Assembly (NCBI GenBank): GCA_050950145.1
Contig: JBMNHB010000001.1
Coordinates: forward strand, 53,136 to 117,135
Length of the DNA stretch: 64,000 bases
From: Candidatus Dojkabacteria bacterium
Lineage (GTDB): Bacteria > Patescibacteriota > Dojkabacteria > SC72
Direction: 5' to 3'
In this document: in pieces, positions 1 to 64,000 of the stretch
Layout: the number at the start of each line of letters is the position of its first letter
How positions within the stretch are numbered: the first letter of the stretch is position 1
The notes under the pieces: model-generated
Told to the model about the DNA's origin: nothing
The model's input: only the letters and a program-made list of their open reading frames with translations
Database searches by the model: none
Program-made: the position numbers and the translations under genes

Positions 1-1
1 A

Positions 2-2509
2 TTGGAGATGTTTAAACCATTCGTTATTCACAAGCTTCTTGACAGAGAGTTAGCTCCAAATGTGAGGGTTGCTAAAGAGATGTTAGAAGAAGAGGAAGAT
101 ATAATTTGGGACTTACTAGAGGAAATTATTAAAAACAAGCCAGTATTACTAAACAGGGCACCTACTTTACATAAGTATAGTGTACAGGCATTCTATCCGA
201 GACTTGTTGAAGGTGAGGCAATTAGAATCCACCCATTAGTATGTAAAGCATTTAATGCAGACTTTGATGGGGACCAGATGGCTGTTCATATTCTTTTGAC
301 AGATGAAGCGATTGAAGAAGCAAAGGAGGAGATGATGTCCTCTTTGAATATTGTAAATATTTCAAATGGTCAAGTATTAGCATCTCCAGCTAAGGATATG
401 TTAATTGGTTTCTACATGATGACGGATTTGGTTGAATCAAAAAACCCAAGAATATTTGCAACTCCAAACTTAGCTATTAAAGCATATGAGAGAGATGATA
501 TTAGTATTAATGAAGAAATAGTTATAGGTATTAATGGGGAAGCAGTTAGAACATCTGTTGGTAGAGTAATCTTTAACAATGTTCTTCCAAATAACTATCC
601 ATATATTAATGAAAGGATTGATAACAAGAGTGTTAAAAAGATTATAGATAAAATTAAAAATGTAGAAGACCTCTCTGTTGTGGTTGAACTTCTTGATAAT
701 ATGAAGGCTCTTGGGTTTAAATTTGCAACAGATTTAGCGTTCTCTTTCGCTATGGAGGATTGTGATGTGGATTTTGATATTAAATCAGAGATTAAGAAGA
801 TTGAAGATAAGGATGAACAGTTACAGGAAAACTATATGCAAGGCCTAATGACGAAGAGAGAGAAAGTTAATATCTCTACAAATATGTGGGATGACTTCTC
901 AGATGAAATTGCAGAGAAGGTTTGGGAAACGTTACCCGACACTAACTCAGTTCACCAAATGGTAGAATCAGGAGGTAATGGTGCTAAGATTCAAGCAAGA
1001 CAGGTTCTTACTATTAAAGGTGTTGTTAGAGACTCTAGAGGTAATCTAGTTGCTATGCCAATTAAGAGTAACTACAGAGATGGTTTAAGTGCATTTGAGT
1101 ATTTTGTAGCTGCAAATGGTGGTAGAAAAGGTATTGCAGATAGATCTCTTAAGACATCTTCTTCTGGTTATCTTACTAGAAAGCTTGTAGATGTTGCTCA
1201 TGATGTAATTATCAGACAAGATGATTGTGGTTATGAAGGGGAAGGTTTTGCAATTAGGAGAGCAGATGACAGAAGAATTGATTTTAAGGATAGAATTTTT
1301 GGAAGGGTTCTTGCACAAGATCTTAAGATTGGCAAGGAAGTAGTTGGAAAGAAAAATGAAATTATTACACAAGAGATTATAGAAAAACTTGAGGAAGCAG
1401 AGGTAGAGGAAGTATTTGTTAGAACTCCTCTGTTATGTAAATCACCTTTGGGTATCTGTAAGAAGTGTTACGGACTAAATCTTGAGAACAACAAAGAGAT
1501 AGCTATGGGAAGAGCAGTTGGTGTAATTGCAGCTCAGTGTATTGGAGAACCAGGAACACAGATGACTATGCAAACATTCCACAAAGGAGGTGTTCAAAAA
1601 GTTGACATTACCCAAGGTCTCCCTAGGATTGAAGAATTGTTTGAGGCTAGGACACCAAAAGCAGAAGCTGAGATGGCATCAATTGATGGAAAAGTACATA
1701 TTGATATTGCCGAAGATGAGTCTGCGACAATCCTAATTTCTGGTGAAAAGAGAATGGAAAGACACCATATTGTTTCAAATGCAAAGAAAGTTCTTGTTGA
1801 AGATACTCAGGAAGTAAAGATGGGACAAGTCATGTATATAGATTCTGATGGGACTGAAAAACAAGCACCGTTTGATGGTGTAGTGTCTCTTGAGGGAGGG
1901 ATTTTAACAGTTAAGGGTAAGATGAAAGCAGAAGAAACAATCTATGCTTTACCAGGAATAGAGATTCTAGTAGAAGACAACTCAACTATTAAAGCAGGAA
2001 CACAGTTAACAGAAGGATCTCTTGATCCTAAAAAATTAGCAGATGTTGCTGACATTCTAACAGCACAGAAATATATTTTAGATGGTGTTCAAGAAGTCTT
2101 TAATGCACAGGGTGTTCCAATTGATGATATTCATATTGAGATAATTTTAAGACAGATGGTAAGATTAGGTAGAGTTTTAGAAGCAGGTGATTCAGGGTAT
2201 TTAGTAGGTTCCTCAGTTAATAGATTCATGGCTACTGTAAAGAACGAGATGTTAATAAAGGATGGTAAGAATAAAGCTCTGGTGATCCCAAAGCTTTTTG
2301 GAATTAAGACATCTTCCTTAAATACTGAGAGTTTCCTCTCTGCCATCTCATTCCAAGAACAAGTAAGAGTCTTAACAAATGCCTCTATATTGGGGAAAAC
2401 AGACTACCTAAGAGGTATGAAAGAGAACGTTATTATCGGTAGAACAATCCCAGTTGGAGATGATGCTGAGATAGAAAATATATATGAGTTAGAAGAACTT
2501 CAAATTTAG
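2..2509 (+). CDS. rpoC: DNA-directed RNA polymerase subunit beta' (5' end cut by window edge)
   Basis: NADFDGDQMAVH catalytic Mg-binding motif; collinear beta' similarity through the C-terminus; followed by rpsL-rpsG. Confidence 0.95.
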   Translation: MEMFKPFVIHKLLDRELAPNVRVAKEMLEEEEDIIWDLLEEIIKNKPVLLNRAPTLHKYSVQAFYPRLVEGEAIRIHPLVCKAFNADFDGDQMAVHILLTDEAIEEAKEEMMSSLNIVNISNGQVLASPAKDMLIGFYMMTDLVESKNPRIFATPNLAIKAYERDDISINEEIVIGINGEAVRTSVGRVIFNNVLPNNYPYINERIDNKSVKKIIDKIKNVEDLSVVVELLDNMKALGFKFATDLAFSFAMEDCDVDFDIKSEIKKIEDKDEQLQENYMQGLMTKREKVNISTNMWDDFSDEIAEKVWETLPDTNSVHQMVESGGNGAKIQARQVLTIKGVVRDSRGNLVAMPIKSNYRDGLSAFEYFVAANGGRKGIADRSLKTSSSGYLTRKLVDVAHDVIIRQDDCGYEGEGFAIRRADDRRIDFKDRIFGRVLAQDLKIGKEVVGKKNEIITQEIIEKLEEAEVEEVFVRTPLLCKSPLGICKKCYGLNLENNKEIAMGRAVGVIAAQCIGEPGTQMTMQTFHKGGVQKVDITQGLPRIEELFEARTPKAEAEMASIDGKVHIDIAEDESATILISGEKRMERHHIVSNAKKVLVEDTQEVKMGQVMYIDSDGTEKQAPFDGVVSLEGGILTVKGKMKAEETIYALPGIEILVEDNSTIKAGTQLTEGSLDPKKLADVADILTAQKYILDGVQEVFNAQGVPIDDIHIEIILRQMVRLGRVLEAGDSGYLVGSSVNRFMATVKNEMLIKDGKNKALVIPKLFGIKTSSLNTESFLSAISFQEQVRVLTNASILGKTDYLRGMKENVIIGRTIPVGDDAEIENIYELEELQI

Positions 2510-2534
2510 TTGATTTTGTTATATAATACGACCT

Positions 2535-2957
2535 ATGCCAACAATTAACCAATTAGTAAGAAAACCTAGAAAATCTGCAAAGAGGAAGACCAAGCATACT
2601 CACTTAGCTAGAGACTTCAATCCTTTGAAGAACAGATACAAGAAGGCTGCAAACCCTTTTAAGAGGGGTGTATGTCTTCAGGTAAGAACAATGACACCTA
2701 AGAAACCTAACTCAGCACTTAGAAAGGTAGCAAGAGTTAGAATGTCTAATGGGGAAGAGGTAACCGCATATATTCCAGGTGAAGGACATAATTTACAGGA
2801 ACACTCAGTTGTCTTACTTAAAGCAGGTAAGAAGAGAGACTTGCCAGGTGTTAAATACATTGTTATTAGAGGGAAGTATGATGCTGCAGGAGTTAAAGGA
2901 AGAAAGAAAGCAAGATCTAAGTATGGGGTTAAGAAAGAAGAAGTAGCAGAAAAATAG
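2535..2957 (+). CDS. rpsL: 30S ribosomal protein S12
   Basis: [13 protein letters not shown]-terminus and conserved S12 core; 140 aa. Confidence 0.95.
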
Positions 2958-2979
2958 TTTTTAATTAATAGATAAATAT

Positions 2980-3450
2980 ATGAGAGGTAAAAGAGCAAAA
3001 AGAAGAACAATAAAAGTTGATAGAAAGTATTCTGATCCTGTCATTGCTCGCTTTATCTGTAAAGTTATGCAGGATGGAAAGAAAGCTCTTGCAGAAGAGC
3101 TAGTATACAATGCAATAGAGAATGGTGCAGAGCTAGTTAAGGAAAAGGATGTTATAGCTTTTGTAAGTAAAGCTATTGATAATGTTAGACCAGCACTTGA
3201 GATTAAAGCAAGAAGAGTAGGTGGTGCTAACTATCAAGTTCCTATGCCAGTATCACCTAGAAGGCAAGAAACATTAGCAGTTAGATGGATTGTAGAGGCA
3301 TCTAGAAAAAAAAGTGGTAAATCATTTGATGAGATTCTTAAGGATGTGTTAGTAGATTCATACAAAGGTGAAGGAGATGCTGTAAGAAAGAAGGAAGAGG
3401 TAGAGAAAATGGCAGAAGCAAACAAAGCATTTGCACATTTTAGGTGGTAA
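2980..3450 (+). CDS. rpsG: 30S ribosomal protein S7
   Basis: S7-like sequence, 156 aa, directly downstream of rpsL. Confidence 0.93.
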   Translation: MRGKRAKRRTIKVDRKYSDPVIARFICKVMQDGKKALAEELVYNAIENGAELVKEKDVIAFVSKAIDNVRPALEIKARRVGGANYQVPMPVSPRRQETLAVRWIVEASRKKSGKSFDEILKDVLVDSYKGEGDAVRKKEEVEKMAEANKAFAHFRW

Positions 3451-3475
3451 TATTCTTACAATATTAGTATTTGAG

Positions 3476-3504
3476 AAGAGAGGTGTAATAGCCTCTCTTT
3501 TTTA
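3476..3504 (+). terminator. Rho-independent terminator after rpsG
   Basis: Stem aagagagg / cctctctt with 8-nt loop, then a T6 run. Confidence 0.6.
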
Positions 3505-3513
3505 ATAAACAAA

Positions 3514-3542
3514 TTGACAATTGACTATAATACGACTATAAT
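3514..3542 (+). promoter_or_regulatory. Consensus sigma70-type promoter (TTGACA-N17-TATAAT) directly upstream of fic
   Basis: ttgaca at 3514-3519 and tataat at 3537-3542 with 17-nt spacer; ATG at 3549, so a very short or absent leader. Confidence 0.55.
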
Positions 3543-3548
3543 ACAACT

Positions 3549-4589
3549 ATGTTTAATCCCAAATACACCCTAAGTAATTTTCTCCTAATCAATATTCGTA
3601 AGGTTGGAGAGTTAATAGGGGAACTAAATAGTAAACAATTTACTAAAACAATACTTTTTAACTTAGAGAAAAAAGCTAGAATACTCTCTTCTTTTACATC
3701 TACAAAGATAGAAGGGAATCCATTATCATTAACAGATGTAAAAACAATTCTTAAAACAGAACCTAGAAACATTAAAGATACTGAGAAAGAGATAATTAAC
3801 TATAATGATGTAGTAGTAATGTTAAATGAAGAAATTAAGAAGAATAATGATTTAATTCTTTCAGATAAACTAATATGTAAAATACAAGGTATTGTTACAA
3901 AAGGTTTACTTCCTTCTTCATATAGAGGGAAATATAGAAAAGAACCAGTATTTGTAAATAACCCATTAACAGGAGAAACGGTGTACTGGCCACCTGATGC
4001 AAAAGATGTAAATAATTTGATGAAAGAGTTGATAGATTTTGTTAATAAGTCAGAAGGAAAGATAGATCCTTTGATTCTAGCAGGTATTTTTCACAAACAA
4101 TCAGTTGTAATTCATCCATTCATGGATGGTAATGGAAGAACAACAAGATTAGTAACTAAGACATTACTTGCAAAATTAGGTATAAATACATTTCCTCTAT
4201 TTAGTTTTGAAAATTACTATAACAAAGATGTGTCTAAGTATTTTCAAAAAGTAGGAGTAATGGGAGATTACTATGATATTGCTAATGATTTAGACTTTAC
4301 AGAGTGGTTAGAATATTTTGTTGAAGGGATTTTAGATGAATTAAATAGAGTTAAAAAAGATTTACCTAGATACAAAGAGAGATTGGAACCTCACGAGAAG
4401 AAGATAGTAGAGTATCTTAAAGATAATGGTTCAATATCATCTAGTGAGTATTATGAAATTAGTAAAAGAGCTAGATCTACAAGAATTAAAGATTTTAGAA
4501 TATTAAGAGATAAGGGTGTTATCAAACCTGTTGGACAAGGAAAAGCAACATACTATATATTAGATAATGACTATTGGTTTTTAGAGTAA
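3549..4589 (+). CDS. Fic/Doc (Fido) family protein, class II, with C-terminal winged-helix domain
   Basis: Canonical HPFMDGNGRTTR active-site motif; N-terminal STKIEG matches the inhibitory (S/T)xxxE(G/N) helix; C-terminal wHTH-like segment. Confidence 0.85.
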   Translation: MFNPKYTLSNFLLINIRKVGELIGELNSKQFTKTILFNLEKKARILSSFTSTKIEGNPLSLTDVKTILKTEPRNIKDTEKEIINYNDVVVMLNEEIKKNNDLILSDKLICKIQGIVTKGLLPSSYRGKYRKEPVFVNNPLTGETVYWPPDAKDVNNLMKELIDFVNKSEGKIDPLILAGIFHKQSVVIHPFMDGNGRTTRLVTKTLLAKLGINTFPLFSFENYYNKDVSKYFQKVGVMGDYYDIANDLDFTEWLEYFVEGILDELNRVKKDLPRYKERLEPHEKKIVEYLKDNGSISSSEYYEISKRARSTRIKDFRILRDKGVIKPVGQGKATYYILDNDYWFLE

Positions 4590-4590
4590 T

Positions 4591-5529
4591 TTACTTTGTA
4601 CTCTCTATTCTCTCCCATCCACTCTTGGGCATATCTTTTCTAAGAATACTTCTTTCCCAAAATATCTTTATCCATGTAATTAATCTAGTAGGGAAGAGTA
4701 ATAATGACCATATGAACTCTTTGAAACTCTTGGCATATCTAAGCACAAATCCTGTATATTGTAACTCTATCCAAAAACTTCTAGATTGTTTATCCTTTTT
4801 AAAAATAGCCATATGCTTTAGTTGTGTAAAACCACCTAAAGATCTCACTTTTTGTTTCATATAGTCCTTAAAGTTAGTAGGATACTTAACACAGCACATA
4901 GCTTTTGGTGCATATGCTATCTCCAAATGTTTGTTTCTAATGTAATATGACATATATGCATCATCTGAAAGTACATTACTTGGAAGTTTAATATTTATAT
5001 TTCTAACAGCCATAATATATCCACTCATAGGGAAAAATGTCTTCCTACTTATGTAGTAATCCTTCCCCTTAACCTTCTCCATACTGTCTGATCTTTTATC
5101 ATGTGCAGAATCAGATAGTAGGTGTCCCCAGTATCCAAACATATTATCTCTTTTGTCTTGAGAAACAGGTCTACCACTTACTCCTCCAACTTTTTCATTC
5201 TCAAATGGTTCTAAAAGTTTCTTAACTGCATCTTTTTTGAAATATGTATCTCCATCTGTAAGTATAAATATATCTCCTTTTGCTTTTTTAAAAGCCATTC
5301 TTAGAGCATATGGCTTACCTTTCCTTGGGTCTTTTAGTTGGATATACTTCTTACCAAGTCTGTATTTTTTTGCTTCTTTTGCTCCTGCATTTAAAGTCTC
5401 TTCATCAGGAGATACTTGAATGACCTCAAAATTAGTTGGAATACCAGAATATTTTCTATTTACAATAGACGAAACACATCTACCGATGGTTTTAGGCTCT
5501 TTGAATGATGCAATTATTACACTTATCAT
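4591..5529 (-). CDS. Family 2 glycosyltransferase
   Basis: GT-A fold signatures: N-terminal IIASFKEP and DGD motif (ILTDGDTYF). Confidence 0.7.
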   Translation of the reverse strand: MISVIIASFKEPKTIGRCVSSIVNRKYSGIPTNFEVIQVSPDEETLNAGAKEAKKYRLGKKYIQLKDPRKGKPYALRMAFKKAKGDIFILTDGDTYFKKDAVKKLLEPFENEKVGGVSGRPVSQDKRDNMFGYWGHLLSDSAHDKRSDSMEKVKGKDYYISRKTFFPMSGYIMAVRNINIKLPSNVLSDDAYMSYYIRNKHLEIAYAPKAMCCVKYPTNFKDYMKQKVRSLGGFTQLKHMAIFKKDKQSRSFWIELQYTGFVLRYAKSFKEFIWSLLLFPTRLITWIKIFWERSILRKDMPKSGWERIESTK

Positions 5530-5549
5530 ATTATATATTTAATATATAA

Positions 5550-6224
5550 TTATTCAGTAACCTTTTCTTCTTCAGGGGTAGCTTCAGTTGGTGTTTCTCC
5601 TTCTTCTGGCGTTTCTCCTTCAACTTCTCCTTCCTCTCCTTCTTCTGGTTCAACAGTCTCAATAATTTCTTCTTGCATTTCTGTAATTGTGACTACAGTA
5701 GCATTTTTTAACTCATCGTTAATAAGGGAGATTGTTTCAGGAATATTTAGGTCTTTAACAGCAATAGATTGACCTGGATGCTCAAGTTTTGAAATATCAA
5801 CCTCAATGGAAGGAATAAGGTCATTGACTTTACATCTAACTTCAATAGAATCCATAACTTCAACCATAACACCAAGATTGTTCTTAACTGCAGGTGATAT
5901 GCCGACAATTTCAAATGGAATAGAGAATACCATGTCTTTACTCTCATCAATTTCAAAAAATGCAATATGTCTTAAATCTTCAGTTATTGGATTTACATCA
6001 ATCTCTTTAACAACTGCTTTAAAAGTTTTTCCTTCTAACTCTAAATCTAAGATAGTTGTTGATGTTGCTTCTCTTGCAATCTGTTTTGCAGTTGCAAGAT
6101 CTAACATGATATTTTTAGATTCTGTTTTTGCATTGTAAACAACTGCTGGGACGAATCCTTCGCTTAATAAAACTTTGTTCTTTTTCCCATTTATATCTCT
6201 TTCGAGTAATTTGATTGTTTCCAT
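5550..6224 (-). CDS. rplY: 50S ribosomal protein L25 / general stress protein Ctc, acidic C-terminal tail
   Basis: L25/Ctc-like core (GKKNKVLLSEGFVPAVVYN...). Start set at METIKLL; the longer track ORF reads into the IS inverted repeat. Confidence 0.8.
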   Translation of the reverse strand: METIKLLERDINGKKNKVLLSEGFVPAVVYNAKTESKNIMLDLATAKQIAREATSTTILDLELEGKTFKAVVKEIDVNPITEDLRHIAFFEIDESKDMVFSIPFEIVGISPAVKNNLGVMVEVMDSIEVRCKVNDLIPSIEVDISKLEHPGQSIAVKDLNIPETISLINDELKNATVVTITEMQEEIIETVEPEEGEEGEVEGETPEEGETPTEATPEEEKVTE

Positions 6225-6269
6225 AATGTGTAGGAGTATAGCAGAAAAACTAACCTCTAGCAACACCCA

Positions 6270-7253
6270 CTTAATCAGTAATGACATATTCCCCACCCTT
6301 AGTTAAACTAATGGTATAGGACAAATGAAAATAAGCACAATAAGAAAGAGGTTCTTAGAAAATAATAGGAATGTCTCTAAAACAGCAAGAGAACTAAACA
6401 TTGATAGAAAGACTGTCAGAAAGTGGATCAAAAAGAAAAGAGGATGGCATAACAAACTAGAATATGTAAACAAGAAAAGATTACCTACTACCCCAAAGAA
6501 TATTAAAAACAAAATATCTCTAGATACAAGGAGATTAATTGTACATATTAGAGAAGAATATGGATATGACCAAGATAAAATATCATTCATTCTAAAAAAT
6601 CAATACAATATACATGTGTCAGGAAAATCAATTTACAATATAATTAAGAAAAGAAAACCTTACTTAATTTCAAAAAGGAAGAAGTATGGAAGACCTCATT
6701 TCCAAGATAGTAGCCATATGAGACCTAGTAATACAAATAATGTGGGATATGTACAAATGGATGTAAAATATGTCACTCCACAGCTCTCTGGACTACCTTT
6801 TACATGCTACGAATATGGAATAATTGATATTTACTCTAGATATAAGTATGCATGGATATTACCTACATTGGATACAGAGAGTGCAATTGTAGCCCTTAGA
6901 GGAGCAAGACAATCTCTACCTTTTAAAATTAAGTTTGTACAGACAGATAATGGATGGGAGTTCTCAAAAAGGTTTAGTGAGGAATGTAAAAGATTAGGGA
7001 TTAAACATTACTACATTCACAAATCAACACCAAATGAGAATGCGGTAATTGAGAGGAGCTTTAGAACAGATCAAGAGGAGTTCTTCTTTAGATTAAAGAG
7101 TAGACCTAAAGATATTAATGAGCTAAATATCTTGTTTCAAAAGTTCCTACATGTATACAATACTTTTAGACCACATATTGGGATAGGGCTCAAAACTCCG
7201 CTACAGATGATACAATCTGAGCCGTAGGTGGGGAATATGTATTACTGATTAAG
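6270..7253 (+). mobile_element. Insertion sequence, IS481/IS3-like single-ORF DDE element with 6-bp target site duplication
   Basis: 28-bp terminal inverted repeats (cttaatcagtaat[g]acatattccccacc, 1 indel) at 6270-6298 and 7225-7253; direct repeat caccca at 6264-6269 and 7254-7259. Confidence 0.8.
6325..7227 (+). CDS. DDE transposase (rve integrase-core, IS481-like)
   Basis: N-terminal HTH; core ...QMDVKYV...FVQTDNGWEF...PNENAVIER; stop codon lies inside the right IR. Confidence 0.85.
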   Translation: MKISTIRKRFLENNRNVSKTARELNIDRKTVRKWIKKKRGWHNKLEYVNKKRLPTTPKNIKNKISLDTRRLIVHIREEYGYDQDKISFILKNQYNIHVSGKSIYNIIKKRKPYLISKRKKYGRPHFQDSSHMRPSNTNNVGYVQMDVKYVTPQLSGLPFTCYEYGIIDIYSRYKYAWILPTLDTESAIVALRGARQSLPFKIKFVQTDNGWEFSKRFSEECKRLGIKHYYIHKSTPNENAVIERSFRTDQEEFFFRLKSRPKDINELNILFQKFLHVYNTFRPHIGIGLKTPLQMIQSEP

Positions 7254-7405
7254 CACCCAGAGTTGTTTCTTTTAAGCTCTTAAGAATTTGTAAATTGTTA
7301 AGAAGATTAACCTTCTATATCTGGTCCTTTTGCTATCATTGCTGTTTGACCATTAATTTATGTAATTAATATATATTAGATGAAATCGATATGTAAGTAG
7401 ATATA

Positions 7406-7939
7406 TTAATACTTGTTTAACTCACTAGTCTTTAGGCAATTATAGTAAAAATCTTTTACACCGTATAGTAAATTTACACCGGTAATTAGTACAGATTTAA
7501 TATTCTTTTTTAATTGTAATAACCCCTTTGTCTTTCTAATTCTTGGAAATGCATGCCAGTGAGATATTATTAAGTCCTTAATTTCTTCTCCACAACTTAA
7601 CTCTATTAAATATTCAATTGCCTTTTTCGTTCTTTCCCATTCTAAGGTGAAATAGGAGCAGTTAAACATAGTTAAACCATGTCTTGAGAGTGCAATGAAC
7701 TTGTATTCTGGCAAGAGATCCTCTAATTCTTGAGGTATTCCTCCTGCACCATAATAAAGCAATGCTACATTACTTCCATCTTCTAATAAATATTCTTCAA
7801 ACATTTTTGGATATTCTTTCAAAACAGTATCTGTAATAATTTGATTCTGTTCTTTGATAAGATCTTCTGATTCTTTACCTTCTTCCATAGTAAAAAGAGG
7901 TGTCTCGTTAATTATTTCCATGAGAATAGAGTATATCAC
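7406..7939 (-). CDS. Hypothetical protein (possible Rossmann/SLOG-like GAGGIPQELE motif)
   Basis: ORF only; no confident family assignment. Confidence 0.3.
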   Translation of the reverse strand: MIYSILMEIINETPLFTMEEGKESEDLIKEQNQIITDTVLKEYPKMFEEYLLEDGSNVALLYYGAGGIPQELEDLLPEYKFIALSRHGLTMFNCSYFTLEWERTKKAIEYLIELSCGEEIKDLIISHWHAFPRIRKTKGLLQLKKNIKSVLITGVNLLYGVKDFYYNCLKTSELNKY

Positions 7940-7996
7940 ATATGAATGAAATTTATTTTAAATAGCACTTGACACTTCTGTCTGCTTACAATATAC

Positions 7997-8023
7997 TTAG
8001 CAAATAACTTAATCATCTGCTAA
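7997..8023 (+). promoter_or_regulatory. Reduced CIRCE-like HrcA operator (TTAGCA-N15-TGCTAA) abutting the hrcA start
   Basis: ttagca at 7997-8002, 15-nt spacer, tgctaa at 8018-8023; upstream TTGACA-N17-TATACT promoter-like element. Confidence 0.55.
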
Positions 8024-8024
8024 C

Positions 8025-8750
8025 ATGGATTTAACAGAGAGACAAAGAGAAATACTTACTGCAATTATAGAAGAGTTCATGCAGGAGGCAGATGAGGTAG
8101 GTTCATTATCGCTCGTTGAAAAATATGACTTAGGTGTTAGTTCTGCAACGATTAGGAATGAAATGGTTAAACTAATGGATTTGGGACTTTTGGAAAAAAG
8201 TCATATATCTTCCGGAAGATTACCAACAGATCAGGCATTAAGATTGTATGTGACAAAAATTCTTGAAAGAAGGCAGTTAAGTCCATTAGTTAGTGTTGAA
8301 ATTAGACAGGGAATATATAGAGATAGGTTTGATAAGGATGTTGTAATTAAATCAGTTTTAGAGATCTTATCCAAAGAAACAGAGAGTCTAGTTTTTTTGG
8401 TGTTAGATGATCAGATTAGATATTTTGGAATTACACAACTCTTTAAATATTCCGAATTTAAGAATGTTGAGAAGTTAAAAACAATATTTAGTATTTTAGA
8501 AGATGATATATATTTAAGGGATATGGTAAAGAAATATTCAAGTTCAGGAGTTTCATTATTAATTGGTGGAGAATCTGGGATAAAGGAGTTAACTGATTGT
8601 GCAATTGCATTTACAAAGATTCCATTTTGGGATGAAAATCAGGCATATGTCGGGATTTTAGGATCTAAGAGAATGGATTACTCTATTGTAATACCAGCAT
8701 TAAATGAAGTGAGGAATGCGTTAAGTGCTTCAATGTCAGGATGGAGATAA
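8025..8750 (+). CDS. hrcA: Heat-inducible transcription repressor HrcA (short form)
   Basis: N-terminal wHTH (LTERQREILTAIIEEF...) and HrcA-like body; precedes grpE-dnaK. Confidence 0.85.
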   Translation: MDLTERQREILTAIIEEFMQEADEVGSLSLVEKYDLGVSSATIRNEMVKLMDLGLLEKSHISSGRLPTDQALRLYVTKILERRQLSPLVSVEIRQGIYRDRFDKDVVIKSVLEILSKETESLVFLVLDDQIRYFGITQLFKYSEFKNVEKLKTIFSILEDDIYLRDMVKKYSSSGVSLLIGGESGIKELTDCAIAFTKIPFWDENQAYVGILGSKRMDYSIVIPALNEVRNALSASMSGWR

Positions 8751-8766
8751 ATTCAGATAGTTAGTT

Positions 8767-9291
8767 ATGAAAAAAGATAAAAATACAAAACAGGATACAA
8801 ATGTGCAAGATTTTCAGAAGAAGATACAGGAATTGGCACTTACGATAGATAAGGTAGAGGATGAGAAGTTGGTTGTTGAAAATCAATTAAAGAAGGCTTT
8901 AGCAGATTATCATAATTTACAGTCAAGTATGGAGAAGAGGCAGGCTCTAAGTATCTTTAATATGAAGAAAAGATTCTGTGAAGAGTTCTTACCAAGTATG
9001 GATGCCATGGTTTTAAGTATTGAGAGTGAAAAGACATTACAACTAGATGATAAAGAGAAGGCATGGTTTGAAGGTGTAGTTGCAATCTTTGAATCTATGA
9101 AGAAATCTTTAGAAGGTATAGGTTTAAAAATATATCTTCCTCAAGTGGGAGATATGTTTGATACATCTATACATGAGGCAATTGCTACATCTGAAGGTGG
9201 CAAAACAGGTGAGATTACTGCAGTAGTTCAACCTGGATACACACTAGATGATACTGTAATTCGTCCTTCCAAAGTATTGGTATCTAAATAA
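8767..9291 (+). CDS. grpE: Nucleotide exchange factor GrpE
   Basis: GrpE coiled-coil plus C-terminal beta domain; sits between hrcA and dnaK. Confidence 0.85.
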   Translation: MKKDKNTKQDTNVQDFQKKIQELALTIDKVEDEKLVVENQLKKALADYHNLQSSMEKRQALSIFNMKKRFCEEFLPSMDAMVLSIESEKTLQLDDKEKAWFEGVVAIFESMKKSLEGIGLKIYLPQVGDMFDTSIHEAIATSEGGKTGEITAVVQPGYTLDDTVIRPSKVLVSK

Positions 9292-9318
9292 TTGAATTAA
9301 ATTTTTACAATAAAATAT

Positions 9319-11229
9319 ATGTCAAAAATAATAGGTATAGACTTAGGAACTACAAACTCTGCCATGTCTTTCATGGAGGGTGGTAAGCCAAATATAATTG
9401 CAAACTCACAGGGAAGTAGACTTACTCCTTCTGTAGTTGCAGAGGATGAAAAAGGTGAGATTCTTGTTGGTACTCCAGCTAAGAATCAAGCAGTTGTTAA
9501 TCCAGAGGGTACTATCTACTCTGTAAAGAGATTGATTGGTAGGAGTTGGGATGATCCTGAAGTTAAGAAAGATGCGAAACTATTACCATTTGAAATGAGG
9601 AAAGCATCTAATGGTGGTGTTGAAGTTAAAATGGGAGATAAATGGTACACACCACAAGAGATCTCTGCAAAAGTCTTAGCAAAGATGAAGAAAGATGCAG
9701 AGGAATTCTTAGGTCAAGATGTTAAAGAAGCTGTAATTACAGTCCCAGCATATTTTGATGACTCTCAAAGACAGGCAACAAAGGATGCAGGTAAGATTGC
9801 AGGTTTGGATGTTAAAAGAATTGTTAATGAGCCAACAGCAGCAGCTTTAGCATATGGATTGGATGATAAAAAGGATCAGAAAGTTGCAGTATTTGACTTA
9901 GGTGGTGGTACATTTGATATCTCTATCCTTGAAATGGGTGATGGAGTTTTTGAAGTTCTTTCAACAAATGGTGATACACACTTAGGTGGTGATGACTTTG
10001 ACCAAGAAATCATTGATTACCTTGCAAAAGAATTTGAGAAGAAAGAAGGTATGGATCTTAGAGAAGACAAGACTGCACTTCAGAGATTGAAAGAGGCTGC
10101 AGAGAAAGCAAAGATTGAACTTTCTACATCAGAAGAAACTGAAGTTAATGTTCCTTACATTACAGCAACAGATAAAGGACCAAAGCATTTGAAAGAAAAA
10201 TTAACTAGATCTGAATTAGAGAAATTAACAAATGATTTAATTGAGAAGACAGTTAAACCATGTGAGAAGGCTCTAAAAGATGCAGGATTAGATAAGAAAG
10301 ATATTGATGAGGTGTTACTTGTAGGTGGTATGACAAGAATGCCAGCTGTTGTTAAGAAGGTAAAAGAAATCTTTGGTAAAGAACCAGATAAAGGTGTAAA
10401 TCCTGATGAGGTTGTAGCACAAGGTGCAGCAATTCAAGCAGGAGTTCTAGGTGGTGATGTAAAAGATATTACACTCTTAGATGTAACACCATTATCTCTT
10501 GGTTTAGAGACATTAGGTGGAGTATTTACCAAATTAATTGAGAGAAATACTACAATTCCTGTTGAGAAGAAACAGATTTTCTCTACAGCTGCTGATAACC
10601 AGCCAGGTGTTGAGATTCATGTTCTTCAGGGAGAGAGAGAGATGGCTGCAGATAACAAGACATTGGGTAGATTCTTACTTGATGGTATCCTACCAGCACC
10701 AAGAGGAGTTCCTCAGATTGAAGTTACATTCTCTATAGATGCTAATGGAATCTTAAATGTTAAAGCTTTAGATCTTGGAACAAAGAAAGAACAGAAGATT
10801 ACAATTACAGCATCTACTGGACTAAAGGAAGAAGAAATTGAAAAGATGGTTGAGGAAGCAGAGAAGAATGCAGAAGAGGATAAAAAGAAGAAAGAGAGAG
10901 CGGAGAAGAGGAATAATGCAGATACATTAGCATTTAATGCAGAGAAAATGATAGATGAGAACAAGGATAAGATTTCTGAAGATGAACAGAAGAGTATTAA
11001 GGAGAAAGCAGAAGAACTAAAAGAGATAATTAAGAAAGAAGATTTTGATTTAGATGAGGTAGAAAAGAAATCTGAAGAATTAGAGAAGGAGATGTTAGAA
11101 GTAGGTAAGAAGGTATATGAGGCAGCTGCAAAAGAATCTGAAGCTAAAGAAGAGAAAAAAGATGATGAGAAACCATCAGAAGAAAAGAAGGATGAAGAAG
11201 CTAAGGAGGGTGAGGTAGTAGAAGAGTAA
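9319..11229 (+). CDS. dnaK: Chaperone DnaK (Hsp70)
   Basis: [18 protein letters not shown] and other Hsp70 signatures; acidic/KE-rich C-terminus. Confidence 0.97.
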
Positions 11230-11258
11230 TATCTTTCAAATAGATTCTTCAAGGGAGG

Positions 11259-12002
11259 TTAAATGCCTCCCTTTTCTTTTCTACTGTTGTCATCTTTATT
11301 TGATTGTGTGTAATATGCTCTTCCTCTAAACAAACATACTGCTTTTACTGAGATATTGTTATCTACTTTCTTAATAACTTCAGATATCTGTTCTAATGTA
11401 CTACCAGTTGTAATAACATCATCTACAATTATTATATCCTTAATATCTTTTAATTTATCAGTATCATCTATGTAAAAGTTACTTCTATGTTTCTCTCTTT
11501 CCTCCTTATCCAATAATGACTGATGGATATCATCTCCCCCTTTTTTCTTTACAATACTATTATCAAACATACTCCCCAGAGTATCAGAAACAACCTTAGC
11601 TAGCTCTTCTGTTTGATTAAATCCTCTCTCTCTTAATCTACTGGTAGATATTGGAACAGGGATTGTAAGAGAATTTTTGTTTTTTTTGTTGAGTACAAAC
11701 TCTTCTAATCTCTCTTTAGCAAATTCAAGTAATGTGTTCTCTGCATCATAGACACTCCCATATTTATACTTTTTCAATATTACAGAACTTAGCTCGTTAT
11801 ATTCCCAAAGAACAATTACACTATCTAATGTAAACTTCTCTTTACATCTCTCATGGGTGATATATTGTGGTGATATTCTTCTACATTTATAACATTCAGG
11901 TAGTGTCTTCTTAAAAAGTTTCTTACACCTAGAACACAAATATTCACCATTCTTAGAACAGATAGTACAAGATTTTGGAAACAGTATATCTAATATATTC
12001 AT
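11259..12002 (-). CDS. comFC: ComF-family phosphoribosyltransferase-like competence protein
   Basis: N-terminal Cys4 zinc-finger (CTICSK...CSRCKK), C-terminal PRTase motif IIVDDVITTGSTL; start taken at MNILDIL, not the longer track ORF. Confidence 0.7.
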   Translation of the reverse strand: MNILDILFPKSCTICSKNGEYLCSRCKKLFKKTLPECYKCRRISPQYITHERCKEKFTLDSVIVLWEYNELSSVILKKYKYGSVYDAENTLLEFAKERLEEFVLNKKNKNSLTIPVPISTSRLRERGFNQTEELAKVVSDTLGSMFDNSIVKKKGGDDIHQSLLDKEEREKHRSNFYIDDTDKLKDIKDIIIVDDVITTGSTLEQISEVIKKVDNNISVKAVCLFRGRAYYTQSNKDDNSRKEKGGI

Positions 12003-12101
12003 ACATATATTATGTATTAGAAATATTAAATATAGATTAATTGATAAAAATTGCACTATACAATATGATAGTAGTCACGAAATAAGAATATTGATATTTT
12101 T

Positions 12102-13871
12102 ATGATAGATGTCGCAAAGAAAAAGAACAGTATCTATGTAATGATGATTATTCTTTTTCTTACTAAAGTTTTAGGTCTTTTTAAGCTGAGGGTAATATCC
12201 CATCTTTTTGGTGCTACCCATGAATTAGATATCTTCTGGGCTGCTTTTACTATCCCAGATACACTTTTTATGATAATAGTTGCAGGATCTCTTAATGCTG
12301 CAATTATTCCTCTTTTAGCTGATGTATTTAAGAAGAACGGAGAGAAAGAATTAAACAAATTCTTCATCAATATGATGATAATTGTTAGTTCTGTTGTTCT
12401 TGTTATTGCTCTTCTCCTCTTTATCTTCACTCCTCAAATAACTAGATTCTTAATGAACTCTGAATTCTCACAGGGGATATTAAATATATCAGGGAGACTC
12501 CAAGCTGAAGATTTTGACCTTTTTGTAAAACTTTCAAGAATCTTAATGATCTCTCCTGTTCTGCTAGGTATTAGTACAATAGTGACAGGATATTTACAAG
12601 TTAGAAGGCAGTTTTTCGTAACTTCTTTAGCACCACTAATTTACAACATTGCGATGACAATTGGACCAGTAATATTGGTAGGAGTTTTTAAGATGGATGT
12701 AACAGGTATTGCTATATCTGCTGTACTTGGTTCATTCTTGCACTTTGTTGTTCAGGTTCCTTCATTAGGTAAATATTTTACAGAAAGAACAAAGATGTCG
12801 TTTGAAAGTTTGATAAAAGCTCTTCAAGACACAAAGATATGGAGAGGACTTAGATTAGCAATACCAAAGATGCTTTCTACATTAGGAGAACAAGTTAATG
12901 TTGTCATTAACACATTAATTAGTTTCTCTTTAGAAGCAGGAGCTCTTAGTTCTTACAAATATGCTTTAAGTCTTTATCTTTTTCCTGTAAATATTATTGG
13001 TAGTGCTATTGCCCAAGCTGTGCTCCCAGAATTATCAGAGAATTCAGATGAACCTAAGAAATTTAAGAAAATATTAAACGACTCCTTGCAACAAGCTCTA
13101 TTTCTTGTTCTTCCAATAGTAGCAATCCTCCTTGTTCTAAGATTACCCACAGTAAGATTAATCTTTGGTGTTGGTAAATTTGATTGGCAAGCAACATTAC
13201 TTACCGCATGGTGTTTAGCACTTCTTTCTGTTGCTATCATTGGTCAGACTCTTAGTCAAATTGTTCTAAGAGGATTCTATGCTTTGAAATCTACATGGTT
13301 ACCATTAATAGCTGTTGGTTTTGGAATTCTAGTGAACATTGCTTTTGCGTTCCTTCTTACTAACTTCTTTAGTCATTACTATGATTGGAGACCTATTTTA
13401 GAACAGATAGGGGTGCAGATTTCTACAGCAAATGGAAATGGATTATGTAGTGTTATTCAATCATTCTTCAGAGATGTATTTGTTTGGTGTACAACAAGAG
13501 GTACTTCAGAGATGGCTGTAGGTGGACTTTCATTAAGTTTGAGTATTTCTTCTCTTGTAGAGTTAACCCTCCTTTTATACATCCTCAACAAAAAGATAAA
13601 AGTTGTTTCATTCAAACAGACAATTAAACCTATGTTAACCAAACTCTTAAATACTGCATTAACAACATTTGGTATGTATTTAGTATTTAGATTGTTTGAC
13701 TTTAAGTTGGATACTACAAGAACAATCTCTATTATCATTCTAACTATTGCGACTTCTTCCTACGGTCTTCTTTCATATTGGTTAGGATCAAAAGTTTTTG
13801 AAATCAAGGAAATTGAATTCTTTGAAGAGAAGGTTGTGACATTGTGGAATAAATTGTTTAAAAAGGCTTAA
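12102..13871 (+). CDS. murJ: Lipid II flippase MurJ/MviN
   Basis: Polytopic membrane protein, 589 aa, MurJ-like N-terminal region (SLNAAIIPLLADVF). Confidence 0.8.
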   Translation: MIDVAKKKNSIYVMMIILFLTKVLGLFKLRVISHLFGATHELDIFWAAFTIPDTLFMIIVAGSLNAAIIPLLADVFKKNGEKELNKFFINMMIIVSSVVLVIALLLFIFTPQITRFLMNSEFSQGILNISGRLQAEDFDLFVKLSRILMISPVLLGISTIVTGYLQVRRQFFVTSLAPLIYNIAMTIGPVILVGVFKMDVTGIAISAVLGSFLHFVVQVPSLGKYFTERTKMSFESLIKALQDTKIWRGLRLAIPKMLSTLGEQVNVVINTLISFSLEAGALSSYKYALSLYLFPVNIIGSAIAQAVLPELSENSDEPKKFKKILNDSLQQALFLVLPIVAILLVLRLPTVRLIFGVGKFDWQATLLTAWCLALLSVAIIGQTLSQIVLRGFYALKSTWLPLIAVGFGILVNIAFAFLLTNFFSHYYDWRPILEQIGVQISTANGNGLCSVIQSFFRDVFVWCTTRGTSEMAVGGLSLSLSISSLVELTLLLYILNKKIKVVSFKQTIKPMLTKLLNTALTTFGMYLVFRLFDFKLDTTRTISIIILTIATSSYGLLSYWLGSKVFEIKEIEFFEEKVVTLWNKLFKKA

Positions 13872-13874
13872 GGT

Positions 13875-14465
13875 ATGAAGAGATTCTTACTAATCCTTTT
13901 GTTGGTTTTCCTACTGGTTGGTGGATACTTTGTAATGAGATACTCTGCTTGGCATAAGGAATTCTTTTTGAATGAAAATGTTACCTGTACAAGTGATGAA
14001 GAGTTTGTAGTAGAGGAGAAAGAGATAAATATTGGAGATAGAATTAAAAACTTTGTTCTTTCAGACTTGTTTTCTGAATTTGTAACATTTAGTAGGAAAG
14101 AAATATTGTATTTACTTAAAGATAGTATATCAGGTGTCTCAGGTTTGGAAATTCAAGACATTTGTTTAGTTTCAGATAAAGGGGTGTGGAAGGTTTATAC
14201 ACATGGCAAAATAAAAATTCTTCAATTACCCTGGATAGGGGTGGATATAGTGAAGGATAACAGGGAAACTGCAGAGTTGTATTCTAGGAATATCTATGTT
14301 GGTGATATGAAAGTCCCTGAAATTTTAGCGAGAAAGACTTTAGAGAAAATAAACAAGGGAATTAGTGATGCCTTGATATTGGTAACAGAGAATGGGTTCT
14401 TAGGGAAAACAATAGAGAATATTGATTTATTAAAGGATAGTATTGTGATAAAAGGTGGGTTCTAG
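13875..14465 (+). CDS. Hypothetical membrane-anchored protein
   Basis: N-terminal TM helix; no recognisable domain. Confidence 0.3.
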   Translation: MKRFLLILLLVFLLVGGYFVMRYSAWHKEFFLNENVTCTSDEEFVVEEKEINIGDRIKNFVLSDLFSEFVTFSRKEILYLLKDSISGVSGLEIQDICLVSDKGVWKVYTHGKIKILQLPWIGVDIVKDNRETAELYSRNIYVGDMKVPEILARKTLEKINKGISDALILVTENGFLGKTIENIDLLKDSIVIKGGF

Positions 14466-14496
14466 GCTTGAATTTTTCTTTCAAATTGTGTTACAA

Positions 14497-14523
14497 TTAG
14501 CAATCACTAATTTTATCTGCTAG
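14497..14523 (+). promoter_or_regulatory. Reduced CIRCE-like operator (TTAGCA-N15-TGCTAG) upstream of groES
   Basis: ttagca at 14497-14502, 15-nt spacer, tgctag at 14518-14523; 6 nt before the groES ATG. Confidence 0.5.
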
Positions 14524-14529
14524 ATACAT

Positions 14530-14829
14530 ATGTCAAAAGATATAAAAATCACGCCCCTAGGAAATAGAGTACTGGTAACACCAGACAAGATTGATGAGAA
14601 AACATCAGGAGGATTAGTTCTTCCACCTTCATCAACAGAAGATCAGAAACCTGAAACAGGTACAATTGCTAAATTAGGTGTAGGTAAGGTCAAAGGTAAG
14701 GATGTTTCCTTTGATGTTAGCGTAGGAGATAGAGTATATTTCAAAAAATATTCACCAGATGAATTAGAAGTAGATGGAGAGAAATATCTTCTTCTTGAAG
14801 CTAGTGATATTTTAGCAGTTATCAAATAA
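14530..14829 (+). CDS. groES: Co-chaperonin GroES
   Basis: 99 aa Cpn10 (ITPLGNRVLV...). Confidence 0.95.
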   Translation: MSKDIKITPLGNRVLVTPDKIDEKTSGGLVLPPSSTEDQKPETGTIAKLGVGKVKGKDVSFDVSVGDRVYFKKYSPDELEVDGEKYLLLEASDILAVIK

Positions 14830-14838
14830 TTGAATTAA

Positions 14839-16479
<1,641 letters not shown>

Positions 16480-16502
16480 TTTGAATAAAAAGGGGTAGGG
16501 TT

Positions 16503-17027
16503 CTAAACGAACCTTACCTCTTGTGCTAGTACTTTTCCAATAATATCTCTACTGTTTCTTCTGTATTTAACAATCTCTAAGTTGCCGTTATCATTAATTA
16601 AAACAGTATCACCAATCTCATACTTACTATTTGGAGAAATATATACTACTCCATTACTTCCATCAACAATATTCATATCAACAGCAAATGTATTAATATC
16701 CATCTGCAATACCCAATCAGGTGCAGGATAGAATAGATATGATTTTGTTTTAAGAAAATCATTATTATCAGGTATTGATGTATAGTAAGGAATTTTGTTA
16801 GTAGAATAGTTATCTACTTGAGATGAAGAATCTCTAAGTAAATCTCTAGGATCAATATTAAGAGCATCTGCTAAATTATTCAATTGCTTAAGTGGAGAAC
16901 TCTCTCCTCTTTCATATCTAGAAATCATCTCCCAAGTCTTACCTATCTTGTCTCCTAATTCCCTCTGTGTTAACTTTTTTCTTTCTCTGTATATTTTAAT
17001 ATTCTCTCCAATATATTTATTGTTCAT
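16503..17027 (-). CDS. LexA-like repressor: XRE-family HTH plus S24 peptidase-like C-terminal domain
   Basis: N-terminal HTH (KLTQRELGDKIGKTWEMISRYERG); C-terminal S24-like beta domain keeps the Lys (EIVKYRR), but the catalytic Ser position aligns to AVDM, a possible non-cleaving variant. Confidence 0.6.
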   Translation of the reverse strand: MNNKYIGENIKIYRERKKLTQRELGDKIGKTWEMISRYERGESSPLKQLNNLADALNIDPRDLLRDSSSQVDNYSTNKIPYYTSIPDNNDFLKTKSYLFYPAPDWVLQMDINTFAVDMNIVDGSNGVVYISPNSKYEIGDTVLINDNGNLEIVKYRRNSRDIIGKVLAQEVRFV

Positions 17028-17042
17028 ATATATAGATTCTAA

Positions 17043-17060
17043 TTACATATTAATGTAGTT
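17043..17060 (+). promoter_or_regulatory. Candidate operator palindrome (TACAT-N4-ATGTA) in the divergent lexA-like/dinD intergenic region
   Basis: ttacatattaatgtag lies 16-33 nt upstream of the lexA-like start. Confidence 0.3.
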
Positions 17061-17332
17061 AGAATAGAAAAGAAGGTCATAGATATGAAATATAATTTCG
17101 TAATTGTAAGAATTTTGTAAGAAATGAAATAGATAATCTGTATATGGAAGCATTAAAAGAATTAGTAAAAGAAATAGATAGAATATATGGGAAAAAGAAG
17201 ATCAATAGAAGAGATTTAGAAAGATTGTTGAAGAAGTGTAGGAAGGTAAGAAAAACTTTATCCCGTTTTTAATCTGGATTTAATAATTTCTTGTTATATA
17301 TCTATATATCCTTAAATTTTTATCTAAAAATT

Positions 17333-18139
17333 ATGAAAGAAAATAACACAATCAAACTATTTCAAAACAAAAAGATACGAGTAGAGTGGAATAGTGAAAA
17401 AGAAGAATGGTTGTTCTCAATTGTAGATATCATAGGTGTTTTAACAGAGAGTCCAAATCCTAGAAATTACTGGAAAGTTTTGAAATTTAGGTTGCAAAAA
17501 GAGAATAGTCAGTTGGTTACAAATTGTAACCAACTGAAATTAAAATCATCTGACGGGAAATATTACAAAACAGATGTAGCGAATACAGAGCAGATTTTAA
17601 GAATCATACAATCAATACCTTCTCCAAAAGCAGAGCCTTTTAAATTATGGTTAGCACGGGTTGGTAAAGAACGAATAGATGAAACAATTGATCCAGAATT
17701 AACGATAGATAGAGCATTAAGAACTTATCAGAAAAAGGGATACAGTAAGGCATGGATAAATCAAAGATTACAATCTATTCAAGTAAGAAAAGAACTTACA
17801 GATGAATGGGAAGAAAGAGGTGTGAAGAGAGGTTTTGAGTTTGGAATCTTAACAGATGAGATAACTAAAGCTTGGTCTGACCTCACAACACGAAAATATA
17901 AAGAATTAAAAGGTTTAACAAAAGAAAACCTTAGAGACAATATGTCTACTATTGAAATAGTTCTGAATATGTTAGCAGAAGCATCAACAACAGAAATTTC
18001 CAAAGAAGTCCAACCAAAGAATTTTGATGAGAATAAAAAAGTAGCAAAGTTAGGAGGAAATGTTGCTGGAAATGCGAGAAAAGAAATAGAGAAGACAACA
18101 AAGAAGTCAATTATTACAAATAGAAAAACTCTTCAATAA
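17333..18139 (+). CDS. dinD: DNA-damage-inducible protein D homolog (Bro-N domain)
   Basis: N-terminal Bro-N-like segment (WLFSIVDIIGVL...NPRNYWK); C-terminal region collinear with E. coli DinD (..LKKNQKILDHMGSTELAANLF.. ~ ..LTKENLRDNMSTIEIVLNML..). Confidence 0.7.
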   Translation: MKENNTIKLFQNKKIRVEWNSEKEEWLFSIVDIIGVLTESPNPRNYWKVLKFRLQKENSQLVTNCNQLKLKSSDGKYYKTDVANTEQILRIIQSIPSPKAEPFKLWLARVGKERIDETIDPELTIDRALRTYQKKGYSKAWINQRLQSIQVRKELTDEWEERGVKRGFEFGILTDEITKAWSDLTTRKYKELKGLTKENLRDNMSTIEIVLNMLAEASTTEISKEVQPKNFDENKKVAKLGGNVAGNARKEIEKTTKKSIITNRKTLQ

Positions 18140-18140
18140 T

Positions 18141-18596
18141 CTAATACACAATCTTTAACCAATTTTCCTTCAACCATTTATCTGCTTCTTTCTCTTGATT
18201 TAACAGATCTCTTTTAGCTAATTCTTTTTTAATAACATTACCTTGATGTGGATGATCAAATTGTTTTTCTAGTGGAGATTGAAAACCATGAGTATAGTGG
18301 CACAATTCATGTGCAATAGTTGCTCTAATTACAAATTCTGGAACAATCTCATTCTGAAAATATCTAGTAACTGTAATAACTGTAACACTCTTCTCATCCT
18401 GAACTTCTAGTTCCTCTCTTCTTTTTTTCATCAAACCCTTTATCTTTGTATATCTATTTGCTAATTTAATACTTCCTAGCTGTCTTTTAGAATACTTACC
18501 AAACTTAATAACTACTAGATTCTTTCTTGGAACATCACAAAAATGGTTATCCCATAAATCATACAAAATGTTTTCTAAATACTTATTATCTCTCAT
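18141..18596 (-). CDS. SprT-like / DUF45-type zinc metallopeptidase (HExxH)
   Basis: HELCHYTHG motif with upstream SprT-like pattern (ILYDLWDNHF...VVIKFGKYSKRQLGSIKL). Confidence 0.5.
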   Translation of the reverse strand: MRDNKYLENILYDLWDNHFCDVPRKNLVVIKFGKYSKRQLGSIKLANRYTKIKGLMKKRREELEVQDEKSVTVITVTRYFQNEIVPEFVIRATIAHELCHYTHGFQSPLEKQFDHPHQGNVIKKELAKRDLLNQEKEADKWLKENWLKIVY

Positions 18597-18631
18597 TTAT
18601 AAATCCTTTCTATCATGCTATTATATCCTAT

Positions 18632-20452
18632 ATGATTCCAGAAAAGTTATCTAAAAAACTCTCAACATTAAAAAAGGTACTTTCTTTTGTATATGGTAAA
18701 TATACAGTAGTAGCTGTATCAAGAGATCTACTTTTCATTCTCTCAACAGCTGCTGAGATATATGGAATTAGAATCCTTGGGAAATTCATAGATGCAACAA
18801 CTCAAATTCTACTTAATTGGGAAACATTTGATTTTGCAAAGTTTCTAACAACTGATTCTTTCAAGTTTTTGGTAATAATATTTCTTCTTTGGGGAGTCAC
18901 TCATGTATGTGTGCAGATTAGAGCGTATCTCTATACAGTAATATATGAAAAGGTTTGGTCTAAAGCTCAATTAATGATGATTGAAAAAGTAGCATCTTCT
19001 AATCTACAAGATGTAGAACAGAAAGATTTTCAGGATAAGATTGCTTTTGTTCCTTCTTTTTCCATTGATAGAATAATTAGTGTTTACGATAACTTCTCTA
19101 CAATTCTAAGCAATACCGTGAGGTTTCTAAGTGCAATGGTAATCATATGGGGAAGTATGGGACCTTCTTCTCTCCTTCTTCTTCTCTTTGTTATTCCAGA
19201 ATCTCTAGTCATGCACTCAAGAAGAAAGAGTATTAGAAGTTATCTAGATGAATCAGTTGGAAAACTTAAATTCTTAGGATATATACACAACCTTTCCTTG
19301 ACTATTAGTAACTTCCTTGAATTAAGAGCAAACAATATATATTCATATCTCAGAAGAAGATATTCAGAGGAGTATGATGAATATCTTGGAGGATATTTTG
19401 CTAGTCAGTATAACTTTTACAGAAGTAGATCATTGTTAGGAACCTTTAGTAATTTCTTGAAATATTCATATATTGTATATGTACTTGCTGTTTCAATTGT
19501 AAAGAGATTCTCTTTTGGTACATTCAAAGCTCTTTTTGACTATGTTGAAACAGCACATATGAGTATCTCTGATATTTTTAATTCTGTTTCTCTAGTATCT
19601 ACGAATCTAGGATATATTGATAAATTTTTTGATTTAATAGAATTTGAAGGTTTTGGAGATATCTATCATGGAAAAAGAAAACTTTCAAAAGATACTCCTA
19701 TTTTGGAATTTAGAAATCTTACATTTGCATATCCTGATGATCCTGAAACAGTAGTTTTAGATAATTTAAATATCACTGTAAATCCGGGGGAGAAAGTTGC
19801 ATTCTTTGGTGGTGATGGTTCGGGTAAGAGTACTGCAGTGAAAATATTAACTGGTTTGTATGGTGTTGAGGATGGACAATATCTTTTAGATGGAATATCA
19901 ACAAAGGAATTAGATAGGGGGCAATTAAAGAAGAAACTAGCGGTTATCTTCCAAGATTTTATCAACTATCATTTTAGTTTAAGAGAAAATATTGTAATCT
20001 CTGGACAGAGGAAAAATGTAGATAACGATCTTTACGATGAGGTTAATAATATTGCTGGAGTGAATAAGTTTAAAAAGAGTTCACATATTGATGATTCAAG
20101 TATATTAGGTAAAACATTCCCGTCAGGTAGAGATCTCTCTCCTGGATATTGGCAAAGATTAGCTATTGCTAGAATGCTTTACAGAAACAAAAACATCTTT
20201 ATCATGGATGAACCTTTTACATACATTGATGATATTTCAGCAGAGAAGATATTAAAAGATATGTTCAAATTCTTAGGTAAGGAGAGATCAATGATATATA
20301 TTACTAGGAGTGTTGGTCTTCTGAATAAGTTTGATAGGATATATTACTTTAAAAATGGAAAAATTGTAGAATCAGGGGGGTGGGATGAACTTCTGAAGAA
20401 GAAAGGGAAATTGTATGAAGAATATATGCAACAGAATGAATCAAGGGAATAA
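18632..20452 (+). CDS. ABC exporter, fused permease and ATP-binding domains, degenerate signature motifs
   Basis: N-terminal TM domain; Walker A GGDGSGKST; signature LSPGYWQ instead of LSGGQ; Walker B IFIMDEP; start moved to MIPEKL (18632). Confidence 0.75.
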   Translation: MIPEKLSKKLSTLKKVLSFVYGKYTVVAVSRDLLFILSTAAEIYGIRILGKFIDATTQILLNWETFDFAKFLTTDSFKFLVIIFLLWGVTHVCVQIRAYLYTVIYEKVWSKAQLMMIEKVASSNLQDVEQKDFQDKIAFVPSFSIDRIISVYDNFSTILSNTVRFLSAMVIIWGSMGPSSLLLLLFVIPESLVMHSRRKSIRSYLDESVGKLKFLGYIHNLSLTISNFLELRANNIYSYLRRRYSEEYDEYLGGYFASQYNFYRSRSLLGTFSNFLKYSYIVYVLAVSIVKRFSFGTFKALFDYVETAHMSISDIFNSVSLVSTNLGYIDKFFDLIEFEGFGDIYHGKRKLSKDTPILEFRNLTFAYPDDPETVVLDNLNITVNPGEKVAFFGGDGSGKSTAVKILTGLYGVEDGQYLLDGISTKELDRGQLKKKLAVIFQDFINYHFSLRENIVISGQRKNVDNDLYDEVNNIAGVNKFKKSSHIDDSSILGKTFPSGRDLSPGYWQRLAIARMLYRNKNIFIMDEPFTYIDDISAEKILKDMFKFLGKERSMIYITRSVGLLNKFDRIYYFKNGKIVESGGWDELLKKKGKLYEEYMQQNESRE

Positions 20453-20469
20453 CTTTTTAGAGATAATAG

Positions 20470-21324
20470 ATGGAGATATTAGATGGTAGAGATATATCAA
20501 GAGAGATTCTTAATAAAATTTCTTTTGATATTGTAAAACTGAAAAAAGAAGGAAAAAGAATTCCAAGATTAGATGTTATTCTAGTAGGTGATGATTATGG
20601 AAGTATTAAGTATGTAGGAATGAAAGAGAAGGTAGGTAAAGAGGTAGGTATGCTTGTTCAGATACATCATTTAGATGAGAAGGTAAATACTTTAGATATT
20701 GTAAATTTAATAGATTCATTGAATAAAGATGAGAATGTAGATGGTTTAATGGTTCAACTTCCACTTCCTTCACATATTGATAAACATTTGGTTTTAGAAA
20801 GTATTAAACCAAGTAAGGATGTTGATGGTTTGACTCCTACAAACTTAGGTAAGCTTTTCCAGAAAGATCCATCTGCAATTGCTCCAGCTACTCCTTTAGG
20901 AATAGTCAAATTACTTGAAGCGTACAATATTAAGATATTTGGCAAGAGAGTTGTAATTTTAGGATCTAGTACAATTGTAGGTAAACCTTTAGCTGCAGTT
21001 ATGCTTGAGAAAAATGCAACTGTTACTCTTTGTAATTCACATACCGTGAATATTGAGGATGTTTCTAGAACTGCTGATATCTTAGTATCTGCAATAGGGA
21101 AACCAGAACTAGTAAAAGCAGAATTTCTTAAAAAAGATTGTGTACTTGTTGACGTTGGTTCTAACAAGCATCCTGAGACAGGAAAACTTGTAGGAGATGT
21201 TGATTGGAGTAGTGTACAGGGAATTCCATCATATATTACTCCTGTACCAGGAGGTGTAGGACCAATGACAATTGTTTGTTTAATGTTAAATTTAATGAGG
21301 TGTTACAGAAGTGATACAAGATAA
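20470..21324 (+). CDS. folD: Bifunctional methylenetetrahydrofolate dehydrogenase/cyclohydrolase
   Basis: FolD-like sequence with NAD(P)-binding [18 protein letters not shown]. Confidence 0.9.
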
Positions 21325-22540
21325 CAATGTAAAAGAGCTACTTTCTAAAGAAACTCAGAGACAGGTAGAGGGATTAGAATTAATTGCCTCTGAAAACTAT
21401 GTTTCTGAAGAAGTACTTGAGTGTATGGGTTCAATTCTTACCAACAAATATTCTGAAGGGTATTCCGGAAAGAGATATTACAATGGAAATGAGTATATTG
21501 ATGAGATAGAAAATATTGCAATAGAAAGAGCAAAGAATCTCTTTGGTGTTGATCATGTTAATGTTCAACCTTACTCTGGTTCTCCTGCAAATCTTGCAGT
21601 TCATTTTGCACTGTTAGAGACTGGTGATAGGACTTTGGGAATGTCTTTAGATGCGGGTGGTCACCTAACACATGGTTTTAAGGTTTCCTTCTCAGGAAAA
21701 TTTTACAACTCAGCTAGTTATGGAGTTAATGATGAAGGATATATTGATTATGATGAGGTTTTAAGAATTGCAAAAGAACATAAACCTAAGTTAATATGGG
21801 CAGGGTTCTCTGCATATTCTAGAGTGATAGATTGGGAGAGGTTTAGAAAGATAGCAGATGAGGTAGGAGCATATTTTGTAGCAGATATTGCTCATGTAGC
21901 CGGTTTAGTTGCAGCAGGTGTATATCCATCTCCAGTACCATATGCAGATGTGATAACTACAACAACACATAAGACGCTTAGAGGCCCTAGAGGGGCAATG
22001 ATTATGTGTAAGGAGGAGTTTGCAGAGAGGATAGATAAAGCTATATTCCCAGGATTACAGGGAGGTCCACATAACCACACAACAGCTGCGATAGCAGTAG
22101 CATTAAAAGAAGCAAGTACAGAAGAATTTAAAGAATATTCAAAACAGGTAGTAACTAATGCAAAGGTTCTAGCCGACTCTTTGAGTAAATTAGGTTACAA
22201 GATAGTATCTGGAGGAACAGATAATCACTTATTCCTTGTTGATGTTTTCTCTTCTGTTAACCTATCTGGTAAAGAAGCAGGTGATATGTTAGATAAAGCG
22301 GGTATTACTGTCAACAAGAATGCTATTCCAAACGATACTAGAAAACCTTGGGATCCATCAGGTATTAGAATTGGTACACCGGCATTGACAACAAGAGGTA
22401 TGAAAGAAAAAGAAATGGAACAAATAGCATCATATATTAATAGAGCACTAACAGAATGTCAGAGTGATAAGGATTTTATGAAATTAAAAGGTGAGATAAA
22501 AGAATTTACTGCCTTATTTAAAATTCCTGGGATAAAATAA
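21311..22540 (+). CDS. glyA: Serine hydroxymethyltransferase
   Basis: LELIASENY..., [16 protein letters not shown]-lysine region; GTG start overlapping the folD end. Confidence 0.95.
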
Positions 22541-22541
22541 T

Positions 22542-24137
22542 ATGAAAATAGTTTTTAGAAAAGATCTAAATATTGCCACCATTCGTTCTGATTCATTATG
22601 GAACAAGATGGTTGTACATACTCTTTTACAAAACTGTTCTACAAAACAACCATCAATAAATGCATATTTAGGTGCTAGGTATAGTAGGTCTGCTGATTCA
22701 ATAGTAGATATTGCATCAGAGATTATAAATAGTGGTAAAGATGCCTCTGAAAGGTTAGAAAAGATATTTGCTGGATATGGGCATAAGTCTGTAGGGGATA
22801 TGGCAGAGTTATTTGTTTGTATAGAGAATGTTCCAATTATTACAGGTATGAAGTTCTTCTATATGAATCCTGTTATTGCAGGTCAAGAGCGATCTACTAG
22901 ATATCAAAATTTTTCTGATCCTAATTTTGTTAAAATTCCTGCAGAGGTATGTAGTAATCAATCAGTAAGAAAAGAATATGAAAAGATAATATTTAAGCAG
23001 CTTGCAGATTACAAGAGACTTCTTAAGATTACGCGAGAAGAATTATCTAAGATTTTCAAAATTAACGAAGAGAGTCCTCAGGAAGTCTCTGCTTTAAAGG
23101 CAAGGAGTTTTGATGTTGCTAGATATCTTCTTCCTGTGGGATTGAGTACAAGTGATGCTATGGTGATGTCTGCTCGTTGTTGGTCTGAATTTATTGGTTT
23201 TCTCGCAGGGAGTGATAGTGTTGTTGATAATGAAGTAGCTGATTTAGTGTTGAATTTGTTGGGAGATTCTAATATTGATACTAAGGGATATATTCGGGAG
23301 GCAGATAATCTAATTCGTCACACAGAGTCAAATAGTAGTAGAGGTAATTCTACAAAAGAAGTTTTGGAGTATATTGGTAAGACATTAAGTAGGGAACAGG
23401 TTGATTCTATACCTGAGAGTGAAAGTGAGTCTGTTTCTGTAAGTTACTCCCCTGATTTTACAGAATCTTTATTTTCTCATTATGAAGCTTTATTAAATCC
23501 CTTAGGTTCTGTTGATGAGTATGAATTTGATGAAGAAGATCAAGAGAATATTAGTGAGATACTTTTTGAGAATCATAATCATCATAATACAATTGGGAAT
23601 ATTGGACAGAGTGGTGCAGTTAAAATAGAGGGTTTTGCTACATTAGGAACGTTAAAGGATTTGAATAGGCATAGGAGTTTGGAGAGGTTTATACCTTTAT
23701 TACATGATGAGGTAGATATGGATCAGGAGTTGGATAGAAGAAATGATGAATGTTTTTATCTATGTAATTATCTTGATATTCCAAGCTTAAAGAATTTAAA
23801 GTCTGAGTACAAGAAAGCCTTGTCAGAAACATATGAGATGATAAAGGAGTGGAGAAGTAATGCTAAGGAATATCTTTCTGAGGAAGTATGTGATGAGTTC
23901 ACTAAATATCTACTACCACATGCTCATACAACTAAGTATATGATGTATGGTTCTTTTGATGATTTACAATATGTTGTTAATTTAAGAATAAGGAATGGGG
24001 GACATATAGCATATAGAGTGGTGGTACATGAGTGGTTAAAGAAGTTAGGAATACAAGACCCTATATGGAGAGGTTTACAGAAGAGGCTCAAAGCACCAAA
24101 AGTTGATGATAAATTTGAATTTGTAGATAGGTCATAA
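22542..24137 (+). CDS. thyX: Flavin-dependent thymidylate synthase ThyX, tandem-duplicated (two ThyX-like repeats, 531 aa)
   Basis: Repeat 1 has ERSTRY (like ELSGRY) and ARYLLPVGL...SARCW, but no RHR. Repeat 2 has LNRHRS and TKYLLPHAH...VVNLRIRNGGH (like NLRADSHAQ). Located between glyA and dcd. Confidence 0.6.
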   Translation: MKIVFRKDLNIATIRSDSLWNKMVVHTLLQNCSTKQPSINAYLGARYSRSADSIVDIASEIINSGKDASERLEKIFAGYGHKSVGDMAELFVCIENVPIITGMKFFYMNPVIAGQERSTRYQNFSDPNFVKIPAEVCSNQSVRKEYEKIIFKQLADYKRLLKITREELSKIFKINEESPQEVSALKARSFDVARYLLPVGLSTSDAMVMSARCWSEFIGFLAGSDSVVDNEVADLVLNLLGDSNIDTKGYIREADNLIRHTESNSSRGNSTKEVLEYIGKTLSREQVDSIPESESESVSVSYSPDFTESLFSHYEALLNPLGSVDEYEFDEEDQENISEILFENHNHHNTIGNIGQSGAVKIEGFATLGTLKDLNRHRSLERFIPLLHDEVDMDQELDRRNDECFYLCNYLDIPSLKNLKSEYKKALSETYEMIKEWRSNAKEYLSEEVCDEFTKYLLPHAHTTKYMMYGSFDDLQYVVNLRIRNGGHIAYRVVVHEWLKKLGIQDPIWRGLQKRLKAPKVDDKFEFVDRS

Positions 24138-24167
24138 TTTTATTAAATAATTTCATTTTTTATTTAA

Positions 24168-24731
24168 ATGATTCTTTCAGATAAAAGTATAAAAAGGGCG
24201 ATAAAAAATGGGAATATAAGTATAGACCCATTCTCAGAGGAGTTTTTGCAGCCAGCATCATATGATTTACGCTTAGATAGATATTTTCTTGTTTTTAAAG
24301 AAGGTGAAGATCTGTTAATAGATGTAAAAAAAAGAACAGATGATTTAATGGATAGTATCGACATAGGAGAAGGTGGCTCTTTTATACTGAATCCAGGTCA
24401 GTTTGCATTGGCTAATGTAAAAGAAATAACAGGAGTAGATTCAAAGCATGTTGGTAGGTTAGAAGGGAAGAGCTCTTTAGCTAGAATAGGCTTACTTATA
24501 CATGCTACTGCAGGTTTCTTAGATCCTGGCAATAAATTGAGATTAACATTGGAGTTAGTTAATACATCTCCTTTGCCAATAAAAATTTATGAAGATATGA
24601 AAATAGCCCAAATAGCTTTTGAAGAGTTAGACAGTGATTGTGAAAGACCTTACGGTAGTAAAGAGCTTAACAGCAAATACACAGGAGACCAAAAGGCAAA
24701 AGCAAGTCAAATGTGGAAGAATTTTAAATAA
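24168..24731 (+). CDS. dcd: dCTP deaminase
   Basis: MILSDKSIKRAI...SYDLRL N-terminus and dCTP deaminase/dUTPase fold motifs. Confidence 0.9.
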   Translation: MILSDKSIKRAIKNGNISIDPFSEEFLQPASYDLRLDRYFLVFKEGEDLLIDVKKRTDDLMDSIDIGEGGSFILNPGQFALANVKEITGVDSKHVGRLEGKSSLARIGLLIHATAGFLDPGNKLRLTLELVNTSPLPIKIYEDMKIAQIAFEELDSDCERPYGSKELNSKYTGDQKAKASQMWKNFK

Positions 24732-24734
24732 CTT

Positions 24735-26066
24735 CTATATTCCTGTTGGTGGTGTCATGTTTTCGTTTGTTGTAGGTTGTTCAGGTTCTATGTTGTTCTC
24801 TACACTAGTAGGAATATTATTAATCTCCATATTTACAGCATTTTGTAGATCATTGTCCATTGGAGATGTTGTATCTGCTTGAGTAACTACAGATTCTATT
24901 GGTTGTTCAGTTGATCCTAAATTGGGAGATGCTAGATTATCTGTTTCTACTTCAAGAGGTGAAGTTGATCCTACATCAGGTAAACCTCCTTCAGTCACAT
25001 TTGCAGAGTAGTTACCACTAAGTGACCCATTTATTATGGAAGATGTATTAGCATTTGCTTCTTGTACTTCTTGTATAGGTTGTTGTGGAAGCGTTACCTG
25101 TTCCTCTGAAGGTATTGTATTTGGTGTGTCTGTAGGAGTACTTGTAACCATACTAGGATTTTCACTTTTTAAGAGTTCTTCTAAGTCTGCTTGCTCATTT
25201 GGTGTAGAAGAAGCAGGTGATGTCTCAGGAACTGTTGGTACCTGTTCTGTAGTTTGTTCAGGAGCTTGTGTTGGCTGATTTATCATCTCCGCTAATGTTG
25301 GTTTTGACTGGGCAATATTATCTTGCATAGTTTCATTCTGTAGATTCTGTGGAATGTTCTTAAAGTCAACAGGTTGTTGAGTTGGTTGTGGAGTAGGCTG
25401 AGTCGGTTGTGGAGGCATAACAGATGCAGGAACATCAGTTAGCACGACATTATCCTTTTTCATTGTGACCGACAGTACAATAATGATAATGAAAAATATA
25501 CCAGCAACTCCTAGTAATATATATGGTAGATAAGCCATAATTTTATTATCTTTTTGAGCCGTTGTTTCTGACATTGTAGTAGTGATCTCCTGTGTGGTTA
25601 GTTGTGTTGGAGAGGTTTCTGTATCATCATTAGTAGTAGAATCTTTTATATTATCTCCGACATTTGTTACCGAATCTATTGTTAAATCACCTATCTGAGA
25701 CTCTTCTTGCATTATTGTAAATTTATAATCATCGGATGATGAGGTAAATAGAATAGTAGCTATTAATCCTTGTACAGGTTGATTAGAAGGTAATGTACAT
25801 ACTATCTCTGAAGAACTATCACTTGGCACGTAAGAAAAAGTTGAGCAAGATATGTCTGACTCTACAATATCTGTAATAGTTACATTTTCGGAGTGTTGTA
25901 TTATGATTTTTACATTCTCTGTAGATTCAGATTTTGTATCAATTGAAACAGCAATAGATTTTTTAGTAGAACTAGAAGTTTCTTGTAGTTTAAGTTCTGC
26001 AGCATAACTCAAATTAACGAAGGTAAATAAAAAAAGTATAGAAAAGAAAATAGCGATATTTTTCAT
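24735..26066 (-). CDS. Secreted/membrane protein with signal peptide, central TM helix and Thr/Pro/Gln-rich low-complexity regions
   Basis: N-terminal signal (..VNLSYAAE), TM (ILLGVAGIFFIIIIVLSV), PTQPTPQPTQQP repeats. Confidence 0.4.
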   Translation of the reverse strand: MKNIAIFFSILFLFTFVNLSYAAELKLQETSSSTKKSIAVSIDTKSESTENVKIIIQHSENVTITDIVESDISCSTFSYVPSDSSSEIVCTLPSNQPVQGLIATILFTSSSDDYKFTIMQEESQIGDLTIDSVTNVGDNIKDSTTNDDTETSPTQLTTQEITTTMSETTAQKDNKIMAYLPYILLGVAGIFFIIIIVLSVTMKKDNVVLTDVPASVMPPQPTQPTPQPTQQPVDFKNIPQNLQNETMQDNIAQSKPTLAEMINQPTQAPEQTTEQVPTVPETSPASSTPNEQADLEELLKSENPSMVTSTPTDTPNTIPSEEQVTLPQQPIQEVQEANANTSSIINGSLSGNYSANVTEGGLPDVGSTSPLEVETDNLASPNLGSTEQPIESVVTQADTTSPMDNDLQNAVNMEINNIPTSVENNIEPEQPTTNENMTPPTGI

Positions 26067-26164
26067 CTAAAGGCAGTTTAAAATTATCTATAAAAGAGTA
26101 CCATGATGGGATGATGATGTCAAAGAGTTTGACTTAATTGTAATGAATATATACACTTAAAGTT

Positions 26165-27349
26165 ATGGAATATCCCATGAGTAACAAACTGCCTACCTCT
26201 GGAGTTGATGAAAGTATAGATGAAGTTCTTGCATTAGAGAACAAACTTCTATCTTCGTCTGCTCCTCATGACTTAAAGGAAGAATCTAAGCTCTCTATAG
26301 ATAGGCTCAAAAGGATGATTCGTATGGGTGGGTATAGTAGTGAATTTGAAACTGTAAGTAAGTATATAGATTGGATTGTAAGAGTACCTTGGAACTCATT
26401 TTCTGAAGATGTTTTAGATATTGTAAGTGCAAAAAAAATCATGGATAGTACACATTATGGTATGGAATCTATTAAAAACCTCATCCTTGATTATTTAGCA
26501 TCTATGCAATTGAAAAAAGAAAATTATCAAAAGAGAGATGTTATTCCTACCCAGTTTCAAGTAGGAGTAGAAGAAAATATTCAGAATAGACCAGTTGTTA
26601 AAGTTGAGAAACAGAAAATCTATACACCAGTATTTCTTTTTGTTGGTTTGCAAGGTGTAGGTAAAACATCTATAGCGAGGTCTATTGCACAATCAATGAA
26701 TAGGAAGTTTGCAAGAATCTCTCTTGGTGCTATTGGTGATGTAAGAACTTTAAGGGGAACCCCAAGGTATTCAATTGATGGTGAACCAGGACAGATAGTA
26801 AAATCTCTGATTAGATGTGGTACTATGAACCCTGTTATTCTTTTGGACGAAATTGAGAAATCTAGTGCTAATACAGGTCTTCTTAATGATGTGATGGCAA
26901 CCCTTTTGGAGATTTTAGACCCAGAGCAAAATACATCTTTCATAGATCATTATATTGATTATCCAATTGATTTATCTAATGTAATGTTTATTTGTACCGC
27001 AAATAATTTAGGAGGGCTTTCTGCTGCTTTGTTAGATAGGGTAGAAGTAATTAGGTTTACCAGTTATTCAGATGAGGAGAAGAAAGTAATTGCGAAGCAG
27101 TATATTCTTCCTGAGGTATTAGAAGAATATAATTTAACATCAAATGAAATTCAAATTTCTGATGATATATGGTTATCAGTTATCAGACCTGTAGGTTTTG
27201 ATGCTGGTATTAGACAGTTAGAAAGAAATATTGCAACCATGATAAGGAGTGCAGCGAGAAAAATTGTAGAAGGTAGTCCAACTCCGATAAGTATCAATAA
27301 TGAGAATCTTTCAGAATTTCTTACTGTTGATCAAGGTCCTCTTAGTTAG
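26165..27349 (+). CDS. Lon-type AAA+ ATPase module without LON N-domain or S16 protease domain
   Basis: Collinear with the Lon AAA+ region: YIDWIVRVPWN, HYGMESIKNLILDYLA, GLQGVGKTS (Walker A; Lon has GPPGVGKTS), ILLDEIEK (Walker B), FICTANN, LLDRVEVIRFTSYSDEEK. ORF stops ~30 aa after the AAA+ lid. Confidence 0.8.
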   Translation: MEYPMSNKLPTSGVDESIDEVLALENKLLSSSAPHDLKEESKLSIDRLKRMIRMGGYSSEFETVSKYIDWIVRVPWNSFSEDVLDIVSAKKIMDSTHYGMESIKNLILDYLASMQLKKENYQKRDVIPTQFQVGVEENIQNRPVVKVEKQKIYTPVFLFVGLQGVGKTSIARSIAQSMNRKFARISLGAIGDVRTLRGTPRYSIDGEPGQIVKSLIRCGTMNPVILLDEIEKSSANTGLLNDVMATLLEILDPEQNTSFIDHYIDYPIDLSNVMFICTANNLGGLSAALLDRVEVIRFTSYSDEEKKVIAKQYILPEVLEEYNLTSNEIQISDDIWLSVIRPVGFDAGIRQLERNIATMIRSAARKIVEGSPTPISINNENLSEFLTVDQGPLS

Positions 27350-27354
27350 TAGTT

Positions 27355-27621
27355 TTATACACCTTTAAAAGGATTTTTTAGTTGTAATGCAGATATAGCT
27401 CTTGATATTTGTGGGTTTTTTACTGATTTTGCTATATTAGATCTGTAATTACTTTTCTCTTCTGCTTTAAGTAATTGTTCTAAATCCGAACTTTTGGCTT
27501 CTTCTGTTAATGATTTTGTATCAACAGCTTGTGTTACAAGATATAGTTCTTCTTGTATTTTTTCAGGTTCTTTTTTAGTTGTTTTTTTATTAAAGAAACT
27601 AAACATTTTTATCTTCTTCAT
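27355..27621 (-). CDS. Small hypothetical protein, last gene of the VirB4 operon
   Basis: 88-aa ORF overlapping the virB4 3' end by 23 nt. Confidence 0.25.
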   Translation of the reverse strand: MKKIKMFSFFNKKTTKKEPEKIQEELYLVTQAVDTKSLTEEAKSSDLEQLLKAEEKSNYRSNIAKSVKNPQISRAISALQLKNPFKGV

Positions 27622-30010
27622 TAGGGTAACTTTCTGTATAGCCCTGTGGTGTTAAATGTTTCTTACCTTTTTGTATATCTTTCCTAGAACTCACAACTTG
27701 TCCTGTTAGGGTCTTTTGACTCAACTCATCTATGAATGTCTTTTGACTTTTATATTTATCTGGATTTATCACCTTTTCTTGTTCAACTAACCTTTTTTCT
27801 AACTCTTCTTGATATTTTATTCTTTCATCCAAGAGCATCTCTCTCTGTTTTTCTTTAGCCTCTATAGCTTCCATGATAATTTCGCTTTCTCTTGTACTAC
27901 TATCTCGTATAGGTTGTTGTACTGCTGGAGGATCATATATTTGAGCTAATTCTTGAACTGTTCTTGTGTCTGTTATACCTTCTTTTTCTTTGAGTCTTTC
28001 TAAATCTTTAGGGTCAGATGTAATAATTTCATGCTCAGCAACACTTGATAATACTTGAATACCAACATGGTTTTGTCCTGCAAAAAATAATCCTTGTCCT
28101 TTATCACAGTTTAATAGGTAATTTCTTTCTCCATCTGATAAGTTGAAAACTTTTTGTAGTAGTTCAACAGCAGAAGGGCTTTGTTTCATTAGCATTTGTA
28201 TTGAAGAGTTAGAGATAATTGCTTTTCCCATTTCATTTCCTAAGAAATCTGCAACATCTTGTGTAATTGTTGATAACCCTAGATAATATTTTCTAGCTCT
28301 TTTAGCAATAGTGTACATAAATTTAGCTGAATCCTCCGATTGCATCATATACCAAGCTTCATCAACAATTAATAATCTTCTTTTTCTATCTTTTCTAATT
28401 CTTGTCCAGATAAAGTCCAACATTAGGTACATAGCTAGTGGTTTTAGTTCATCCTGTAAATCTCTGATACTGAATACTGTGAATGGATTATTAATCTCAA
28501 AGTTACTTGCTTCATTAAATACTCCTGCACCACTTCCTATAATGTATTTTTCAAGCCTTCTTGCTAAACCATGTGCTTCTGTTTCAGCCATACCTTTAAG
28601 GACTTTGTATAAATCTTCAAGTAAAGGAGGTGTTTTGGTCTGAGTTTTAACATCAAATGTTATACCTTTTTCTTTGTATGTCAGAGATAAAGCTCTATCT
28701 AATATAGAATCTTCAATATTTGTTATTCCTTCAAATAGTACTTTGAAAAACCCATGAAGTGATAATAGTTTCATTCTTAACTCATCATCTCCTTCTTCTG
28801 TTACTCCTGAAAGTTCAAAAGGATTCATTTTGTGTCCCTTATCTTGTGAGAAAGAGATATAAGCTCCATTAACAGCTTTTGCTAAATTCTCATACTCTCT
28901 TTCTGGGTCAATTATGATAATCTCGGTTCCTAGCATTAAACTTCTAATAGCTTCAAGTTTAACGAAGTAACTTTTTCCTGCACCAGATTTTGCAAATATT
29001 ACTGCATTTGCATTTTCTAATTCAAACCTATCAAATACAATCAAACTCTTGTTGTGCATATTTAATCCATACATAATCCCATGATCCATTGTTAATTCCG
29101 AAGTAACAAATGGAAAAGTAGTAGCTAATGAAGTAGTATCCATATTTCTAGTTATGAAGAGGTTGTCTATTCCTAATGGTTGTGTACTTATGAATGCTTG
29201 TTCTTGTTGTAAGGTTGCAGGTTTAGCTGTTACATTCATTGCTGCAAATGTAGATATGACATTTCTTGATATCTTTTCCAATTCTTCTTTGTTGTTAGCA
29301 TAGAGGGTTACATACATGGAGAAATGGAAGAATTTCTCTGTTCCTTCTGCAATAGAGTCTTGTAACATTTGTGCGTCTGAGAGAGCAACTTTAAGTGATG
29401 GATCTATGACTTTTCTATCCTCCATCTGAGTGTAGAGTGTAGCTTCCATCTCACCTATCTTCTTTTTTAATTTTTCTAGAATGGTTTTAGAATCTACTGG
29501 ATAGTAGAATGTACTAATTCTTAATGAGTGCTCAAAGTTGATAATAGGAGATAACCAGTTAGGTCCTACGAATCTGGGATACCCACTTACGAATAGTGTT
29601 CTAAAGTAATATCCTCCCATCTGCAAATGAGTGAAATCAATTTCCATATCAATAGGGGCGAGTAAGTCCTGCATTGACATCTTTGTATCAACACCAATAC
29701 TACTATCAATACTTTGTACTTCTTCTTTAGGTACTTCTTGTACCTTATCTTCTTCTTTCTTTTCCTTACTTTTTTTGTTTTTTCCAGTGATTATGTCTAA
29801 TAGCTGAAATATAGGGTTAACCTTTTTCTTCTTCTCTTCATTTGTGTCTACAAACTCCTCTATTGGAACAAATGGTTTATCCATCTTATCACTAGGTTCT
29901 ACCTTTATCTGTTCTTTAAAGGTAGTATACTTCTCCTGTGCTGTTTGTAGCTTTTTTTGTCTTTCCATCATCATATTGCTAGTTTTACTTGTAATATTGT
30001 TGTTTTCCAT
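27599..30010 (-). CDS. virB4: Type IV secretion/conjugation ATPase, VirB4/TrbE/CagE family (Gram-positive TcpF/PrgJ-like)
   Basis: YFRTLFVSGYPRFV...WL pattern; Walker A AKSGAGKSY; NPF; Walker B LLIVDEAWYMM; RKYYLGLSTITQDVADF. K/E-rich ~110 aa N-terminal linker and ~130 aa coiled-coil C-terminal extension. Confidence 0.85.
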   Translation of the reverse strand: MENNNITSKTSNMMMERQKKLQTAQEKYTTFKEQIKVEPSDKMDKPFVPIEEFVDTNEEKKKKVNPIFQLLDIITGKNKKSKEKKEEDKVQEVPKEEVQSIDSSIGVDTKMSMQDLLAPIDMEIDFTHLQMGGYYFRTLFVSGYPRFVGPNWLSPIINFEHSLRISTFYYPVDSKTILEKLKKKIGEMEATLYTQMEDRKVIDPSLKVALSDAQMLQDSIAEGTEKFFHFSMYVTLYANNKEELEKISRNVISTFAAMNVTAKPATLQQEQAFISTQPLGIDNLFITRNMDTTSLATTFPFVTSELTMDHGIMYGLNMHNKSLIVFDRFELENANAVIFAKSGAGKSYFVKLEAIRSLMLGTEIIIIDPEREYENLAKAVNGAYISFSQDKGHKMNPFELSGVTEEGDDELRMKLLSLHGFFKVLFEGITNIEDSILDRALSLTYKEKGITFDVKTQTKTPPLLEDLYKVLKGMAETEAHGLARRLEKYIIGSGAGVFNEASNFEINNPFTVFSIRDLQDELKPLAMYLMLDFIWTRIRKDRKRRLLIVDEAWYMMQSEDSAKFMYTIAKRARKYYLGLSTITQDVADFLGNEMGKAIISNSSIQMLMKQSPSAVELLQKVFNLSDGERNYLLNCDKGQGLFFAGQNHVGIQVLSSVAEHEIITSDPKDLERLKEKEGITDTRTVQELAQIYDPPAVQQPIRDSSTRESEIIMEAIEAKEKQREMLLDERIKYQEELEKRLVEQEKVINPDKYKSQKTFIDELSQKTLTGQVVSSRKDIQKGKKHLTPQGYTESYPNEEDKNV

Positions 30011-30645
30011 TAATCTTCTTCAGGGTTATATGATGTATACAGTTCTGTTATTAACTCTTTTGTAGTTAATTGATGTCCGAAAAGTCCCATCCTTCCTAGT
30101 TGTTTTATTATATGATCCCTTTTAGGGTATAGGAATATTTTAGCTTTTTCTATTAATTGGTCCATTTTTATATTCCTATTTTGTTCTTCCTCTTCTTTGC
30201 TTTTCTTCTTTTTCAATATGGATGTTTCCGGTATTATAGATCCAGTATGATAGGGAACTATGATAAAAAAACTTTTATCTAGAACATCATTCTGTACGAT
30301 TAAATTTTTCACAAATGTTATGTATATGTTTAATTGTTTTTTTAATCCCTCACTCATAGCTTGTTGTTCTTGTGATTGTAGATAGGTAATGTAGTTGGTA
30401 ATATCTATCCTTTTTGTTCTAATCATTATCTGGATACGAAAATTCAAGGAATTCAGTAATCCTGCAAAAGCAAGTATCTTATTATCTTGTTCATACTCTG
30501 CAAGTAAATCAAAATTAATAGCAGATGTTTGTATTACCATCGCAACACTTCCATTTTTATTTATCACCAAGTCATCACGAATATCTCGTACCGCTAGATG
30601 ATCTTGTGTTGATGCTGTTGCTCTTGCTCTTGCATTTCTATCCAT
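30010..30645 (-). CDS. VirB4 N-terminal domain encoded as a separate, translationally coupled ORF
   Basis: IRDDLVINKNGSVAMVIQTSAINFDLLAEYEQDNKILAFAGLLNSL...RIQI matches the conserved N-terminal domain of Gram-positive VirB4 ATPases; stop/start overlap TAATG with virB4. Confidence 0.55.
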   Translation of the reverse strand: MDRNARARATASTQDHLAVRDIRDDLVINKNGSVAMVIQTSAINFDLLAEYEQDNKILAFAGLLNSLNFRIQIMIRTKRIDITNYITYLQSQEQQAMSEGLKKQLNIYITFVKNLIVQNDVLDKSFFIIVPYHTGSIIPETSILKKKKSKEEEEQNRNIKMDQLIEKAKIFLYPKRDHIIKQLGRMGLFGHQLTTKELITELYTSYNPEED

Positions 30646-30646
30646 T

Positions 30647-31477
30647 TTAAAGTGTAGTTATCTTAATAGGTAAGTTCTTTTCATTTCCACTTAATAATAT
30701 ATCTACCTTAGGGAACATGTATTGATTATTATCAAATTCAATAGAATATTTTCCTGGTTTCCATTTCTGATTTGTTAAAAAGTATCCATTACTCCCCGTT
30801 TTATTAGCATACAAAAGATTCCCATTTTCATCTTTTAATAGAGTTACAATATTAGGAATTGGTTTGAAGTCTTTTGTACTAATCCAAATATTAATATTTC
30901 CAGGTAGATTGTCAAAACCTTTGGCATTAAATTGATATTGAGAAATATTCTCTTCATTTATTAAAATATATTCAGGATTTACACTCTTAGGAGCAGAACT
31001 CTCAAGACTTTCTAATTCCTCATCTATTTTCTTTTGTACTTCGGATATGGGTTGTTCTGTCTTTTTATCTGTTAATTGAACTCCAATAATTTTCTTCTTT
31101 TTTTCTTTAGTATCCTTTGCTATTAATTTACCATCTTCAGATGGTTTTAAATGTGGCTTTACTCTGTTTTTTTCATCCTCTTTACTAATCCATGCTCTCT
31201 GTGTAGGACTAGTTATTGCCCTTATATAGTTCTGTATAAATTTGTCAGCAGGTTGGTCATTTATTGGTACAAGAGCTAGGAAGATACCAGCTAAAGATGA
31301 GAGGATGAATACAGGGATACCAATTATAGGTGGAATTGTATTACCAATGGTTAGATAGAGAACTAAGCCACCCAAACCAACACCTAGTGCTAAATATGCA
31401 AATTCTTTGAGAGTGAACTTAGTAAAAAGTTTAAACTCTACATCTAATACATTTTGAGGTATTGCATGTTGTTTCAT
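30647..31477 (-). CDS. VirB3-like two-TM membrane protein with C-terminal beta-rich extracytoplasmic domain
   Basis: Two adjacent N-terminal TM helices (LALGVGLGGLVLYLTIG / IIGIPVFILSSLAGIFLALVP) immediately upstream of the virB4 ORFs. Confidence 0.4.
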   Translation of the reverse strand: MKQHAIPQNVLDVEFKLFTKFTLKEFAYLALGVGLGGLVLYLTIGNTIPPIIGIPVFILSSLAGIFLALVPINDQPADKFIQNYIRAITSPTQRAWISKEDEKNRVKPHLKPSEDGKLIAKDTKEKKKKIIGVQLTDKKTEQPISEVQKKIDEELESLESSAPKSVNPEYILINEENISQYQFNAKGFDNLPGNINIWISTKDFKPIPNIVTLLKDENGNLLYANKTGSNGYFLTNQKWKPGKYSIEFDNNQYMFPKVDILLSGNEKNLPIKITTL

Positions 31478-31550
31478 TGGCAGTAATTATATACTACATA
31501 TTACCAGAATATGAAAGAAATTATTAGTATTAGTATATAGGAGTGGGGAG

Positions 31551-31719
31551 GGTTACCTTATCAATTTCTGTTGTTTAGTTGAGGACTATATATGCTTTGT
31601 TATGATTAGTTAACATACTATAAGGTACTTAAAACTAGTATAAGTCTTCTAGTAAATTAAATTTTGTCTGAAGAATACATATAGTCTTTAGAGGATAAGC
31701 AGAAATTGATAAGGTAACC
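31551..31719. repeat. 169-bp element closed by a perfect 20-bp inverted repeat (ggttaccttatcaatttctg), with inner 8-9 bp stem
   Basis: IR arms at 31551-31570 and 31700-31719; inner gactatat / atatagtc pairing; sits in the divergent intergenic region between the virB3-like and nucleotidyltransferase genes. Confidence 0.6.
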
Positions 31720-31743
31720 TCATATAAGATATAATTTTACAGC

Positions 31744-32502
31744 ATGAATAATTTCACAAAACTCTTACAATTTCGTTCCCTTTTTAACAAAGATATTGCC
31801 AAGGAAGAATCTATCAGGATATGGGGTAAGGAATACGAAGGTACTTTTAAAAGTAAGAAAAATATCTATGTTGATAAAAAGGTAAAAATTGCTAAAGAGA
31901 ATATTCCCTTTTTGTTAATAGGAAATCTAGTTCAATTCATAGGTATATCTGGTTCTGTTGGAAGTGGTTTTGCTAAAGAAGAGGATGATATTGATATCTT
32001 TGTTGTAACTAGAAATGGAAGTATGTGGTTATATAGAGCATTGGTACAGATAAAGAATATTTTTCATAGAAAGATAAGGATTAAGGGTGAAAAAGATGTA
32101 AAAGATAAACTTTGTCTTAATTTAATCGCAGAGGAAAGAGGTCTTACATTTGATTCAGATATTTTTAATTTTAATGAATTAATGTACTTAATACCGATAT
32201 ACAATGAAAAATATCTTAACTATATATATTCTCAAAACAAGTGGTTGCTAACAGAATATGAAGTGAAAAAAGAAAATATGATTACAAAAGTTAAACCTCA
32301 AGGAGAGGTAAATATATTTATGCAAATATTGAACAAATTTTTTTACTTTCTTCAGTTAATATATATGAAATTAGCTAGACACAGACCTGATTTACAAAGG
32401 ATTCAAAAGAATTCAAAAAAGGGTAGAATTGAGTTTTTTCCTAAGAAATTTAGAGAAAGAAAAATAGAGAACTACTTAAAAGAATTCAAATCTATTAGTT
32501 GA
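31744..32502 (+). CDS. Nucleotidyltransferase-fold protein (Pol-beta superfamily)
   Basis: GS..x..DxD motif: GISGSVGSGFAKEEDDIDIFVV. Confidence 0.5.
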   Translation: MNNFTKLLQFRSLFNKDIAKEESIRIWGKEYEGTFKSKKNIYVDKKVKIAKENIPFLLIGNLVQFIGISGSVGSGFAKEEDDIDIFVVTRNGSMWLYRALVQIKNIFHRKIRIKGEKDVKDKLCLNLIAEERGLTFDSDIFNFNELMYLIPIYNEKYLNYIYSQNKWLLTEYEVKKENMITKVKPQGEVNIFMQILNKFFYFLQLIYMKLARHRPDLQRIQKNSKKGRIEFFPKKFRERKIENYLKEFKSIS

Positions 32503-33527
32503 GCTTTTCCTAAAACTCCCTTTGGTAAGTTCTTGTAATCAATAATTGTAATAAATGTTTGTTGTTTGTTTAATATTTCAGGTTTAAATATCTCTGCTGT
32601 ATTCTTTTTATCTAATTCGGAAGCAATATCATCCAAAAGGAGAACAGGGTAGTATCCGAGTTCTTTCTTCATAATCTTCTGAACCTCAAATATTAGCTTA
32701 CCAATAGATAACCTCTTTTCACCTCTAGATCCATATTTTTTAATATTCATTCCGTTAATTAACTCCCAGTCATCTCTATGTGGTCCTACATTGGTATATC
32801 CAGTAGCAATATCTCTTTTCTTTGAATTCTCCAAAGCATCTTCTAGGGCTATATCACCATTTGATTTAATATATTCAATTTTTAGATCTTTAGTTTTCAT
32901 TCTTTTAGATAACCTTTCTCTCATCTTTTGTATTTTTGTAGCTTCTTTTAGAAACTCATTTGTCCAGAAATTAAGTTGAGGATCATTTCTCGCAATAATA
33001 CCTTTGTCATAGAATTGTTTAGATAGTTTCTTTAAGTATGCGTTTCTTTGTTTGAGTACTTTCCTAAATTGTTTTAGTATTTCTACATATTCATAATCTA
33101 AGGTAGATATTATCTCATCTAAGAATTCTCTTCTTTTACTTGGTGAGATCATTAGTATCTCAATCTTCTCAGGATTAAATATTGTAGATGCTGTTTCTTC
33201 AAAAAACTTTTTTATAGGCGTATTTTTATCATTAATTTTTAATACTCTTCTTAAATTTGTTTTGTAATATAAATATACTTTCTCCTCCGCTTCCTCTTTC
33301 ATTGTAATTTCAATCCTACAAAATGGTGTTTCTTCTTCTTGATTGGTAGAGATATATTCATCTGTACTAGCCCAAGGAGATTTACCATTTGTAATTAGAG
33401 ATATTGCTTCTAGTATTGTACTTTTACCTACAGCATTATCTCCGTGTAACACTACTATATCTTTATCAATATCTAATTCTAAGTTTTTGAATTTTCTGAA
33501 GTTTGTTAACTTGATTTTTGAGATCAT
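32472..33527 (-). CDS. recF: DNA replication and repair protein RecF
   Basis: Walker A GDNAVGKST; FLDEIIS...LKQRNAYLK; GPHRDDWEL; signature SRGEKRLS; D-loop LLLDDIASELD. Confidence 0.85.
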   Translation of the reverse strand: MISKIKLTNFRKFKNLELDIDKDIVVLHGDNAVGKSTILEAISLITNGKSPWASTDEYISTNQEEETPFCRIEITMKEEAEEKVYLYYKTNLRRVLKINDKNTPIKKFFEETASTIFNPEKIEILMISPSKRREFLDEIISTLDYEYVEILKQFRKVLKQRNAYLKKLSKQFYDKGIIARNDPQLNFWTNEFLKEATKIQKMRERLSKRMKTKDLKIEYIKSNGDIALEDALENSKKRDIATGYTNVGPHRDDWELINGMNIKKYGSRGEKRLSIGKLIFEVQKIMKKELGYYPVLLLDDIASELDKKNTAEIFKPEILNKQQTFITIIDYKNLPKGVLGKAQLIDLNSFK

Positions 33528-33579
33528 AGATTTTAATTATATATGAATAGTGGATATTTATCTAAAAAACTTTTGCAAA

Positions 33580-35406
33580 CTACGTTTTCAATATAGCCAA
33601 GAAAGCATCCTGTGGAATATGTACCTGTCCAATCTGTTTTAATCTTTTCTTACCTTTCTTCTGCTTTTCTAAAAGTTTCTTTTTTCTAGAATAGTCACCA
33701 CCATACAACTTAGCAGTAACATCTTTTCTAAAAGCTTTTACATCTTCTCGTGCAATAATAGTAGAACCAATAGCTGCTTGAAGGGGAATAGAGAACTGTT
33801 GTCTAGGTATAACTGTCTTCATAACCTCTAGGAGTTTGACAGCCTTTGCTCTAGCATCATCTCTAACTTCAAGAAAATCTAATACAGAAACTTCCTCATG
33901 GTTTACTAGTATAGAGACCTTTACAATATCGGCAGGGAAATAATCAATAAATTCATATTCCATAGATGCATATCCACTAGAAATATTTTTCATCTGGTCA
34001 AAGAAATTAGAAATGAGAGAAACAAGAGGCATATCATATTCTAGAACAATATATTGGTCTTTAAGCTGAATATCACTACTGTTTGCATGTAGATACTTTG
34101 TATTAACATACTGGCCTCTCTTGAATTGGCACAAACTCATTAAATCACCTAAATATTTCTCTGGTGTCATAATCTCAGCTCTAACCCAAGGTTCCCTTAT
34201 CTCTTTAATAGTAGCAGAATCTGGAAGTTCATGAGGTGCTTGTATTACTAATTCTTCACCATCTATCTTTGTAACTTGATATTCAACAGTAGGAGCGGTA
34301 ACAATTAAATCAATGTCATATTCTCTCTCTAATCTCTCTTGGACAATCTCCATATGTAGTAATCCTAAGAATCCACATCTAAATCCAGAACCGAGTAAAT
34401 TTGATCTTTGGTCTGTGAATACTAAAGAAGCATCATTTAACGAAAGTTTAATCAATGCTGTTTTAAGGTCTTCGTAATCCTCTGTATCTGTTGGGAAGAA
34501 TGTAGCAAACATATTTGGTTTAGGTATTTGGTATCCATGGAGTGGAGTTGTATCTTCTTTGTCTGAGATAGTATCTCCAACTGTAAAGAAACTAATATCT
34601 TTCATACCTGTTGCAATATATCCAACTTCTCCAGCCTCTAATTTATCTATCTCTTCTAAATCTGGATTAAAAATACCAATCTCTGTTGGTTTGAAAGATT
34701 GTTGTCTTTGAATCATGTGTAGAGTCTTTGCTTTACCTGGTTCGTATTTGTATGACCCATCAAATATTCTAATTGCAATCACAACACCTCTGTGTTCATC
34801 ATAGAAGGAATCAAAAACCAATGCTTTAAGTGGTGCATTCACATCACCTGTTGGAGCAGGGGACTTCTCAATTATCCTGTCTAACAACTCCTCTACACCC
34901 TGTCCGGTCTTCCCAGATACTTTAACAATCTCTTCTTTCTTAAAACCTAGTAATGCTTCGATCTCTTTTTCTCTTTCCTCAATATTTACATCAGGTAAAT
35001 CAATTTTGTTTAATACAGGAATTAAGGTTAGTCCTAAATCTAAAGCCTTTCTAGTATTTGATATTGTTTGTGCTTGTATTCCTTGACTAGCATCTACAAG
35101 GAGTAGGGCAGACTCACAAGCAGCAAGTGATCTAGATACTTCGTAAGAGAAATCTACATGTCCTGGAGTGTCTATGAGATTTAATTCATACCCCTTCCAT
35201 GTCATTTTACATGCTTGTAGTTTAATTGTAATACCTTTCTCCTGTTCTAAATCTAACTTATCTAAAACTCTGTTACTCTTCTTTCTAGCAATATGACTGT
35301 TTTGTGTTGCTTCTAACATTCTATCTGCTAGAGTAGACTTCCCATGATCTATATGAGCTATGATTGAGAAGTTCCTAATTTTTTCTAATGGTCTTGAGTT
35401 AGACAT
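33580..35406 (-). CDS. lepA: Elongation factor 4 (LepA)
   Basis: IRNFSIIAHIDHGKSTLADR G-domain and LepA-specific C-terminal domain. Confidence 0.95.
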   Translation of the reverse strand: MSNSRPLEKIRNFSIIAHIDHGKSTLADRMLEATQNSHIARKKSNRVLDKLDLEQEKGITIKLQACKMTWKGYELNLIDTPGHVDFSYEVSRSLAACESALLLVDASQGIQAQTISNTRKALDLGLTLIPVLNKIDLPDVNIEEREKEIEALLGFKKEEIVKVSGKTGQGVEELLDRIIEKSPAPTGDVNAPLKALVFDSFYDEHRGVVIAIRIFDGSYKYEPGKAKTLHMIQRQQSFKPTEIGIFNPDLEEIDKLEAGEVGYIATGMKDISFFTVGDTISDKEDTTPLHGYQIPKPNMFATFFPTDTEDYEDLKTALIKLSLNDASLVFTDQRSNLLGSGFRCGFLGLLHMEIVQERLEREYDIDLIVTAPTVEYQVTKIDGEELVIQAPHELPDSATIKEIREPWVRAEIMTPEKYLGDLMSLCQFKRGQYVNTKYLHANSSDIQLKDQYIVLEYDMPLVSLISNFFDQMKNISSGYASMEYEFIDYFPADIVKVSILVNHEEVSVLDFLEVRDDARAKAVKLLEVMKTVIPRQQFSIPLQAAIGSTIIAREDVKAFRKDVTAKLYGGDYSRKKKLLEKQKKGKKRLKQIGQVHIPQDAFLAILKT

Positions 35407-35644
35407 ACAATGGATTATATCACAGACCTGGTTGGCTTATTTATCTTTAAGGGTTGGGTGTTTTCCTGGGAAAAAGACAGTTATTTAATCTTACTATAGG
35501 CTTGGTAAGAAAAAAGAGAATACTGCTTAATTATGTTTAAAGTAAGTTTATACTTGGTGAGAAATAAGCAAAAATTTGTCTTATAGAATGGTTGAAATTT
35601 TTGAAAAAGACTTCTTAAGAGCTTTCTGTGTAACACTAAATTCA

Positions 35645-36553
35645 TCAACTAGGTCTGTTTGATGTTCTGTATCTTTTCTCCAGCTTCTTCTGTTTTTGTT
35701 GTAATACTCTTTCGCTTCCTCTTACTAAATTCTTTTTCTCTACTGAAACATATTGCATATATGTTTTAAACAAAAAAACCCATTCATTAATATTTAATTC
35801 AGAAGGTTTTTTATTCCTAATATGCAAATTCTTTTCAATAATCTTCTGTTGTTTATATGAAAATACTTTATCAAATGCTTGTAATATAGTTGGTTTCCAT
35901 TGATTATATCCATATATTACAAAATCTCTGTATTCTTGTATAAGTTTTTCTTCCATTAAAGGCTTTTCTCTCTTCTTGAATTCTGTTAATACAGTATCAA
36001 CATTAGGTATAGGCTTGTATTCTCTCCTATCTATGTATTTTAATATATCCATTTTATAAAAAGGTTGAAGAAGTATTGAAACTTGAGTGTTCTCACCTGT
36101 AGAAGAACCAATATATCGTTTAGCAGCCAAATCCTGCATGATTAGATATGTGTTTTGTGGAGGATTAGTGGATAGTAGTAATTTATCAATTATTCTACTT
36201 GTAAATTCAAAGGGTATGTTGGAGAAAACTTTGTATGGATATTTAGGGGTTTCAAACCTAAGAAAATCTTCCTCTATTATTTCAACATTTGAAGAGGTTG
36301 AAAATTTCTTTTTTAAATTTTGTGCAAGAGTATGATCTAGTTCTATTGCAATTACATTATCTGCTTTTTGAGAAAGTTCCTCAGTTATTATTCCTTTACC
36401 AGGTCCTATCTCTAAAACAGTATCATCTTTATTGATATCAGTTATTGAAACTAGGGACTCTACAAACTTAGAATCATGTAAGAAGTTTTGTGAATGCCAA
36501 AGATTTTCTATTTTGGAAAGGTTTATAAATATATTACTATGCTTAATTTCTCG
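35645..36553 (-). CDS. rsmA: 16S rRNA (adenine1518/1519-N6)-dimethyltransferase KsgA/RsmA; no canonical start codon found in frame
   Basis: Open frame from 36553 with HSQNFL, VLEIGPGKGIITEEL (SAM site), NIPFEFTS, F.P.PNVDT motifs. First ATG/GTG/TTG is at 36139, downstream of the SAM-binding motif. Confidence 0.75.
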   Translation of the reverse strand, partial: REIKHSNIFINLSKIENLWHSQNFLHDSKFVESLVSITDINKDDTVLEIGPGKGIITEELSQKADNVIAIELDHTLAQNLKKKFSTSSNVEIIEEDFLRFETPKYPYKVFSNIPFEFTSRIIDKLLLSTNPPQNTYLIMQDLAAKRYIGSSTGENTQVSILLQPFYKMDILKYIDRREYKPIPNVDTVLTEFKKREKPLMEEKLIQEYRDFVIYGYNQWKPTILQAFDKVFSYKQQKIIEKNLHIRNKKPSELNINEWVFLFKTYMQYVSVEKKNLVRGSERVLQQKQKKLEKRYRTSNRPS

Positions 36554-37050
36554 TTAAAAAGGATATCGCTCTGACTCTCAGTGGATAGATAGATTGTTTT
36601 CCTTTCTCCTGGTTTTAGTTGTATCTTACTAGTATCTGTTAGGTTATAACTATCCTTATCAATTTTTAGAGATAGTGAAGACTTTGTAACACCATCAGTA
36701 TATCCATAGAAAGAAACGGTACTAGTAGTAGTTCCGATATTCTTAATATTTATTATTGGTTTAGAATATATCTTTTTCCCATCTCTCTTCACGATATCTG
36801 TACTATACATGTATTCTGTCTCACTCTGTTTCTCTAATACCTCGTTCTGAAAGATATTATGTCTACCACCTACCTTTTCTATTACAATATTTTGTGTAGA
36901 ATCTGTAACACCTAACACATCAGGTCTTTTTAATTCCTGTGTAATTGGAGAGAGATTAATGACAGTAAGGGTAGGTATTATGAAAAGTCCTAATAGTGCA
37001 ACTATTGCTAATGGTTCAAATATTTGTGGTAGTAAATTTTGTTTTGCCAT
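36523..37050 (-). CDS. Hypothetical membrane-anchored protein
   Basis: N-terminal TM helix, Ser/Thr-rich beta-like body. Confidence 0.3.
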   Translation of the reverse strand: MAKQNLLPQIFEPLAIVALLGLFIIPTLTVINLSPITQELKRPDVLGVTDSTQNIVIEKVGGRHNIFQNEVLEKQSETEYMYSTDIVKRDGKKIYSKPIINIKNIGTTTSTVSFYGYTDGVTKSSLSLKIDKDSYNLTDTSKIQLKPGERKTIYLSTESQSDILFNEKLSIVIYL

Positions 37051-37052
37051 AT

Positions 37053-37613
37053 TTAGTAGAGTTCTTTCTCTCTTGGATATATCTTATCAATTTCTATCTC
37101 ATATGTCTTTATAGTACCCCAAATTGAAAAGATTGCCAATATTCCAGCTAAAATTCCAATCCATGGATAGTTAATACCTTGAATTGTTTGTGCGATAACG
37201 ATAAGTGAGGCAACCAGTAGAAATGAACACCAAATGAAGATAAGTAAGAAGGAAGTATCATCTTTTGTAATCCAATTCATAATATTTAATTTAGTAATCT
37301 TTACAATAGTTCTTGGATTTTGAAATGTTGATTGATATATTGATGTCTTTATTATGAAATAGATAGTAGGAACTGCGAGAACAATAATCATGAATAGGTT
37401 AGAGATAGAGTTAACCAAAATGGTTGTGCTACTATCTGTATAGTAAAGTTGAATTGAAAAGATTCCTTGTATCTGATTGTCAATAAAGAAGTCCAGCTTA
37501 TATACAATATTTGCAATGATTATTCCAAAAAGTTTTCCTGCAATCATTAAGACAGCAGGCCATACCGAAATTTTAAGAATTCTTCTTAGCAGTTTTGACA
37601 TTATCTTGGGCAA
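37053..37613 (-). CDS. Hypothetical polytopic membrane protein
   Basis: 4-5 predicted TM helices. Confidence 0.3.
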   Translation of the reverse strand: MPKIMSKLLRRILKISVWPAVLMIAGKLFGIIIANIVYKLDFFIDNQIQGIFSIQLYYTDSSTTILVNSISNLFMIIVLAVPTIYFIIKTSIYQSTFQNPRTIVKITKLNIMNWITKDDTSFLLIFIWCSFLLVASLIVIAQTIQGINYPWIGILAGILAIFSIWGTIKTYEIEIDKIYPREKELY

Positions 37614-37869
37614 GTTTGTTTAAATTTTTGGTAAGTTTTGATTTTAATCTATCAGCCTTACCTTTTTTGATAACATTCTTTTTAGCTGCTTTATCTAAGA
37701 TCTTGTAAACATTTTTTATATTCTTTTTACTCTCTTCTAGATTTCCACTCTCTACTAGCTTAGCTTGTTTTTTTGTAGCTTTCTTTACTCTATTTCTAAG
37801 CCTATCGTTTATTTTCTCTTTTCTTTTATTTTTTCTTAGTTCTTTAATAGATGTTTTTAAATTTGGCAT
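37573..37869 (-). CDS. rpsT: 30S ribosomal protein S20
   Basis: Basic helical 98-aa protein (KTSIKELRKNKRKEKINDRLRNRVKKA). Confidence 0.85.
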   Translation of the reverse strand: MPNLKTSIKELRKNKRKEKINDRLRNRVKKATKKQAKLVESGNLEESKKNIKNVYKILDKAAKKNVIKKGKADRLKSKLTKNLNKLAQDNVKTAKKNS

Positions 37870-37960
37870 TTCTGTTATGTTATAGAATTATTGTTATTCA
37901 AGGTATTATATCTGTATTCTTTTGTTTTGTAAACATTTACTTTTGTGGTATTCTTTTAAT

Positions 37961-38389
37961 ATGGAGAAGAGTAGGAAATTTAAGATAGTTCTTAGTGTTT
38001 TAGTCGTTGTATTCCTCTTTGGTTTTGCAACTATGTATATGATTCTTAATGCTTCTTCAGAAGAAAGTGTTCTGGGAGTTCAGAGTAATCAGGAAAGTAG
38101 TAGTAACATTTCTATGGGTATTCCTTACATTTTGTCTAGAGCTCCGTTAACTATTACAGCTGGAGAGTTGTATGAGTATGTCCCAAGACTTGTTGATATT
38201 GATACTGATGTTTCTGATCTATCACTAGAACTTGTAGATGCTCCAGATTGGTTGTATTTAGAAGATGGTATTGTTCTTGGTGTCGCTCCTGAAGTACCTG
38301 ACACTTTTTCATTTGTTTTAAGGGTTTCTGATGGGTATAATTCATCACAAGAGAAAATATATATTTTAGTAGAGGAGAAAGATGAATAA
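37961..38389 (+). CDS. Membrane-anchored protein with putative Ig-like (He_PIG/cadherin-like) domain
   Basis: TM helix then YEYVPRLVDIDTDVSDLSLELVDAPDWLYLEDGIVLGVAPEVPDTFSFVLRVSDG. Confidence 0.4.
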   Translation: MEKSRKFKIVLSVLVVVFLFGFATMYMILNASSEESVLGVQSNQESSSNISMGIPYILSRAPLTITAGELYEYVPRLVDIDTDVSDLSLELVDAPDWLYLEDGIVLGVAPEVPDTFSFVLRVSDGYNSSQEKIYILVEEKDE

Positions 38390-38789
38390 AAAGTTGTTTA
38401 CGGTAATAGTCGTTTTGACAGTTGTGATGGTTTCTGTTTCTGTGTTTTTACTGCTTAAAAAGAATGTTGTTAGTTTTGATTCTTTATTTGTATCACAGAG
38501 CGATTGTACTCCGTATAATCTTTTTGTAACAAAGGGAGAGAACGAGTTTAGTGTAAAAATTGTTTGGGAAACAAAAGGCAAATGTTTAGGATTTGTTCAG
38601 TATGGTACAAACAGAAATAGTTTGGATAGGGTTGGTATAGATTTGATCTACGGATATAGGAGCCAAGAACATGAAGTTGTTTTAGAGAAACTGTTAACTA
38701 AAGAGAGATATTATTTCTTGATAAATTCTGATAGCACTGGTTTTGGAAATAATGGAAGACCTTTAGAGTTTACAATTGAGAATCTTTAA
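38382..38789 (+). CDS. Membrane-anchored FN3-like (purple-acid-phosphatase N-terminal-like) domain protein
   Basis: TM helix then FSVKIVWETKGKCLGFVQYGTN; paralogous to the ORF at 62816. Confidence 0.4.
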   Translation: MNKKLFTVIVVLTVVMVSVSVFLLLKKNVVSFDSLFVSQSDCTPYNLFVTKGENEFSVKIVWETKGKCLGFVQYGTNRNSLDRVGIDLIYGYRSQEHEVVLEKLLTKERYYFLINSDSTGFGNNGRPLEFTIENL

Positions 38790-38793
38790 CAGA

Positions 38794-40569
38794 TTACTTC
38801 TTCATTTTTTTAATAATTATTTCCTCAAAATACTTTTTAGGATTAAAGATTTTCCATGAAGTCATCTCTGCTTCTTTATATGGGGTTGAAGTAACTATCT
38901 TCTGTATTACTATTTGTCCAAAAGGTTTTGTGTATATATACCAACCTAATGTTAGTATGAATATACCTGTTGCTATTTGTACGATTATATTGTCAAAGAT
39001 TCCAGTCTCCGGTACTTTGACTGGTTGTTCAGTAGGATGACAGCTTTGTTCAACATTAATAATAGATTGAGTTCTGAGTGTTGATGGATTTGTAGGTACT
39101 TGTGCTGGTTCCATTACAACTTCATTTTGATTCTCTCCCGTAAGTGCATTTTCTCCTGCTTTCGCTTGGAATACTAATGTTAATGATTGTCCAGTACTAA
39201 TAGACCAACCTTTGGTTGTAGACCATATCAATTCGGTGGTTTGTCCAATTATATTTGTTTTAAGATATGTATTACCAGCAATAGATACATTGTTAATCTT
39301 TGATGATCTTGGGACATATACAAAACCTAATGGTAGTTTATTTTTGATAGATAATATACTTTGTGAGTTTGTAGCATTATTTGTAATATTAACAGTAAAT
39401 ATGACAGTATTATTTGGTTCTACTCTCTCTACACATGTCAAATTTGTTGTTGTAGTTATTAAGAAGTTTGATTGTAGAGGTTCTTCCTGTGTTGGTTTTT
39501 GAGTTACTGGTGTTTCTTGTTTGGGAGTCTCAGTTTTCTTAGTTGTATCATCAAAGATAATGTCACTTGAGGCACTTCCTACTAATGTATCTGCCTTAAA
39601 AATTTCTGCTTTAATGTTTAAATTTCCGATATGTCCATCTAATTGTGTAAAGCTAACTCCTTGTGTAAAGTTTTCAGTATTGTACAACTCTTGTTCTATC
39701 ATTGAAAATTCACCTTTATCTGTACTAAAAGTAAATCCTTTTTTCATGTCTATACTTGCAAATTTATCGTTATCAAATGAGAACTTGATACTTATATCAT
39801 CAGTATTAGTAATGTTTGCTATTCTTAAAATAGCTTGAGATATTTTTGTAGTTGTTTCTGTGTTCCTTCTAGATAGTATTAGTCCAGTAACACTTGATTG
39901 TCCCTCCTGTTTTATTTCAAATAGACGTTTACAAAGAGGAGAGTTAATCTCGTCACCAGTTTCCCCATCAGCAGTAGCTACAATATCTATAGAAGTTGTA
40001 GTGAAAGTAGTTAGAACTTTCTTTATAGTTAAACCATCATCGGATATTGTGTCTGGTTCTACAATATTATTATTAATTTTAAATTTAGGGTTAGAGTATT
40101 TTTTATCAAACTTAGCTTCTATTGTTAGTTCTTCATCATTCTCTATATTTCCCGTAACTATCTTGCCATTTTTATCCTTTACAGTCATTTCTGAGCATCT
40201 AGTATCTTGAACGTTTTGTAGTGAACATGAGAGGAATAGTTCTTGTTTAGTAGTACTGTTTATTGTATTCATAGCTAAATCACTTACTAAACATGAACTT
40301 TGACACGGAGTACTTCCTTTTGTAGTGACCTCTTTAAAAAGGAAACCTTTTCTTGGATCTGCACACTCTGTTGTGTGTGCAGGATCTATATAGTAACAGA
40401 TACAGGTTTTATCCTCACTTTCTACTGTCGGTGTGCTACTAGGTTTAATCATGTAAAAGTAGATAGCTATACCTATCAATATTAATCCTAAAATACCAGC
40501 AATTACTAGTAATATATTAACAATCTTGTTTGATTGTTTTTTTGTTGTAACTCTTTGTACCTCTTTCAT
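38794..40569 (-). CDS. Large surface protein with N-terminal TM anchor and VPETG motif followed by a hydrophobic segment
   Basis: N-terminal TM; Thr-rich beta domains; ...QPVKVPETGIFDNIIVQIATGIFILTLGWYIYTKP. Confidence 0.45.
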   Translation of the reverse strand: MKEVQRVTTKKQSNKIVNILLVIAGILGLILIGIAIYFYMIKPSSTPTVESEDKTCICYYIDPAHTTECADPRKGFLFKEVTTKGSTPCQSSCLVSDLAMNTINSTTKQELFLSCSLQNVQDTRCSEMTVKDKNGKIVTGNIENDEELTIEAKFDKKYSNPKFKINNNIVEPDTISDDGLTIKKVLTTFTTTSIDIVATADGETGDEINSPLCKRLFEIKQEGQSSVTGLILSRRNTETTTKISQAILRIANITNTDDISIKFSFDNDKFASIDMKKGFTFSTDKGEFSMIEQELYNTENFTQGVSFTQLDGHIGNLNIKAEIFKADTLVGSASSDIIFDDTTKKTETPKQETPVTQKPTQEEPLQSNFLITTTTNLTCVERVEPNNTVIFTVNITNNATNSQSILSIKNKLPLGFVYVPRSSKINNVSIAGNTYLKTNIIGQTTELIWSTTKGWSISTGQSLTLVFQAKAGENALTGENQNEVVMEPAQVPTNPSTLRTQSIINVEQSCHPTEQPVKVPETGIFDNIIVQIATGIFILTLGWYIYTKPFGQIVIQKIVTSTPYKEAEMTSWKIFNPKKYFEEIIIKKMKK

Positions 40570-40644
40570 ATTTTTGAACAGGCAATAGTTATGAGTATTG
40601 CTTTAATAGAGTTTATGTTAATAAAGTTCTTGTGTCAATAATTT

Positions 40645-41583
40645 TTACAGTATTGAAGAGAGTAGGGTGATTCCTAAATTAGGTTCTATTAATCCTTTTT
40701 TTATTTGATAATCTAAATTAGACATTTTTGTATACAACATCTTTATTTTTTTATCAGAATATTTTTTTGAGGAGTTCATTAGAGATGGTACTGTAAAAGG
40801 AGGTATTTTGAGTGTTTTTGCAATATTACCAGTAGAATTACTTTCTTCTAGTAGATATTTTGTTAGAGTTATTAATCTTAAATTCCTAGTAAGCATGGAG
40901 ATTATATAGTTTGCATCTATATTTTGGGATATAAGTTTTTCAAGTATTTTAGTACTTTCTTCTGTATTCTTTGTATTTATTGCATCTATTAAATTCCATA
41001 TATCTTTTTCTAGTGTATCGGAGATTAGACTTTCTACATCAGTTCTGGTAATCTCATTATCTTTTGTAATTAGTTTTAATTTCTTTAGCTCGTTAGAACA
41101 TCTTTCTGGATCATAGTTTGTTCTTTCAGCTAATAGTCTAGTAGCATTATTCTGTATTTTTAATCCCTGCTCTTTTAATTCCTCCTTTAGCCATGTAAAA
41201 AATGTTCTTTTATCTAATTTTTTGCTTTCTGTAATAGCATCATTTTCTTTGAAAAATTTATAATATTTTGTATTAGCTTTTATCTTTTGGTCTTCCCAGA
41301 AAATGATATAGTCGCTAGAAGAGCTAGTCTTGAGGATTGTTGTTATCTCAGTTAAGAAATCATCTTTGTTCTTGTTTCTATATACTCTTTTAAGAAGAAT
41401 TATTCTTTCTGAGGAGAAAAGGTCTTGTGATGATACAGTATCTAGGATTTGTTGTGGGGTTAATGTATCTGCATTAAGAACTAAGACCTTTAAATTAGTG
41501 TCTGTTTTCTTCCTATCAATATCTTTGTGAGCGGATTGCAATGAAAGGTATTCTGATTGTCCATGATATAGCTTATACTCCAC
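40645..41583 (-). CDS. holA: DNA polymerase III delta subunit-like protein
   Basis: Size and delta-like N-terminal pattern (LVLNADTLTPQQILDTVSSQDLFSSERIILLKRV). Confidence 0.5.
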   Translation of the reverse strand: MEYKLYHGQSEYLSLQSAHKDIDRKKTDTNLKVLVLNADTLTPQQILDTVSSQDLFSSERIILLKRVYRNKNKDDFLTEITTILKTSSSSDYIIFWEDQKIKANTKYYKFFKENDAITESKKLDKRTFFTWLKEELKEQGLKIQNNATRLLAERTNYDPERCSNELKKLKLITKDNEITRTDVESLISDTLEKDIWNLIDAINTKNTEESTKILEKLISQNIDANYIISMLTRNLRLITLTKYLLEESNSTGNIAKTLKIPPFTVPSLMNSSKKYSDKKIKMLYTKMSNLDYQIKKGLIEPNLGITLLSSIL

Positions 41584-43024
41584 TTTGTTCTGTTTGTTCT
41601 AATTGAATTGGTTTACCCATGAGAATAATTACTCCTGCAGGTGCTAATTTTGATTTTATAAATTCAGGCTTTGTATTATTCTCTGTCTTTAAGTATTTTG
41701 AAAATACAGATATTGTTTCAGAGAATTTCTCTTCATTAGAATATACATATACATCTTCTTTATCTCTGAACAAGGTGTATGATTGTGTAATATTGATATA
41801 TGGATATTTCTCCTTCATTTCAGAGATAGTTGTTTTAACTTCTGTTGCTCCTAAACCTATATCATACACAAATATTGTTGGATTTTCGGAGTATAATTTT
41901 GGATTTTTTATAGCTAATTCTATATATTCATGTATTTTTGTGTATTTACCTAATCCTTCAACTGGTCCTAATGCAAATGCTCCATTAGGTGTATTTTTTG
42001 TTTCTACTAATGTTCTATCTCCAGCATATGGTTCTAATACAAAAGAATATGAGTTAGCGTTTGTATCTTTGTATTCTTCTAGTAACAAAAGTGCAGCTTG
42101 AATATCGGTGATTGTGAACTCTGATATTTTTATATTATTAACAAGTGAGGAGAATATTCCCATTATTGCTTTTGGATCCTTTAGAGTTTCACTTTGCATT
42201 ACTTTTTCTTGAATTGCAGCTATTACTTTCTGTTGTCTTCTTGCTCTTGCATAATCAGTTCCTTCATTATTTTGCATTGAGTGTCTAGATCTTGAATATT
42301 CTAGTGCAGTTTCACCATCCATAGTTTGTGGCCCAGCTGTGAATTTTACAGTTTTGTACTTTAATCCGCTTGGATATCTGTAATCTACAAAACTGTTTTC
42401 AACATTAACACTGATACCACCAAGAAGGTCAATAATTTCAACAAATGCCTTAAAATCTACCATTGCATAGTATTGTATCTGTAGGCCCGTTACTTCTTCT
42501 ACTACCTCTGTTAATCTGTTAAATCCCTCTCCTTCTTTTTTAGATTCTGCAGATGCGTATACAGAATTTATTCTGTTATACCAATTTGTTTCAGGTTCTA
42601 TCTCTACATGAAAGTCTCTCGGAACAGAAATCATTACGACATTTTTAGTCTCATGGTTGTATGAGGCAACAATTATAGTATCAGTATTAGAAATATAGTT
42701 GCTTTTTCTACTATCAACACCTATAAGTAGAACATTAGTAAGTTTTCCATCTATATCTTTTTTAAGCTCTGGTTTTTTTGTACTTATTATCTCTCCTGGG
42801 TTAAACTTGAAACCTATATCTTTAGATATTTTTCCTGTTTTCCATAGAAAATATCCACCACCAGCAATAGTTAGTAAAAGAAGAATAAAAATTATTATTT
42901 TCCACCAGACACTTTTCTTTTTAGGTTTTTTATCAATCACTTCCTGTTTAATGACTGTAGTTTTTGACTCTTGAGGAACACTTTTTTCTAAGTCACTATC
43001 ATTTAAATCTAAGTCTAGAACCAT
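41573..43024 (-). CDS. LytR-CpsA-Psr (LCP) family cell-envelope protein
   Basis: N-terminal TM; LCP core (NVLLIGVDSRKS...TDTIIVASYN...ISVPRD). Confidence 0.8.
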   Translation of the reverse strand: MVLDLDLNDSDLEKSVPQESKTTVIKQEVIDKKPKKKSVWWKIIIFILLLLTIAGGGYFLWKTGKISKDIGFKFNPGEIISTKKPELKKDIDGKLTNVLLIGVDSRKSNYISNTDTIIVASYNHETKNVVMISVPRDFHVEIEPETNWYNRINSVYASAESKKEGEGFNRLTEVVEEVTGLQIQYYAMVDFKAFVEIIDLLGGISVNVENSFVDYRYPSGLKYKTVKFTAGPQTMDGETALEYSRSRHSMQNNEGTDYARARRQQKVIAAIQEKVMQSETLKDPKAIMGIFSSLVNNIKISEFTITDIQAALLLLEEYKDTNANSYSFVLEPYAGDRTLVETKNTPNGAFALGPVEGLGKYTKIHEYIELAIKNPKLYSENPTIFVYDIGLGATEVKTTISEMKEKYPYINITQSYTLFRDKEDVYVYSNEEKFSETISVFSKYLKTENNTKPEFIKSKLAPAGVIILMGKPIQLEQTEQSGV

Positions 43025-43037
43025 ATTGGGGGCATGT

Positions 43038-44051
43038 TTATCTTAAATATTTAGCTTTATTACTCTCATGCTGATCATTTGTTACTGCATATCTCGCAAT
43101 ACCTTCTTTGTCATGAATGTAGAAGTAGTAAGGTGATTCTTCTGGGGAAAGAGTTGCATTAATAGCTTGAAGACCTGGATTACATATTGGGGTTGGGGGA
43201 AGTCCTGCTTTCACATAAGTGTTGTATGGATTATCCTCCTTTAAATCCAGGTATGTTATTACATGTTTCCAATCTTTCTTAGGGTATAGCAAGGTGGCAT
43301 CTGCCTGTACCAACCATCCTTCTTTGATTCTTTTAAGTAAAATACCAGCAATTATTGGTCTGTCTGTAGAGTTAAAACCTTCTCTTTCTACAATACTTGC
43401 CATTATTAAATCATCATATGTAATATCTTCTTTAACTTTCTCTTTAAATGTTTCTACTAGTTTTGTGATAACAGTTTCTGTAGTACTATTAGGAGAAAAT
43501 GCATATTTATCAGGGAAAAGAAAACCTTCCAAATCTTTTGTTTCAATTGGTAATTGGAGTTGAGTTATAAATTCAGTGTCTTCTGTTAAGTTGAGGAAAT
43601 CTTCTTTAGAAAATTTAACACTTGGATATTTTGTAAACTCTTTCTCTAAAATACTTGCAATTTCATCTTTCCTCATTCCTTCAGGTATTGTTACCCAAAT
43701 ATCTTGTTCTTTCCCGCTTTGTAAGGTTTGTACCAGTTCTACAATGTTTAAGTTTTGTGGTATATGGTACGTTCCTGCCTGTATTTTCCCACCTAGGTCA
43801 TTAAATTTTAGATATGCTTTTATAAAATATAGATAATCTTTTTTCAAAAGATTTGCATTTATTAAATCATCCAAAATTGTATTAACAGGTGTTCCATCTT
43901 TGATTTCAAAAGAAACAGTTTCTGAACTGTCAGAATTAGGATTTTGTAAAGCTTTATTGTATCCGTTGTATACTAATACGCCAACTAATACGACTATAAC
44001 TGCGAGGATTAGAATGTATTTACCAAAAGAAGACTTTTTATCTTTTTCCAT
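43038..44051 (-). CDS. mltG: Endolytic murein transglycosylase MltG (YceG-like)
   Basis: N-terminal TM, YceG-like body, conserved C-terminal region. Confidence 0.7.
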   Translation of the reverse strand: MEKDKKSSFGKYILILAVIVVLVGVLVYNGYNKALQNPNSDSSETVSFEIKDGTPVNTILDDLINANLLKKDYLYFIKAYLKFNDLGGKIQAGTYHIPQNLNIVELVQTLQSGKEQDIWVTIPEGMRKDEIASILEKEFTKYPSVKFSKEDFLNLTEDTEFITQLQLPIETKDLEGFLFPDKYAFSPNSTTETVITKLVETFKEKVKEDITYDDLIMASIVEREGFNSTDRPIIAGILLKRIKEGWLVQADATLLYPKKDWKHVITYLDLKEDNPYNTYVKAGLPPTPICNPGLQAINATLSPEESPYYFYIHDKEGIARYAVTNDQHESNKAKYLR

Positions 44052-44487
44052 TTTGTCTGTTATTTGAATTTAAAAATTCTTGTAGAAAGACTGTTGCTGC
44101 AATACTATCTATCTTCCTTCTACTTTTTTTAGTAGTTTGTCCTGAAGATATTAGCATATTCTGTGCCCAAGTTGTAGAGAAACTTTCATCGTAAGTAATG
44201 ATGGGGATTTTTGTATGGTCTTTGAGTCTGTTAATAAAAATTTTAATTTTATCAGTGGTCTTTTTATATTGGTCTCTGAATTCTTGAGGCATACCAACTA
44301 ATATTGTTTTTGCTTTTTGTTCTTCTGCTATATCTAAAATATCTTTTATTACATTATTAATACCTCTGTTTTGTGAAATTGAGATTGTATCAAGTGGTTG
44401 AGCTAGTATTCCTTTTGTATCAGAGATAGCTAACCCAAAATGTTTATCTCCGTAATCTATTGCTAGTATAGGGTAGGTTACTTTCAT
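44038..44487 (-). CDS. ruvX: Putative pre-16S rRNA nuclease / Holliday junction resolvase-like YqgF
   Basis: ILAIDYGDKHFGLAISD RNase H-like N-terminus; 149 aa. Confidence 0.8.
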   Translation of the reverse strand: MKVTYPILAIDYGDKHFGLAISDTKGILAQPLDTISISQNRGINNVIKDILDIAEEQKAKTILVGMPQEFRDQYKKTTDKIKIFINRLKDHTKIPIITYDESFSTTWAQNMLISSGQTTKKSRRKIDSIAATVFLQEFLNSNNRQNGKR

Positions 44488-44489
44488 AA

Positions 44490-46277
44490 TTATTCTAATA
44501 TAGCTTTAATTCTTTTAACTCCAGCACCAACATTTTCTTGTTTGATAATTTTGAATTTCCCAAGTTCTTTAATATTATCTACATGTGGACCATTGCAGAT
44601 CTCAACAGAGAAAGGATTATCAACAGGACCGATGTAGTAAACTTTAACTTTGTCTGCATATTTTTCGGAAAAAGCTGCAAAAGGGACTAATTTTAACGCC
44701 TCATCCTTGTCTTTTTCAACAAATGTTACCTCTAATCCTTTTTGAATTTGTTCATTTACGATATCTTCTACTTCTTTTACTTGTTCAGGTGTTAGTTTTG
44801 TTTCATTTGGGAAGTCCATTCTTAATCTTTCAGGAGTAATATTACTTCCTTTCTGATATACATGTTCTCCTAAAACTTTTCTTAAGGCTACAAGGAGTAA
44901 ATGACTTGCTGTGTGGTATTTTATTGACATCTCGGATTTATCAGCAAGTCCTCCTTCAAAGAATCCTTTTGCTGCTGTTCTAGATTTCTCCTGATGTTCT
45001 TTCTCTGTTTCTTGGAAAAGTTCTCTGTTTTCAAGTTTAATATTTTTCTCTTGTAGTATTTCTTCTGTTACTTCAAGAGGTAATCCGTATGTTTCGTAGA
45101 GTAGGAATGCATCTTTACCATCTATTATATTTTTCTTTTGAACCATTTTATCTAATTCTCTTAAACCTCTTTCTAAAGTTCTGTTAAATTTTTCTTCTTC
45201 TGTATCAATTACTGTAAGAATGTTTTCTCTTTCTGTTTCTAATCCTTCCCATATATCTTTAAATTGTTCTATTGCAATATTTGCAACTTCTTTACAGAAA
45301 GAAGTTTCTATACCTAACTTTCTCCCATGCCTGACAGCTCTTCTGATTAATCTTCTTAGTATATATCCCTGTTGTGTTCTTGATGGTGCGACTCCATCCA
45401 TGATTATCCATGTTGCTGCTTTGATATGATCAACTATTATCCTTTGAGATTTAATATCTTCTACTTGTGAGAGTTTCTTAACCTTATCCATTATCGGTTT
45501 GTATATATCTGTGTCGTATACACTATCTACATTTTGGAGTAGGGCGGTTAATCTTTCTAATCCTCCTCCGAAATCTACATTGTGTCTGCCAAGAGGAGTT
45601 GTCTTATCTCCATCCTTTTGATATTCCATGAAAACATTATTACCAATCTCAACATATTTTCCACAATTGCAACTAACATTACATTCCTCTCCACATTTTT
45701 CTTTACCTGTATCATAGAAAATTTCAGAATCAGGTCCACATGGTCCACCAGATTCTAATCCCCACCAGTTTTCTTTTTTACCAAGTGGTTGAATTCTTTC
45801 TCCATCTCCAACTTTTGCATCAATACCATATTTAGAAAATATCTCTTTCCATACTTCTATTGACTCTATGTCTTGAGGAGTATTTTCATCACCTTCAAAA
45901 ACAGATGCGTATATATTGTTAATATCTAAACCTAATTCTTTAGTAAAGAACTCTACTGTCATATTAATAGCTTCTTTCTTGAAGTAGTCATTTAATGACC
46001 AGTTACCAAGCATTATGAAAGCTGTGCAATGATAGTTGTTTCCAACTTCATCTATATCTCCAGTTCTAATACATCTCTGTATATTTACTAATCTTTTACC
46101 TTTAAGATGTTCTTGTCCTTTGAGAAATGGTACTAAAGGGAACATTCCTGCATTTACAAAGAGTACAGAAGGATCATTTTCTGGAACTAGTGGGGCACTT
46201 GGTATTATTGCATGTCCATTTTTTTGAAAAAAATCTAGATATGCTTCATATATTTGTTTGTAAGAGAGATTCTTCAT
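44490..46277 (-). CDS. alaS: Alanine--tRNA ligase, short form without C-Ala domain
   Basis: N-terminal catalytic motifs (FFQKNGHAIIPSAPLVPENDPSVLFVNAGM) and editing-domain HTASHLL motif; 595 aa. Confidence 0.85.
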   Translation of the reverse strand: MKNLSYKQIYEAYLDFFQKNGHAIIPSAPLVPENDPSVLFVNAGMFPLVPFLKGQEHLKGKRLVNIQRCIRTGDIDEVGNNYHCTAFIMLGNWSLNDYFKKEAINMTVEFFTKELGLDINNIYASVFEGDENTPQDIESIEVWKEIFSKYGIDAKVGDGERIQPLGKKENWWGLESGGPCGPDSEIFYDTGKEKCGEECNVSCNCGKYVEIGNNVFMEYQKDGDKTTPLGRHNVDFGGGLERLTALLQNVDSVYDTDIYKPIMDKVKKLSQVEDIKSQRIIVDHIKAATWIIMDGVAPSRTQQGYILRRLIRRAVRHGRKLGIETSFCKEVANIAIEQFKDIWEGLETERENILTVIDTEEEKFNRTLERGLRELDKMVQKKNIIDGKDAFLLYETYGLPLEVTEEILQEKNIKLENRELFQETEKEHQEKSRTAAKGFFEGGLADKSEMSIKYHTASHLLLVALRKVLGEHVYQKGSNITPERLRMDFPNETKLTPEQVKEVEDIVNEQIQKGLEVTFVEKDKDEALKLVPFAAFSEKYADKVKVYYIGPVDNPFSVEICNGPHVDNIKELGKFKIIKQENVGAGVKRIKAILE

Positions 46278-46298
46278 AATGGGTAATTATACCAAGTT

Positions 46299-48437
46299 CT
46301 AGTTTGTTTCACTATCAGAGGATGTTTGTTCTTTTATCTGATCTGCTATTGATTGGAATATGGATGGATCTGGAGCTTCTGGTTCTTCTATTACTGTTTG
46401 ATCATGGTTTTGGGTTTCTGTGGTTCCAAATGCGACACCTTCTTCTGTTTTGACTTCTTCAATGACTGGTTGTTCTGTTCGTACTGTTGTTTCTTCTTTT
46501 ACTTTAACTTCAGGCTTGGATGCTTCTGGTTCAAATTTAATATCTTCTTTTTCTTCTTCTTGTTTTATGATTGGTTCTTCAACTTTAATAACAGGTTCTT
46601 CTACTTTTACTTCTCTCTCAATTTTAATTTCTGGTTTTACCTCTACATCTTCTTTAATAACATCAATTGTTGGTGCTGCATATGTCTCAATTTCTTTTTC
46701 TTTACTTACTACTGGTGTTGTATCAACCTTATCTTTTATATTTATATCCACATTAGGTGGAATATATGTCTGATTCTCATACTCTGTTGAATATGGAATA
46801 TTTCTATTAGTGTATGTAGAAACAACATCTTTACTTTTTCCTTTTCCCCATATGAGTGATATGAGTAGTGGAATACAGATTGCTAGTATTATTATGAAAA
46901 GCCCCATTCCAATTATTAGTAATGTCCTCTTACTTATCTCTTTACCAAAGATGGTATATACCTCTGAATAATCATCTGCACTTTCATTAATTGTAAATTC
47001 CCAAGATTTACTACTCTCTTTATTATTTGTATCAGAAAAAGTTATCTCTGCTTTATGAACTCCATCTTTTAAATCTTTTGTTGGTTGGTATATCAGGGTA
47101 TATTCTCGGTCTGTTATCTTGTTTATCTTTACATCCTCAGTAACATTCTCATCATTAACTTTAAATACGATTGAAGTTTCATTTATTTTTGCACCCTCAC
47201 TTGCAATAATGGTACCTTTGATAGTTACTCTCCTGTTTGAAATCTCTTCTGAAGAGGTAGGGGACATATTTGTAATTTGTGGTTCTGGAAGTATTATCTC
47301 ATCATCTGTCACAGGATCTCTATCTGATAATCTTGATATAACTATTTCAGGGGAGATACCAACACCTGATTTTGGTTGATCTTGGTTATCTGTTGCTTTA
47401 ACAACCAGTTTATATGTTCCAGAAGAGAGTCCTTCTGTTGGTACAGTTGTTTTTACGACATTATATGCTAAATCAGCACCAATTTTTTTCCATGTACTTT
47501 CATCTGATGGATTCTTTGCCATAAATAATTGGAATCTTTCAATATGATTTAAGTCTGAAACAGTCCAAGAAGCATCAAAATTTTTACCTGCATCTATCCT
47601 AATTGGTTGAAGAGGGTCTATTATTTTAACAATTGGAATATCATTCTCACTTGGACTAACACTTATCACCCAAGATTGAGTCCTCACATGCATACTATAC
47701 CCATCATGTATTACTACATGTGCTAAGTAACTTGCTGCTTTATCAGTTGTACCCCTAAATACCACTGTTAATCTTCCACTAGAACCATCTTCTACAATAA
47801 CTGCTTTTAGCCAATCTGCTCTTGGAGTGAATGAGTAGAAGTAGTTAATTCTATCTTTATCTTCATCCTCTGCAGTCAGAGTATATTCGTATTGTATTCC
47901 CGTTTTAATATCTTGTCCTGGTTTAGAAGATTTTGGTTGGGATGTGAATTCTGGAGAGGAGTTGTTAACAATTGCTCTAATTCCTCTAATATCGTAAGGA
48001 CTACTAATTTTACAAGCAGCACTAGAATCTCCAGTTAAATCTATAGAACCGAGAATATCTATAGTTCCTGATTTCTCAGGAGTATAGATGAAGCTAGTTC
48101 CAATTTGTAATGGGGCATTAGGAAAATCTTCTTTATATATTTCTTTTCCACTAGGATCCATTATATTGAGTTTCCTAATTCCCGAACTTGTAAGTTTTGC
48201 GTCTACTTGTATCCTAATACTTTTTCCTACTTCCAGAGAGTAAGGGTTTACATTTGGCAAGGAAATGATACATGGATTTTGGTCACTGAGTTCTATCCTA
48301 TCAAACGCTTTGCTCCTAGTATCAAGAGTCCTTTCTAGAAGAGTGTAAGCTACTAAAGGAAGAGCAAGAAAGAAAAGTAAACTTACGATGAGGAGAAGAC
48401 TTTTTTTAGATTTTTTTGTACTGTATCTCTTAGGCAT
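46299..48437 (-). CDS. Large surface protein with Ig-like repeats, TM helix and E/K/V-rich repetitive tail
   Basis: Signal/TM at N-terminus, He_PIG-like segments, TM (LLIIGMGLFIIILAICIPLL), KVEEPVIKVEEPIIK repeats. Confidence 0.45.
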   Translation of the reverse strand: MPKRYSTKKSKKSLLLIVSLLFFLALPLVAYTLLERTLDTRSKAFDRIELSDQNPCIISLPNVNPYSLEVGKSIRIQVDAKLTSSGIRKLNIMDPSGKEIYKEDFPNAPLQIGTSFIYTPEKSGTIDILGSIDLTGDSSAACKISSPYDIRGIRAIVNNSSPEFTSQPKSSKPGQDIKTGIQYEYTLTAEDEDKDRINYFYSFTPRADWLKAVIVEDGSSGRLTVVFRGTTDKAASYLAHVVIHDGYSMHVRTQSWVISVSPSENDIPIVKIIDPLQPIRIDAGKNFDASWTVSDLNHIERFQLFMAKNPSDESTWKKIGADLAYNVVKTTVPTEGLSSGTYKLVVKATDNQDQPKSGVGISPEIVISRLSDRDPVTDDEIILPEPQITNMSPTSSEEISNRRVTIKGTIIASEGAKINETSIVFKVNDENVTEDVKINKITDREYTLIYQPTKDLKDGVHKAEITFSDTNNKESSKSWEFTINESADDYSEVYTIFGKEISKRTLLIIGMGLFIIILAICIPLLISLIWGKGKSKDVVSTYTNRNIPYSTEYENQTYIPPNVDINIKDKVDTTPVVSKEKEIETYAAPTIDVIKEDVEVKPEIKIEREVKVEEPVIKVEEPIIKQEEEKEDIKFEPEASKPEVKVKEETTVRTEQPVIEEVKTEEGVAFGTTETQNHDQTVIEEPEAPDPSIFQSIADQIKEQTSSDSETN

Positions 48438-48454
48438 TATTTATATAATACTGT

Positions 48455-49831
48455 TTATTGGTTTGTTTGTGCAAGTCTATTATTTATTGTATTCTCAGTT
48501 TCTCTTAATACTGAATTTACATCTTTTCCACTTTCTACTATTCTAGTGATTGCTTCTTCTATTGAAGATCTAACAAAACTCTCATCACCTAATTGCCAAG
48601 ACCGCATATATGGAGCCATTTTCGCTATTGCATCAACATATGCTTTTCCTTTCATCTCTTCATTCAATTCTACAAGAGAATATGGTTCTCCAAATGCTCT
48701 ATCTCCAGTTGTTGAAGAACTAGAGTATAGTTTTAATTGTTGTTCTTTCTCTGCTAAGAATTTTACGAACCTCCATGCTAATTCTGTGTTTGGAGACTTC
48801 TTGTTTACAGCTTCTGCCCAATATGTTGAGTAATATATCTGATTCTTGTTTGCTTGAAGCTGTGGTAATGGGGAAGTACCAAATTCTATTGATGAAGATG
48901 ATTGTATGATATCAAAAGCTTTCCAACTTGGTGCGATCATCATTGCCAATTTCCCAGAGTAGAACATATTAAGATCATTGTTAAGAGAAGGAGACCAGAC
49001 AGCGTTATTTCCTGTGGCAAAATCAACATATGTTTGAAAAACTCCTGCAGTTTTAGAATTATTTAATGATATTTTTGTCCTAGTGCTATCCATTAAATCA
49101 ACCCCCTCTTGTAGAAGTAAGAAGAGAATAATTTCAGATGAATGTTGAATATTTCTTGCACTTCCCAGGGCTAGTCCTGATTGAATAATCCTTCCACTTG
49201 AATCTTTCTTTGTTAGTTTTCTTGCTAAGGATATAAAGGAATCCCAATCCTCTGGAGGAGTCTGGACATTTTGTTCTGCCAACAATTGTTTGTTATAAAA
49301 GACCATAAGTCCATCTATTTCTATTGGAACTGCATATATAGATACTCCATCTTTACCTGTAAAATCAGAAAGTGCTGTTGGATAGAATTTTTGAGAATAT
49401 TCATCTCTTGTCATTACACTTGTAGGCATAGTTGAAAGTAGTGATGCATATTTGGGTAACCATGTGTTATGTATTCTAAAAACGTCTGGTGCTGGTTCAG
49501 ATGTTGTTGCCCCTTGTTGAAGTCTGGTATGTAGTCTGGATTCATATTGTGTAAACGGTTGTTTTGAATACTTGATTGTAGTTCCTGGGTTTTTTTGCTC
49601 AAATTCTTCTATCAATGGTCTCATTACTTCGGGAGCTTCCCATAGTCCCCAGTATACAATTTCTCCAGATACTCTGGTTTGGGTTGTTCCACCTCCACTT
49701 GGGGATACAGTAGTTTTTTTCTTACCAAAAAATAATATGAGGAAAGCAATCAGAATTACTAGAATGAGAACTACTGCTGCAATTATAAGGGGTAGTTTCT
49801 TTTTATCTTGAAGTGTGTTTTGTATATCCAT
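48455..49831 (-). CDS. ABC transporter extracellular solute-binding protein (family 1), membrane-anchored
   Basis: N-terminal TM; SBP_bac_1-like pattern (IVYWGLWEAPEV...). Confidence 0.65.
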   Translation of the reverse strand: MDIQNTLQDKKKLPLIIAAVVLILVILIAFLILFFGKKKTTVSPSGGGTTQTRVSGEIVYWGLWEAPEVMRPLIEEFEQKNPGTTIKYSKQPFTQYESRLHTRLQQGATTSEPAPDVFRIHNTWLPKYASLLSTMPTSVMTRDEYSQKFYPTALSDFTGKDGVSIYAVPIEIDGLMVFYNKQLLAEQNVQTPPEDWDSFISLARKLTKKDSSGRIIQSGLALGSARNIQHSSEIILFLLLQEGVDLMDSTRTKISLNNSKTAGVFQTYVDFATGNNAVWSPSLNNDLNMFYSGKLAMMIAPSWKAFDIIQSSSSIEFGTSPLPQLQANKNQIYYSTYWAEAVNKKSPNTELAWRFVKFLAEKEQQLKLYSSSSTTGDRAFGEPYSLVELNEEMKGKAYVDAIAKMAPYMRSWQLGDESFVRSSIEEAITRIVESGKDVNSVLRETENTINNRLAQTNQ

Positions 49832-49851
49832 ATCTTTGATTAAGTATAAAA

Positions 49852-50643
49852 TTAATTTCTTCTTTCAGCTGTAACAATTAGTCTTTGTGTACCAATACCT
49901 AGAGGCCAACATGTCATTAATGTAACATTTTCTTTATCCCTTATCGGTTGTAATACAGTAAAATCATCTGGATCTACAATTTTCTTACTTCTAACAACAT
50001 ATTTTAATATTGTTCCCTCTTTCTCTATCTCTACCTCTTGTCCAATATCTACACCATCTAATCTTGAAAATATTGTTTCTGGATAATCTTGATGTCTTCT
50101 GAAAAAGGATTCTACTGCACTGTGACCGTATATGAAAGAATTACCACCATCTCCAGGAACAGGTGTTCCTTTGAAATGTGCAACGCCATTTTTTAGGAAT
50201 TTGTTGTATACATTCTCGTTAACACTTTCAACATTAGGAGTTATTTTTATCCTTTTTATCCCAATACTATTAATTGTGATATACATATCCCTGTTGTATG
50301 TAGTATCTACTTTGATAGGTTTTTGAGTTTTTGTTGTAGAATTGTAAGTTGTTGATGCTCCAAGAATCCCTAGTTTTTCAGAAAGATTTGCGAAGTAGCT
50401 AATCCCTGGATCGTAGTAGGCAAATTCATCTTCAATATATTTTTTGTATGATTCTGGTACTGGTTCTACCTTCATATCTACTCTTTTTTGAGCAATAACT
50501 CCATCAATGTATGAAGCTGTAAGTGGAATTACTTGGCTTGCAATAATTCCTACTCCAATAAAAGCTAGAACAACAGAGACTATCTTTCTAGTTCTCCTCA
50601 CTTTATTCTCATCTTCTGTATTAATATTCCAACTACTTTGCAT
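49852..50643 (-). CDS. Sortase family transpeptidase
   Basis: N-terminal TM; His motif FIYGHSA; TLxTC motif VTLMTCWP; conserved Arg in RLIVTAERR. Confidence 0.75.
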   Translation of the reverse strand: MQSSWNINTEDENKVRRTRKIVSVVLAFIGVGIIASQVIPLTASYIDGVIAQKRVDMKVEPVPESYKKYIEDEFAYYDPGISYFANLSEKLGILGASTTYNSTTKTQKPIKVDTTYNRDMYITINSIGIKRIKITPNVESVNENVYNKFLKNGVAHFKGTPVPGDGGNSFIYGHSAVESFFRRHQDYPETIFSRLDGVDIGQEVEIEKEGTILKYVVRSKKIVDPDDFTVLQPIRDKENVTLMTCWPLGIGTQRLIVTAERRN

Positions 50644-50697
50644 AGAAATATATTAGCAGATTTAGAGTAATTGAGAAACATTATAGTTTTAGAAAGA

Positions 50698-50724
50698 CTA
50701 GCAATTGAAATATTAGTCTGCTAA
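50698..50724 (+). promoter_or_regulatory. Reduced CIRCE-like operator (CTAGCA-N15-TGCTAA) upstream of dnaJ
   Basis: ctagca at 50698-50703, 15-nt spacer, tgctaa at 50719-50724; 11 nt before the dnaJ ATG. Confidence 0.5.
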
Positions 50725-50735
50725 AATATCCTGTT

Positions 50736-51821
50736 ATGGAAAAAAGAGATTATTATGAAATTTTAGGAGTAGACAAGAAAGCTTCTTCTGCAGAAATTAA
50801 AAAGGCCTACAGAAAGTTGGTGAAAAAATATCATCCGGATGTAAACAAGGAATCAGGTGCTGAAGAGAAATTCAAAGAGATACAGGAGGCATACGAGACT
50901 CTTTCAGATGAATCTAAGAGATCAGCATATGACCAATACGGACATGCTGGTACAGCTGGTTTTAATCCTGGAGCAGGTGGTGGATATACTGATTTTGGAG
51001 GAGCTCCTTTTGATATGGGAGATATTTTCAGTACCTTTTTTGGTGGAGATAGTGGTTTTGGTTTTGATTTTGGTGGACAGAGAGGTCCTAGACAGGATAT
51101 CGGTTCAGATATTAAGTATAGGATTAGATTAAGTTTCTTGGAGGCGATGAAAGGTGGTGAGTACAAAATTAAGGTTAAGAGAGAAGAAAGATGTGGTGAA
51201 TGTAATGGTACTGGAAGTAAATTAGGTAAGAAGAAAGAATGTCCAGTATGTAAAGGGAGTGGTCAACAGCAACAGGTGAGAAATACAATATTTGGTCAGA
51301 TGGCAATGATGAGTACATGTCAGAATTGTGGTGGTTCCGGAGAAGTGGTAGATGATCCTTGTGATAAGTGTAAGGGAAGTGGTATTGAGAATGTAGAAGA
51401 GAGTTTTAATATTAAGGTTCCAGCTGGTGCATATGATGGTATGGTCTTGAGGTTTAGAGGTGGTGGTAATGTTGGAAGAAATGGTGGTTCAGTTGGTGAT
51501 TTGTATATTGAGATTGAAGTAGAAGCTTCAAATGAATTTGAAAGAAGAGGTAATGATATTTACTCTGAGATGTCTATATCCGTATATACTGCTGTTTTAG
51601 GAGATACTGTTCCTGTTAAAACAATTTTTGAAGATGTTAAATTAAAGATTCCAAAAGGTACACAACCAGGTACGATATTTAGATTAAGGGGTAAGGGTGC
51701 ACATGTTCTTAATTCAGAAAAAGATAGAGGCGATCATTATGTAAGGATTAATATTGAGATTCCTACAAGGTTAAACAAGGAAGAAAAAGAGCTTTGGGAA
51801 GAACTAAAGAGTGGTGAATAA
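50736..51821 (+). CDS. dnaJ: Chaperone DnaJ
   Basis: J-domain ([11 protein letters not shown]), G/F region, four CxxCxGxG zinc-finger repeats. Confidence 0.95.
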
Positions 51822-51883
51822 TTTTCATTTGGCTTTCCTTTCTGAAATGTGCTATACTTCTCTTGGAAAGTTATACAAAGGAA

Positions 51884-51912
51884 AGGGTGAGGATAAGACT
51901 CACCTTTTTTTT
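51884..51912 (+). terminator. Rho-independent terminator after dnaJ
   Basis: gggtgag / ctcacc stem followed by a T8 run. Confidence 0.6.
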
Positions 51913-52002
51913 AGAAACAATGTTTTAGAAAATATTCTAAAGTTGTATTTTCCCCGTTAAAACGGTAAAATATATACATAATATTTGTAATTATTACTAA
52001 TC

Positions 52003-53232
52003 ATGTCAATGACATCAGAGTTTATAGCAGCTATTAATCAAATTGCAGCTGAAAGAGGTATAGATAAAGAAGAAATTTTTGTTGCTTTAGAAGAGGCAAT
52101 ATTAGTTGCATACAAAAAGGAAAAATATGGTCTTGAAGTTCCAGAGGAAGACGAACTTTCTAACTGGTCTGTTGAGTTAAACAGAGAGAGTGGAGAATTT
52201 AAATTAATTGCATCTAAAGAGGTTGTTGAGAAAGTTAAGGATGCAGAGAAGGAAATCTCTCTTTCCGAAGCAGAGATGATTTCTCCTAACATTGAGGTTG
52301 GTGACTCTATACAAATAGAAATGCCTTCTGAAGATTTTGGAAGAATTGCAGCTCAAACAGCAAAACAGGTGATTTTACAGAAAATTAGAGAATCTGAGAA
52401 AGAAGCTGTTATTAGTGAGTATAGTGATAAAGTTGGAGAAATATTTACAGCTTTAATGCAAAGAATGCAAAAAGGTCAGGTTGTTTTTGAAGTAGGTAAG
52501 GCAACAGCATATATGCCACAAGAGGAGCAGATTTCTAATGAATTCTACAGATTAGGTGATAGGTATAAAGTTTTACTAAAAGATATTGTTGACTCACAGA
52601 TGGTTGTTTCTAGATCAGATCCTAATTTCTTAATTGGCCTGTTTAAATTAGAAGTACCAGAGATAGAGTCAGGAGTACTTGAAGTTAAAGGAGTAGCAAG
52701 AGAAGCTGGATCTAGAAGTAAGATGGCAGTAGTTTCTCATCAGGATGGTGTTGATGCAATTGGATCATGTGTTGGTCAAAGAGGTGTTAGAATTGCAAAT
52801 GTAATGAATGAGTTAGGAGAAGAGAAAATAGATATCATTGAATGGGATGAGGATATTGAAAAGTTCATTGCAAATTCATTAAGTCCTGCAAAGATAGATG
52901 ATGTCAAAGTAGAAGGAGATACTGCAACCGTTACAGTACCAAATGATCAGCTTTCATTAGCAATTGGTAGAGAAGGTCAGAATGTAAGACTTGCATGGAA
53001 ATTAACAGGATACAAGATTGATATCTTACCTGCAGATCCAGATGCACTTGAAAAGGAAGAGAAAGTAGAGAAAGTTGAGGAACAGACTGAAGAAGAAGTT
53101 AAAGAAGAGGTTGTTGATGAAAAGGAAGAGAAAGTTGAAGAACAAGCAGAGGAAAAGAAAGATGATGAAGTTGTTGAAGAAAAAGTAGAAGAAGTAAAAC
53201 CAGAAGAAGATGAAAGTCCAAAGGAAGAGTAA
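52003..53232 (+). CDS. nusA: Transcription termination/antitermination factor NusA with acidic C-terminal tail
   Basis: NusA N-domain, S1 and KH domains (IDIIEWDEDIEKFIANSLSPAKI). Confidence 0.9.
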   Translation: MSMTSEFIAAINQIAAERGIDKEEIFVALEEAILVAYKKEKYGLEVPEEDELSNWSVELNRESGEFKLIASKEVVEKVKDAEKEISLSEAEMISPNIEVGDSIQIEMPSEDFGRIAAQTAKQVILQKIRESEKEAVISEYSDKVGEIFTALMQRMQKGQVVFEVGKATAYMPQEEQISNEFYRLGDRYKVLLKDIVDSQMVVSRSDPNFLIGLFKLEVPEIESGVLEVKGVAREAGSRSKMAVVSHQDGVDAIGSCVGQRGVRIANVMNELGEEKIDIIEWDEDIEKFIANSLSPAKIDDVKVEGDTATVTVPNDQLSLAIGREGQNVRLAWKLTGYKIDILPADPDALEKEEKVEKVEEQTEEEVKEEVVDEKEEKVEEQAEEKKDDEVVEEKVEEVKPEEDESPKEE

Positions 53233-53253
53233 TTTATATAACAACATAGTTAA

Positions 53254-54807
53254 ATGGCTAAGAGTACTAAAAGTACAATTAAAAAGGGAAAGTCAAGGAC
53301 ACCAGTTGTCACTATTCTTGGCCATGTTGATCATGGTAAAACAACTATTCTTGATAGGATAAGGGAAGCTGATGTTCAAAGCTCCGAAGCAGGTGGTATT
53401 ACTCAAAAAGTATCCGTATTTACAGTTCAAATCCCAGGAAGGGATCAAGAAATTACATTTGTAGATACTCCAGGACACGAAGCTTTTGATTTAATGAGAA
53501 CAAGAGGTGGTGCAATTGCAGACATTGTTTTGTTAATCGTTGCAGCAAATGACGGTGTTCAACCTCAAACAAAAGAATCCATTGAAATCATTAATGCATC
53601 AAATGTTAAACCTATTGTTGTAATTAACAAAGTTGATCTACCAAATATCAATATAGAGAAAGTAAAAAGAGATATTGTAAATAATGGTTTGCAGATTGAA
53701 GGTTTTGGTGGAACAGTACCAGTTGTTGAAGTTTCAGCTAAGACAGGAACAGGAATTAAAGAACTCTTAGATTTAATTCTTTTGGTCTCAGAGGTTGAAG
53801 GTTTAAGAGAAGAGATCAAATTGCCAGAAGGGATTTTAGGTAAAACATTTGTCTTAGAATCAGTAAAAGATAAATTTAAGGGAAATGTTTCCTCAGTAGT
53901 TCTCATTCAGGGTAATCTCTGTCAAGGTAATTGGTTTGGTTACAAGTTTAATGAAAAACTTTACATTGAGAAAATTAAGGGTTTAATTACAGAGGATGGA
54001 GGAAATCTTTGTACTCTTGAGTGTGGTTGTGGAGGAAAGATCATTGGTCTTTCAAATCTGCTTGAACTTGGTACTGAGGGATATGTTTTAGAAAAGAATG
54101 ATAAAGGACTCTTAGAATCAGTATTAAAAACAGAAGAGGGTGAAGAAGAGGAAAAAGAAGAGTTTAGTTTTGAAGATTTCTTTGCTACCAATGAGGAGGA
54201 AAATGAAGAAGGTGGTTCGTTGAATGTGATTGTGAAAAGCTCTTCAGAAGGTTCTCTTGAAGCCATAAAAAACACATTGGGGAAGATAGTTGAAGATGAT
54301 TTTTCAGTCAAGATTTTAGATTCAGGTGTTGGAAATATTACATTGAAAGATGTTGAGTTTGCGATGCTTTCCAAAGCTATTATTCTTGGTTTTGAAGTAC
54401 AGATAGAAGCAGGTGTTGCTGATTATGCTAAGAAGAACAAGGTTTTGGTAAAAACCTATGACATTATCTATCGTATCTTTGAAGAAATTAAAGAAGCTCT
54501 TGTTGCAATGTCTTTACCCCAAGAGACAGAGGAGGAAATCGGTAATGCAACAGTAAAAACCATTTTTATCCTTTCAGATAGTTCAAAAGTTTTAGGAAGT
54601 AAGGTGGACAAGGGAATGTTGAAAAGGGACTGTAAGGTATATGTTGTAAGAAATGATGAGATTATAGGGGAGAGTAAGATAAAAAGTTTGAGAATTAACA
54701 AAGATCAGGTAAATGAAGTTAAAAATGGTTTTGAATGTGGTATACAACTCACAGACAACATAGAAGCAAAAGAAGGTGACTCGGTCTACTGCTACAAGAA
54801 AGTCTAG
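53254..54807 (+). CDS. infB: Translation initiation factor IF-2, short form lacking N-terminal domains
   Basis: G-domain RTPVVTILGHVDHGKTTILD...EAGGITQ, DTPGHEAF, NKVD; 517 aa. Confidence 0.9.
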   Translation: MAKSTKSTIKKGKSRTPVVTILGHVDHGKTTILDRIREADVQSSEAGGITQKVSVFTVQIPGRDQEITFVDTPGHEAFDLMRTRGGAIADIVLLIVAANDGVQPQTKESIEIINASNVKPIVVINKVDLPNINIEKVKRDIVNNGLQIEGFGGTVPVVEVSAKTGTGIKELLDLILLVSEVEGLREEIKLPEGILGKTFVLESVKDKFKGNVSSVVLIQGNLCQGNWFGYKFNEKLYIEKIKGLITEDGGNLCTLECGCGGKIIGLSNLLELGTEGYVLEKNDKGLLESVLKTEEGEEEEKEEFSFEDFFATNEEENEEGGSLNVIVKSSSEGSLEAIKNTLGKIVEDDFSVKILDSGVGNITLKDVEFAMLSKAIILGFEVQIEAGVADYAKKNKVLVKTYDIIYRIFEEIKEALVAMSLPQETEEEIGNATVKTIFILSDSSKVLGSKVDKGMLKRDCKVYVVRNDEIIGESKIKSLRINKDQVNEVKNGFECGIQLTDNIEAKEGDSVYCYKKV

Positions 54808-54816
54808 GGATCTGAC

Positions 54817-55003
54817 CTAGGTCTGCCCCTTGTTCATAAGTTTTTCATAATGTCCTAACCGTCTCCTACTACTGAGTAATTTCAACATTCAAACCGACAC
54901 CTAGACCAAAAGTTGTACAATGATACAGAGCGAAGGATTAGGAGACCTTTCTAGAAAAGAGAAACTTCACCATTAAATTTCTATTAACGCGGGGCAGACC
55001 TAG
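54817..55003. repeat. 187-bp element closed by a 13-bp inverted repeat (ctaggtctgcccc / ggggcagacctag)
   Basis: IR arms at 54817-54829 and 54991-55003, between the infB stop and the RuBisCO start; arm contains the palindrome gacctaggtc. Confidence 0.45.
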
Positions 55004-55056
55004 ACCTGACCTGAAGAATGTTGTATTCTTGAAGAGATAAGTTAGTTTGCCCATAT

Positions 55057-56481
55057 ATGCAAAAACAATATATTCAAATAGGGAATCAGAATGTTTTCAA
55101 TGGACAATATCTTCTTGCAGTTTTTAGGATAAAAGGAGAAGAAGGTATTACTGTTGAAGATATCGCTAGTGAAGTAGCTGCAGAGTCTTCTACTGGTTCA
55201 AATGTAAAAATCAAAATATCTACTCCTTTTTCTGAAAGTTTAAATGCGGTTGTATACAGAGTGGATGAAGAACAAAATCTTGCTTGGATTGCATATCCCT
55301 GGAGAATCTTTGATAGAGGTGGTAATGTTCAAAATATCATGACCTTTCTTGCTGGAAATGTATTTGGAATGAGTAGTGTAAAGGCTTGCAAACTACTAGA
55401 CGTATATTTCCCTCCTCAGATGCTTGTTCAATACGATGGTCCAAATTACACAATTGATGATATGAGAAAGTATCTTGGTGTTGAGAAAAGACCAATATTT
55501 GGAACAATCATTAAACCTAAAATAGGATTAACATCTTCAGAATACGCAGAAGTTTGCTATGACTTCTGGTCAGGTGGTGGTGATTTTGTAAAAAATGATG
55601 AACCTCAAGCAGATCAAGATTTTGCTCCTTTTGAATTCATGGTTAGAGATGTAAGGCTGGCAATGGACAGAGTAGAGCAAGAAACAGGAAAAACAAAAGT
55701 ACATTCCTTTAATATCTCTTCAGCTGATTTTGATACAATGATAAAGCGAGCTGACTTTGTCCAATCAGTAATGAAACCCGGTAGCTATGCATTTTTAGTA
55801 GATGGAATTACAGCAGGTTGGACAGCAGTACAAACAATTAGAAGACGATATCCTGATGTATTCTTACATTTCCATAGAGCTGGACATGGTGCATTTACAA
55901 GAGAAGAAGCACCATTTGGTTTTACAGTTCCTGTTTTAACAAAGTTTGCGAGATTGGCAGGAGCATCAGGCATTCATACAGGAACAGCTGGCGTAGGTAA
56001 AATGGCAGGATCTCCAAAAGAAGATATTATGGCTGCAAATCATGCCTTAAGACTCTTTTCAAAAGGTGATTTCTTTAATCAAATATGGTCAGAAATACCA
56101 GAAAAAGATACAGATTTGATAGATGCAATAAAGAAAGAACAAGAAGGACAAGACTATTCTGGTTTTGGATATTGGAGAATGGTTAAAAAGACTACTCCAA
56201 TTATCTCAGGAGGTCTAAACCCAACATTAATAGGAAAATTCTTAGATGTAGTTGGAACACTGGATTTCATTACAACAATGGGTGGTGGAGTACATTCTCA
56301 TCCAATGGGTACAAAAGCTGGGGCAACAGCAGTATTACAAGCATATGAGGCATGGGAGCAAAAAATTCCTTTAGAAGAATATGCCCAAGATAAAGAGGAA
56401 TTGAAATCTGCAATTGAATTCTATGGAAAGAAAAAAGTAGAGAGTACCTCTGAGGCGGATGAAGACAAACCCATTATATAA
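55057..56481 (+). CDS. Ribulose-1,5-bisphosphate carboxylase large subunit, form II/III-like
   Basis: GGGDFVKNDEPQ (carbamylated-Lys region), IIKPKIGL (catalytic Lys), 474 aa; no small subunit gene adjacent. Confidence 0.9.
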   Translation: MQKQYIQIGNQNVFNGQYLLAVFRIKGEEGITVEDIASEVAAESSTGSNVKIKISTPFSESLNAVVYRVDEEQNLAWIAYPWRIFDRGGNVQNIMTFLAGNVFGMSSVKACKLLDVYFPPQMLVQYDGPNYTIDDMRKYLGVEKRPIFGTIIKPKIGLTSSEYAEVCYDFWSGGGDFVKNDEPQADQDFAPFEFMVRDVRLAMDRVEQETGKTKVHSFNISSADFDTMIKRADFVQSVMKPGSYAFLVDGITAGWTAVQTIRRRYPDVFLHFHRAGHGAFTREEAPFGFTVPVLTKFARLAGASGIHTGTAGVGKMAGSPKEDIMAANHALRLFSKGDFFNQIWSEIPEKDTDLIDAIKKEQEGQDYSGFGYWRMVKKTTPIISGGLNPTLIGKFLDVVGTLDFITTMGGGVHSHPMGTKAGATAVLQAYEAWEQKIPLEEYAQDKEELKSAIEFYGKKKVESTSEADEDKPII

Positions 56482-56584
56482 GGAGTATTCTTGACATATA
56501 GCCTATAAGTATAGTACAATATTGTATATACGACAGGAAAATCCCTTGTAATTATTAATATATAATGATAACCTGTTAATATAT

Positions 56585-56848
56585 ATGGCATTAAATACAG
56601 AAGAAAAAGCACAAGTAGTAAAGAAATTTGCACTTCACGAAGGTGATACTGGTTCACCAGAAGTTCAGATTGCTTTGTTAACTAAACAGATAGATGATCT
56701 TAGTGAGCACTTAAAGGTTCATAAAAAAGACAATCACTCCAGAAGAGGTTTACTTCAAATTGTAGGTAAAAGGAGAAGATTGCTTCAATATCTTAAAGAT
56801 AACGAAGAGGAAAGGTATAATGCTTTAGTAAAAAAGCTAAAGATATAG
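56585..56848 (+). CDS. rpsO: 30S ribosomal protein S15
   Basis: 87 aa; [17 protein letters not shown]...HSRRGLL. Confidence 0.95.
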
Positions 56849-56948
56849 TCTTTTCTTTCCCTCTTCCTTTGTAAAAACTTTCCCATTAAAATACAGTAGT
56901 CTTTTTAAGGCTAAATATTTTTTGTATATAAATTAAATAATTAAAATA

Positions 56949-59027
56949 ATGTTGTTTAACGAAATTAAACATGAATTTGAGATAGGTGGTAGAAAGTGTT
57001 CCTTTGAAACAGGAAAACTAGCATTAAAATCTCAGTCCTCTATTCTTGCAAGAATGGGAGATACAGCAATTACAGTTAATGTAAATACTAAACCATCAAC
57101 AGGAGAGCTCGATTACTTTCCTCTTTCAGTAGAATATATTGAAAAATTCTATGCATCTGGCAAGATAAGTGGATCTAGATTTGTAAAGAGAGAGAGATTT
57201 CCAAGTGATGATGCGATTCTTAAGGCAAGAATGATTGATAGGTCAATTAGACCAAGATTTCCTGAAGATTACAAGGATGAGGTAAGTGTAATTGTTACTG
57301 TCATGTCATATGATGGTGAGAATGATCCTGCACTCTTAGCAATTAATGCAACATCTGTAGCTTTAATGAATTCATTTGCTCCTTTTGAGGGACCAATTGG
57401 TGCAGTTAGATTAGGTTTGAATGGTGATGAAGTTATTCCACTGTATAAAGCGATAGATCTTACGTCAGAGGATGAAAAGATGAACTATGTTGTAGCTGGT
57501 GATGGAAAGACATTTACTATGATTGATGCAGGTACACATATTGTTTCGGAAGAGAAGATTTTAGAGGCTATGGAGAAATCTCTAGATATGATGAAGGAGT
57601 GGATTAAACCCCAAGAAGAGTTTATTAAAAAGTTAGAAGCAAAGGATAAGGCATATGAGTCAGCAGGATTAGCAGATGAGGTTGTAGCAGCGGTGGAAGA
57701 GATTTTAGGAGGTGATACAATTAGAAAAAATCTTGAGACAGGTGATGCAAAGATGCATGAGGCAAGTAGGGAAGAATTATTTACTAAATTAGAAGGGAAG
57801 TACTCTAAGGCAGCTATAAGTGAGGCATATGAGAAACTTCAGAAGAAGATGTTAAGAAAGATTGTTTTGGATGAAGACAAAAGGGTTGATGGTAGAGGAA
57901 TTACAGATATTAGAGAGATGGCAACTGAAGTTGATTTACTCCCTAGAGTTCATGGTTCTGCACTTTTCACTAGAGGTGTTACTCAGACATTAACAATTGC
58001 TACTTTAGGAAGTCTTAGGGATGTAAGACTTGTTGATGATATGGAGGGTGAGAGAGAACAGAGATATATGCATTTCTACAATGACTTACCATTTGCGTAT
58101 GGTGATGTTGATAGGGTTAAGTTAATGCCAAGCAGAAGGGCTATAGGTCATGGTATGTTAGCAGAGAAAGGTTTGTGGCCAGTAATTCCATCAGAGGAAG
58201 ATTTTCCATATACAATGTTAGTAATGAGTGAGATTCAAGGTGAGAATGGTTCTAGCTCTATGGCTTCAGCGTGTGGTTCTTCTATGGCTCTCATGGCTGC
58301 AGGAGTTCCAATTAAAGATATTGTTGGAGGTATTGCTTGTGGTTTAGTTACAGGTGAGGACGGAACATTCAAAGTACTTACAGATATGCAAGGAGTAGAG
58401 GACTTCTATGGTGATATGGATTTCAAGATTACAGGAACAGAGTCTGGTGTAACTGCTGTACAGATGGATACAAAAACAAAAGGTTTAGACATGGATGTTG
58501 TGAGACAGACATTTGCACAATCTAAAGAAGCTAGAAAGATTGTAATTGCAAAGATGAAGGAGGCAATTGCTGAGCCTAGGACAGAAATGTCTCAATATGC
58601 ACCTAGAGTTGTACAGATAAAGGTGCCTACGGATAAGATTGGTGAAATTATTGGACCAGGAGGAAAGAATATTAGAGAACTTTCTGAAAAGACAGGAGCA
58701 GAGATTGAGATAGATGAGGATGGTACAGTTAATATATATAGCTCATCTCAAGAATCAATAGATGAAGCATCTAAAGCAATTAGTGTTTACAACTTTGTTC
58801 CTAAGGTTGGAGAAATCTATGAAGGTAAGGTTGCTTCAATTATGCCATATGGAGCATTTGTTGATTTAACTCCAAGTATCTCAGGTCTTCTTCATGTTTC
58901 TGAAATGGCAGATGAATTTGTAAAAGACCCTAAGAAATTTGTTAATGAAGGGGAGATAATAAAGGTAAAGATTGTTGATATTGATAGAGCAGGGAAGATA
59001 AAGTTGAGTATTAAGGGGGTAAAGTAG
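56949..59027 (+). CDS. pnp: Polyribonucleotide nucleotidyltransferase (PNPase)
   Basis: Two RNase PH domains, KH and S1 domains; classic rpsO-pnp arrangement. Confidence 0.95.
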   Translation: MLFNEIKHEFEIGGRKCSFETGKLALKSQSSILARMGDTAITVNVNTKPSTGELDYFPLSVEYIEKFYASGKISGSRFVKRERFPSDDAILKARMIDRSIRPRFPEDYKDEVSVIVTVMSYDGENDPALLAINATSVALMNSFAPFEGPIGAVRLGLNGDEVIPLYKAIDLTSEDEKMNYVVAGDGKTFTMIDAGTHIVSEEKILEAMEKSLDMMKEWIKPQEEFIKKLEAKDKAYESAGLADEVVAAVEEILGGDTIRKNLETGDAKMHEASREELFTKLEGKYSKAAISEAYEKLQKKMLRKIVLDEDKRVDGRGITDIREMATEVDLLPRVHGSALFTRGVTQTLTIATLGSLRDVRLVDDMEGEREQRYMHFYNDLPFAYGDVDRVKLMPSRRAIGHGMLAEKGLWPVIPSEEDFPYTMLVMSEIQGENGSSSMASACGSSMALMAAGVPIKDIVGGIACGLVTGEDGTFKVLTDMQGVEDFYGDMDFKITGTESGVTAVQMDTKTKGLDMDVVRQTFAQSKEARKIVIAKMKEAIAEPRTEMSQYAPRVVQIKVPTDKIGEIIGPGGKNIRELSEKTGAEIEIDEDGTVNIYSSSQESIDEASKAISVYNFVPKVGEIYEGKVASIMPYGAFVDLTPSISGLLHVSEMADEFVKDPKKFVNEGEIIKVKIVDIDRAGKIKLSIKGVK

Positions 59028-59043
59028 AAATGATGTTTGGACT

Positions 59044-59239
59044 GGTGATAATTTGTCACCAGTTCACTCTTTTCTGAAGTGTCCGATTTTTGCGGACGGT
59101 TTGTGTTTTCAGTTGTCCGATTTTAACGGACAGCTGTTTTTTTGTTAGAAGAGTGATTAATAAGGCATAAAGTTGTCTTTTTAAGTTGGTGATAATTTGT
59201 CACCAACTGCATTGTGTGAACTGTACGATATTTTCGTAC
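59044..59239. repeat. Array of five 17-bp palindromes (5-bp arms, 7-nt centre) within two ~60-bp direct repeats
   Basis: GGTGAtaatttgTCACC at 59045 and 59188. GTCCGatttttgCGGAC at 59081, GTCCGattttaaCGGAC at 59115, GTACGatattttCGTAC at 59223. Unit (GGTGA palindrome, ~20 nt, GTxCG palindrome) repeated 143 bp apart. Confidence 0.5.
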
Positions 59240-59516
59240 GATTGATAGTGTAAGTTAATAAATATATGAAAAAAGACCTTAACTTTTTTAAAAGCTAGGT
59301 CTTCTTTCGATGGGCGAGATTACCTCTCGACCAATTAGTTATACACCAGTATACAACTAAAATGCAATACAAATTGTTCGGTTGTTGTAATAGGCTTTTG
59401 TAGATGTACGACAGGTGATGTGATTTTATAAATGTGTACAACAAGAAAAATATTGTTTGCATTAAGCTTGGCTTGTTTTCCTATAGTATTTCTGCTATAA
59501 TCTTACTGTCAAAAGA

Positions 59517-59729
59517 GTGGCTCTTTACAAAATAAAAGAAGGTAGTAATATAACTTCTAGTGATAGCTATAGTTTCCACCATACTTCTTGGCAAAACTCT
59601 GGGGAAGATGGTGACAAAGGGACTAGGACTAGTTCTGATTGGCAAAACTCTAACACTGGTGGTTGGACAAAAACTTCAGAACATAGTACAAACCAAAACT
59701 ATGGCAAAAAGAGCTCAAAGCGTCACTAA
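59517..59729 (+). CDS. Questionable small ORF (70 aa, hydrophilic, internal SWQNS/DWQNS repeat)
   Basis: ORF only; lies in the ORF-poor gap downstream of the palindrome array. Confidence 0.2.
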   Translation: MALYKIKEGSNITSSDSYSFHHTSWQNSGEDGDKGTRTSSDWQNSNTGGWTKTSEHSTNQNYGKKSSKRH

Positions 59730-59800
59730 CAACTAAAACAAGCTAATTAAGTACCAAAAAACAATGATTAACAATCCAAAGCTTCTCTTTTAGACAAAGA

Positions 59801-59841
59801 GAGAGAAATCTAATATCCTAATTGAGTGTTAGATTTCTCTC
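59801..59841 (+). repeat. Perfect 13-bp stem hairpin (gagagaaatctaa / ttagatttctctc) with 15-nt loop
   Basis: Seen directly; no T-run follows. Confidence 0.4.
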
Positions 59842-59921
59842 CATCTTTACTAATTATGTAGGGTGCAAGGGAAATAGGGTCCCTTTTAATGAGGTGCAAG
59901 TCCTCCACTCTAGACCGAGGT

Positions 59922-59967
59922 CCACCCTCTTGTCTGCCTTAAAAAAGCAGGGGAGGGTGCTTTTTTT
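59922..59967. terminator. Candidate bidirectional rho-independent terminator between convergent transcription units
   Basis: caccctc / gagggtg stem with A6 run upstream and T7 run downstream; just past the rsmB stop (60010). Confidence 0.55.
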
Positions 59968-60009
59968 ATACTGAAATTTTAATACAGATATGTCTTTGTT
60001 TATCTCTAA

Positions 60010-61041
60010 CTACTCCTTAGATATCTTTGCAATAAAGAAACCCATCATCATCTTGTTAGGAATAATTCTAATAGCATTCTTTACTTGGTTGTCATAAACA
60101 TTACCACTCCATTTTCTAATACCAGGTTTAATAAATTCTTCTAATTCTGGCATTGATTTAACAATCTCATCCTTAAGTTCAATCTTTTCCACTTTTGCAT
60201 TAGGAAATGTCTTCAAAAGATGAGTAACTACTCCTTCATTCTCCTCAGGTTCTAATGTACAAGTAGAGTAAACCATATAGCTACCATGCTTTAATGTCTT
60301 AAATGCAGAAACAATTAACTCCTTCTGAACAAACACACTCCTCTTCACTTTGTCCATACTCCAGAATCTTAGGGGTTTAGGGCCTTTGAAATATATCAAA
60401 CCCTCACCACTACATGGAGCATCTAAAAGAACCTTATCAAAATATACAGGATATTTCTGTCCAAATTCTTTACCATCACTAAGTGTAACCTTTGCTTTAG
60501 CACCGAATTGATCTACTACACTCTGAAGATCAGATATCCTACTCATATCAATATCATTTGCAATGATATTGGCATTGTTGCTGACCATATCTGCAATATG
60601 TGTAGTCTTACTACCAGGAGCAGCACACATATCTAATATTTTCTCATTTCTCTTCGGATTCAGTATCAATGTAGCTAAAATACTAGAAAGATTCTGAATG
60701 TAATACTTACCATCGTCATACAATTCTGTTTGAGAAACCTCTGCCTTATCCTTATTCATTACAAAATATGTGTTCTCTGACCAAGGAATCTCTTCTAGCT
60801 CATATCCTCTTCTTAGTAATTCCTTCTTTGTTTCTTCAACATTACCCATTAATGAATTCAATCTAATTGTTGTAATTGGTCGCTGTGAGAATATCCAAGG
60901 AATTCTTCCTTTAGGTACCATTAATATACTAGCCATTCTTGAAACAAAGATGTCGTCCTTTGTGTAGAATTTATCTCTAACAGGTCTTTTTGTAAAAGCT
61001 TCTCTTCTTTTTTTGTAGCTAGATCTCTTTTTCTTCTTCAT
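60010..61041 (-). CDS. rsmB: NOL1/NOP2/Sun-family rRNA m5C methyltransferase
   Basis: SAM motif LDMCAAPGSKT; catalytic LLDAPCSGEG; ...STCTLEPEENE. Confidence 0.8.
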   Translation of the reverse strand: MKKKKRSSYKKRREAFTKRPVRDKFYTKDDIFVSRMASILMVPKGRIPWIFSQRPITTIRLNSLMGNVEETKKELLRRGYELEEIPWSENTYFVMNKDKAEVSQTELYDDGKYYIQNLSSILATLILNPKRNEKILDMCAAPGSKTTHIADMVSNNANIIANDIDMSRISDLQSVVDQFGAKAKVTLSDGKEFGQKYPVYFDKVLLDAPCSGEGLIYFKGPKPLRFWSMDKVKRSVFVQKELIVSAFKTLKHGSYMVYSTCTLEPEENEGVVTHLLKTFPNAKVEKIELKDEIVKSMPELEEFIKPGIRKWSGNVYDNQVKNAIRIIPNKMMMGFFIAKISKE

Positions 61042-61043
61042 AG

Positions 61044-61781
61044 CTATATCTCTCCTTTAAGGTATTTAATAATACTACCAATTACTAATCCAGTTGTCTC
61101 TGTTCTTAATATATTTCCTTTTAGCTTAATAAATTTGAAATTTAATTCTTTGAAAATTTCTAAATCAGAAATATCCCATCCTTTCTCTGGACCAATTGCA
61201 ACTATTACTGGCTTTTTAATATCAACATTCCTTAAAATATCTTCCAAATATTTGGCATCATGAACCTCTGTAGCTAGACATATTTTTACAGAATCATTTG
61301 GGAAGTTGTAATTAACTAATTCTTTAATATACAAAGGTCTCTCAATTATAGTAGGAAATATATTTCTAGATTGTTCTGTAGCATCCCTAACTAGCTTGTT
61401 CCAATATCCAGTATCCTTAATAGCTTTATTTTTCTTTTTTAATGAATATTTAGATTCAACAGGAATTATCTTCTCAATACCAATCTCTACACTCTTTTCA
61501 ATAAAGAAGTTAAATTTTGGATCATTACTTAGTGATTGAATAATTGTAATATCAGGGATATGTTCAGATTCTCTTTCACCCAAGTCCTCTACAATCTGTA
61601 CTTCAACAGAAGCAGGTAGAATATCTGATATCTGAGCTAGGAATCTTCTCTCATATGTCTCTATTTCAATATAGTCTTCTATTTTCAACTTCCCTTCTTC
61701 AATGATATTCCTACTGTCTGAATCGGAAAGATAGGTAATATCCTCAACAGAAAGTTTATGTTTAACAAAGAATTTTTGCAT
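61044..61781 (-). CDS. rsmE: 16S rRNA (uracil1498-N3)-methyltransferase RsmE-like (SPOUT)
   Basis: C-terminal LRTETTGLV (like RsmE LRtETA) and size of 245 aa. Confidence 0.55.
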   Translation of the reverse strand: MQKFFVKHKLSVEDITYLSDSDSRNIIEEGKLKIEDYIEIETYERRFLAQISDILPASVEVQIVEDLGERESEHIPDITIIQSLSNDPKFNFFIEKSVEIGIEKIIPVESKYSLKKKNKAIKDTGYWNKLVRDATEQSRNIFPTIIERPLYIKELVNYNFPNDSVKICLATEVHDAKYLEDILRNVDIKKPVIVAIGPEKGWDISDLEIFKELNFKFIKLKGNILRTETTGLVIGSIIKYLKGEI

Positions 61782-61800
61782 GTCTAATTATACCTTACTA

Positions 61801-62214
61801 TTACTTGATTTGGGATATGTTTGTTACTATTTTAATCTTAGAAGGTATTGCCTTCTTTATCTTTTCAAAATCTTTTTTATCTCTTGTTAGGATGTAATCA
61901 CAATTGTTTTCTATGGCTGTTAGATATTGCAATGAATCCTCGTAATCAGGTGATATATGTTTTGTGGCATCTATAATAATTTTACTTGTTAGTGGTAGTA
62001 TATTCATTGTGGATATAATTTCTGAGAATCTTAAAAACTCTTCAGAATCCATCTTTATCTTGAAAACATATAGTACAACTGGAACGCTTAAAGCTGATAT
62101 ACAAATAATTGGAAAGTACTCAGCATCAATTAACTGTTCTACACCACTATCATATTGTGTCCTTTCTCCTACTAAATCCGCTAATATGTTTGTGTCTAAG
62201 AATATCTTTTTCAT
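61801..62214 (-). CDS. vapC: PIN-domain toxin VapC
   Basis: IFLDTNIL N-terminus, conserved acidic residues, ILTRDKKDF. Confidence 0.8.
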   Translation of the reverse strand: MKKIFLDTNILADLVGERTQYDSGVEQLIDAEYFPIICISALSVPVVLYVFKIKMDSEEFLRFSEIISTMNILPLTSKIIIDATKHISPDYEDSLQYLTAIENNCDYILTRDKKDFEKIKKAIPSKIKIVTNISQIK

Positions 62215-62504
62215 TTTCTATACTTTTCAATCATAATTTTCTTAAATTCTTCATTTGCATCAATATTCTTGTGTTTCTGTGTGGCAAGATGCCCTAGAGG
62301 GAGTTGCAAGGCTTTTCTCATCTGTTCTCTTCTAATTTCTTGTTTGCTCTCTATCTTGACCTCATATTGTTCTGGGATATAGTAGCCAATGGGAATACCT
62401 TTCTCATATATTCTCACCAATGAATCCTTTAACTGTGTTAGATTGTGTCTAAAATCTCTTAGATTGATTTTTGTATATTCTTTGTTCTTCATGTTTTCCT
62501 TCAT
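62211..62504 (-). CDS. Phd/YefM-type antitoxin candidate (VapB partner)
   Basis: 4-nt overlap with the vapC start; N-terminal TKINLRDFRHNLTQLKDSL...PIGYYIPEQYE resembles Phd/YefM fold. Confidence 0.5.
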   Translation of the reverse strand: MKENMKNKEYTKINLRDFRHNLTQLKDSLVRIYEKGIPIGYYIPEQYEVKIESKQEIRREQMRKALQLPLGHLATQKHKNIDANEEFKKIMIEKYRK

Positions 62505-62815
62505 ACTTAAATTATTTCATATAGTTCTTACAAAATTCTTACTATTTAGAACTTTGTTTTTCACCATACTTTTTCTCTAATAGTTTTCTGTATTCTTTCT
62601 TGTAGTCAAAATTGTCTTTGTTTTTAACTTTGAGAATACCGATTATGCCTTGTAAGATTTCTCTGTCTTTTTTTCTTGTATTTCTCTTTCTCATGTTAAA
62701 CATAAGTTTAACATCTTTGTATTTAAATTACAATATTGAAAAATTTTTCTTACTAACTTGACATCTTACAGTTATTTTTGTTTGATATAAGTATATAAAG
62801 TTAATATATTTTTAT

Positions 62816-64000
62816 ATGGATTTACAACGATTAAAGATTTTAAAAAGGATGAAGATTTTAAGAACCATATCTAAAATAGTTCTTGTTTTGGCAGGATTAT
62901 TTCTCTTAGGATATATAGGATATGTAGTATTTATCGGGGTTAAGTATAGACCGTATAAGGTGAGGGTTACTAATGTAACAGATAGTGCATTTACAGTATC
63001 ATGGGTAACGGATACTCCTATGACTGGTATTGTTTACTATGGAGAGAAAGATAATTTTCTTCCAGGACCTTTATCATGGATAGGTAAGAAGAAGGCAGTA
63101 GATGATAGGGATAGTTCTAATGCTATGAGTGAGTGTGTTAGTAAGTTTAATAAGAAGGCAGCTAAGAGTAAGGATGTTAATTTTACTGTAGATGTTGGTA
63201 ATTTTAATTGTAATGATGTTAAGGTATTTAAATATGGTAAATACTATACCCATCATATTACAGTACAGAACTTAGATGCAGAGAAGGAATATTTCTTTAG
63301 AGTAGGTGATGGGGTTGTTAGTTATGGGAAGAATAGAGGGGTATATCAAGAAGGTGAAGTAGGTGGTGTGTCAGAGTTTAAAGCTAAAACGTTTGCACTT
63401 TTTAAAGATTTTTCTAAACCTATTCCTGCATATGGTACGGTAGATACTGTATATCGTCATAAAGATGGTTATTTTCTTCTTAAAAAAGATTTTGATTCTA
63501 TTGTCTTCTTAACAGTAAAGGTACCCGATATGGATCCTATTCTTTTCTCTTCTGTGTCTAATTCAGATGGTGGTTGGAGTATAGATTTAAGTAACTCAAG
63601 AATGGAAGATGGAACAATAGTAGATATTTCAGATGCGATTATGAACTTTATTCCTCAGTCTCAGAATCATTGGTCAGCTAGATCAAAGGAATATAAATAT
63701 AAGGATTTAATTTTTCCTTTAAATTTAGCTGCTAACCAAGAGGAGGATACAAGAGAAGAAGTTGCAGGAGTATTTAATAAGTTTATTAAGGTTAGTGAAG
63801 CTGCACCAAAAGTATTACAACACTTATCACCATTACCATCAACACCAACACCAAATGGTAATGCAGAAACAACATCAAGAGACAATAATAATGAAAGCAC
63901 AGCATGTAAGGAGAATGGAGACAAAGGTCCTTATACATATTGTGGAGATTGTTATTATAGATACACTGTCGGAGGTAAAACAGGTGCTGATGCTACAACT
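62816..64000 (+). CDS. Membrane-anchored FN3-like domain protein (3' end beyond window); paralog of 38382..38789
   Basis: ATG at 62816, open to window end. TM helix then VTNVTDSAFTVSWVTD...GIVYYGE...YFFRVGDG (purple-acid-phosphatase N-terminal-like FN3); no metallophosphatase motifs seen. Confidence 0.5.
   Translation, partial: MDLQRLKILKRMKILRTISKIVLVLAGLFLLGYIGYVVFIGVKYRPYKVRVTNVTDSAFTVSWVTDTPMTGIVYYGEKDNFLPGPLSWIGKKKAVDDRDSSNAMSECVSKFNKKAAKSKDVNFTVDVGNFNCNDVKVFKYGKYYTHHITVQNLDAEKEYFFRVGDGVVSYGKNRGVYQEGEVGGVSEFKAKTFALFKDFSKPIPAYGTVDTVYRHKDGYFLLKKDFDSIVFLTVKVPDMDPILFSSVSNSDGGWSIDLSNSRMEDGTIVDISDAIMNFIPQSQNHWSARSKEYKYKDLIFPLNLAANQEEDTREEVAGVFNKFIKVSEAAPKVLQHLSPLPSTPTPNGNAETTSRDNNNESTACKENGDKGPYTYCGDCYYRYTVGGKTGADATT

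Follow-up and report, generated by a model that had tools for sequence, protein, structure and literature searches.

A class II Fic–winged-helix protein with a putative triple-repeat operator in its own promoter, following rpsG in a Dojkabacteria-like lineage

The stretch of DNA analysed here (64 kb, referred to as the window) contains a locus in which the 3′ part of rpoC is followed by rpsL, rpsG, a hairpin terminator, a promoter, a fic gene, and a convergently oriented gene for a GT2 glycosyltransferase. The rpsL gene (ribosomal protein S12; 2535–2957, + strand; Pfam S12, 7.6e-34) has its own TATAAT 7 nt upstream of the ATG, within the end of rpoC, and this promoter-to-ATG spacing and layout is kept in nine clade loci. 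The rpsG gene (ribosomal protein S7; 2980–3450, + strand; Pfam S7, 8.6e-50, and synteny) is the final gene of a truncated str unit. An intrinsic-terminator-like hairpin with a T-run (3473–3505, + strand), assigned from its fold and its conservation, closes rpsL-rpsG and bounds the fic insertion on its left. The hairpin has a 12-bp stem and a folding energy of −19.5 kcal/mol (z = −4.4; 0 of 200 shuffled sequences fold equally well) and is kept in relatives both with and without fic. The right edge of the insertion is the GT2 gene (4591–5529, − strand; Pfam GT2 families). In the window and in three close relatives (L001, L002, and L003), the fic stop codon lies 1 nt from the stop codon of the convergent gene, which in L001 is another gene that replaces GT2. 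An earlier note on this DNA had described rpsL-rpsG, the terminator, the promoter, fic, and GT2, and all of these are present where it had placed them.

Next to GT2 lies a gene for ribosomal protein L25/TL5 (5550–6296, − strand; Pfam L25p and TL5_C), followed by a window-specific insertion sequence outside the fic cassette (6284–7240, + strand; Pfam rve and HTH). This IS element carries an rve transposase (6325–7227) and perfect 14-bp terminal inverted repeats at 6284–6297 and 7227–7240, and it is missing from the corresponding site in L003, L006, and L007. The GTG call for the L25/TL5 N terminus probably over-extends into the end of the IS element; the ortholog in L003 has 221 residues.

The fic open reading frame (3549–4589, + strand) encodes a protein of 346 residues with a Pfam Fic match of 2e-17 and no exact sequence match on record. 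The protein is a class II Fic that combines an N-terminal helix, the Fic domain, and a winged helix in one chain. Its inhibitory motif, S51-T-K-I-E55-G56 (3699–3716, + strand), sits at the end of a helix comprising residues 33–54 in the AlphaFold model (pLDDT 86.5) and matches the definition [S/T]xxxE[G/N] as quoted in PMC9755527. The active-site motif, H189-PFMDGNGRTT-R200 (HPFMDGNGRTTR; 4113–4148, + strand), matches HxFx(D/E)GNGRxxR, and with this canonical AMPylation motif the protein is a predicted AMP-transferase. Residues S51, E55, G56, H189, P190, F191, D193, N195, G196, R197, and R200 are invariant across 59 homologs, with G194 nearly so. The N-terminal residues M1, F2, P4, and Y6 are also invariant or nearly so among homologs, which supports the ATG at 3549 as the start codon.

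The C-terminal winged helix-turn-helix (wHTH; residues 281–340, 4389–4568, + strand) was assigned from the secondary structure of the AlphaFold model, in which helices 281–293, 298–305, and 309–321 are followed by strands 325–328 and 335–338. The recognition helix spans approximately residues 307–321 of the model (4467–4511), and a weak ArsR-type HTH match covers residues 285–341. Foldseek returns full-length matches to the Fic-wHTH structures 4rgl, 7cb8, 3zcn/3eqx, 8cil, and 7xux over ~350 columns (E = 1e-13 to 1e-15), with identities of 17–22% to characterized Fic-wHTH proteins. Motifs, model, and Foldseek thus agree on the fold class and on the inhibitory and winged-helix elements that had been read from the sequence earlier.

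In terms of partner genes, fic stands alone. No adjacent co-oriented antitoxin gene is found in the window, L001, L002, or L003, where the convergent gene lies downstream and the rpsG terminator upstream; these four fic-bearing loci have neither room nor a conserved small ORF for an AS1-like antitoxin downstream of fic, and no partner gene is conserved across more than 17 homolog contexts. A 96-aa ORF at 4574–4864 was considered as a small partner gene and rejected, as it overlaps GT2 in antisense, and the replacement of GT2 in L001 precludes its conservation there. Doc/Phd and class I Fic modules (VbhT/VbhA) belong, like the window Fic, to the Fido fold superfamily, and Doc inhibits translation via EF-Tu. 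Doc, however, has a kinase-type motif and a separate antitoxin, whereas in the window Fic the AMPylation motif is complete and the inhibitory helix belongs to the same chain; the name "Fic/Doc toxin" therefore fits it only loosely. Of the earlier description as toxin-like, the Fic assignment stands; the toxin label sits poorly with the lack of an antitoxin partner and with the protein's own inhibitory helix.

Homologs of the window Fic at 45–64% identity sit in unrelated gene contexts, which include a recombinase/methylase island, a position between dnaJ and nusA-infB, and positions beside efp, TOTE, ruvB, AbiEii, or a recombinase. Carriage by phages was considered and rejected, with IMG/VR yielding one partial match at ≥45% identity and all others at ≤37%. 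From these contexts, the best reading is that the fic cassette is portable and would move between genomes.

One use for such a cassette could be anti-phage abortive infection of the SoFic type, that is, single-gene defence in which Fic AMPylates a host target and a self-repressed promoter keeps it poised. The PADLOC SoFic model PDLC03963 matches the window protein at 2.8e-44 (residues 44–336, model positions 57–349 of 361), fic is patchy among close relatives, and some homologs adjoin a TOTE conflict system, AbiEii, a type I RM subunit, or serine recombinases, an association that is suggestive only. EcSofic has been described as a defence toxin that acts through AMPylation (PMC12249575). On the other hand, identity to SoFic is 17–18%, and the score of 64.5 bits against the NCBIfam SoFic equivalog NF046030 falls widely short of the cut-off of 550, which makes the window Fic a distant relative of SoFic and not an ortholog. 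The absence of an AS1-like gene and the preponderance of housekeeping genes among homolog neighbours also argue against a defence role, which we regard as possible but tentative. It concerns the physiological role of the protein and is compatible with the autoregulation model developed from the promoter.

The fic promoter is of the sigma-70 type, with TTGACA at 3514–3519, a 17-nt spacer, and TATAAT at 3537–3542 (3514–3542, + strand). It matches the consensus at 12 of 12 positions and is the sole such match on either strand of the 64 kb, where 0.036 would be expected; it is invariant in the window, L001, L002, and L003. Only 6 nt separate TATAAT from the ATG at 3549, and there is no SD sequence. 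Because of this short distance, the predicted +1 is A3549 of the start codon itself, and the layout implies that the fic mRNA would be leaderless, as the earlier note had proposed from the same perfect promoter. That note had also called the promoter strength and the context unusual for the genome. An exact TATAAT 5–8 nt upstream of the ATG is found at 8 of 52 window genes (0.09 expected), and a leaderless-type layout is also present in Fic homologs. A short leader is thus ordinary for this genome, and only the perfect −35 element of the fic promoter is exceptional. The −10 element is explained by the repeat described below, as one repeat unit, ACGACTATAAT, contains TATAAT.

Three tandem 11-bp direct repeats (3521–3553, + strand) constitute a putative operator for the Fic wHTH, a role suggested by TRF, by recurrence across the family, and by covariation. 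Repeat R1, TTGACTATAAT, occupies 3521–3531; R2, ACGACTATAAT, occupies 3532–3542; and R3, ACAACTATGTT, occupies 3543–3553, all on the + strand, such that the repeats span the spacer, the −10 element, the +1, and the start codon of fic. On the window, TRF reports a period of 11 with 2.5 copies and 94% matches at 3523–3550. If a triple repeat is taken to require that the three copies agree at 6 or more of their 11 positions, one is present at 19 of 23 loci with a Fic of at least 45% identity, compared to 2.6% of control upstream regions taken from those loci (n = 309; Mann-Whitney p = 3e-15 for the repeat score), figures that overstate independence because the loci are phylogenetically related. 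Scores of at least 7 identical positions are reached by 4 of 3850 shuffled upstream sequences. Two of the eight control outliers are second Fic-wHTH genes that bear their own, different triple repeats. The repeat core varies with lineage (CGACTA, CGTCTA, CGGCTA, and TGCGCGA), whereas the three-copy architecture is constant. Triple repeats are absent in Firmicute plasmid homologs (26–29% identity), where L251 has an inverted repeat and L252 has two direct copies. On direct-repeat operators of Fic proteins, the papers searched contained nothing relevant.

The recognition helix of the homologs covaries with the repeat core. Residue 313 is the sole column of 346 that separates all three core classes CGACTA, CGTCTA, and CGGCTA, in a set of 19 sequences that amounts effectively to one specificity switch within a clade. 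By sequence, loci L092, L093, and L100 cluster with those of the CGTCTA class, yet these three have a CGACTA core and a bulky residue at position 313. In the window protein, this position is I313 (4485–4487, + strand), a candidate base-specifying residue of the recognition helix. Among the points of the earlier note, its suggestion of the wHTH as a possible autoregulator is the one best supported, with the repeats and the covariation of residue 313 both pointing to it.

The repeats could instead be promoter architecture only, for example −10 boxes or UP-like elements multiplied by slippage, to which no protein binds; the wHTH would then serve another purpose, such as the non-specific DNA tethering proposed for CbFic2. 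Part of the repeat can indeed be read in this way because the unit in the window lineage contains TATAAT, giving two tandem −10 boxes at 3526–3531 and 3537–3542, and the affinity of CbFic2 for random DNA is high (PMC10628234). In other lineages, however, the units (CGGCTAC, TGCGCGATT, and AATCTTATA) are not −10 boxes and three copies at 10–12 bp are still retained; in the TGCGCGA group the repeats lie upstream of a separate TATAAT. The core also covaries with a single recognition-helix residue, and other genes at the Fic loci have no such repeats. Repeats that serve as promoter elements only are thus unlikely, and we favour a putative operator.

Two wider roles for the putative operator were considered. 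Matches to the repeat motif with at most one mismatch number four in the window, two of them within the fic promoter, against 3.3 expected by chance, so a regulon with other operator copies in the window was rejected; that the motif is not beyond chance elsewhere in the window fits autoregulation rather than a regulon. An operator common to the fic and rpsL promoters was suggested by the window rpsL promoter, TATAATACGACCT, which resembles the fic repeat. It was rejected because relatives read GCACT, ACACC, AGACC, or CGACC after TATAATAC; only the −10 element and the spacing of the rpsL promoter are conserved among clade relatives.

The position of fic after rpsG had been taken in the earlier note as that of fusA-tuf, and neither fusA nor tuf is indeed found in the 64-kb window, where translational-GTPase motifs occur only in lepA (33580–35406) and infB (53254–54807). 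In none of the eight clade relatives with enough downstream sequence does fusA follow rpsG, whether or not fic is present, so that the split str operon is ancestral and unrelated to fic, and the notion that fic stands in place of fusA-tuf falls. The note had also considered that all relatives might carry fic here with fusA-tuf elsewhere; no relative has fusA-tuf after rpsG, but fic occupies the site only in L001, L002, and L003.

In these three close relatives, fic directly follows rpsG at exactly the same site as in the window, and it is missing there from clade members L004–L008. In four of the latter (L004, L006, L007, and L008), rpsG is followed by GT2/L25 and then by hrcA-grpE-dnaK where the contig reaches, and no fic remnant is found in the 47–105 bp gap between rpsG and the next gene. 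The gene immediately after rpsG is GT2 in L004, L007, and L008, and in L004 the rpsG terminator lies immediately before the GT2 stop codon. L005 has different genes after rpsG, without fic. The RpoC tree groups the fic-bearing loci in a single subclade, with four of the five fic-less members branching outside it. On this synteny and phylogeny, fic is a later insertion between the rpsG terminator and GT2 in a single subclade within a Dojkabacteria-like lineage of the CPR. When the insertion was set against the empty sites of L004, L007, and L008, neither a target-site duplication nor edge repeats were seen.

The adjacency of fic to rpsL-rpsG might itself be adaptive, with Fic modifying EF-Tu or another translation factor and being coupled to ribosomal expression. 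In favour of such a link to translation, SoFic AMPylates EF-Tu at switch I and Doc phosphorylates EF-Tu (bioRxiv 10.64898/2026.07.09.737422), and three contexts are related to translation, namely rpsG in the window, nusA-infB in L087, and efp in L090. A strong terminator and fic's own promoter nevertheless separate fic from rpsG, clade members L004–L008 have no fic at the site, and most homolog contexts are unrelated to translation, with no enrichment of translation genes among these diverse neighbourhoods. Small CPR genomes devote much of their gene content to translation, and for this reason three translation-related neighbours are unremarkable. We consider a translation-linked regulator improbable. 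Although an IS element lies 1.7 kb downstream of fic and, of 67 more distant genomes sampled, 45 have fusA as the gene after rpsG, a recent, perhaps IS-mediated rearrangement that removed fusA-tuf and brought in fic is highly improbable and already contradicted by synteny, given that none of the eight clade relatives has fusA after rpsG, including the fic-less rpsG-GT2-L25-hrcA loci, that L003 has the identical fic arrangement without the IS element, and that fusA is also missing after rpsG in 22 of the 67 distant genomes.

We propose that the locus encodes a Fic-wHTH AMPylase that is portable and represses itself, comparable to CccR and SoFic except for its operator layout, a reading that we hold to be probable. 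The cassette would be a compact, self-contained, accessory unit of ~1.08 kb (roughly 3506–4589) in which a strong promoter built from repeats is joined to a leaderless ORF, inserted into a lineage in which fusA-tuf had already been separated from the str operon. Fic would contact the three repeats through its winged helix, in head-to-tail order along a single face of the DNA, and would cover the spacer, the −10 element, the transcription start, and the start codon. Occupancy by Fic would then shut off an intrinsically very strong promoter, resulting in negative autoregulation. The enzyme itself may be kept inactive by its own inhibitory helix through Glu55 and, once active, would AMPylate a cellular target, for which EF-Tu is one precedent.

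The closest known system is CccR from Yersinia pseudotuberculosis (PDB 7XUX), which is the best PDB sequence match to the window Fic (E = 9.5e-16) and a full-length Foldseek match at ~21–22% identity. CccR belongs to class II and is built like the window protein: its inhibitory motif (SARIEG) is N-terminal, its active site reads HxFxxGNGRxxR, and the chain ends in an HTH. It represses its own promoter via sites at the −35 and −10 boxes (PMC9755527). Both genes thus have repeats, in the window Fic a putative site, that overlap their own core promoter. The CccR site consists of two inverted 10-bp repeats with a 26-bp spacer, bound by a symmetric dimer, whereas the window has three direct repeats with an 11-bp period that run into the start codon. 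CccR is also a T6SS effector that targets FtsZ; the window has no T6SS.

SoFic from Shewanella oneidensis (PDB 3EQX/3ZCN) shares with the window Fic an N-terminal helix that continues into the inhibitory helix, the Fic domain, and the wHTH, and it binds the upstream region of its own gene, within the 100 bp ahead of the start codon (bioRxiv 10.64898/2026.07.09.737422). The SoFic gene, however, has a ~300 bp spacer and no defined operator sequence, whereas the fic start in the window is predicted to be leaderless. In the EcSofic-AS1 toxin-antitoxin pair, the Fic-wHTH protein exerts its toxicity via AMPylation and dimerization (PMC12249575) and is followed by a 47-aa antitoxin gene, whereas the fic stop codon in the window abuts the convergent gene. 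CbFic2 from Coxiella burnetii (PDB 8CIL), a full-length structural match to the window Fic in Foldseek, is also of class II and has a wHTH, and its activity changes upon DNA binding (PMC10628234); it differs in that it is a secreted effector that targets histone H3 and its reported binding is to random DNA.

Both SoFic and CccR form symmetric dimers, and reading of three direct repeats would require another binding geometry. Winged helices of the PhoB/OmpR family bind head to tail on 11-bp direct repeats, one helical turn apart, in which a conserved core of ~7 bp alternates with an A/T-rich spacer of ~4 bp. These proteins are response regulators, usually activators, and are unrelated to Fic; the parallel suggests that reading of direct repeats by a wHTH is feasible and shows no more than that.

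The fic gene as described in the earlier note is an ordinary one: class II Fic-wHTH proteins are widespread, self-repression is on record for CccR and has been suggested for SoFic as well, and the absence of fusA-tuf after rpsG is old in the lineage. Novelty lies solely in the cis-element, a putative operator of three 11-bp repeats merged with the core promoter and a leaderless start, which is conserved across many CPR homologs in architecture and not in sequence, and whose variable base is tracked by a single recognition-helix residue. A broader proposal, to which we give about even chances, is that of a large, CPR-centred family of solitary Fic-wHTH AMPylases, each spreading as a minimal promoter-operator-ORF cassette whose three helically phased repeats are fused to a consensus, leaderless promoter and read by its own wHTH, in which residue 313 has co-evolved with the core base (CG[A/T/G]CTA). 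Under such co-evolution of operator and recognition helix, paralogs in one genome would keep orthogonal operators. If true, this would represent a new operator logic for Fic proteins, with head-to-tail direct repeats instead of the CccR palindrome, and a predictable protein-DNA specificity code, that is, a simple DNA-recognition rule for the Fic wHTH family. If confirmed, it would also explain how a potentially toxic enzyme moves among tiny genomes as a self-contained, self-silencing unit.

The predicted leaderless starts also have a bearing on gene calling, as the lineage is marked as a heavy user of such transcripts; on leaderless genes in CPR, the papers searched contained nothing relevant. 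Two database gene calls for this Fic have been extended upstream to wrong starts.

The window (G+C content 32.8%) begins within rpoC, whose 3' part (2-2509) precedes rpsL (2535-2957), rpsG (2980-3450) and a downstream hairpin with a 12-bp stem and T-run (3473-3505; -19.5 kcal/mol, z = -4.4, with as good a fold in 0 of 200 shuffles). The promoter that comes next, TTGACA (3514-3519), a 17-nt spacer and TATAAT (3537-3542), is the sole 12/12 match in the first 20 kb and the sole perfect match on both strands of the 64 kb, where 0.036 would be expected. It precedes fic, an ORF of 346 aa (3549-4589; Pfam Fic, 2e-17). Downstream lie a convergent GT2 glycosyltransferase gene (4591-5529) and, beyond it, L25 on the minus strand, an IS element, a 177-aa ORF without a match in a Pfam search, and hrcA-grpE-dnaK. 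Neither fusA nor tuf was found across the window, in which the only EF-type GTPase motifs are those of lepA (33580-35406) and infB (53254-54807). With all of these features located, the order described in the earlier note (rpsL, rpsG, terminator, perfect promoter, Fic and convergent GT2, without fusA or tuf) is accurate, while its interpretation is supported in part. The gene has no terminator of its own and its stop codon lies 1 nt from that of GT2 (4587-4593), so a very strong promoter points into GT2-L25, and antisense interference is possible.

The encoded protein is of a known kind, a class II Fic protein with a C-terminal winged helix-turn-helix (wHTH). Its active-site motif, H189-PFMDGNGRTT-R200, fits HxFx(D/E)GNGRxxR, and its inhibitory-helix motif, S51-TKIE-G56, fits [S/T]xxxE[G/N]. 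Because the latter is N-terminal to the active site within the same chain, the arrangement that defines class II (as quoted in PMC9755527), the protein is assigned to this class by its motifs; it would have everything needed for AMP transfer and is predicted to be self-inhibited by Glu55. S51, E55, G56, H189, P190, F191, D193, N195, G196, R197 and R200 do not vary in an alignment of 59 homologs. Little or no variation is seen at M1, F2, P4 and Y6, so the start codon can be placed firmly at 3549, and the longer versions annotated in databases for two of the relatives (369 and 391 aa) extend too far upstream. In the AlphaFold model (mean pLDDT 86.5), an N-terminal helix runs into the inhibitory helix, followed by the Fic core and a C-terminal winged helix of three helices and two strands (residues 281-338). 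Foldseek alignments that span the full chain (about 350 columns; E-values of 1e-13 to 1e-15) link it to the Fic-wHTH crystal structures of Dde_2494 (4rgl), Mycobacterium marinum Fic (7cb8), SoFic (3zcn, 3eqx), Coxiella CbFic2 (8cil) and CccR (7xux), at only 17-22% identity. The PADLOC SoFic defence-system model matches residues 44-336 (2.8e-44) and the NCBIfam SoFic equivalog scores 64.5 bits, below its cut-off of 550, indicating a shared SoFic architecture rather than orthology.

The upstream DNA of scattered homologs reveals that the consensus promoter moves with the gene and is internally structured. From 3521 the window reads TTGACTATAAT, ACGACTATAAT and ACAACTATGTT, three 11-bp direct repeats, the second of which supplies the -10 hexamer as its 3' part and the third of which takes in the start codon; Tandem Repeats Finder scores 3523-3550 as 2.5 copies of an 11-bp period with 94% matches. 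Of the 23 loci with a Fic at least 45% identical, 19 have three copies that all agree at 6 or more of 11 positions, without exception at period 11. Among 309 regions upstream of other genes at these loci, 2.6% reach this level (Mann-Whitney p = 3e-15). The loci are kin, so the counts do not represent independent events. Shuffled sequences scored 7 or more in 4 of 3850 trials, and two of the eight high-scoring controls are additional Fic-wHTH genes with their own, different triple repeats. Elsewhere in the window the motif does not occur beyond chance.

The window's group has CGACTA as its repeat core, and two other groups have CGTCTA and CGGCTA instead; relatives at 30-32% identity carry TGCGCGA(TT), in three copies upstream of a separate TATAAT. 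Across these homologs the architecture is kept and the core sequence is not, and without a binding protein it is hard to see why the unit should change repeatedly while its three phased copies persist. In two homologs from Firmicute plasmids (26-29% identity) there is an inverted repeat or only a pair of direct copies, so operator layout varies in the wider family. One locus (L096) encodes side-by-side Fic-wHTH paralogs (5001-6023 and 6202-7266) with triple repeats of CGTCTA (period 11) and AATCTTATA (period 10), and the second Fic gene of another (L140, 2914-3936) has ACTTGACAA three times, which suggests orthogonal operator specificities within one genome.

The core changes together with the predicted recognition helix, which reads R-A-(R/K)-x-T-R-[I/V/R] with CGACTA, R-A-K-x-T-R-[N/A/S] with CGTCTA, R-S-L-A-S-R-K with CGGCTA and (K/Q/R)-R-(T/S)-A-Q with TGCGCGA. 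In a blind scan of 346 columns, only three never share a residue between CGACTA-class and CGTCTA-class loci, and a single one, residue 313 of the predicted recognition helix, tells all three core classes apart. Three loci (L092, L093 and L100) are as close to the CGTCTA group as its members are to one another, in the Fic part (62%, against 63%) and in the wHTH (58%, against 59%); despite this they have CGACTA repeats, and their residue 313 is R, V or R. The three repeats are most likely read by the protein's own wHTH. Fic bound there would block the spacer, the -10 element and the transcription start and would thereby repress its own gene, an autoregulation that is reasonably supported. The repeat operator with its apparent one-residue to one-base covariation is a modest but real novelty and is open to direct test. 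Winged helices of the PhoB/OmpR type read 11-bp direct repeats head to tail, which serves here as an analogy only. A literature search found no paper describing direct-repeat operators for Fic proteins.

By analogy, the gene is predicted to work like those of four described proteins. Autorepression by CccR acts through a pair of inverted 10-bp repeats that lie 26 bp apart near the -35 and -10 boxes of its promoter, and expression rises strongly when they are mutated (PMC9755527); in the window, by contrast, there are three direct repeats, spaced by one turn and fused to a leaderless start. SoFic binds the 100-bp stretch in front of its start codon, for which it must be a dimer, and AMPylates EF-Tu at switch I (bioRxiv 10.64898/2026.07.09.737422). 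DNA stimulates CbFic2, with no apparent preference for sequence (PMC10628234). EcSofic, a defence toxin, is paired with a small antitoxin, AS1, encoded downstream (PMC12249575), whereas fic lacks any antitoxin.

With six bases between TATAAT and the fic ATG, transcription would be expected to start at the A of that codon (+1), and the mRNA is therefore predicted to be leaderless; in Fic homologs of other genomes the distance from -10 to ATG is 6-9 nt. This is not peculiar to fic: an exact TATAAT ends 5-8 nt before the first ATG in 8 of 52 window genes against 0.09 expected (P about 1e-13), with examples at 2522-2537, 31477 (-), 31744 (+), 33527 (-), 35406 (-), 46277 (-) and 61781 (-). Nine clade loci share the TATAAT-N7-ATG arrangement that rpsL has at the very end of rpoC, and most window genes lack a Shine-Dalgarno sequence. 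Leaderless starts would seem to be the rule in this genome. The second-best sigma-70 match of the first 20 kb, TTGACA-N17-TATACT (11/12; 7969-7997) upstream of hrcA, in contrast to that of fic leaves a leader of ~27 nt.

The argument that fic has taken the normal place of fusA-tuf in the str operon fails on comparison of synteny. In the three closest homologs with DNA available (91%, 79% and 74% identical; L001, L002 and L003), fic directly follows rpoB-rpoC-rpsL-rpsG as far as each contig reaches. An S7 scan of species-representative genomes gave six same-clade species (S7 identity 73-87%; the next drop to about 50%), one of them labelled Candidatus Dojkabacteria. Past rpsG, fic is absent from L004, L007 and L008, which have the convergent GT2 after 47-85 bp, from L006, with convergent L25 and then hrcA-grpE-dnaK, and from L005, with other genes; neither a fic remnant nor fusA was seen after rpsG at these loci. 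The contig of a further clade locus, L009, ends inside rpsG, before the fic site. A motif scan finds fusA within 1.5 kb past rpsG in none of 8 clade members, against 45 of 67 genomes from farther afield, so the separation of rpsL-rpsG from fusA-tuf dates back to the ancestor of the clade and has nothing to do with fic.

An RpoC tree places the fic-bearing window, L001 and L002 in one subclade, together with L009, and the fic-less L005-L008 outside it, which fits a single gain. The inserted segment begins just past the terminator T-run, a feature that the empty site of L004 also has, and ends at the fic stop codon. In L001, two tandem HAD-hydrolase genes (8202-9454) replace the GT2 of other relatives, with the breakpoint exactly at the fic stop codon, and its Fic is closer to that of the window (91%) than its RpoC (81%), which hints at cassette exchange between relatives. 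The nearby IS element (6284-7240) was rejected as the agent of the fic arrangement, since it is absent from L003, which has the same arrangement. This element, which has an rve-type transposase (6325-7227) between terminal inverted repeats of 14 bp that match perfectly (ACATATTCCCCACC and GGTGGGGAATATGT), is also missing at the same site in L006 and L007; the L25 ORF, when extended to its GTG start, runs into the element's left end.

A protein search returned 3971 relatives, the best 120 of which are all at least 54% identical and mostly from CPR (Dojkabacteria, Parcubacteria, Daviesbacteria, Peregrinibacteria, Saganbacteria and others); viral contigs held essentially no members of this Fic subfamily. 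Homologs occur in an island with two serine recombinases, an integrase and a methyltransferase (L084, 3887-10696), between dnaJ and nusA-infB of a complete Dojkabacteria genome (L087; the corresponding window stretch, 50736-54807, lacks fic) and among hypothetical genes (L089). Others adjoin efp, a TOTE conflict-system protein (AEP-helicase-PLD; L091, 2849-5821), ruvB, GT4, a second Fic-wHTH gene, an AbiEii toxin (L097, 1-561) or a recombinase, with no conserved partner gene across these contexts. The gene thus has the distribution of a wandering singleton, and at rpsG it seems to have landed where a junction of convergent genes permits insertion, rather than being functionally linked to its neighbour. 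The patchy distribution and the occasional defence-gene neighbours make an accessory or defensive role somewhat likelier; the possibilities are SoFic-type abortive-infection defence, reversible control of a housekeeping target such as EF-Tu and the part of a selfish, self-silencing passenger.

Elsewhere in the window, type IV secretion-like genes (27599-31477, minus strand) encode an 803-aa ATPase of the VirB4/TraC type and a PrgI-family protein; two ORFs between and beside them lack a Pfam match. A RuBisCO large-subunit homolog (55057-56481; Pfam 4e-89) lies between infB and pnp in this CPR-type genome. The ThyX homolog of the folD-glyA-thyX-dcd cluster (22542-24137; 531 aa) contains two Thy1 stretches and looks like a duplicated or fused form.

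What the first reader, a model, noticed from the sequence alone, without database searches (positions are those of the whole stretch)
7997..50724. HrcA regulon uses a reduced CIRCE operator (TTAGCA-N15-TGCTAA) at all three chaperone operons
Directly upstream of hrcA (7997-8023), groES (14497-14523) and dnaJ (50698-50724) there is a hexamer inverted repeat (T/C)TAGCA-N15-TGCTA(A/G), each ending 1-11 nt before the start codon. Canonical CIRCE is TTAGCACTC-N9-GAGTGCTAA, whose outer hexamers are also spaced by 15 nt; here the inner CTC/GAG triplets are not conserved. Together with the unusually short HrcA (241 aa), this suggests a minimal HrcA-operator pair that also covers the separated dnaJ.
Basis: partly seen in the sequence, partly recalled or inferred. 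Interest (0 to 1): 0.5.

Follow-up and report, generated by a model that had tools for sequence, protein, structure and literature searches.

The report
Degenerate CIRCE heat-shock operators in Dojkabacteria
Three chaperone promoters in this candidate-phylum bacterium carry a trimmed version of the classic HrcA heat-shock operator; the sites are real and conserved, but the same trimmed motif has already been described in another phylum.

Summary
YTAGCA-N15-TGCTAR occurs exactly three times in the 64 kb window (0.04 expected), directly upstream of hrcA-grpE-dnaK, groES-groEL and dnaJ. The genome is a Candidatus Dojkabacteria (WS6, CPR). In 872,771 bp of related Dojkabacteria loci the motif occurs 111 times (about 1.2 expected), always at hrcA, groES or grpE starts. 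All 10 distinct dnaJ promoters examined also carry it. Sister CPR lineages have near-canonical CIRCE at the same promoters, so this is an eroded CIRCE whose only palindromic part is the outer hexamers.

- The 241-aa HrcA is not paired with the reduced operator. HrcAs of 225-258 aa lacking about 105 internal residues occur in all the other CPR lineages sampled, most with near-canonical CIRCE upstream.
- A fourth, weaker site (7962-7988) overlaps the hrcA -35 box.
- The sites sit differently at each promoter. At hrcA and groES they start at the -10 box and cover the start site. At dnaJ the site spans -35 to an extended -10 of a probably leaderless gene.
- TAGCA-N15-TGCTAA was already derived by ChIP-seq and EMSA for Waddlia HrcA (de Barsy 2016).

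Verdict: a new member of a known kind, of modest interest. HrcA binding itself is inferred, not shown.

The parts
7962..7988 (+). O1: weak upstream operator-like repeat ATAGCA-N15-TGCTTA overlapping the hrcA -35 box
   Evidence: Found with 2 mismatches. It has the same register as canonical CIRCE over TTGACA in outgroup CPR (L004, L158-L160). The TCTGCT of its right arm is invariant in close relatives while the neighbouring spacer bases vary. It has at most 1 mismatch per arm in 11 of 42 scored hrcA promoters and is absent from other subclades.
7969..7997 (+). hrcA promoter: -35 TTGACA (7969-7974), 17-nt spacer, -10 TATACT (7992-7997)
   Evidence: Matches 11 of 12 consensus positions. TTGACN, a 17-nt spacer and TATACT are conserved across most of the 51 distinct orthologous promoters.
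7997..8023 (+). O2: main hrcA operator TTAGCAAAT-N9-ATCTGCTAA. It shares its first T with the -10 box and ends 1 nt before the ATG.
   Evidence: All 51 distinct orthologous promoters carry it with 0-1 mismatch in the 10 core positions. It ends 1 nt (39 promoters) or 2 nt (12 promoters) before the start codon.
8025..8750 (+). hrcA, 241 aa: winged-helix domain plus GAF-like domain, lacking about 105 internal residues
   Evidence: PF03444 and PF01628 match. TIGR00331 scores 182.6 bits, below its 197.2 cutoff. Compared with 1STZ by sequence and fold. The gap is visible in alignment A4.
8767..11229 (+). grpE (8767-9291) and dnaK (9319-11229), downstream in the hrcA operon
   Evidence: No operator of their own in this genome. 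A deep subclade has one in front of grpE.
14468..14497 (+). groES promoter: -35 TTGAAT, 18-nt spacer, extended -10 TGtTACAAT
   Evidence: TGnTACAAT is conserved in orthologues.
14497..14523 (+). groES operator TTAGCAATC-N9-ATCTGCTAG. It shares its first T with the -10 box and ends 6 nt before the ATG.
   Evidence: All 27 distinct orthologous groES upstream regions carry it with 0-1 core mismatch, and the spacer is unusually conserved.
14530..16479 (+). groES (14530-14829) and groEL (14857-16479)
50698..50724 (+). dnaJ operator CTAGCAATT-N9-GTCTGCTAA. Its left arm sits at the -35 position and its right arm overlaps the extended -10.
   Evidence: All 10 distinct orthologous dnaJ upstream regions (DnaJ identity 61-94%) carry it with 0-1 core mismatch.
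50719..50727 (+). Probable dnaJ extended -10 TGcTAAAAT, 8 nt before the ATG (leaderless-type promoter)
   Evidence: TGCTA(A/G)A(A/C)T followed by 7-8 nt and then ATG is conserved in all dnaJ orthologues. The same geometry occurs at 16 of 54 genes in the window against 2.4 expected.
50736..51821 (+). dnaJ, 361 aa, separated from the dnaK operon
   Evidence: The sortase/dnaJ/nusA neighbourhood is conserved in relatives.

Best explanation
These are DNA operators for the genome's own HrcA repressor. They are a lineage-specific, eroded form of CIRCE in Candidatus Dojkabacteria, in which only TTAGCA(R)...(Y)TGCTAA, 27 bp overall, is kept. By analogy with characterised HrcA systems, a folded HrcA dimer would bind the two arms and exclude or trap RNA polymerase, and protein-folding stress would titrate GroEL, inactivate HrcA and derepress the chaperone genes. 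At hrcA and groES the operator begins at the last base of the -10 hexamer and covers the predicted start site and nearly the whole short leader, which has no Shine-Dalgarno sequence. hrcA has an extra weak site over its -35 box. At dnaJ the operator spans the core promoter of a probably leaderless gene, with the left arm at -35 and the right arm inside the extended -10. Shown here: motif position, specificity, conservation and continuity with canonical CIRCE. Inferred: HrcA binding, repression, the GroEL feedback and the transcription start sites.
For: There are exactly 3 hits in 64 kb against 0.04 expected. In 872,771 bp of Dojkabacteria loci there are 111 hits against about 1.2 expected, all at hrcA, groES or grpE starts. 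The 10 core positions carry 0-1 mismatch in 51-52 hrcA, 27 groES and 10 dnaJ distinct orthologous upstream regions, spanning HrcA identity down to 47%. Outgroup CPR with homologous HrcA have near-canonical CIRCE at the same promoters. One Dojkabacteria subclade still has a canonical right arm, GAGTGCTAA, which shows gradual erosion. The cognate hrcA is present with its winged-helix domain and a conserved SSATIRNEM helix. The arms are invariant or change on one side only, with no compensatory changes. The inner triplets are mostly unpaired. That pattern fits a protein site rather than an RNA helix. The reduced motif binds HrcA in Waddlia by ChIP-seq and EMSA (PMC4989314). HrcA footprints over the start site in Campylobacter (PMC7464140).
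Against: No binding or expression data exist for any CPR HrcA. The HrcA here lacks the inserted domain which, from my memory of the 1STZ paper (Liu et al. 2005), mediates dimerisation, so how it binds an inverted repeat is unknown. The dnaJ arms coincide with promoter elements and could be conserved partly for that reason. The whole genome could not be scanned, so the regulon is defined only for the window and the related loci. One divergent Dojkabacteria locus (L005) shows only a half-site.
Confidence: 0.85

Rival explanations
1. The repeat acts at the RNA level, as a 5'-UTR hairpin that controls mRNA stability or translation of the chaperone transcripts, rather than as a DNA operator.
For: CIRCE has been reported (own knowledge) to affect mRNA stability in B. 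subtilis. The elements lie between the promoter and the start codon at hrcA and groES. The dnaJ sequence of this genome folds to -8.2 kcal/mol with a z-score of -2.65.
Against: The conserved -10 hexamers abut the left arm, so the predicted start sites fall inside the element and the left arm would not be transcribed at hrcA or groES. At dnaJ the whole element lies upstream of the likely start site. The hrcA and groES hairpins are weak, at -3.4 and -3.8 kcal/mol with z-scores of -0.8 and -0.6. Across 70 distinct sites the six outer pairs show no compensatory changes, and covariation is below the shuffled expectation. The dnaJ spacer that gives the extra stem is not conserved.
Confidence: 0.04
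2. At dnaJ the 'operator' is simply the core promoter, a -35-like TAGCAA/TTGGCA plus an extended -10 TGCTAAAAT, and is not HrcA-controlled. Only hrcA and groES would then be true HrcA targets.
For: TGCTAAAAT followed by 7-8 nt and then ATG matches the leaderless-type promoter geometry common in this genome. The neighbouring sortase gene has TCTGCTAATAT-N6-ATG with no left arm, which shows that TGCTAA can arise as part of an extended -10.
Against: The left arm TAGCA lies exactly 15 nt from TGCTA in all 10 distinct dnaJ orthologues, with 0-1 core mismatch. TAGCAA matches only 3 of 6 positions of TTGACA, so it is a poor -35 box, yet it is more conserved than the -35 boxes of other genes. The full 27-bp pattern occurs nowhere else in 873 kb or in the window, although extended -10 promoters are abundant there. 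Operators that overlap core promoter elements are normal for CIRCE in other CPR.
Confidence: 0.08
3. A regulator other than HrcA binds the motif, and the truncated HrcA is inactive or has a different role.
For: HrcA here lacks about 105 residues and falls below the TIGR00331 cutoff. NCBI annotates it as a hypothetical protein.
Against: The winged-helix domain and its recognition helix are conserved. The protein is 67-100% conserved across the clade at a constant length of 241 aa, which indicates purifying selection. The motif grades into canonical CIRCE in sister lineages that have the same short HrcA. Its position at hrcA's own promoter fits the usual autoregulation. No other candidate regulator is linked to these loci.
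Confidence: 0.03

Closest known systems
Canonical CIRCE / HrcA system (Bacillus subtilis type, TTAGCACTC-N9-GAGTGCTAA; Zuber & Schumann 1994, as cited in PMC7464140)
   Same: A 27-bp inverted repeat with identical outer hexamers TTAGCA/TGCTAA. It sits at the groESL and hrcA-grpE-dnaK promoters next to or over the start site. hrcA is the first gene of the dnaK operon and so is autoregulated.
   Different: The inner CTC/GAG triplets are lost as a palindrome (0-2 of 3 kept per arm). Position 7 is a purine instead of C. dnaJ has been moved out of the operon and has its own operator. HrcA lacks about 105 internal residues. The leaders have no Shine-Dalgarno sequence.
Reduced CIRCE of Chlamydiae: TAGCA-(N)15-TGCTAA, derived by HrcA ChIP-seq and EMSA in Waddlia chondrophila (de Barsy et al. 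2016, PMC4989314) and applied to C. trachomatis (PMC8762339)
   Same: Essentially the same consensus: the same conserved outer arm sequences (TAGCA and TGCTAA) spaced by 15 nt, at the hrcA and groES promoters. This shows that HrcA can recognise the outer arms alone.
   Different: A different phylum (CPR versus PVC). The HrcA domain architecture may also differ, but the length of the Waddlia HrcA was not examined here. No binding experiments exist for the present case. The larger regulon reported in Waddlia and Chlamydia was not seen in the sequence available here.
Campylobacter jejuni / Helicobacter pylori HrcA with CIRCE-like operators (PMC7464140; NCBIfam PRK03911, a 264-position model for short HrcA)
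   Same: A shorter-than-usual HrcA family member. A single compact, imperfect CIRCE-like repeat is footprinted over the core promoter and start site of groESL and hrcA.
   Different: Those systems are co-regulated with HspR/HAIR. No HspR or HAIR was looked for or seen here. The window HrcA scores only 66.9 bits against PRK03911 (cutoff 248), so it is not that subfamily.
Thermotoga maritima HrcA crystal structure 1STZ
   Same: Best sequence and fold match. The N-terminal winged helix (query 3-85 against chain 15-97) and the C-terminal GAF-like part (query 135-197 against chain 235-292) align.
   Different: Chain residues of roughly 100-234 have no counterpart. From my memory of Liu et al. 2005 this region is the inserted dimerising domain, which I did not verify in the library. 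The next-best fold matches are two-domain IclR-type regulators.

Membership tests
CIRCE operator (HrcA regulon) | Inverted repeat with outer arms TTAGCA and TGCTAA, 27 bp overall (15 nt between the hexamers) | tested here: met
   Three exact matches to YTAGCA-N15-TGCTAR. Columns 2, 5, 6, 22, 23, 24 and 26 are invariant across 70 distinct orthologous sites.
CIRCE operator (HrcA regulon) | Full 9-bp arms, including the inner CTC/GAG triplets | tested here: not met
   No match to TTAGCACTC-N9-GAGTGCTAA with up to 3 mismatches. Inner pairs 7-21, 8-20 and 9-19 are unpaired in 38, 51 and 33 of 70 sites. The groES left arm keeps 8 of 9 positions.
CIRCE operator (HrcA regulon) | Located at or next to the promoters of groESL and the hrcA/dnaK operon | tested here: met
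   The operators abut the -10 hexamers of the hrcA and groES promoters. The dnaJ site lies over its core promoter.
CIRCE operator (HrcA regulon) | Cognate hrcA gene present in the same genome | tested here: met
   hrcA at 8025-8750 matches PF03444 and PF01628.
CIRCE operator (HrcA regulon) | Conserved in orthologous promoters and rare elsewhere | tested here: met
   111 hits in 872,771 bp against about 1.2 expected, all at chaperone gene starts. All 10 distinct dnaJ orthologue promoters carry the site.
CIRCE operator (HrcA regulon) | Bound by HrcA, with heat- or stress-inducible derepression | not testable with these tools
   No cultured representative and no expression data. Supported only by analogy with Waddlia EMSA on the same reduced motif.
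HrcA repressor family (TIGR00331 / PF01628 + PF03444) | N-terminal winged-helix DNA-binding domain with the SSATIRNEM recognition helix | tested here: met
   PF03444 E = 3e-5 over residues 2-72. The motif is invariant in alignments A3 and A4.
HrcA repressor family (TIGR00331 / PF01628 + PF03444) | HrcA C-terminal (GAF-like) domain | tested here: met
   PF01628 E = 1.8e-18, but only profile positions 73-215 are matched. 1STZ is the best fold hit.
HrcA repressor family (TIGR00331 / PF01628 + PF03444) | Full-length equivalog score and presence of the inserted (dimerising) domain | tested here: not met
   TIGR00331 scores 182.6 bits, below the 197.2 cutoff, in two stretches. There is a clean gap of about 106 columns against Bacillus and Clostridium HrcA. 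The same gap is seen in all CPR HrcAs examined.

The most novel reading that the evidence does not exclude
CPR bacteria as a group use a minimal two-domain HrcA (winged helix plus GAF-like domain, without the inserted dimerising domain) that still recognises CIRCE. In Dojkabacteria its specificity has relaxed to the outer hexamers. The operator has also been built into an unusual expression regime: in a genome with no Shine-Dalgarno signal and many leaderless genes, it serves as the entire leader of hrcA or as the core promoter of dnaJ. If so, the inserted domain is dispensable for operator recognition, and HrcA must dimerise and sense GroEL in some other way.
Probability: 0.45. Interest if true: 0.45.

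Novelty: new member of a known kind. Interest (0 to 1): 0.3.

Why it matters
It gives a clean, comparatively validated example of a transcription-factor regulon in Candidate Phyla Radiation bacteria, where almost nothing is known about gene regulation. It also traces how a classic operator erodes from 9+9 to about 6+6 bp within one class while keeping very high specificity. In practice the motif can be used to annotate heat-shock regulons and promoters in Dojkabacteria MAGs, and to correct the 'hypothetical protein' annotations of their HrcA. The by-products are probably more interesting than the operator. One is a deletion of HrcA's inserted domain in every CPR HrcA examined. The other is a genome that appears to use neither Shine-Dalgarno sequences nor long leaders. 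Neither changes the current understanding of HrcA/CIRCE, and the reduced consensus itself is already published for Chlamydiae.

Tried and rejected
Only two close Dojkabacteria loci came back. I rescued this by scanning metagenome contigs with an alignment of the C-terminal half only.
- My first automatic start-codon assignment chose downstream ATGs in about a third of hrcA loci. It was corrected, where the true GTG or ATG lies 1-2 nt after the operator.
- The RNA-hairpin idea was tested and rejected.
- The chance explanation was rejected.
- The link between short HrcA and the reduced operator was tested and rejected.
- Rfam and tRNA scans of the window found nothing.
- Literature searches for CIRCE or HrcA in CPR, Patescibacteria or Dojkabacteria, and for leaderless or Shine-Dalgarno usage in CPR, found nothing relevant.
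- Searches for a citable description of the 1STZ domains failed, so the naming of the inserted domain rests on my own recollection.
- The AlphaFold model is of only moderate quality (pLDDT 72; residues 58-101 below 50). I used it only to confirm the overall fold match.
- The whole genome of this organism could not be retrieved, so the regulon outside the window is unknown.
Full report
**1. The observation**

- 7997-8023, TTAGCAAATAACTTAATCATCTGCTAA
- 14497-14523, TTAGCAATCACTAATTTTATCTGCTAG
- 50698-50724, CTAGCAATTGAAATATTAGTCTGCTAA

They are the only matches to YTAGCA-N15-TGCTAR in the 64 kb window. Shuffles give 0.04 expected, and none of 100 shuffles reached 3.

The sites end 1, 6 and 11 nt before the start codons of three genes:
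- hrcA (8025-8750), which is followed by grpE (8767-9291) and dnaK (9319-11229)
- groES (14530-14829), which is followed by groEL (14857-16479)
- dnaJ (50736-51821)

No canonical 9+9 CIRCE exists in the window even with three mismatches allowed.

Relaxing the hexamer pattern to two mismatches gives five hits against 4.3 expected. These are the three sites, one probably fortuitous hit in coding sequence at 48755, and a fourth site at 7962-7988 (ATAGCA-cTTGACActtctgtc-TGCTTA) that lies over the hrcA -35 box.

**2. The organism and the repressor**

The HrcA protein is 100% identical to a protein from a Candidatus Dojkabacteria (WS6, Candidate Phyla Radiation) MAG on a 748,838-bp contig. The length of 241 aa is the norm across this clade.

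The protein has the HrcA winged-helix domain and the HrcA C-terminal domain. It scores 182.6 bits against TIGR00331, below the 197.2 cutoff, and matches in two stretches. This probably explains why NCBI annotates it as a hypothetical protein.

Three comparisons show a clean internal deletion of about 105 residues:
- phmmer against 1STZ aligns query 3-85 with chain 15-97 and query 135-197 with chain 235-292.
- An AlphaFold model (pLDDT 72) has 1STZ as its best fold match, followed by two-domain IclR-type regulators.
- A multiple alignment with Bacillus and Clostridium HrcA shows the gap directly.

From my own recollection of the 1STZ paper (Liu et al. 2005), the missing region is the inserted dimerising domain. 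I could not confirm this in the paper library.

The same deletion is present in every other CPR HrcA I recovered, including Saccharibacteria and Moranbacteria MAGs. Their lengths are 225-258 aa.

**3. Comparative test of the operator**

A metagenome scan with a clade-specific C-terminal HrcA alignment returned 80 loci. About 75 of them are Dojkabacteria loci with the conserved order hrcA-grpE-dnaK ... groES-groEL.

*hrcA promoters.* The 51-52 distinct hrcA upstream regions span HrcA identity from 47% to 100%:
- All carry the 27-bp element with 0-1 mismatch in the ten core positions (TAGCA/TGCTA).
- The element directly abuts a conserved TATACT -10 hexamer, which lies 17 nt downstream of TTGACN.
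- It ends 1 nt (39 promoters) or 2 nt (12 promoters) before an ATG, GTG or TTG start.

*groES promoters.* All 27 distinct groES upstream regions carry the element just downstream of a conserved extended -10, TGnTACAAT.

*dnaJ promoters.* Nine look-ups of DnaJ homologues gave 14 further loci, so that with the window there are ten distinct upstream regions (DnaJ identity 61-94%). All ten have nTAGCAATT-N9-nnYTGCTAA with 0-1 core mismatch, or TTGGCACTC-N9-GTTTGCTAG in one subclade.

*Specificity.* In 872,771 bp of Dojkabacteria loci the symmetric pattern occurs 111 times, against about 1.2 expected from Markov simulations. Every hit is at an hrcA start or a groES start, or, in a deep subclade (L144-L151), in the hrcA-grpE spacer.

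**4. What the element is**

Outgroup CPR lineages with the homologous short HrcA have near-canonical CIRCE at the same promoters:
- L010: TTAGCACTC-N9-GAGTGCTAA
- L158-L160: TTAGCACTTGAC...TAGAGTGCTAA
- L006 and L008: TTAGCAGTC-N9-GAGTGCTAA

Within Dojkabacteria, one subclade (L002, L133-L143) keeps a canonical right arm, GAGTGCTAA, at hrcA. The groES left arm TTAGCAATC keeps 8 of 9 canonical positions.

So the element is CIRCE that has eroded from 9+9 bp to roughly TTAGCAR...YTGCTAA. The window's clade is at the eroded end of this series.

I tested pairing across 70 distinct sites:
- The six outer pairs are invariant or change on one side only.
- The three inner pairs are unpaired in 33-51 of the 70 sites.
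- Covariation is below the shuffled expectation.

This pattern fits a protein-binding site rather than an RNA helix.

As RNA, the hrcA and groES elements fold weakly, at -3.4 and -3.8 kcal/mol with z-scores of about -0.7. In addition, the promoter geometry predicts that transcription starts inside the element.

**5. Geometry and likely mechanism**

*hrcA.* The promoter is TTGACA (7969-7974), a 17-nt spacer, and TATACT (7992-7997), matching 11 of 12 consensus positions. Operator O2 shares its first T with the -10 hexamer. It therefore covers the predicted start site and essentially the whole leader of about 20 nt.

O1 (7962-7988) overlaps the -35 box in exactly the register used by canonical CIRCE in outgroup CPR. 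In the window's clade and a few others it is kept with at most 1 mismatch per arm, which is 11 of 42 scored promoters. Elsewhere it has decayed. I rate it a probable auxiliary or relic site, with about 0.5 confidence.

*groES.* The promoter is TTGAAT, an 18-nt spacer, and TGtTACAAT (14468-14497). The operator starts at the last T of the -10 hexamer.

*dnaJ.* The only conserved promoter-like element is TGCTAAAAT (50719-50727). This is an extended -10 that overlaps the right arm and lies 8 nt before the ATG, or 7-8 nt in all orthologues. The operator therefore spans the -35 to -10 region of what is probably a leaderless gene.

*Genome context.* The window's genes show no Shine-Dalgarno enrichment: 6 of 54 genes have an SD-like motif against 6.7 expected. 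In contrast, 16 of 54 have a TATAAT-like hexamer matching at least 5 of 6 positions, 5-9 nt before the start codon, against 2.4 expected.

*Inferred mechanism.* By analogy with characterised systems (PMC7464140 for footprints over the start site; the GroEL-titration model is from my own knowledge), HrcA bound to these sites blocks RNA polymerase. Unfolded-protein stress would inactivate HrcA and derepress all three units.

Binding, repression, the GroEL feedback and the start sites are all inferred. None of them is shown here.

**6. Rivals**

- An RNA-level role is unlikely (section 4).
- The dnaJ site could be 'only a promoter', and this is the most serious rival. The neighbouring sortase gene shows that TGCTAATAT can be an extended -10 with no left arm. 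However, the left arm at dnaJ is conserved at exactly 15 nt in all ten distinct upstream regions. It is also a poor -35 box. The full pattern never occurs at the many other extended -10 promoters.
- A different regulator is unlikely, given the continuity with canonical CIRCE and the strong conservation of the winged helix.

**7. Comparison with what is known, and novelty**

The exact reduced consensus, 5'-TAGCA-(N)15-TGCTAA-3', was derived from HrcA ChIP-seq in Waddlia chondrophila and validated by EMSA (de Barsy et al. 2016, PMC4989314). It was later used to predict targets in Chlamydia trachomatis (PMC8762339).

Imperfect CIRCE-like operators over the start site are also footprinted for Campylobacter HrcA (PMC7464140).

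No paper in the library links HrcA or CIRCE with CPR, Patescibacteria or Dojkabacteria.

The finding is therefore a new member of a known kind. It is a well-supported HrcA regulon in a CPR class that uses an already documented reduced operator.

**8. Verdict**

- Confidence that these are HrcA operators is 0.85.
- Interest is 0.3.

The side observations may deserve more attention than the operator itself. They are an HrcA without the inserted domain in every CPR lineage sampled, a genome without Shine-Dalgarno signals and rich in leaderless-type promoters, and an operator that doubles as the whole leader or as the core promoter.

Noticed in passing
whole window (e.g. gene starts at 2535, 3549, 31744, 50736; minus-strand genes ending at 31477, 33527, 35406, 46277, 61781): No Shine-Dalgarno enrichment: 6 of 54 genes have an SD-like motif against 6.7 expected. 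In contrast, 16 of 54 genes have a TATAAT hexamer matching at least 5 of 6 positions, 5-9 nt before the start codon, against 2.4 expected. This suggests that leaderless transcripts are common in this Dojkabacteria genome.
   Followed up: partly
window 8025-8750; L003-L010, L154, L158-L160: All CPR HrcAs examined (225-258 aa) lack about 105 residues present in Bacillus, Clostridium and Thermotoga HrcA. From my memory of the 1STZ paper, the missing part is the inserted dimerising domain. The window protein (the only one scored) falls below the TIGR00331 cutoff, and NCBI annotates it as hypothetical.
   Followed up: partly
window 7962-7988: A second, weaker operator-like repeat, ATAGCA-N15-TGCTTA, lies over the hrcA -35 box in the same register as canonical CIRCE in other CPR. 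It is kept only in some Dojkabacteria subclades.
   Followed up: yes
L144:2249, L145:10416, L146:808, L148:2668, L149:4591, L150:2219, L151:10403: A deep-branching Dojkabacteria subclade has an additional full operator in the hrcA-grpE spacer. This would give grpE-dnaK its own HrcA-controlled promoter.
   Followed up: partly
window 14503-14517 and groES orthologues: The spacer of the groES operator (ATCrTTAAwTTwATC) is much more conserved than the spacers of the hrcA and dnaJ operators, across GroES identity of 54-100%. The reason is unknown. Possibilities are a start-site or leader constraint, or extra HrcA contacts.
   Followed up: no
window 50650-50658 (minus strand, upstream of the sortase gene 49852-50643): A lone TGCTAA half-site forms an extended -10 (TGcTAATAT) 6 nt before the sortase ATG. 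It is partly conserved in relatives. This shows that the CIRCE right arm and an extended -10 can coincide.
   Followed up: partly
window 7406-7939 (minus strand): The gene divergent from hrcA has no Pfam match. It probably starts at the ATG at 7921 rather than the GTG at 7939, because TGATATACT lies 8 nt upstream of that ATG, which is the leaderless-type geometry. This is read from the sequence only.
   Followed up: no
window 6325-7227: A gene for an rve-type integrase with an N-terminal HTH, probably an insertion-sequence transposase, lies about 0.7 kb upstream of the hrcA promoter region.
   Followed up: no
window 27599-31477 (minus strand): A cluster with a TraG/VirB4-like P-loop ATPase (803 aa) and a PrgI-family protein. 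It looks like part of a type IV secretion or conjugation-like system.
   Followed up: no
window 55057-56481: A RuBisCO large-subunit homologue (474 aa). To my knowledge such homologues are common in CPR genomes. Its form was not determined here.
   Followed up: no
window 26165-27349: An AAA+ protein with a Lon lid domain but no Lon protease domain detected (394 aa). It has no HrcA operator upstream.
   Followed up: no
window 1-64000: There are no tRNA or tmRNA genes and no Rfam family at gathering threshold anywhere in the 64 kb.
   Followed up: no
L005:2200-2290: A divergent Dojkabacteria-labelled MAG (HrcA 35% identical) has only a half-site (TTAGCC) upstream of hrcA, and a TATAAT 5 nt before the ATG. 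This is a possible loss or relocation of the operator.
   Followed up: no

Follow-up and report, generated by a model that had tools for sequence, protein, structure and literature searches.

A vertically inherited repressor-zincin gene pair of Dojkabacteria carrying a species-specific Bro-N/DinD-family insertion

The chromosomal locus described here, from a member of Candidatus Dojkabacteria (Patescibacteria), consists of an old, vertically inherited Dojkabacteria unit, i.e., a gene for a minimal zincin and a gene for an XRE-type repressor (REP), together with a recently inserted Bro-N/DinD-family gene. With modest confidence we further propose that REP is autoregulated and would be inactivated in trans, the zincin being the most economical candidate for this task. 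The locus lies within a 64,000-nucleotide stretch of DNA (the window), and the four open reading frames (ORFs) that an earlier note had delimited in it were recovered with the same boundaries. The features of the locus are as follows (positions in the window).

16503-17027, minus strand: REP, a 174-residue repressor with XRE helix-turn-helix (HTH), linker, and C-terminal beta domain
17036-17041, minus strand: REP -10 box TAGAAT, within the REP-proximal palindrome arm and 8 nt before the ATG
17036-17065: imperfect palindrome ATTCTAATTACAT-ATTA-ATGTAGTTAGAAT, arms 17036-17048 and 17053-17065
17064-17069, minus strand: TTCTAT box 22 nt ahead of the REP -10 box, conserved in a position-by-position comparison of 56 distinct upstream regions
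17076-17089: weak dyad TTCATA-TC-TATGAC, -62 to -49 from the REP ATG, family consensus TTCnTA-N2-TAnGAA
17104-17123, plus strand: two tandem copies of TTGTAAGAA with an 11-bp period, the first readable as an extended -10 element (TGTAAGAAT) 20 nt before the small-ORF ATG
17144-17272, plus strand: small basic helical ORF of 42 residues, divergent from REP
17273-18140, plus strand: species-specific segment (60-nt leader and Bro-N gene), absent from the loci of relatives
17333-18139, plus strand: Bro-N/DinD-family gene, 268 residues when read from the ATG (TTG 17291 as start in the mechanical ORF list)
17509-17537, plus strand: perfect hairpin with 13-bp stem and 3-nt loop, Bro-N codons 59 to 69, peptide S-QLVTNCNQL-K
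18141-18596, minus strand: minimal zincin (minigluzincin/SprT-like) of 151 residues with HELCH motif

The SprT-like gene lies directly upstream of REP on the same strand in 52 of the 55 orthologous loci (REP orthologues with 34 to 80% identity). The unit is flanked by groESL on one side and by an ABC-transporter/folD/glyA/thyX block on the other, and both these housekeeping flanks and the chromosomal position are retained in more than 50 species. As the gene order is kept across the whole 10-kb neighbourhood in these genomes (groESL, ABC, folD, glyA, and thyX), the adjacency of zincin and REP is weaker evidence for coupling than its appearance suggests. The only locus that breaks the wider synteny (L069) has an intact zincin-REP pair although groEL and the ABC gene are missing from its neighbourhood; at another locus (L042) the protease gene has been lost, and a family HMM search found no SprT-like gene near the distant REP-like proteins (28 to 33% identity, L071 to L086). 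Relatives have a zincin-REP spacer of either 190 to 300 bp or 55 to 75 bp instead of the Bro-N segment, the shorter one being characteristic of a deep clade that possesses the pair only, without the small ORF. When 87 loci were searched by tblastn with all module proteins, the Bro-N gene was found at this position only in L001, L002, and L008, which belong to the same species as the window (98 to 100% identity). The insertion is confined to this species and separates the small ORF from the 3′ end of the SprT-like gene, and it is this lineage-specific event that creates the appearance of a repressor divergent from dinD, which had been taken for a regulon unit.

The REP protein combines an XRE/P22-C2-like HTH (residues ~1 to 65), a variable linker (~65 to 77), and a C-terminal beta domain (~78 to 174). 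The HTH is identified by Pfam HTH_3 (E = 1.9e-10), in agreement with the earlier note, and residues 3 to 159 match phrog_4, "transcriptional repressor" (E = 3.6e-14). Of the S24 fold proposed for the remainder, the structural part holds and the sequence part does not. A LexA/CI-like (S24-type beta) fold is visible only in the AlphaFold model, whose structural matches include LexA, lambda CI, and 186 CI, with lambda repressor and LexA as the best full-length ones. Pfam gave no match of REP to the S24 domain (PF00717) at E ≤ 1, the positive controls LexA and lambda CI reaching 1e-36 and 7e-29, respectively; NCBIfam was likewise negative, and none of the 120 REP homologues listed carries PF00717. 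Run against PDB sequences, the REP family profile matched the HTH but nothing in the C-terminal domain, and hhalign of REP with LexA, UmuD, and lambda CI returned a probability of 11%. A HMMER search of 1.84 billion representatives with a profile of the C-terminal domain yielded only 64 proteins and no S24 proteins among them; nearly all carry the domain at the C terminus of proteins of ~160 to 226 residues, like REP, and some are fragments. Judged by these profile searches, REP does not qualify as an S24 peptidase, and a canonical LexA homologue was not found among the ORFs of the window.

The stretch AVDM of this domain had been aligned with GMSM of LexA and read as a Ser-to-Asp active-site variant. 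No method fixes that alignment, and neither Asp of the stretch is conserved: among 35 close relatives, the Asp of AVDM varies between D, E, N, S, A, T, and K, and D117, D122, and K154 (at the position equivalent to LexA K156) are all variable. Across 52 cluster representatives, the C-terminal domain has no invariant Ser, Lys, or Asp, its sole invariant residue being P103 and its near-invariant ones Y100, W105, and G164; conserved catalytic residues are absent altogether. Before the domain, the Ala-Gly or Cys-Gly at which self-cleavage would occur is likewise missing throughout the REP family, in which the equivalent stretch reads F-T/D/V-S/K/E-I/L-P. A point of similarity to LexA is the conserved IPLF..IP that precedes the domain at the place of LPLVGRVAAGEP in LexA. 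The domain therefore appears to be dead rather than a Ser-to-Asp variant and, given that a conserved nucleophile, a general base, and a cleavage site are all lacking, REP is predicted to be unable to cleave itself in the manner of LexA. With LexA, lambda CI, and UmuD it shares the N-terminal DNA-binding domain, the flexible linker, and the C-terminal beta domain, but neither the Ser/Lys dyad nor the Ala-Gly site nor detectable sequence homology. CI-like repressors that do not cleave themselves are represented by CI of phage 186 and by CI of TP901-1 with MOR; REP, instead, is chromosomal, vertically inherited, and not part of a prophage.

The invariant residues of the zincin are H96-E97-L-C-H100 (HELCH), H103, H117, and E125. 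Its model shows the minigluzincin/SprT-type minimal zincin fold with HExxH and a third metal ligand, the AlphaFold2 prediction being unstable (pLDDT of 41 to 45 in three of five models). The earlier assignment as a SprT-like HExxH protease is thus borne out by motif and modelled fold, whereas the Pfam SprT-like match (PF10263) stays below the gathering score (E = 0.003; 17.8 bits versus a cut-off of 25.6); a search of PDB sequences with the zincin profile gave nothing significant. The family was found in Dojkabacteria only, and the protein contains a Lys/Arg-rich insert (residues 46 to 70). It resembles the minigluzincins and SprT/Wss1/Spartan in the fold of the catalytic core, with HExxH on the active-site helix and an invariant downstream Glu on the next helix (E125), and has neither a Zn-ribbon nor a DNA-binding tail. 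Wss1 and Spartan have been placed among the minigluzincins, and SprT, Spartan, and Wss1 function in the repair of DNA-protein crosslinks in eukaryotes (PMC4559962).

An XRE repressor gene beside a gene for an HExxH metalloprotease is also the arrangement of ImmR/ImmA, DdrO/IrrE(PprI), and CapH/CapP, in which derepression occurs through cleavage of the repressor after DNA damage (bioRxiv 10.1101/2022.04.27.489752; PMC10904395; PMC12828697; PMC10233336). The likeness to ImmR/ImmA that had been pointed out remains the best available mechanistic analogy, but it does not extend to the protease family, the zincin lying outside M78/COG2856 (ImmA/IrrE). Weak matches link REP to capH (E = 1e-4) and the zincin to capP (E = 0.0024).

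The -10 box of REP is kept at a fixed distance of 8 to 9 nt from the ATG in about 55 to 56 distinct orthologous upstream regions, and REP has a promoter of its own in every lineage. The palindrome reported by the earlier note does exist, overlaps this promoter at the -10 box, and is longer than first described, with arms of 13 nt that are complementary at 12 of 13 positions (92%) and separated by 4 nt. As a regulon motif it was rejected: its 22-mer core occurs once in the 64-kb window, the core TACAT-N4-ATGTA with at most one mismatch occurs at chance frequency (6 sites versus 4.6 expected), and the palindrome is not conserved in orthologous promoters (mean pairing of 5 of 13 versus a background of 3.8). 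The conserved TTCTAT box is possibly an operator half-site, and the dyad at 17076-17089 is the top-scoring 6-2-6 register over 55 orthologues (mean of 3.75 of 6 versus 1.83 ± 0.39 for all registers), from which we infer a candidate REP operator overlapping the -35 region of the promoter for the small ORF. All of these sites are operator candidates only, the palindrome being unconserved and the family-wide dyad weak.

The tandem TTGTAAGAA repeats, which relatives keep as TYACAAAA-N3-TYACAA, were also considered as a REP operator and rejected, an extended -10 promoter being the simpler explanation. A near-identical 20-mer at 62525-62544 likewise lies 20 nt upstream of an ATG, in front of an antitoxin-like/PIN pair unrelated to the locus; for the degenerate motif, 5 sites were counted versus 0.84 expected, another exact match falling inside an ORF. 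A role of REP as heat-shock regulator of groESL was rejected as well, groES being served by a separate promoter, downstream of which lies a degenerate repeat of CIRCE geometry; a strict CIRCE element was not found in the window.

The small ORF has no family match and no HTH in profile and family searches, and tblastn with the 42-residue protein found nothing in relatives. Positional extraction of ORFs then revealed its conservation: nearly all loci with the spacer of ~190 to 300 bp contain an ORF of 35 to 67 residues that starts 115 to 118 nt from the REP ATG, and these ORFs share the pattern ...Y.K...KK....D...LKK..K.I. By this criterion of position and pattern, the ORF listed by the earlier note is a genuine gene, conserved in the clade of the window and divergent from REP.

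In the mechanism that we favour, the REP transcript would start at a promoter of its own and be leaderless or nearly so, as the distance between -10 box and ATG suggests, and the protein would dimerise or oligomerise via its dead C-terminal domain in the manner of phage 186 CI. It would repress two promoters, its own and the divergent one of the small ORF, the palindrome over the -10 box being the likely autoregulatory site in this species. Inactivation would occur in trans, most economically through the ever-adjacent zincin, which may cut the exposed linker as modelled on ImmA/ImmR, IrrE/DdrO, and CapP/CapH. The inserted Bro-N gene, situated downstream of the REP-facing promoter, may have come under REP control.

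A doubtful but serious competitor is that the genes are functionally unrelated neighbours, REP and the small ORF forming a self-contained two-gene switch (CI/Cro-, CI/MOR-, or antitoxin-like) beside a housekeeping protease in a frozen gene order. The synteny of the entire 10-kb neighbourhood, the REP promoter present in every lineage, and the existence of REP-like proteins without a protease speak for this proposal. Against it, the deep clade keeps the zincin-REP pair with its short spacer but no small ORF, so that the small ORF cannot be the universal partner of REP; this absence, together with the lack of an HTH or other family match, also sets the small ORF apart from pairs of the TP901-1 CI/MOR type. 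Moreover, the pair survives the change of neighbourhood in L069, and a repressor whose cleavage domain is dead must still be inactivated in some way.

The Bro-N protein is recognised by the Pfam Bro-N domain (E = 5.3e-10) and over its full length by the model of the PADLOC phage-defence candidate PDC-S13 (E = 3.5e-132, residues 1 to 266 against model positions 1 to 266 of 286), and it matches phrog_15286 (E = 4.6e-123). At least 8000 homologues with 70 to 77% identity occur in Dojkabacteria, Clostridia, Bacteroidota, and an archaeon; in other phyla the gene is solitary and stands among housekeeping genes. It is a horizontally spreading gene that joined the locus independently of the other parts. 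A mention of PDC-S13 was not found in the literature; a Pasteurella genomics paper reportedly names both DinD and Bro-N. PDCs are described as candidates (PMC11514479). The homology to E. coli DinD that had been called clear was overstated: both proteins have an N-terminal Bro-N domain, a length of ~270 residues, and a homologous C-terminal part, but the BLASTP match covers the C-terminal 106 residues only, at 24% identity (E = 6e-5). The subfamily of the window protein is conserved much more strongly, at 62 to 77% identity across phyla, and the protein is best regarded as a distant relative of DinD, with nothing here to suggest LexA control.

The hairpin lies ~175 nt into the Bro-N coding region and has an RNA minimum free energy of -18.2 kcal/mol (z = -6.2). 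Over 34 homologues, 90% of the cells are paired and 7 of the 13 pairs show double changes, a level of covariation reached by none of 500 shuffles. The compensatory changes alter both of the encoded amino acids, and a synonymous change in one arm forces a non-synonymous change in the other. In a comparison of RNA and DNA pairing, mismatches of the G-U type (14) and of the A-C type (16) were equally common, and an Rfam scan of the region gave nothing beyond a chance snoRNA match (E = 0.06). A strong hairpin is present at the equivalent distance in dinD of E. coli and in other DinD genes; MAFFT sets the DinD and PDC-S13 hairpins 10 to 15 columns apart in a poorly aligned stretch, and the claim is therefore restricted to equal distance from the start codon. 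This conserved hairpin of DinD/Bro-N genes is previously unremarked.

It is improbable that the locus is a domesticated or decayed immunity region of a prophage or mobile element, with REP as the CI-like, the small ORF as the Cro-like, the Bro-N protein as the antirepressor, and the zincin as the ImmA-like component. Each part does have a phage counterpart, as the phrog matches of REP and the Bro-N protein illustrate, and some proteins with the annotation of phage antirepressor contain a Bro-N domain. However, the search for signs of mobility found no integrase or att evidence around the locus and no tRNA gene in the window, the GC content of the region is typical of the genome, the housekeeping position is constant, the Bro-N gene arrived apart from the rest, and the pair of REP and protease is restricted to the chromosomal core.

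In E. coli, dinD is a LexA-regulated gene, and work by Sanchez-Osuna from 2017 is said to concern SOS in Patescibacteria. An SOS-like regulon, in which a LexA-type repressor that cleaves itself by means of Asp instead of Ser would govern dinD and a repair protease via a LexA-box-like palindrome, nevertheless does not hold, either by the refuting criteria of the earlier note or by the comparative evidence: the modelled HTH-plus-LexA/CI-like architecture, the regulation of E. coli dinD, the repair role of SprT/Spartan/Wss1, and the position of the palindrome speak for it, but the Asp residues and the Lys at the LexA K156 position vary even in close relatives, the Ala-Gly site and an S24 sequence signal are missing, the palindrome is single-copy and unconserved, and no other species examined has the dinD-like gene at this locus.

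A more far-reaching proposal, rather unlikely in its entirety, extends trans-inactivation of REP to a previously undescribed Dojkabacteria switch: a catalytically dead, CI/LexA-shaped XRE repressor would be cut by a SprT/minigluzincin-type zincin, not an M78 protease, under stress or DNA damage, and would have captured a DinD-family defence-candidate gene whose family, E. coli dinD included, carries a functional hairpin dictating amino acid sequence. If these inferences hold, the hairpin would be a rare example of nucleic-acid structure taking precedence over protein sequence. The family concerned spans defence-candidate genes by the thousand as well as a classic SOS gene of E. coli, and the hairpin would offer a direct experimental handle on what DinD/Bro-N genes do or how they move. 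The locus also calls for caution in reading raw sequence, as a regulon unit can be mimicked when a single mobile gene lands next to a repressor already in place. Cleavage of REP by the zincin, if true, would define a second class of repressor-cleaving protease and imply that control by cleavage of the XRE repressor arose on at least two occasions, using zincins that are not related to each other. In Patescibacteria, whose genomes are tiny and of whose regulators very few are characterised, a lineage-wide pair of repressor and protease beside groESL would then rank among the few stress switches that can be recognised.

Proteins encoded in the flagged region are most closely related to those of metagenome-assembled genomes of Candidatus Dojkabacteria (WS6, Patescibacteria). 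The window has a low GC content (~30 to 35%), and neither a tRNA gene nor a compositional break was found within its 64 kb. The genes are arranged as follows.

14530-14829, plus strand: groES
14857-16479, plus strand: groEL
16503-17027, minus strand: REP, the XRE repressor (174 aa)
17144-17272, plus strand: small ORF (42 aa)
17333-18139, plus strand: Bro-N gene (268 aa)
18141-18596, minus strand: HExxH protease gene (151 aa)
Beyond the HExxH gene, in order: ABC transporter, folD, glyA, thyX, dcd

Upstream of groES (14466-14529), TTGAAT-N17-TACAAT resembles a promoter, and behind it comes TTAGCAatc-N9-atcTGCTAg, arranged like a degenerate CIRCE (HrcA operator); the strict CIRCE consensus was not found in the window. 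The gene table of L001, a locus of the same species, places a VirB4/TraC-like ATPase gene (803 aa; DUF87, P-loop_TraG; 27599-30010, minus strand) ~9 kb downstream of the module.

REP has the architecture of a CI repressor, with a cleavage domain that is dead. Its N-terminal 65 residues form a textbook XRE helix-turn-helix (HTH; Pfam HTH_3, E=1.9e-10), the best solved relative of which is P22 C2 (~35% identity). The earlier note had read the remainder as a LexA-like S24 domain with a possible Ser-to-Asp active site, but no such domain was detected at sequence level: the C-terminal 100 residues lack a Pfam or NCBIfam match, a 35-sequence family profile run against all PDB sequences matched the HTH alone, and profile-profile comparison with LexA, UmuD, and lambda CI gave a probability of 11% over 34 columns. 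A profile of the C-terminal domain searched against 1.84 billion representative proteins returned 64 matches in all, none of them an S24 peptidase; nearly all are proteins of ~160 to 226 aa in which the domain comes last, and the others are fragments. The proposed catalytic residue fared no better, as the Asp column of 'AVDM' holds D/E/N/S/A/T/K among 35 relatives, in which the alternative D122 and the Lys set opposite LexA K156 by the weak hhalign match vary as well. Ala-Gly is absent from the LexA-equivalent position of the family. P103 is the sole invariant residue of the domain in 52 cluster representatives, with Y100, W105, and G164 near-invariant; their role looks to be in structure or in an interface, not in catalysis. 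Phage 186 CI is likewise a CI-type repressor that does not cleave itself.

One scan of species-representative genomes yielded 80 loci, and tblastn was then run with all module proteins. The conserved partner of REP is the protease gene, which lies directly upstream on the same strand for 52 of the 55 full-length orthologues (34 to 80% identity); the exceptions are the window's species, where the Bro-N gene intervenes, and two apparent losses. Near more distant REP-like proteins (28 to 33% identity), the protease gene was not found. The Bro-N gene occurs at the REP locus only in contigs 98 to 100% identical to the window (L001, L002, and L008) and is therefore a species-level insertion, of ~870 bp, reaching from the stop of the small ORF to 1 nt short of the protease gene's stop. 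The locus is thus of composite origin, and repressor and dinD homolog do not constitute the SOS unit previously proposed. Many genomes with a Dojkabacteria-type locus (L008, L014-L019, and others) bear the record title 'uncultured Candidatus Saccharibacteria', which appears mislabelled given their protein-level affiliation.

The protease is a minigluzincin/SprT-type minimal zincin, the two groups having been placed together (PMC4559962), and its zinc motif is intact. The comparison list is headed by selecase (10.3; 26% identity), followed by projannalysin (10.0), proabylysin (9.7), the Spartan SprT domain (9.5), CapP (7.5), Wss1 (7.4), and IrrE (5.8). The protease is not an M78 peptidase of the ImmA/IrrE type. 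The zinc motif HELCH holds a Cys invariant among the relatives aligned, and a second Cys, at 'HFCD', is largely conserved; the two are reminiscent of the cysteine switch described for Wss1 (PMC4559962).

Promoter geometry is conserved across 56 distinct REP upstream regions. A TAnAAT box lies 8 to 9 nt before the ATG, a distance that suggests an mRNA with little or no leader, and a TTCTAT box is located 22 nt further upstream. Also conserved is a block at -62 to -49, the most consistent dyad-symmetric register (3.75 of 6 versus 1.83 ± 0.39). This block covers the -35 region of the small-ORF promoter and is a weak candidate for an operator. The palindrome noted earlier at the repressor promoter is real, with 12 of 13 arm positions pairing and the proximal arm coinciding with the REP -10 box; however, it has no second copy in the window, its core is not enriched there, and orthologues pair at a mean of 5 of 13 positions (background, 3.8), reaching 9 to 10 only in the nearest relatives. 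This does not fit a regulon box; it fits a site of autoregulation specific to the lineage.

The small ORF, judged by its counterparts, is a real gene: nearly every locus with a spacer of 190 to 300 bp carries an opposite-strand ORF of 35 to 67 aa with a common Lys-rich helical pattern, starting 115 to 118 nt from REP's ATG. In a deeper clade, in which protease and REP are separated by only 55 to 75 nt, no such ORF was found. Tandem TTGTAAGAA repeats are read as the putative extended -10 promoter of the small ORF. The 20-mer TTCTTACAAAATTCTTACTA (62525-62544) differs from the spacer's tandem repeat by one mismatch, each standing 20 nt before an ATG, and precedes a VapBC-like pair, i.e., a 97-aa ORF without family match (62211-62504, minus strand) and a PIN-domain gene (61801-62214, minus strand). 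The two probably represent a common extended -10 promoter type, and the genes behind them are possibly co-regulated.

The Bro-N protein and E. coli DinD both carry a Bro-N domain, and their C-terminal regions are weakly homologous (E=6e-5). The protein matches PADLOC PDC-S13, a phage-defence candidate model, over its full length (E=3.5e-132), as well as phrog_15286. At least 8000 proteins share 70 to 77% identity with it, from Dojkabacteria, Clostridia, Bacteroidota, and one Nitrososphaerota archaeon. At three loci from other phyla (L091, L092, and L093), the gene is solitary among housekeeping genes (neighbours rplS, proC, and hprK), with an HTH_3 gene just downstream in two of them and a tRNA-like sequence preceding it in L091; its GC content matches that of each host. 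Identity across phyla, solitary sites, and host-matched GC together point to a horizontally mobile single gene under strong purifying selection.

An unexpected result was a hairpin inside the Bro-N coding region (17509-17537), with a perfect 13-bp stem and a 3-nt loop (computed as RNA, MFE -18.2 kcal/mol, z=-6.2). In 34 diverse homologues, 90% of stem cells are paired, compared with 22 to 41% when partners are shifted; both sides have changed in 7 of 13 pairs, and double-change cells number 66 versus 22.6 ± 4 in shuffles (0/500 as high). Compensatory changes alter both encoded residues (QLVT.CNQL, ETVT.CHGL, QLLT.CQQL, ELTT.CSQL, EVAT.CSRL, and ETIT.CNGL), and a synonymous Val change, GTT to GTG, is paired with Asn to His on the opposite arm. 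Stems of 10 to 15 bp with loops of 3 to 4 nt recur ~175 nt into DinD/Bro-N/PDC-S13 coding regions (window, L003, L091-L173, and L174-L183). The sole inverted repeat of ≥9 nt in E. coli K-12 dinD (L003) lies as far from the start codon as the window's hairpin does (nt 174-205; L003 2934-2965), and 10- to 15-bp stems occupy this position in DinD genes of Klebsiella, Neisseria, Bernardetia, Chondrinema, and Zymomonas and in a Propionimicrobium KilAC antirepressor gene; three others have none there. DinD and PDC-S13 hairpins are alike in this distance, their residue-level equivalence being uncertain. Rfam holds no matching family, and no mention of a coding hairpin in DinD/Bro-N genes was found in the searchable literature. 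The covarying hairpin, which may be an RNA or a DNA structure, is shared with E. coli dinD.

REP would dimerise via its C-terminal domain, autoregulate, and repress the divergent promoter. Relief would come in trans; its most economical source would be the neighbouring zincin, which would cut the exposed linker, by analogy with ImmA/ImmR, IrrE/DdrO, and CapP/CapH (bioRxiv 10.1101/2022.04.27.489752; PMC10904395; PMC12828697; PMC10233336). The main rival holds that protease and REP are mere neighbours in a lineage with frozen gene order. Essentially every Dojkabacteria locus has the order ABC transporter (reverse), SprT-like gene (forward), REP (forward), and groEL (reverse); L069 keeps the protease-REP pair in surroundings that lack groEL and the ABC gene. 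While the original observation is partly confirmed, the SOS and Ser-to-Asp reading is not. The repressor-plus-protease theme is represented here by an uncharacterised variant restricted to the lineage, joined by a recent insertion of a DinD-family defence-candidate gene.

What the first reader, a model, noticed from the sequence alone, without database searches (positions are those of the whole stretch)
20470..24731. folD-glyA-thyX-dcd operon with a tandem-duplicated single-chain ThyX
The four genes are tightly packed and co-directional with overlaps, forming a complete dCTP to dUMP to dTMP route coupled to methylene-THF supply. The 531-aa ThyX has two ThyX-like repeats. Repeat 1 keeps the S-x-RY motif but lacks the RHR motif. 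Repeat 2 keeps RHR. Both keep the C-terminal ARxLLP...NLR region. Because the ThyX active site is built across subunits, complementary motif loss may indicate a fused pseudo-dimer with fewer functional sites.
Basis: partly seen in the sequence, partly recalled or inferred. Interest (0 to 1): 0.5.

Follow-up and report, generated by a model that had tools for sequence, protein, structure and literature searches.

The report
Fused two-domain ThyX thymidylate synthase operon
A Dojkabacteria (candidate phyla radiation) genome carries a compact folD-glyA-thyX-dcd gene cluster for making thymidylate, and its ThyX is a fusion of two diverged ThyX domains that split the catalytic residues between them, so a dimer should have two working sites instead of four; the family is large and already annotated, but no member has a solved structure.

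Summary
Four co-directional genes lie at exactly the stated coordinates: FolD, SHMT/GlyA, a 531-aa ThyX and Dcd.

Both halves of the ThyX pass Pfam Thy1 on their own. Each aligns end to end with T. maritima ThyX. The AlphaFold model (pLDDT 86, pTM 0.89) matches only ThyX structures.

Across 126 diverse relatives the catalytic residues are split. The C-domain keeps RHR and the Arg174 equivalent. The N-domain keeps the equivalents of His53/Thr55, Glu86/Ser88/Arg90/Tyr91, Arg147 and Arg165. Mapped onto the published three-subunit active site, this predicts an obligate dimer, a pseudo-tetramer with two complete and two dead sites.

Only repeat 2 keeps NLR, and only repeat 1 keeps the Arg of ARxLLP.

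The architecture is not rare. At least 130 clusters at 50% identity are full-length two-domain proteins, mostly Patescibacteria where named. Cyanophage Ma-LMM01 gp020, annotated as thymidylate synthase, has the same layout.

Dcd is the dUMP-forming bifunctional type, so the pathway claim stands.

Verdict: a correct reading, a new member of a known and annotated kind, of modest interest. The two-site pseudo-tetramer is inferred, not shown.

The parts
20470..21324 (+). folD, bifunctional methylene-THF dehydrogenase / methenyl-THF cyclohydrolase (284 aa)
   Evidence: Pfam PF00763 at 113 bits and PF02882 at 198 bits. NCBIfam FolD models reach E 6e-96 but stay below their equivalog cut-offs.
21311..22540 (+). 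glyA, serine hydroxymethyltransferase (409 aa, GTG start, overlaps folD by 14 nt)
   Evidence: Pfam SHMT at 565 bits. NCBIfam NF000586 at 606 bits, above its cut-off of 335.
22542..24137 (+). thyX, two-domain flavin-dependent thymidylate synthase (531 aa + stop)
22542..23378 (+). ThyX N-domain (about aa 1-279). It plays the dUMP-holding role and the second FAD-contact role. It lacks RHR and the R174 equivalent.
   Evidence: Pfam Thy1 at 49.8 bits on its own. hhalign of aa 14-270 against TM0449 residues 3-218, E 7e-5. Residue table.
22782..22790 (+). H81-K82-S83, equivalent to T. maritima H53/T55 (M. tuberculosis S71), a FAD/folate-side loop
   Evidence: H81 and S83 are each present in 125 of 126 family members. 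The loop has low pLDDT, which is compatible with a mobile loop.
22881..22904 (+). G114-QERSTRY-121, equivalent to T. maritima N85-E86-L87-S88-G89-R90-Y91 (the dUMP loop)
   Evidence: S118 126/126, R120 125/126, Y/F121 125/126, E116 101/126. Translation checked.
23121..23123 (+). R194, aligned with T. maritima R147
   Evidence: 122 of 126 conserved in the N-domain. The matching C-domain position 455 is variable.
23175..23177 (+). R212 (in S210-A-R212), equivalent to T. maritima R165 / M. tuberculosis R190 (FAD phosphate contact from the second subunit)
   Evidence: 112 of 126 conserved. The matching C-domain position 473 is variable (K, D, T). Subunit role taken from PMC6514825.
23379..23435 (+). 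Connecting segment between the two domains (about aa 280-298), poorly conserved and rich in Ser/Glu
   Evidence: For aa 263-298, identity to the query is 41% in close relatives and 11% in the broad family, against 63-66% and 29-32% for the domains.
23436..24134 (+). ThyX C-domain (about aa 299-531). It plays the FAD-holding role. It keeps RHR and R174. It lacks the S88 loop and the R147 and R165 equivalents.
   Evidence: Pfam Thy1 at 28.1 bits on its own. hhalign of aa 293-524 against TM0449 residues 6-217, E 3.6e-4. Residue table.
23667..23675 (+). R376-H377-R378, the RHR of the ThyX motif
   Evidence: R376 125/126, H377 110/126, R378 120/126. It is preceded by R/K372 (119/126) and D373 (125/126).
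23979..23987 (+). N480-L481-R482. R482 is equivalent to T. maritima R174 (activates dUMP).
   Evidence: R482 is present in 125 of 126 members. The role of R174 is taken from PMC8316439.
24168..24731 (+). dcd, dCTP deaminase of the dUMP-forming (bifunctional Dcd:Dut) type (187 aa)
   Evidence: TIGR02274 at 177 bits, above its cut-off of 92.8. Best PDB match is M. tuberculosis 2qxx at E 6e-44, against E. coli Dcd at 1e-24. S102, D119, Q148 and F117 are present.
18527..20452 (+). Upstream ABC transporter (fused permease and ATPase), 17 nt before folD. It is a syntenic neighbour and not part of the pathway.
   Evidence: Pfam ABC_tran at 88 bits. It is conserved upstream of folD in most Dojkabacteria loci.

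Best explanation
The 531-aa protein is a functional flavin-dependent thymidylate synthase built from two fused, anciently diverged ThyX domains.

In canonical ThyX, four identical subunits form four active sites, and each site uses three subunits. Here the residues have been partitioned between the two domains.
- The C-domain supplies what 'subunit A' supplies: R376-H377-R378 for FAD and dUMP, and R482, the Arg174 equivalent that activates dUMP.
- The N-domain supplies what 'subunit B' supplies: H81/S83 and R212, which contact FAD.
- The N-domain also supplies what 'subunit C' supplies: E116, S118, R120 and Y121, plus R194 (equivalent to T. maritima R147, subunit role recalled from memory), which hold dUMP and cap the flavin.

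One site therefore needs one C-domain and two different N-domains. The protein must dimerise into a pseudo-tetramer, (N-C)2. By 222 symmetry exactly two sites are complete, and the other two lack every FAD-anchoring residue.

The enzyme takes methylene-THF from the adjacent GlyA and dUMP directly from the adjacent bifunctional Dcd. It returns THF, not DHF, so GlyA and ThyX close a folate cycle without DHFR.

Shown: gene content and order, two ThyX domains, the residue partition and its conservation.
Inferred: dimer, two FAD sites, catalytic activity.
For: Two Thy1 domains are present, each above Pfam's threshold.

Each half aligns over about 200 columns to verified TM0449, and the halves align to each other at E 1.4e-5.

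The secondary-structure order of the AlphaFold model repeats twice. It places RHR after helix 368-374 and R482 at the end of helix 472-482, as in ThyX.

The residue partition holds in 126 sequences of 21-50% identity.

The subunit roles come from the M. tuberculosis and H. pylori structures as summarised in PMC6514825 section 3.1. The roles of S88, R90, Y91 and R174 come from PMC8316439.

Both domains are equally conserved (66/63% and 32/29%) while the linker is not, so neither domain is decaying.

The order folD-glyA-thyX-dcd is conserved in about 50 Dojkabacteria loci, and dcd-thyX adjacency is seen in other Patescibacteria.

The Dcd carries the determinants of the bifunctional type.

No other ThyX, ThyA, Dut or FolA is detectable in the 64-kb window.
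Against: No experiment or solved structure exists for any member. The family profile finds canonical ThyX in the PDB only at E about 0.2.

The residue equivalences rest on profile alignments of modest probability (63% and 37%).

The NCBIfam thyX equivalog scores 34.8 bits, far below its cut-off of 87.9.

The C-domain keeps a conserved G/E-R382-F383 that aligns with G89-R90-Y91, and its role is unexplained.

I could not read the model's coordinates, so I did not check that the N-C packing equals a canonical ThyX interface.

Whether the rest of the genome holds another thymidylate synthase is unknown.
Confidence: 0.72

Rival explanations
1. It has a ThyX fold but is not a thymidylate synthase. 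It could be a paralogue that methylates or hydroxymethylates another nucleotide, as PolB does with UMP/dUMP or as phage enzymes that make modified bases do.
Against: The residues that bind and activate dUMP and the flavin are nearly invariant: S118, R120, Y121, R376, R378 and R482. The gene sits between glyA and a dUMP-forming dcd in a conserved cluster. Organisms with small genomes need a dTMP source, and no other one is visible in the window. JGI, NCBI and the phage records annotate relatives as thymidylate synthase.
Confidence: 0.1
2. Only one of the two domains matters for catalysis, and the other is a purely structural or regulatory appendage. The protein might then work as a monomer, or might form four sites in a larger assembly.
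For: Fused pseudo-dimers in which one repeat becomes purely structural are known elsewhere, for example the two-repeat archaeal tRNA splicing endonucleases (established knowledge; compare PMC3239211, listed).
Against: Neither domain carries a full set of catalytic residues. RHR and R174 are only in the C-domain, and S88/R90/Y91/R147/R165 are only in the N-domain. Both domains are equally conserved. A complete site needs two N-domains according to the published subunit roles.
Confidence: 0.1
3. The long ORF is an assembly or gene-calling artefact that joins two adjacent thyX genes.
For: A few short database entries cover only one half.
Against: A collinear 528-536-aa protein is found on more than 100 independent contigs from several sources. 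The short entries lie on very short contigs or are pieces of visibly broken genes. The AlphaFold model packs both domains with pTM 0.89. The junction has no stop or frameshift.
Confidence: 0.01

Closest known systems
Canonical homotetrameric ThyX / FDTS (T. maritima TM0449, PDB 1O26; M. tuberculosis 2AF6/3GWC; H. pylori 3AH5; PBCV-1 2CFA)
   Different: Two domains are fused in one 531-aa chain, at about 15-20% identity to each other and to canonical enzymes. The ThyX motif is split between the domains. Two rather than four complete sites are predicted. There are family-specific invariant residues: R49, D373, Y477, G486-G487 and R530. The protein falls below the TIGR02170 cut-off.
Microcystis cyanophage Ma-LMM01 gp020 (YP_851034, 491 aa, annotated 'thymidylate synthase') and related cyanophage proteins
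   Same: It is collinear and has two domains. It shows the same split motifs: ARYSRS, YGHGSV, GAGQERSTRYQ, RDFNRHR and QLRSRVGGHINYR. The structural match is full length, with TM 0.75/0.81. tblastn identity is about 33%.
   Different: It is phage-encoded and shorter, and it is not next to glyA, folD or dcd.
Chlamydia trachomatis ThyX (CT632), which has been characterised biochemically
   Same: From memory only: it is about 529 aa, roughly twice the canonical size, and active as an FDTS (Griffin et al. 2005, PMID 15591067, cited). It was assayed alongside other ThyX enzymes in PMC3498832.
   Different: I could not obtain its sequence with these tools, so membership in this two-domain family and the same motif split are not verified here.
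Heterotetramer complementation of inactive H. pylori ThyX mutants (Leduc et al. 2004, PMID 15123820)
   Same: The logic is the same: subunits that each lack different active-site residues rebuild working sites at their interfaces. I recall this from the title and abstract. The paper was not readable here.
   Different: That is a laboratory construct from separate chains. Here the complementation is fixed by evolution in a single chain.
Bifunctional dCTP deaminase/dUTPase (M. tuberculosis Rv0321, PDB 2QLP/2QXX; M. jannaschii DCD-DUT), the closest known relative of the neighbouring dcd
   Same: The alignment of residues 1-186 has no gaps, at E 6e-44. S102, D119 and Q148 are present, and an aromatic residue sits at position 117.
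   Different: The activity has not been tested.

Membership tests
ThyX / flavin-dependent thymidylate synthase (Pfam Thy1 PF02511) | Thy1 domain above Pfam's gathering score | tested here: met
   The whole protein scores 74.6 bits. The N half scores 49.8 and the C half 28.1, against a gathering score of 24.8.
ThyX / flavin-dependent thymidylate synthase | ThyX fold | tested here: met
ThyX / flavin-dependent thymidylate synthase | Contiguous ThyX motif RHRxxSxxxxSxR(Y) within one domain | tested here: not met
   RHR is found only in the C-domain (376-378) and S-x-R-Y only in the N-domain (118-121). The motif is complete only across domains.
ThyX / flavin-dependent thymidylate synthase | NCBIfam TIGR02170 equivalog cut-off | tested here: not met
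   34.8 bits against a cut-off of 87.9.
ThyX / flavin-dependent thymidylate synthase | Bound FAD, NADPH- and CH2-THF-dependent dTMP formation, and a tetramer-like assembly with sites at three-subunit interfaces | not testable with these tools
   This needs biochemistry or a multimer model with ligands. Only the residue partition could be mapped onto the published subunit roles.
Two-domain (fused) ThyX subfamily | Two collinear Thy1 domains in a chain of about 480-640 aa, matched end to end by relatives | tested here: met
   132 of the best 150 representatives at 50% identity are 480-640 aa, and nearly all match in a single stretch that covers almost the whole profile.
Two-domain (fused) ThyX subfamily | Complementary retention of catalytic residues (N-domain: H53, T55, E86, S88, R90, Y91, R147, R165; C-domain: R74, RHR, R174) | tested here: met
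   Counts over 126 sequences. The same pattern is seen in the L080 protein and in phage Ma-LMM01 gp020.
Two-domain (fused) ThyX subfamily | Includes the experimentally characterised Chlamydia ThyX | not tested
   No Chlamydia sequence was reachable, and the named relatives were all Patescibacteria or phages.
Bifunctional dCTP deaminase/dUTPase (dUMP-forming Dcd) | S102, D119 and Q148 (M. tuberculosis numbering), and an aromatic residue instead of the Arg that blocks the catalytic water in monofunctional Dcd | tested here: met
   Ungapped alignment to 2qxx. The residues read are S102, F117, D119 and Q148. The criteria come from PMC3360063.
Serine hydroxymethyltransferase; FolD | Family models above threshold | tested here: met
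   SHMT scores 565 bits (Pfam) and 606 bits (NF000586, cut-off 335). Both FolD Pfam domains are above threshold.

The most novel reading that the evidence does not exclude
The two-domain ThyX may be more than a frozen half-dead tetramer. The two remodelled pseudo-sites and the family-specific invariant residues (R49, D373, R382/F383, Y477, G486-G487, the C-terminal D-R-S) may have gained a new role. That role could be a regulatory nucleotide site or a separate docking site for the reductant. If so, this large and structurally uncharted family, widespread among named Patescibacteria relatives and present in some cyanophages, would work differently from textbook ThyX.
Probability: 0.15. Interest if true: 0.55.

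Novelty: new member of a known kind. Interest (0 to 1): 0.3.

Why it matters
ThyX is an antibacterial target because humans lack it. All mechanistic and structural work so far rests on single-domain homotetramers.

This window shows a large, old family, with at least 130 clusters at 50% identity. In it the tetramer has been hard-wired into a fused pseudo-dimer, and the active-site residues are divided between the halves. That is a natural confirmation of the three-subunit active site.

It predicts an enzyme with half the sites per mass and an obligate dimer. No member has a solved structure.

For candidate phyla radiation (CPR) biology, it shows that Dojkabacteria keep a self-contained dCTP to dUMP to dTMP module with its own one-carbon supply, although CPR bacteria are generally regarded as having limited biosynthetic capacity.

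It is a tidy and testable case of subfunctionalisation after internal duplication. It is not a new kind of system.

Tried and rejected
- **Sequence search of the PDB.** The protein alone found nothing. The family profile found canonical ThyX only at E 0.2. There is therefore no solved relative, and residue mapping had to go through hhalign.
- **Direct self-alignment with the close-family profile.** This was barely significant (E 0.006, probability 6%). It became convincing only with a broader profile (E 1.4e-5).
- **AFDB50 fold search.** It was not available.
- **Link to Chlamydia ThyX.** I tried to show it with a broad-profile search and with the most distant locus protein as query. Both returned only Patescibacteria-type or unnamed proteins. 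Cluster look-ups gave no organism names.
- **Literature searches for two-domain, fused or duplicated ThyX.** Nothing turned up. The key papers (Griffin 2005, Leduc 2004, Ulmer 2008) are not held.
- **Split N-only or C-only genes as a heterotetramer intermediate.** The short hits are fragments on short contigs or pieces of broken genes.
- **Promoter and terminator scan.** Counts were at chance level, so the transcription unit is inferred from spacing and synteny only.
- **Second thymidylate synthase, dut or folA in the window.** None was found.
- **tRNA and Rfam scans.** Both were empty.
- **Artefactual fusion.** Rejected because the protein recurs on many independent contigs.
Full report
**Observation.**
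The region holds four co-directional ORFs at exactly the coordinates given.
- folD, 20470-21324.
- glyA, 21311-22540, with a GTG start and a 14-nt overlap with folD.
- A 531-aa ThyX-like gene, 22542-24137, starting 1 nt after the glyA stop.
- dcd, 24168-24731, after a 30-nt gap.

Pfam and NCBIfam identify FolD (both domains), SHMT (565 and 606 bits) and dCTP deaminase (TIGR02274, 177 bits against a cut-off of 92.8). The window has about 33% G+C. The closest relatives of its proteins are annotated Candidatus Dojkabacteria (WS6), a lineage of the candidate phyla radiation.

**Two ThyX domains.**
- Pfam Thy1 matches the protein in two stretches (74.6 bits).
- Scanned apart, residues 1-282 score 49.8 bits and residues 283-531 score 28.1 bits. 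Both exceed the 24.8-bit gathering score.
- I confirmed that my copy of the T. maritima TM0449 sequence is identical to PDB 1KQ4/1O26.
- I built profiles of each half from 143 diverse family members. The N half (residues 14-270) aligns to TM0449 residues 3-218 at E 7e-5. The C half (293-524) aligns to residues 6-217 at E 3.6e-4. The two halves align to each other over 218 columns at E 1.4e-5.
- With only close relatives, the self-match is marginal. The duplication is therefore ancient.
- The AlphaFold model built on a 41-sequence alignment is confident (pLDDT 86.3, pTM 0.89). It shows the same order of strands and helices twice.
- All the best-ranked Foldseek PDB hits listed are ThyX.

**Residue partition.**
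I used the alignments and a 126-sequence alignment of relatives sharing only 21-50% identity with the query. I counted what stands at each canonical active-site position.

The N-domain keeps:
- H81 (T. maritima H53), 125/126.
- S83 (T55), 125/126.
- E116 (E86), 101/126.
- S118 (S88), 126/126.
- R120 (R90), 125/126.
- Y/F121 (Y91), 125/126.
- R194 (R147), 122/126.
- R212 (R165), 112/126.

The N-domain has lost R74, R78, H79, R80 and R174. Those positions now hold M/L/F, N/Y, variable residues, S/P/A and L/F/M.

The C-domain keeps:
- R/K372 (R74), 119/126.
- R376, 125/126.
- H377, 110/126.
- R378, 120/126.
- R482 (R174), 125/126.

The C-domain has a 6-residue deletion where the S88 loop would be. 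It is variable at the T55, R147 and R165 positions.

The statement that both repeats keep ARxLLP...NLR is not. Only repeat 1 keeps the Arg of ARxLLP, and only repeat 2 keeps NLR.

**What the partition means.**
A review of the M. tuberculosis and H. pylori structures states which subunit gives which residue to one active site (PMC6514825 section 3.1).
- RHR and Arg199 (T. maritima R174) come from subunit A.
- Ser71 and Arg190 (T. maritima T55 and R165) come from subunit B.
- Gln103, Ser105, Arg107 and Tyr108 (T. maritima E86, S88, R90, Y91) come from subunit C, which also carries the dUMP.

R174 activates dUMP, and S88, R90 and Y91 act on the flavin-carbinolamine step (PMC8316439).

In the fused protein every 'A' residue is in the C-domain, and every 'B' and 'C' residue is in the N-domain. 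The assignment of R194 (T. maritima R147) to role C rests on my memory of the structures, not on the review.

Number the four positions of a 222 tetramer 1 to 4. The four sites then use the ordered triplets (1,2,3), (2,1,4), (3,4,1) and (4,3,2). If positions 1 and 4 are C-domains and positions 2 and 3 are N-domains, sites 1 and 4 are complete. Sites 2 and 3 have an N-domain in the 'A' role, so they have no RHR and no R174.

The prediction is an obligate dimer of fused chains, because each site needs two different N-domains. It would have two working sites related by the true two-fold axis. This step is inference. I could not read the model's coordinates or model a dimer.

Both domains are equally constrained. 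Identity to the query is 66% and 63% among close relatives, and 32% and 29% in the broad family. The linker is not constrained, at 41% and 11%. Neither domain is decaying.

One residue in the review's list has no counterpart in either domain: M. tuberculosis Arg87. T. maritima also lacks it there (Ile70 by my own numbering), so it is not universal.

The conserved G/E-R382-F383 of the C-domain aligns with G89-R90-Y91. It is unexplained.

**Distribution.**
- A word-indexed search found 468 homologues. Of the best 120 listed, nearly all are 531 aa.
- An exhaustive profile search of 1.84 billion representatives found 1,850 clusters at E<=0.001, 1,125 at <=1e-10 and 214 at <=1e-30.
- Of the best 150, 132 are 480-640 aa, and nearly all match in a single stretch that covers almost the whole profile.
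- The short entries are fragments or broken genes.
- Named relatives are Dojkabacteria, Microgenomates, Pacebacteria, Minisyncoccia, Paceibacterota and SR1.
- The same architecture occurs in cyanophages. Ma-LMM01 gp020 (491 aa, annotated thymidylate synthase) shares about 33% identity and the same split motifs. Its predicted structure matches the model end to end, with TM 0.75/0.81.
- No member has a solved structure.
- From memory, Chlamydia trachomatis ThyX is about 529 aa and enzymatically active. I could not verify that it belongs to this family.

**Context and pathway.**
- In about 50 Dojkabacteria loci the order ABC transporter - folD - glyA - thyX - dcd is kept, down to 46% ThyX identity.
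- Other Patescibacteria have dcd directly upstream of thyX.
- A few Dojkabacteria lack dcd at this place.
- The Dcd aligns without gaps to the M. tuberculosis enzyme (2qxx, E 6e-44, against 1e-24 for E. coli Dcd).
- PMC3360063 states that this M. tuberculosis enzyme is bifunctional and that S102, D119 and Q148 are needed for dUTP hydrolysis. It also states that monofunctional enzymes carry an Arg two residues before the Asp, where bifunctional ones have an aromatic residue.
- The window's Dcd has S102, F117, D119 and Q148, so dUMP is probably made directly from dCTP.
- ThyX yields THF, so GlyA and ThyX form a closed one-carbon cycle. FolD links it to formyl-THF (established biochemistry).
- No ThyA, second ThyX, Dut or FolA is detectable in the window.
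- Promoter and terminator scans are at chance level. The next gene downstream is convergent.

**Rivals.**
- A non-thymidylate paralogue cannot be excluded without an assay. It is disfavoured by the invariant dUMP and flavin residues and by the conserved neighbours.
- A 'one live domain plus one dead domain' model is contradicted by the split of essential residues.
- An assembly artefact is excluded by recurrence on many contigs.

**Verdict.**
The gene cluster is ordinary metabolism. The ThyX belongs to a large family that is already annotated but structurally uncharacterised. I found no description of its motif partition in the searchable literature. It is a new member of a known kind and of modest interest. 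It makes a clear, testable structural prediction.

Noticed in passing
window 24168-24731: The dcd gene is of the dUMP-forming bifunctional dCTP deaminase/dUTPase type. It has S102, D119 and Q148, and F117 in place of the blocking Arg. It is closer to M. tuberculosis Rv0321 than to E. coli Dcd.
   Followed up: yes
window 18527-20452: A fused ABC permease/ATPase gene ends 17 nt before folD. It is syntenic with the cluster in most Dojkabacteria loci, so the co-directional unit may start upstream of the reported finding.
   Followed up: partly
window 24735-26066 (- strand): A 443-aa protein rich in Ser/Thr/Pro/Gln, with an N-terminal signal-like segment and one central hydrophobic segment. Its position is conserved but it evolves fast (29-59% identity in relatives). 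Its only family hit is a weak TrbL match below the cut-off.
   Followed up: no
window 26165-27349: A Lon-like AAA+ ATPase (AAA and Lon lid domains) of 394 aa, with no protease domain in the ORF. It is conserved downstream of the cluster in most loci.
   Followed up: no
L005, L013, L017, L048; L057, L058, L060, L071: Some Dojkabacteria loci have no dcd after thyX. In other Patescibacteria dcd lies directly upstream of thyX, and folD and glyA are not adjacent.
   Followed up: partly
L080 (labelled Bdellovibrionota), L076 (labelled Pseudomonadales), and many loci labelled 'uncultured Candidatus Saccharibacteria': The taxonomic labels of several MAG contigs disagree with their closest protein relatives, which are all Patescibacteria where a name is given. 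This may reflect mis-binning or generic labels rather than spread of the family outside the CPR.
   Followed up: partly
L076 5001-6742; proteins P0146, P0239, P0264: Some assemblies carry interrupted copies of the two-domain thyX, with pieces called as separate short proteins on long contigs. These could be frameshifts, sequencing errors or pseudogenes.
   Followed up: partly
L081 2429-3904 (Microcystis phage Ma-LMM01 gp020); BFVD hits: Cyanophages (Ma-LMM01, the MaMV group, a Microcoleus phage) and a Tunturiibacter jumbo phage encode the same two-domain ThyX. Other long ThyX-like phage proteins of 413-508 aa exist, including one in Bacillus phage SP-15, which has hypermodified thymine.
   Followed up: partly
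window 1-64000: No tRNA gene and no Rfam family at gathering score were found in the whole 64-kb window.
   Followed up: yes
window 23682-23690 (aa 381-383) and 24126-24134 (aa 529-531): The two-domain ThyX has family-specific conserved elements with no assigned role. G/E-R382-F383 follows RHR after a 6-residue deletion. D373, Y477 and G486-G487 are near-invariant, and the chain ends in a conserved D-R-S.
   Followed up: no
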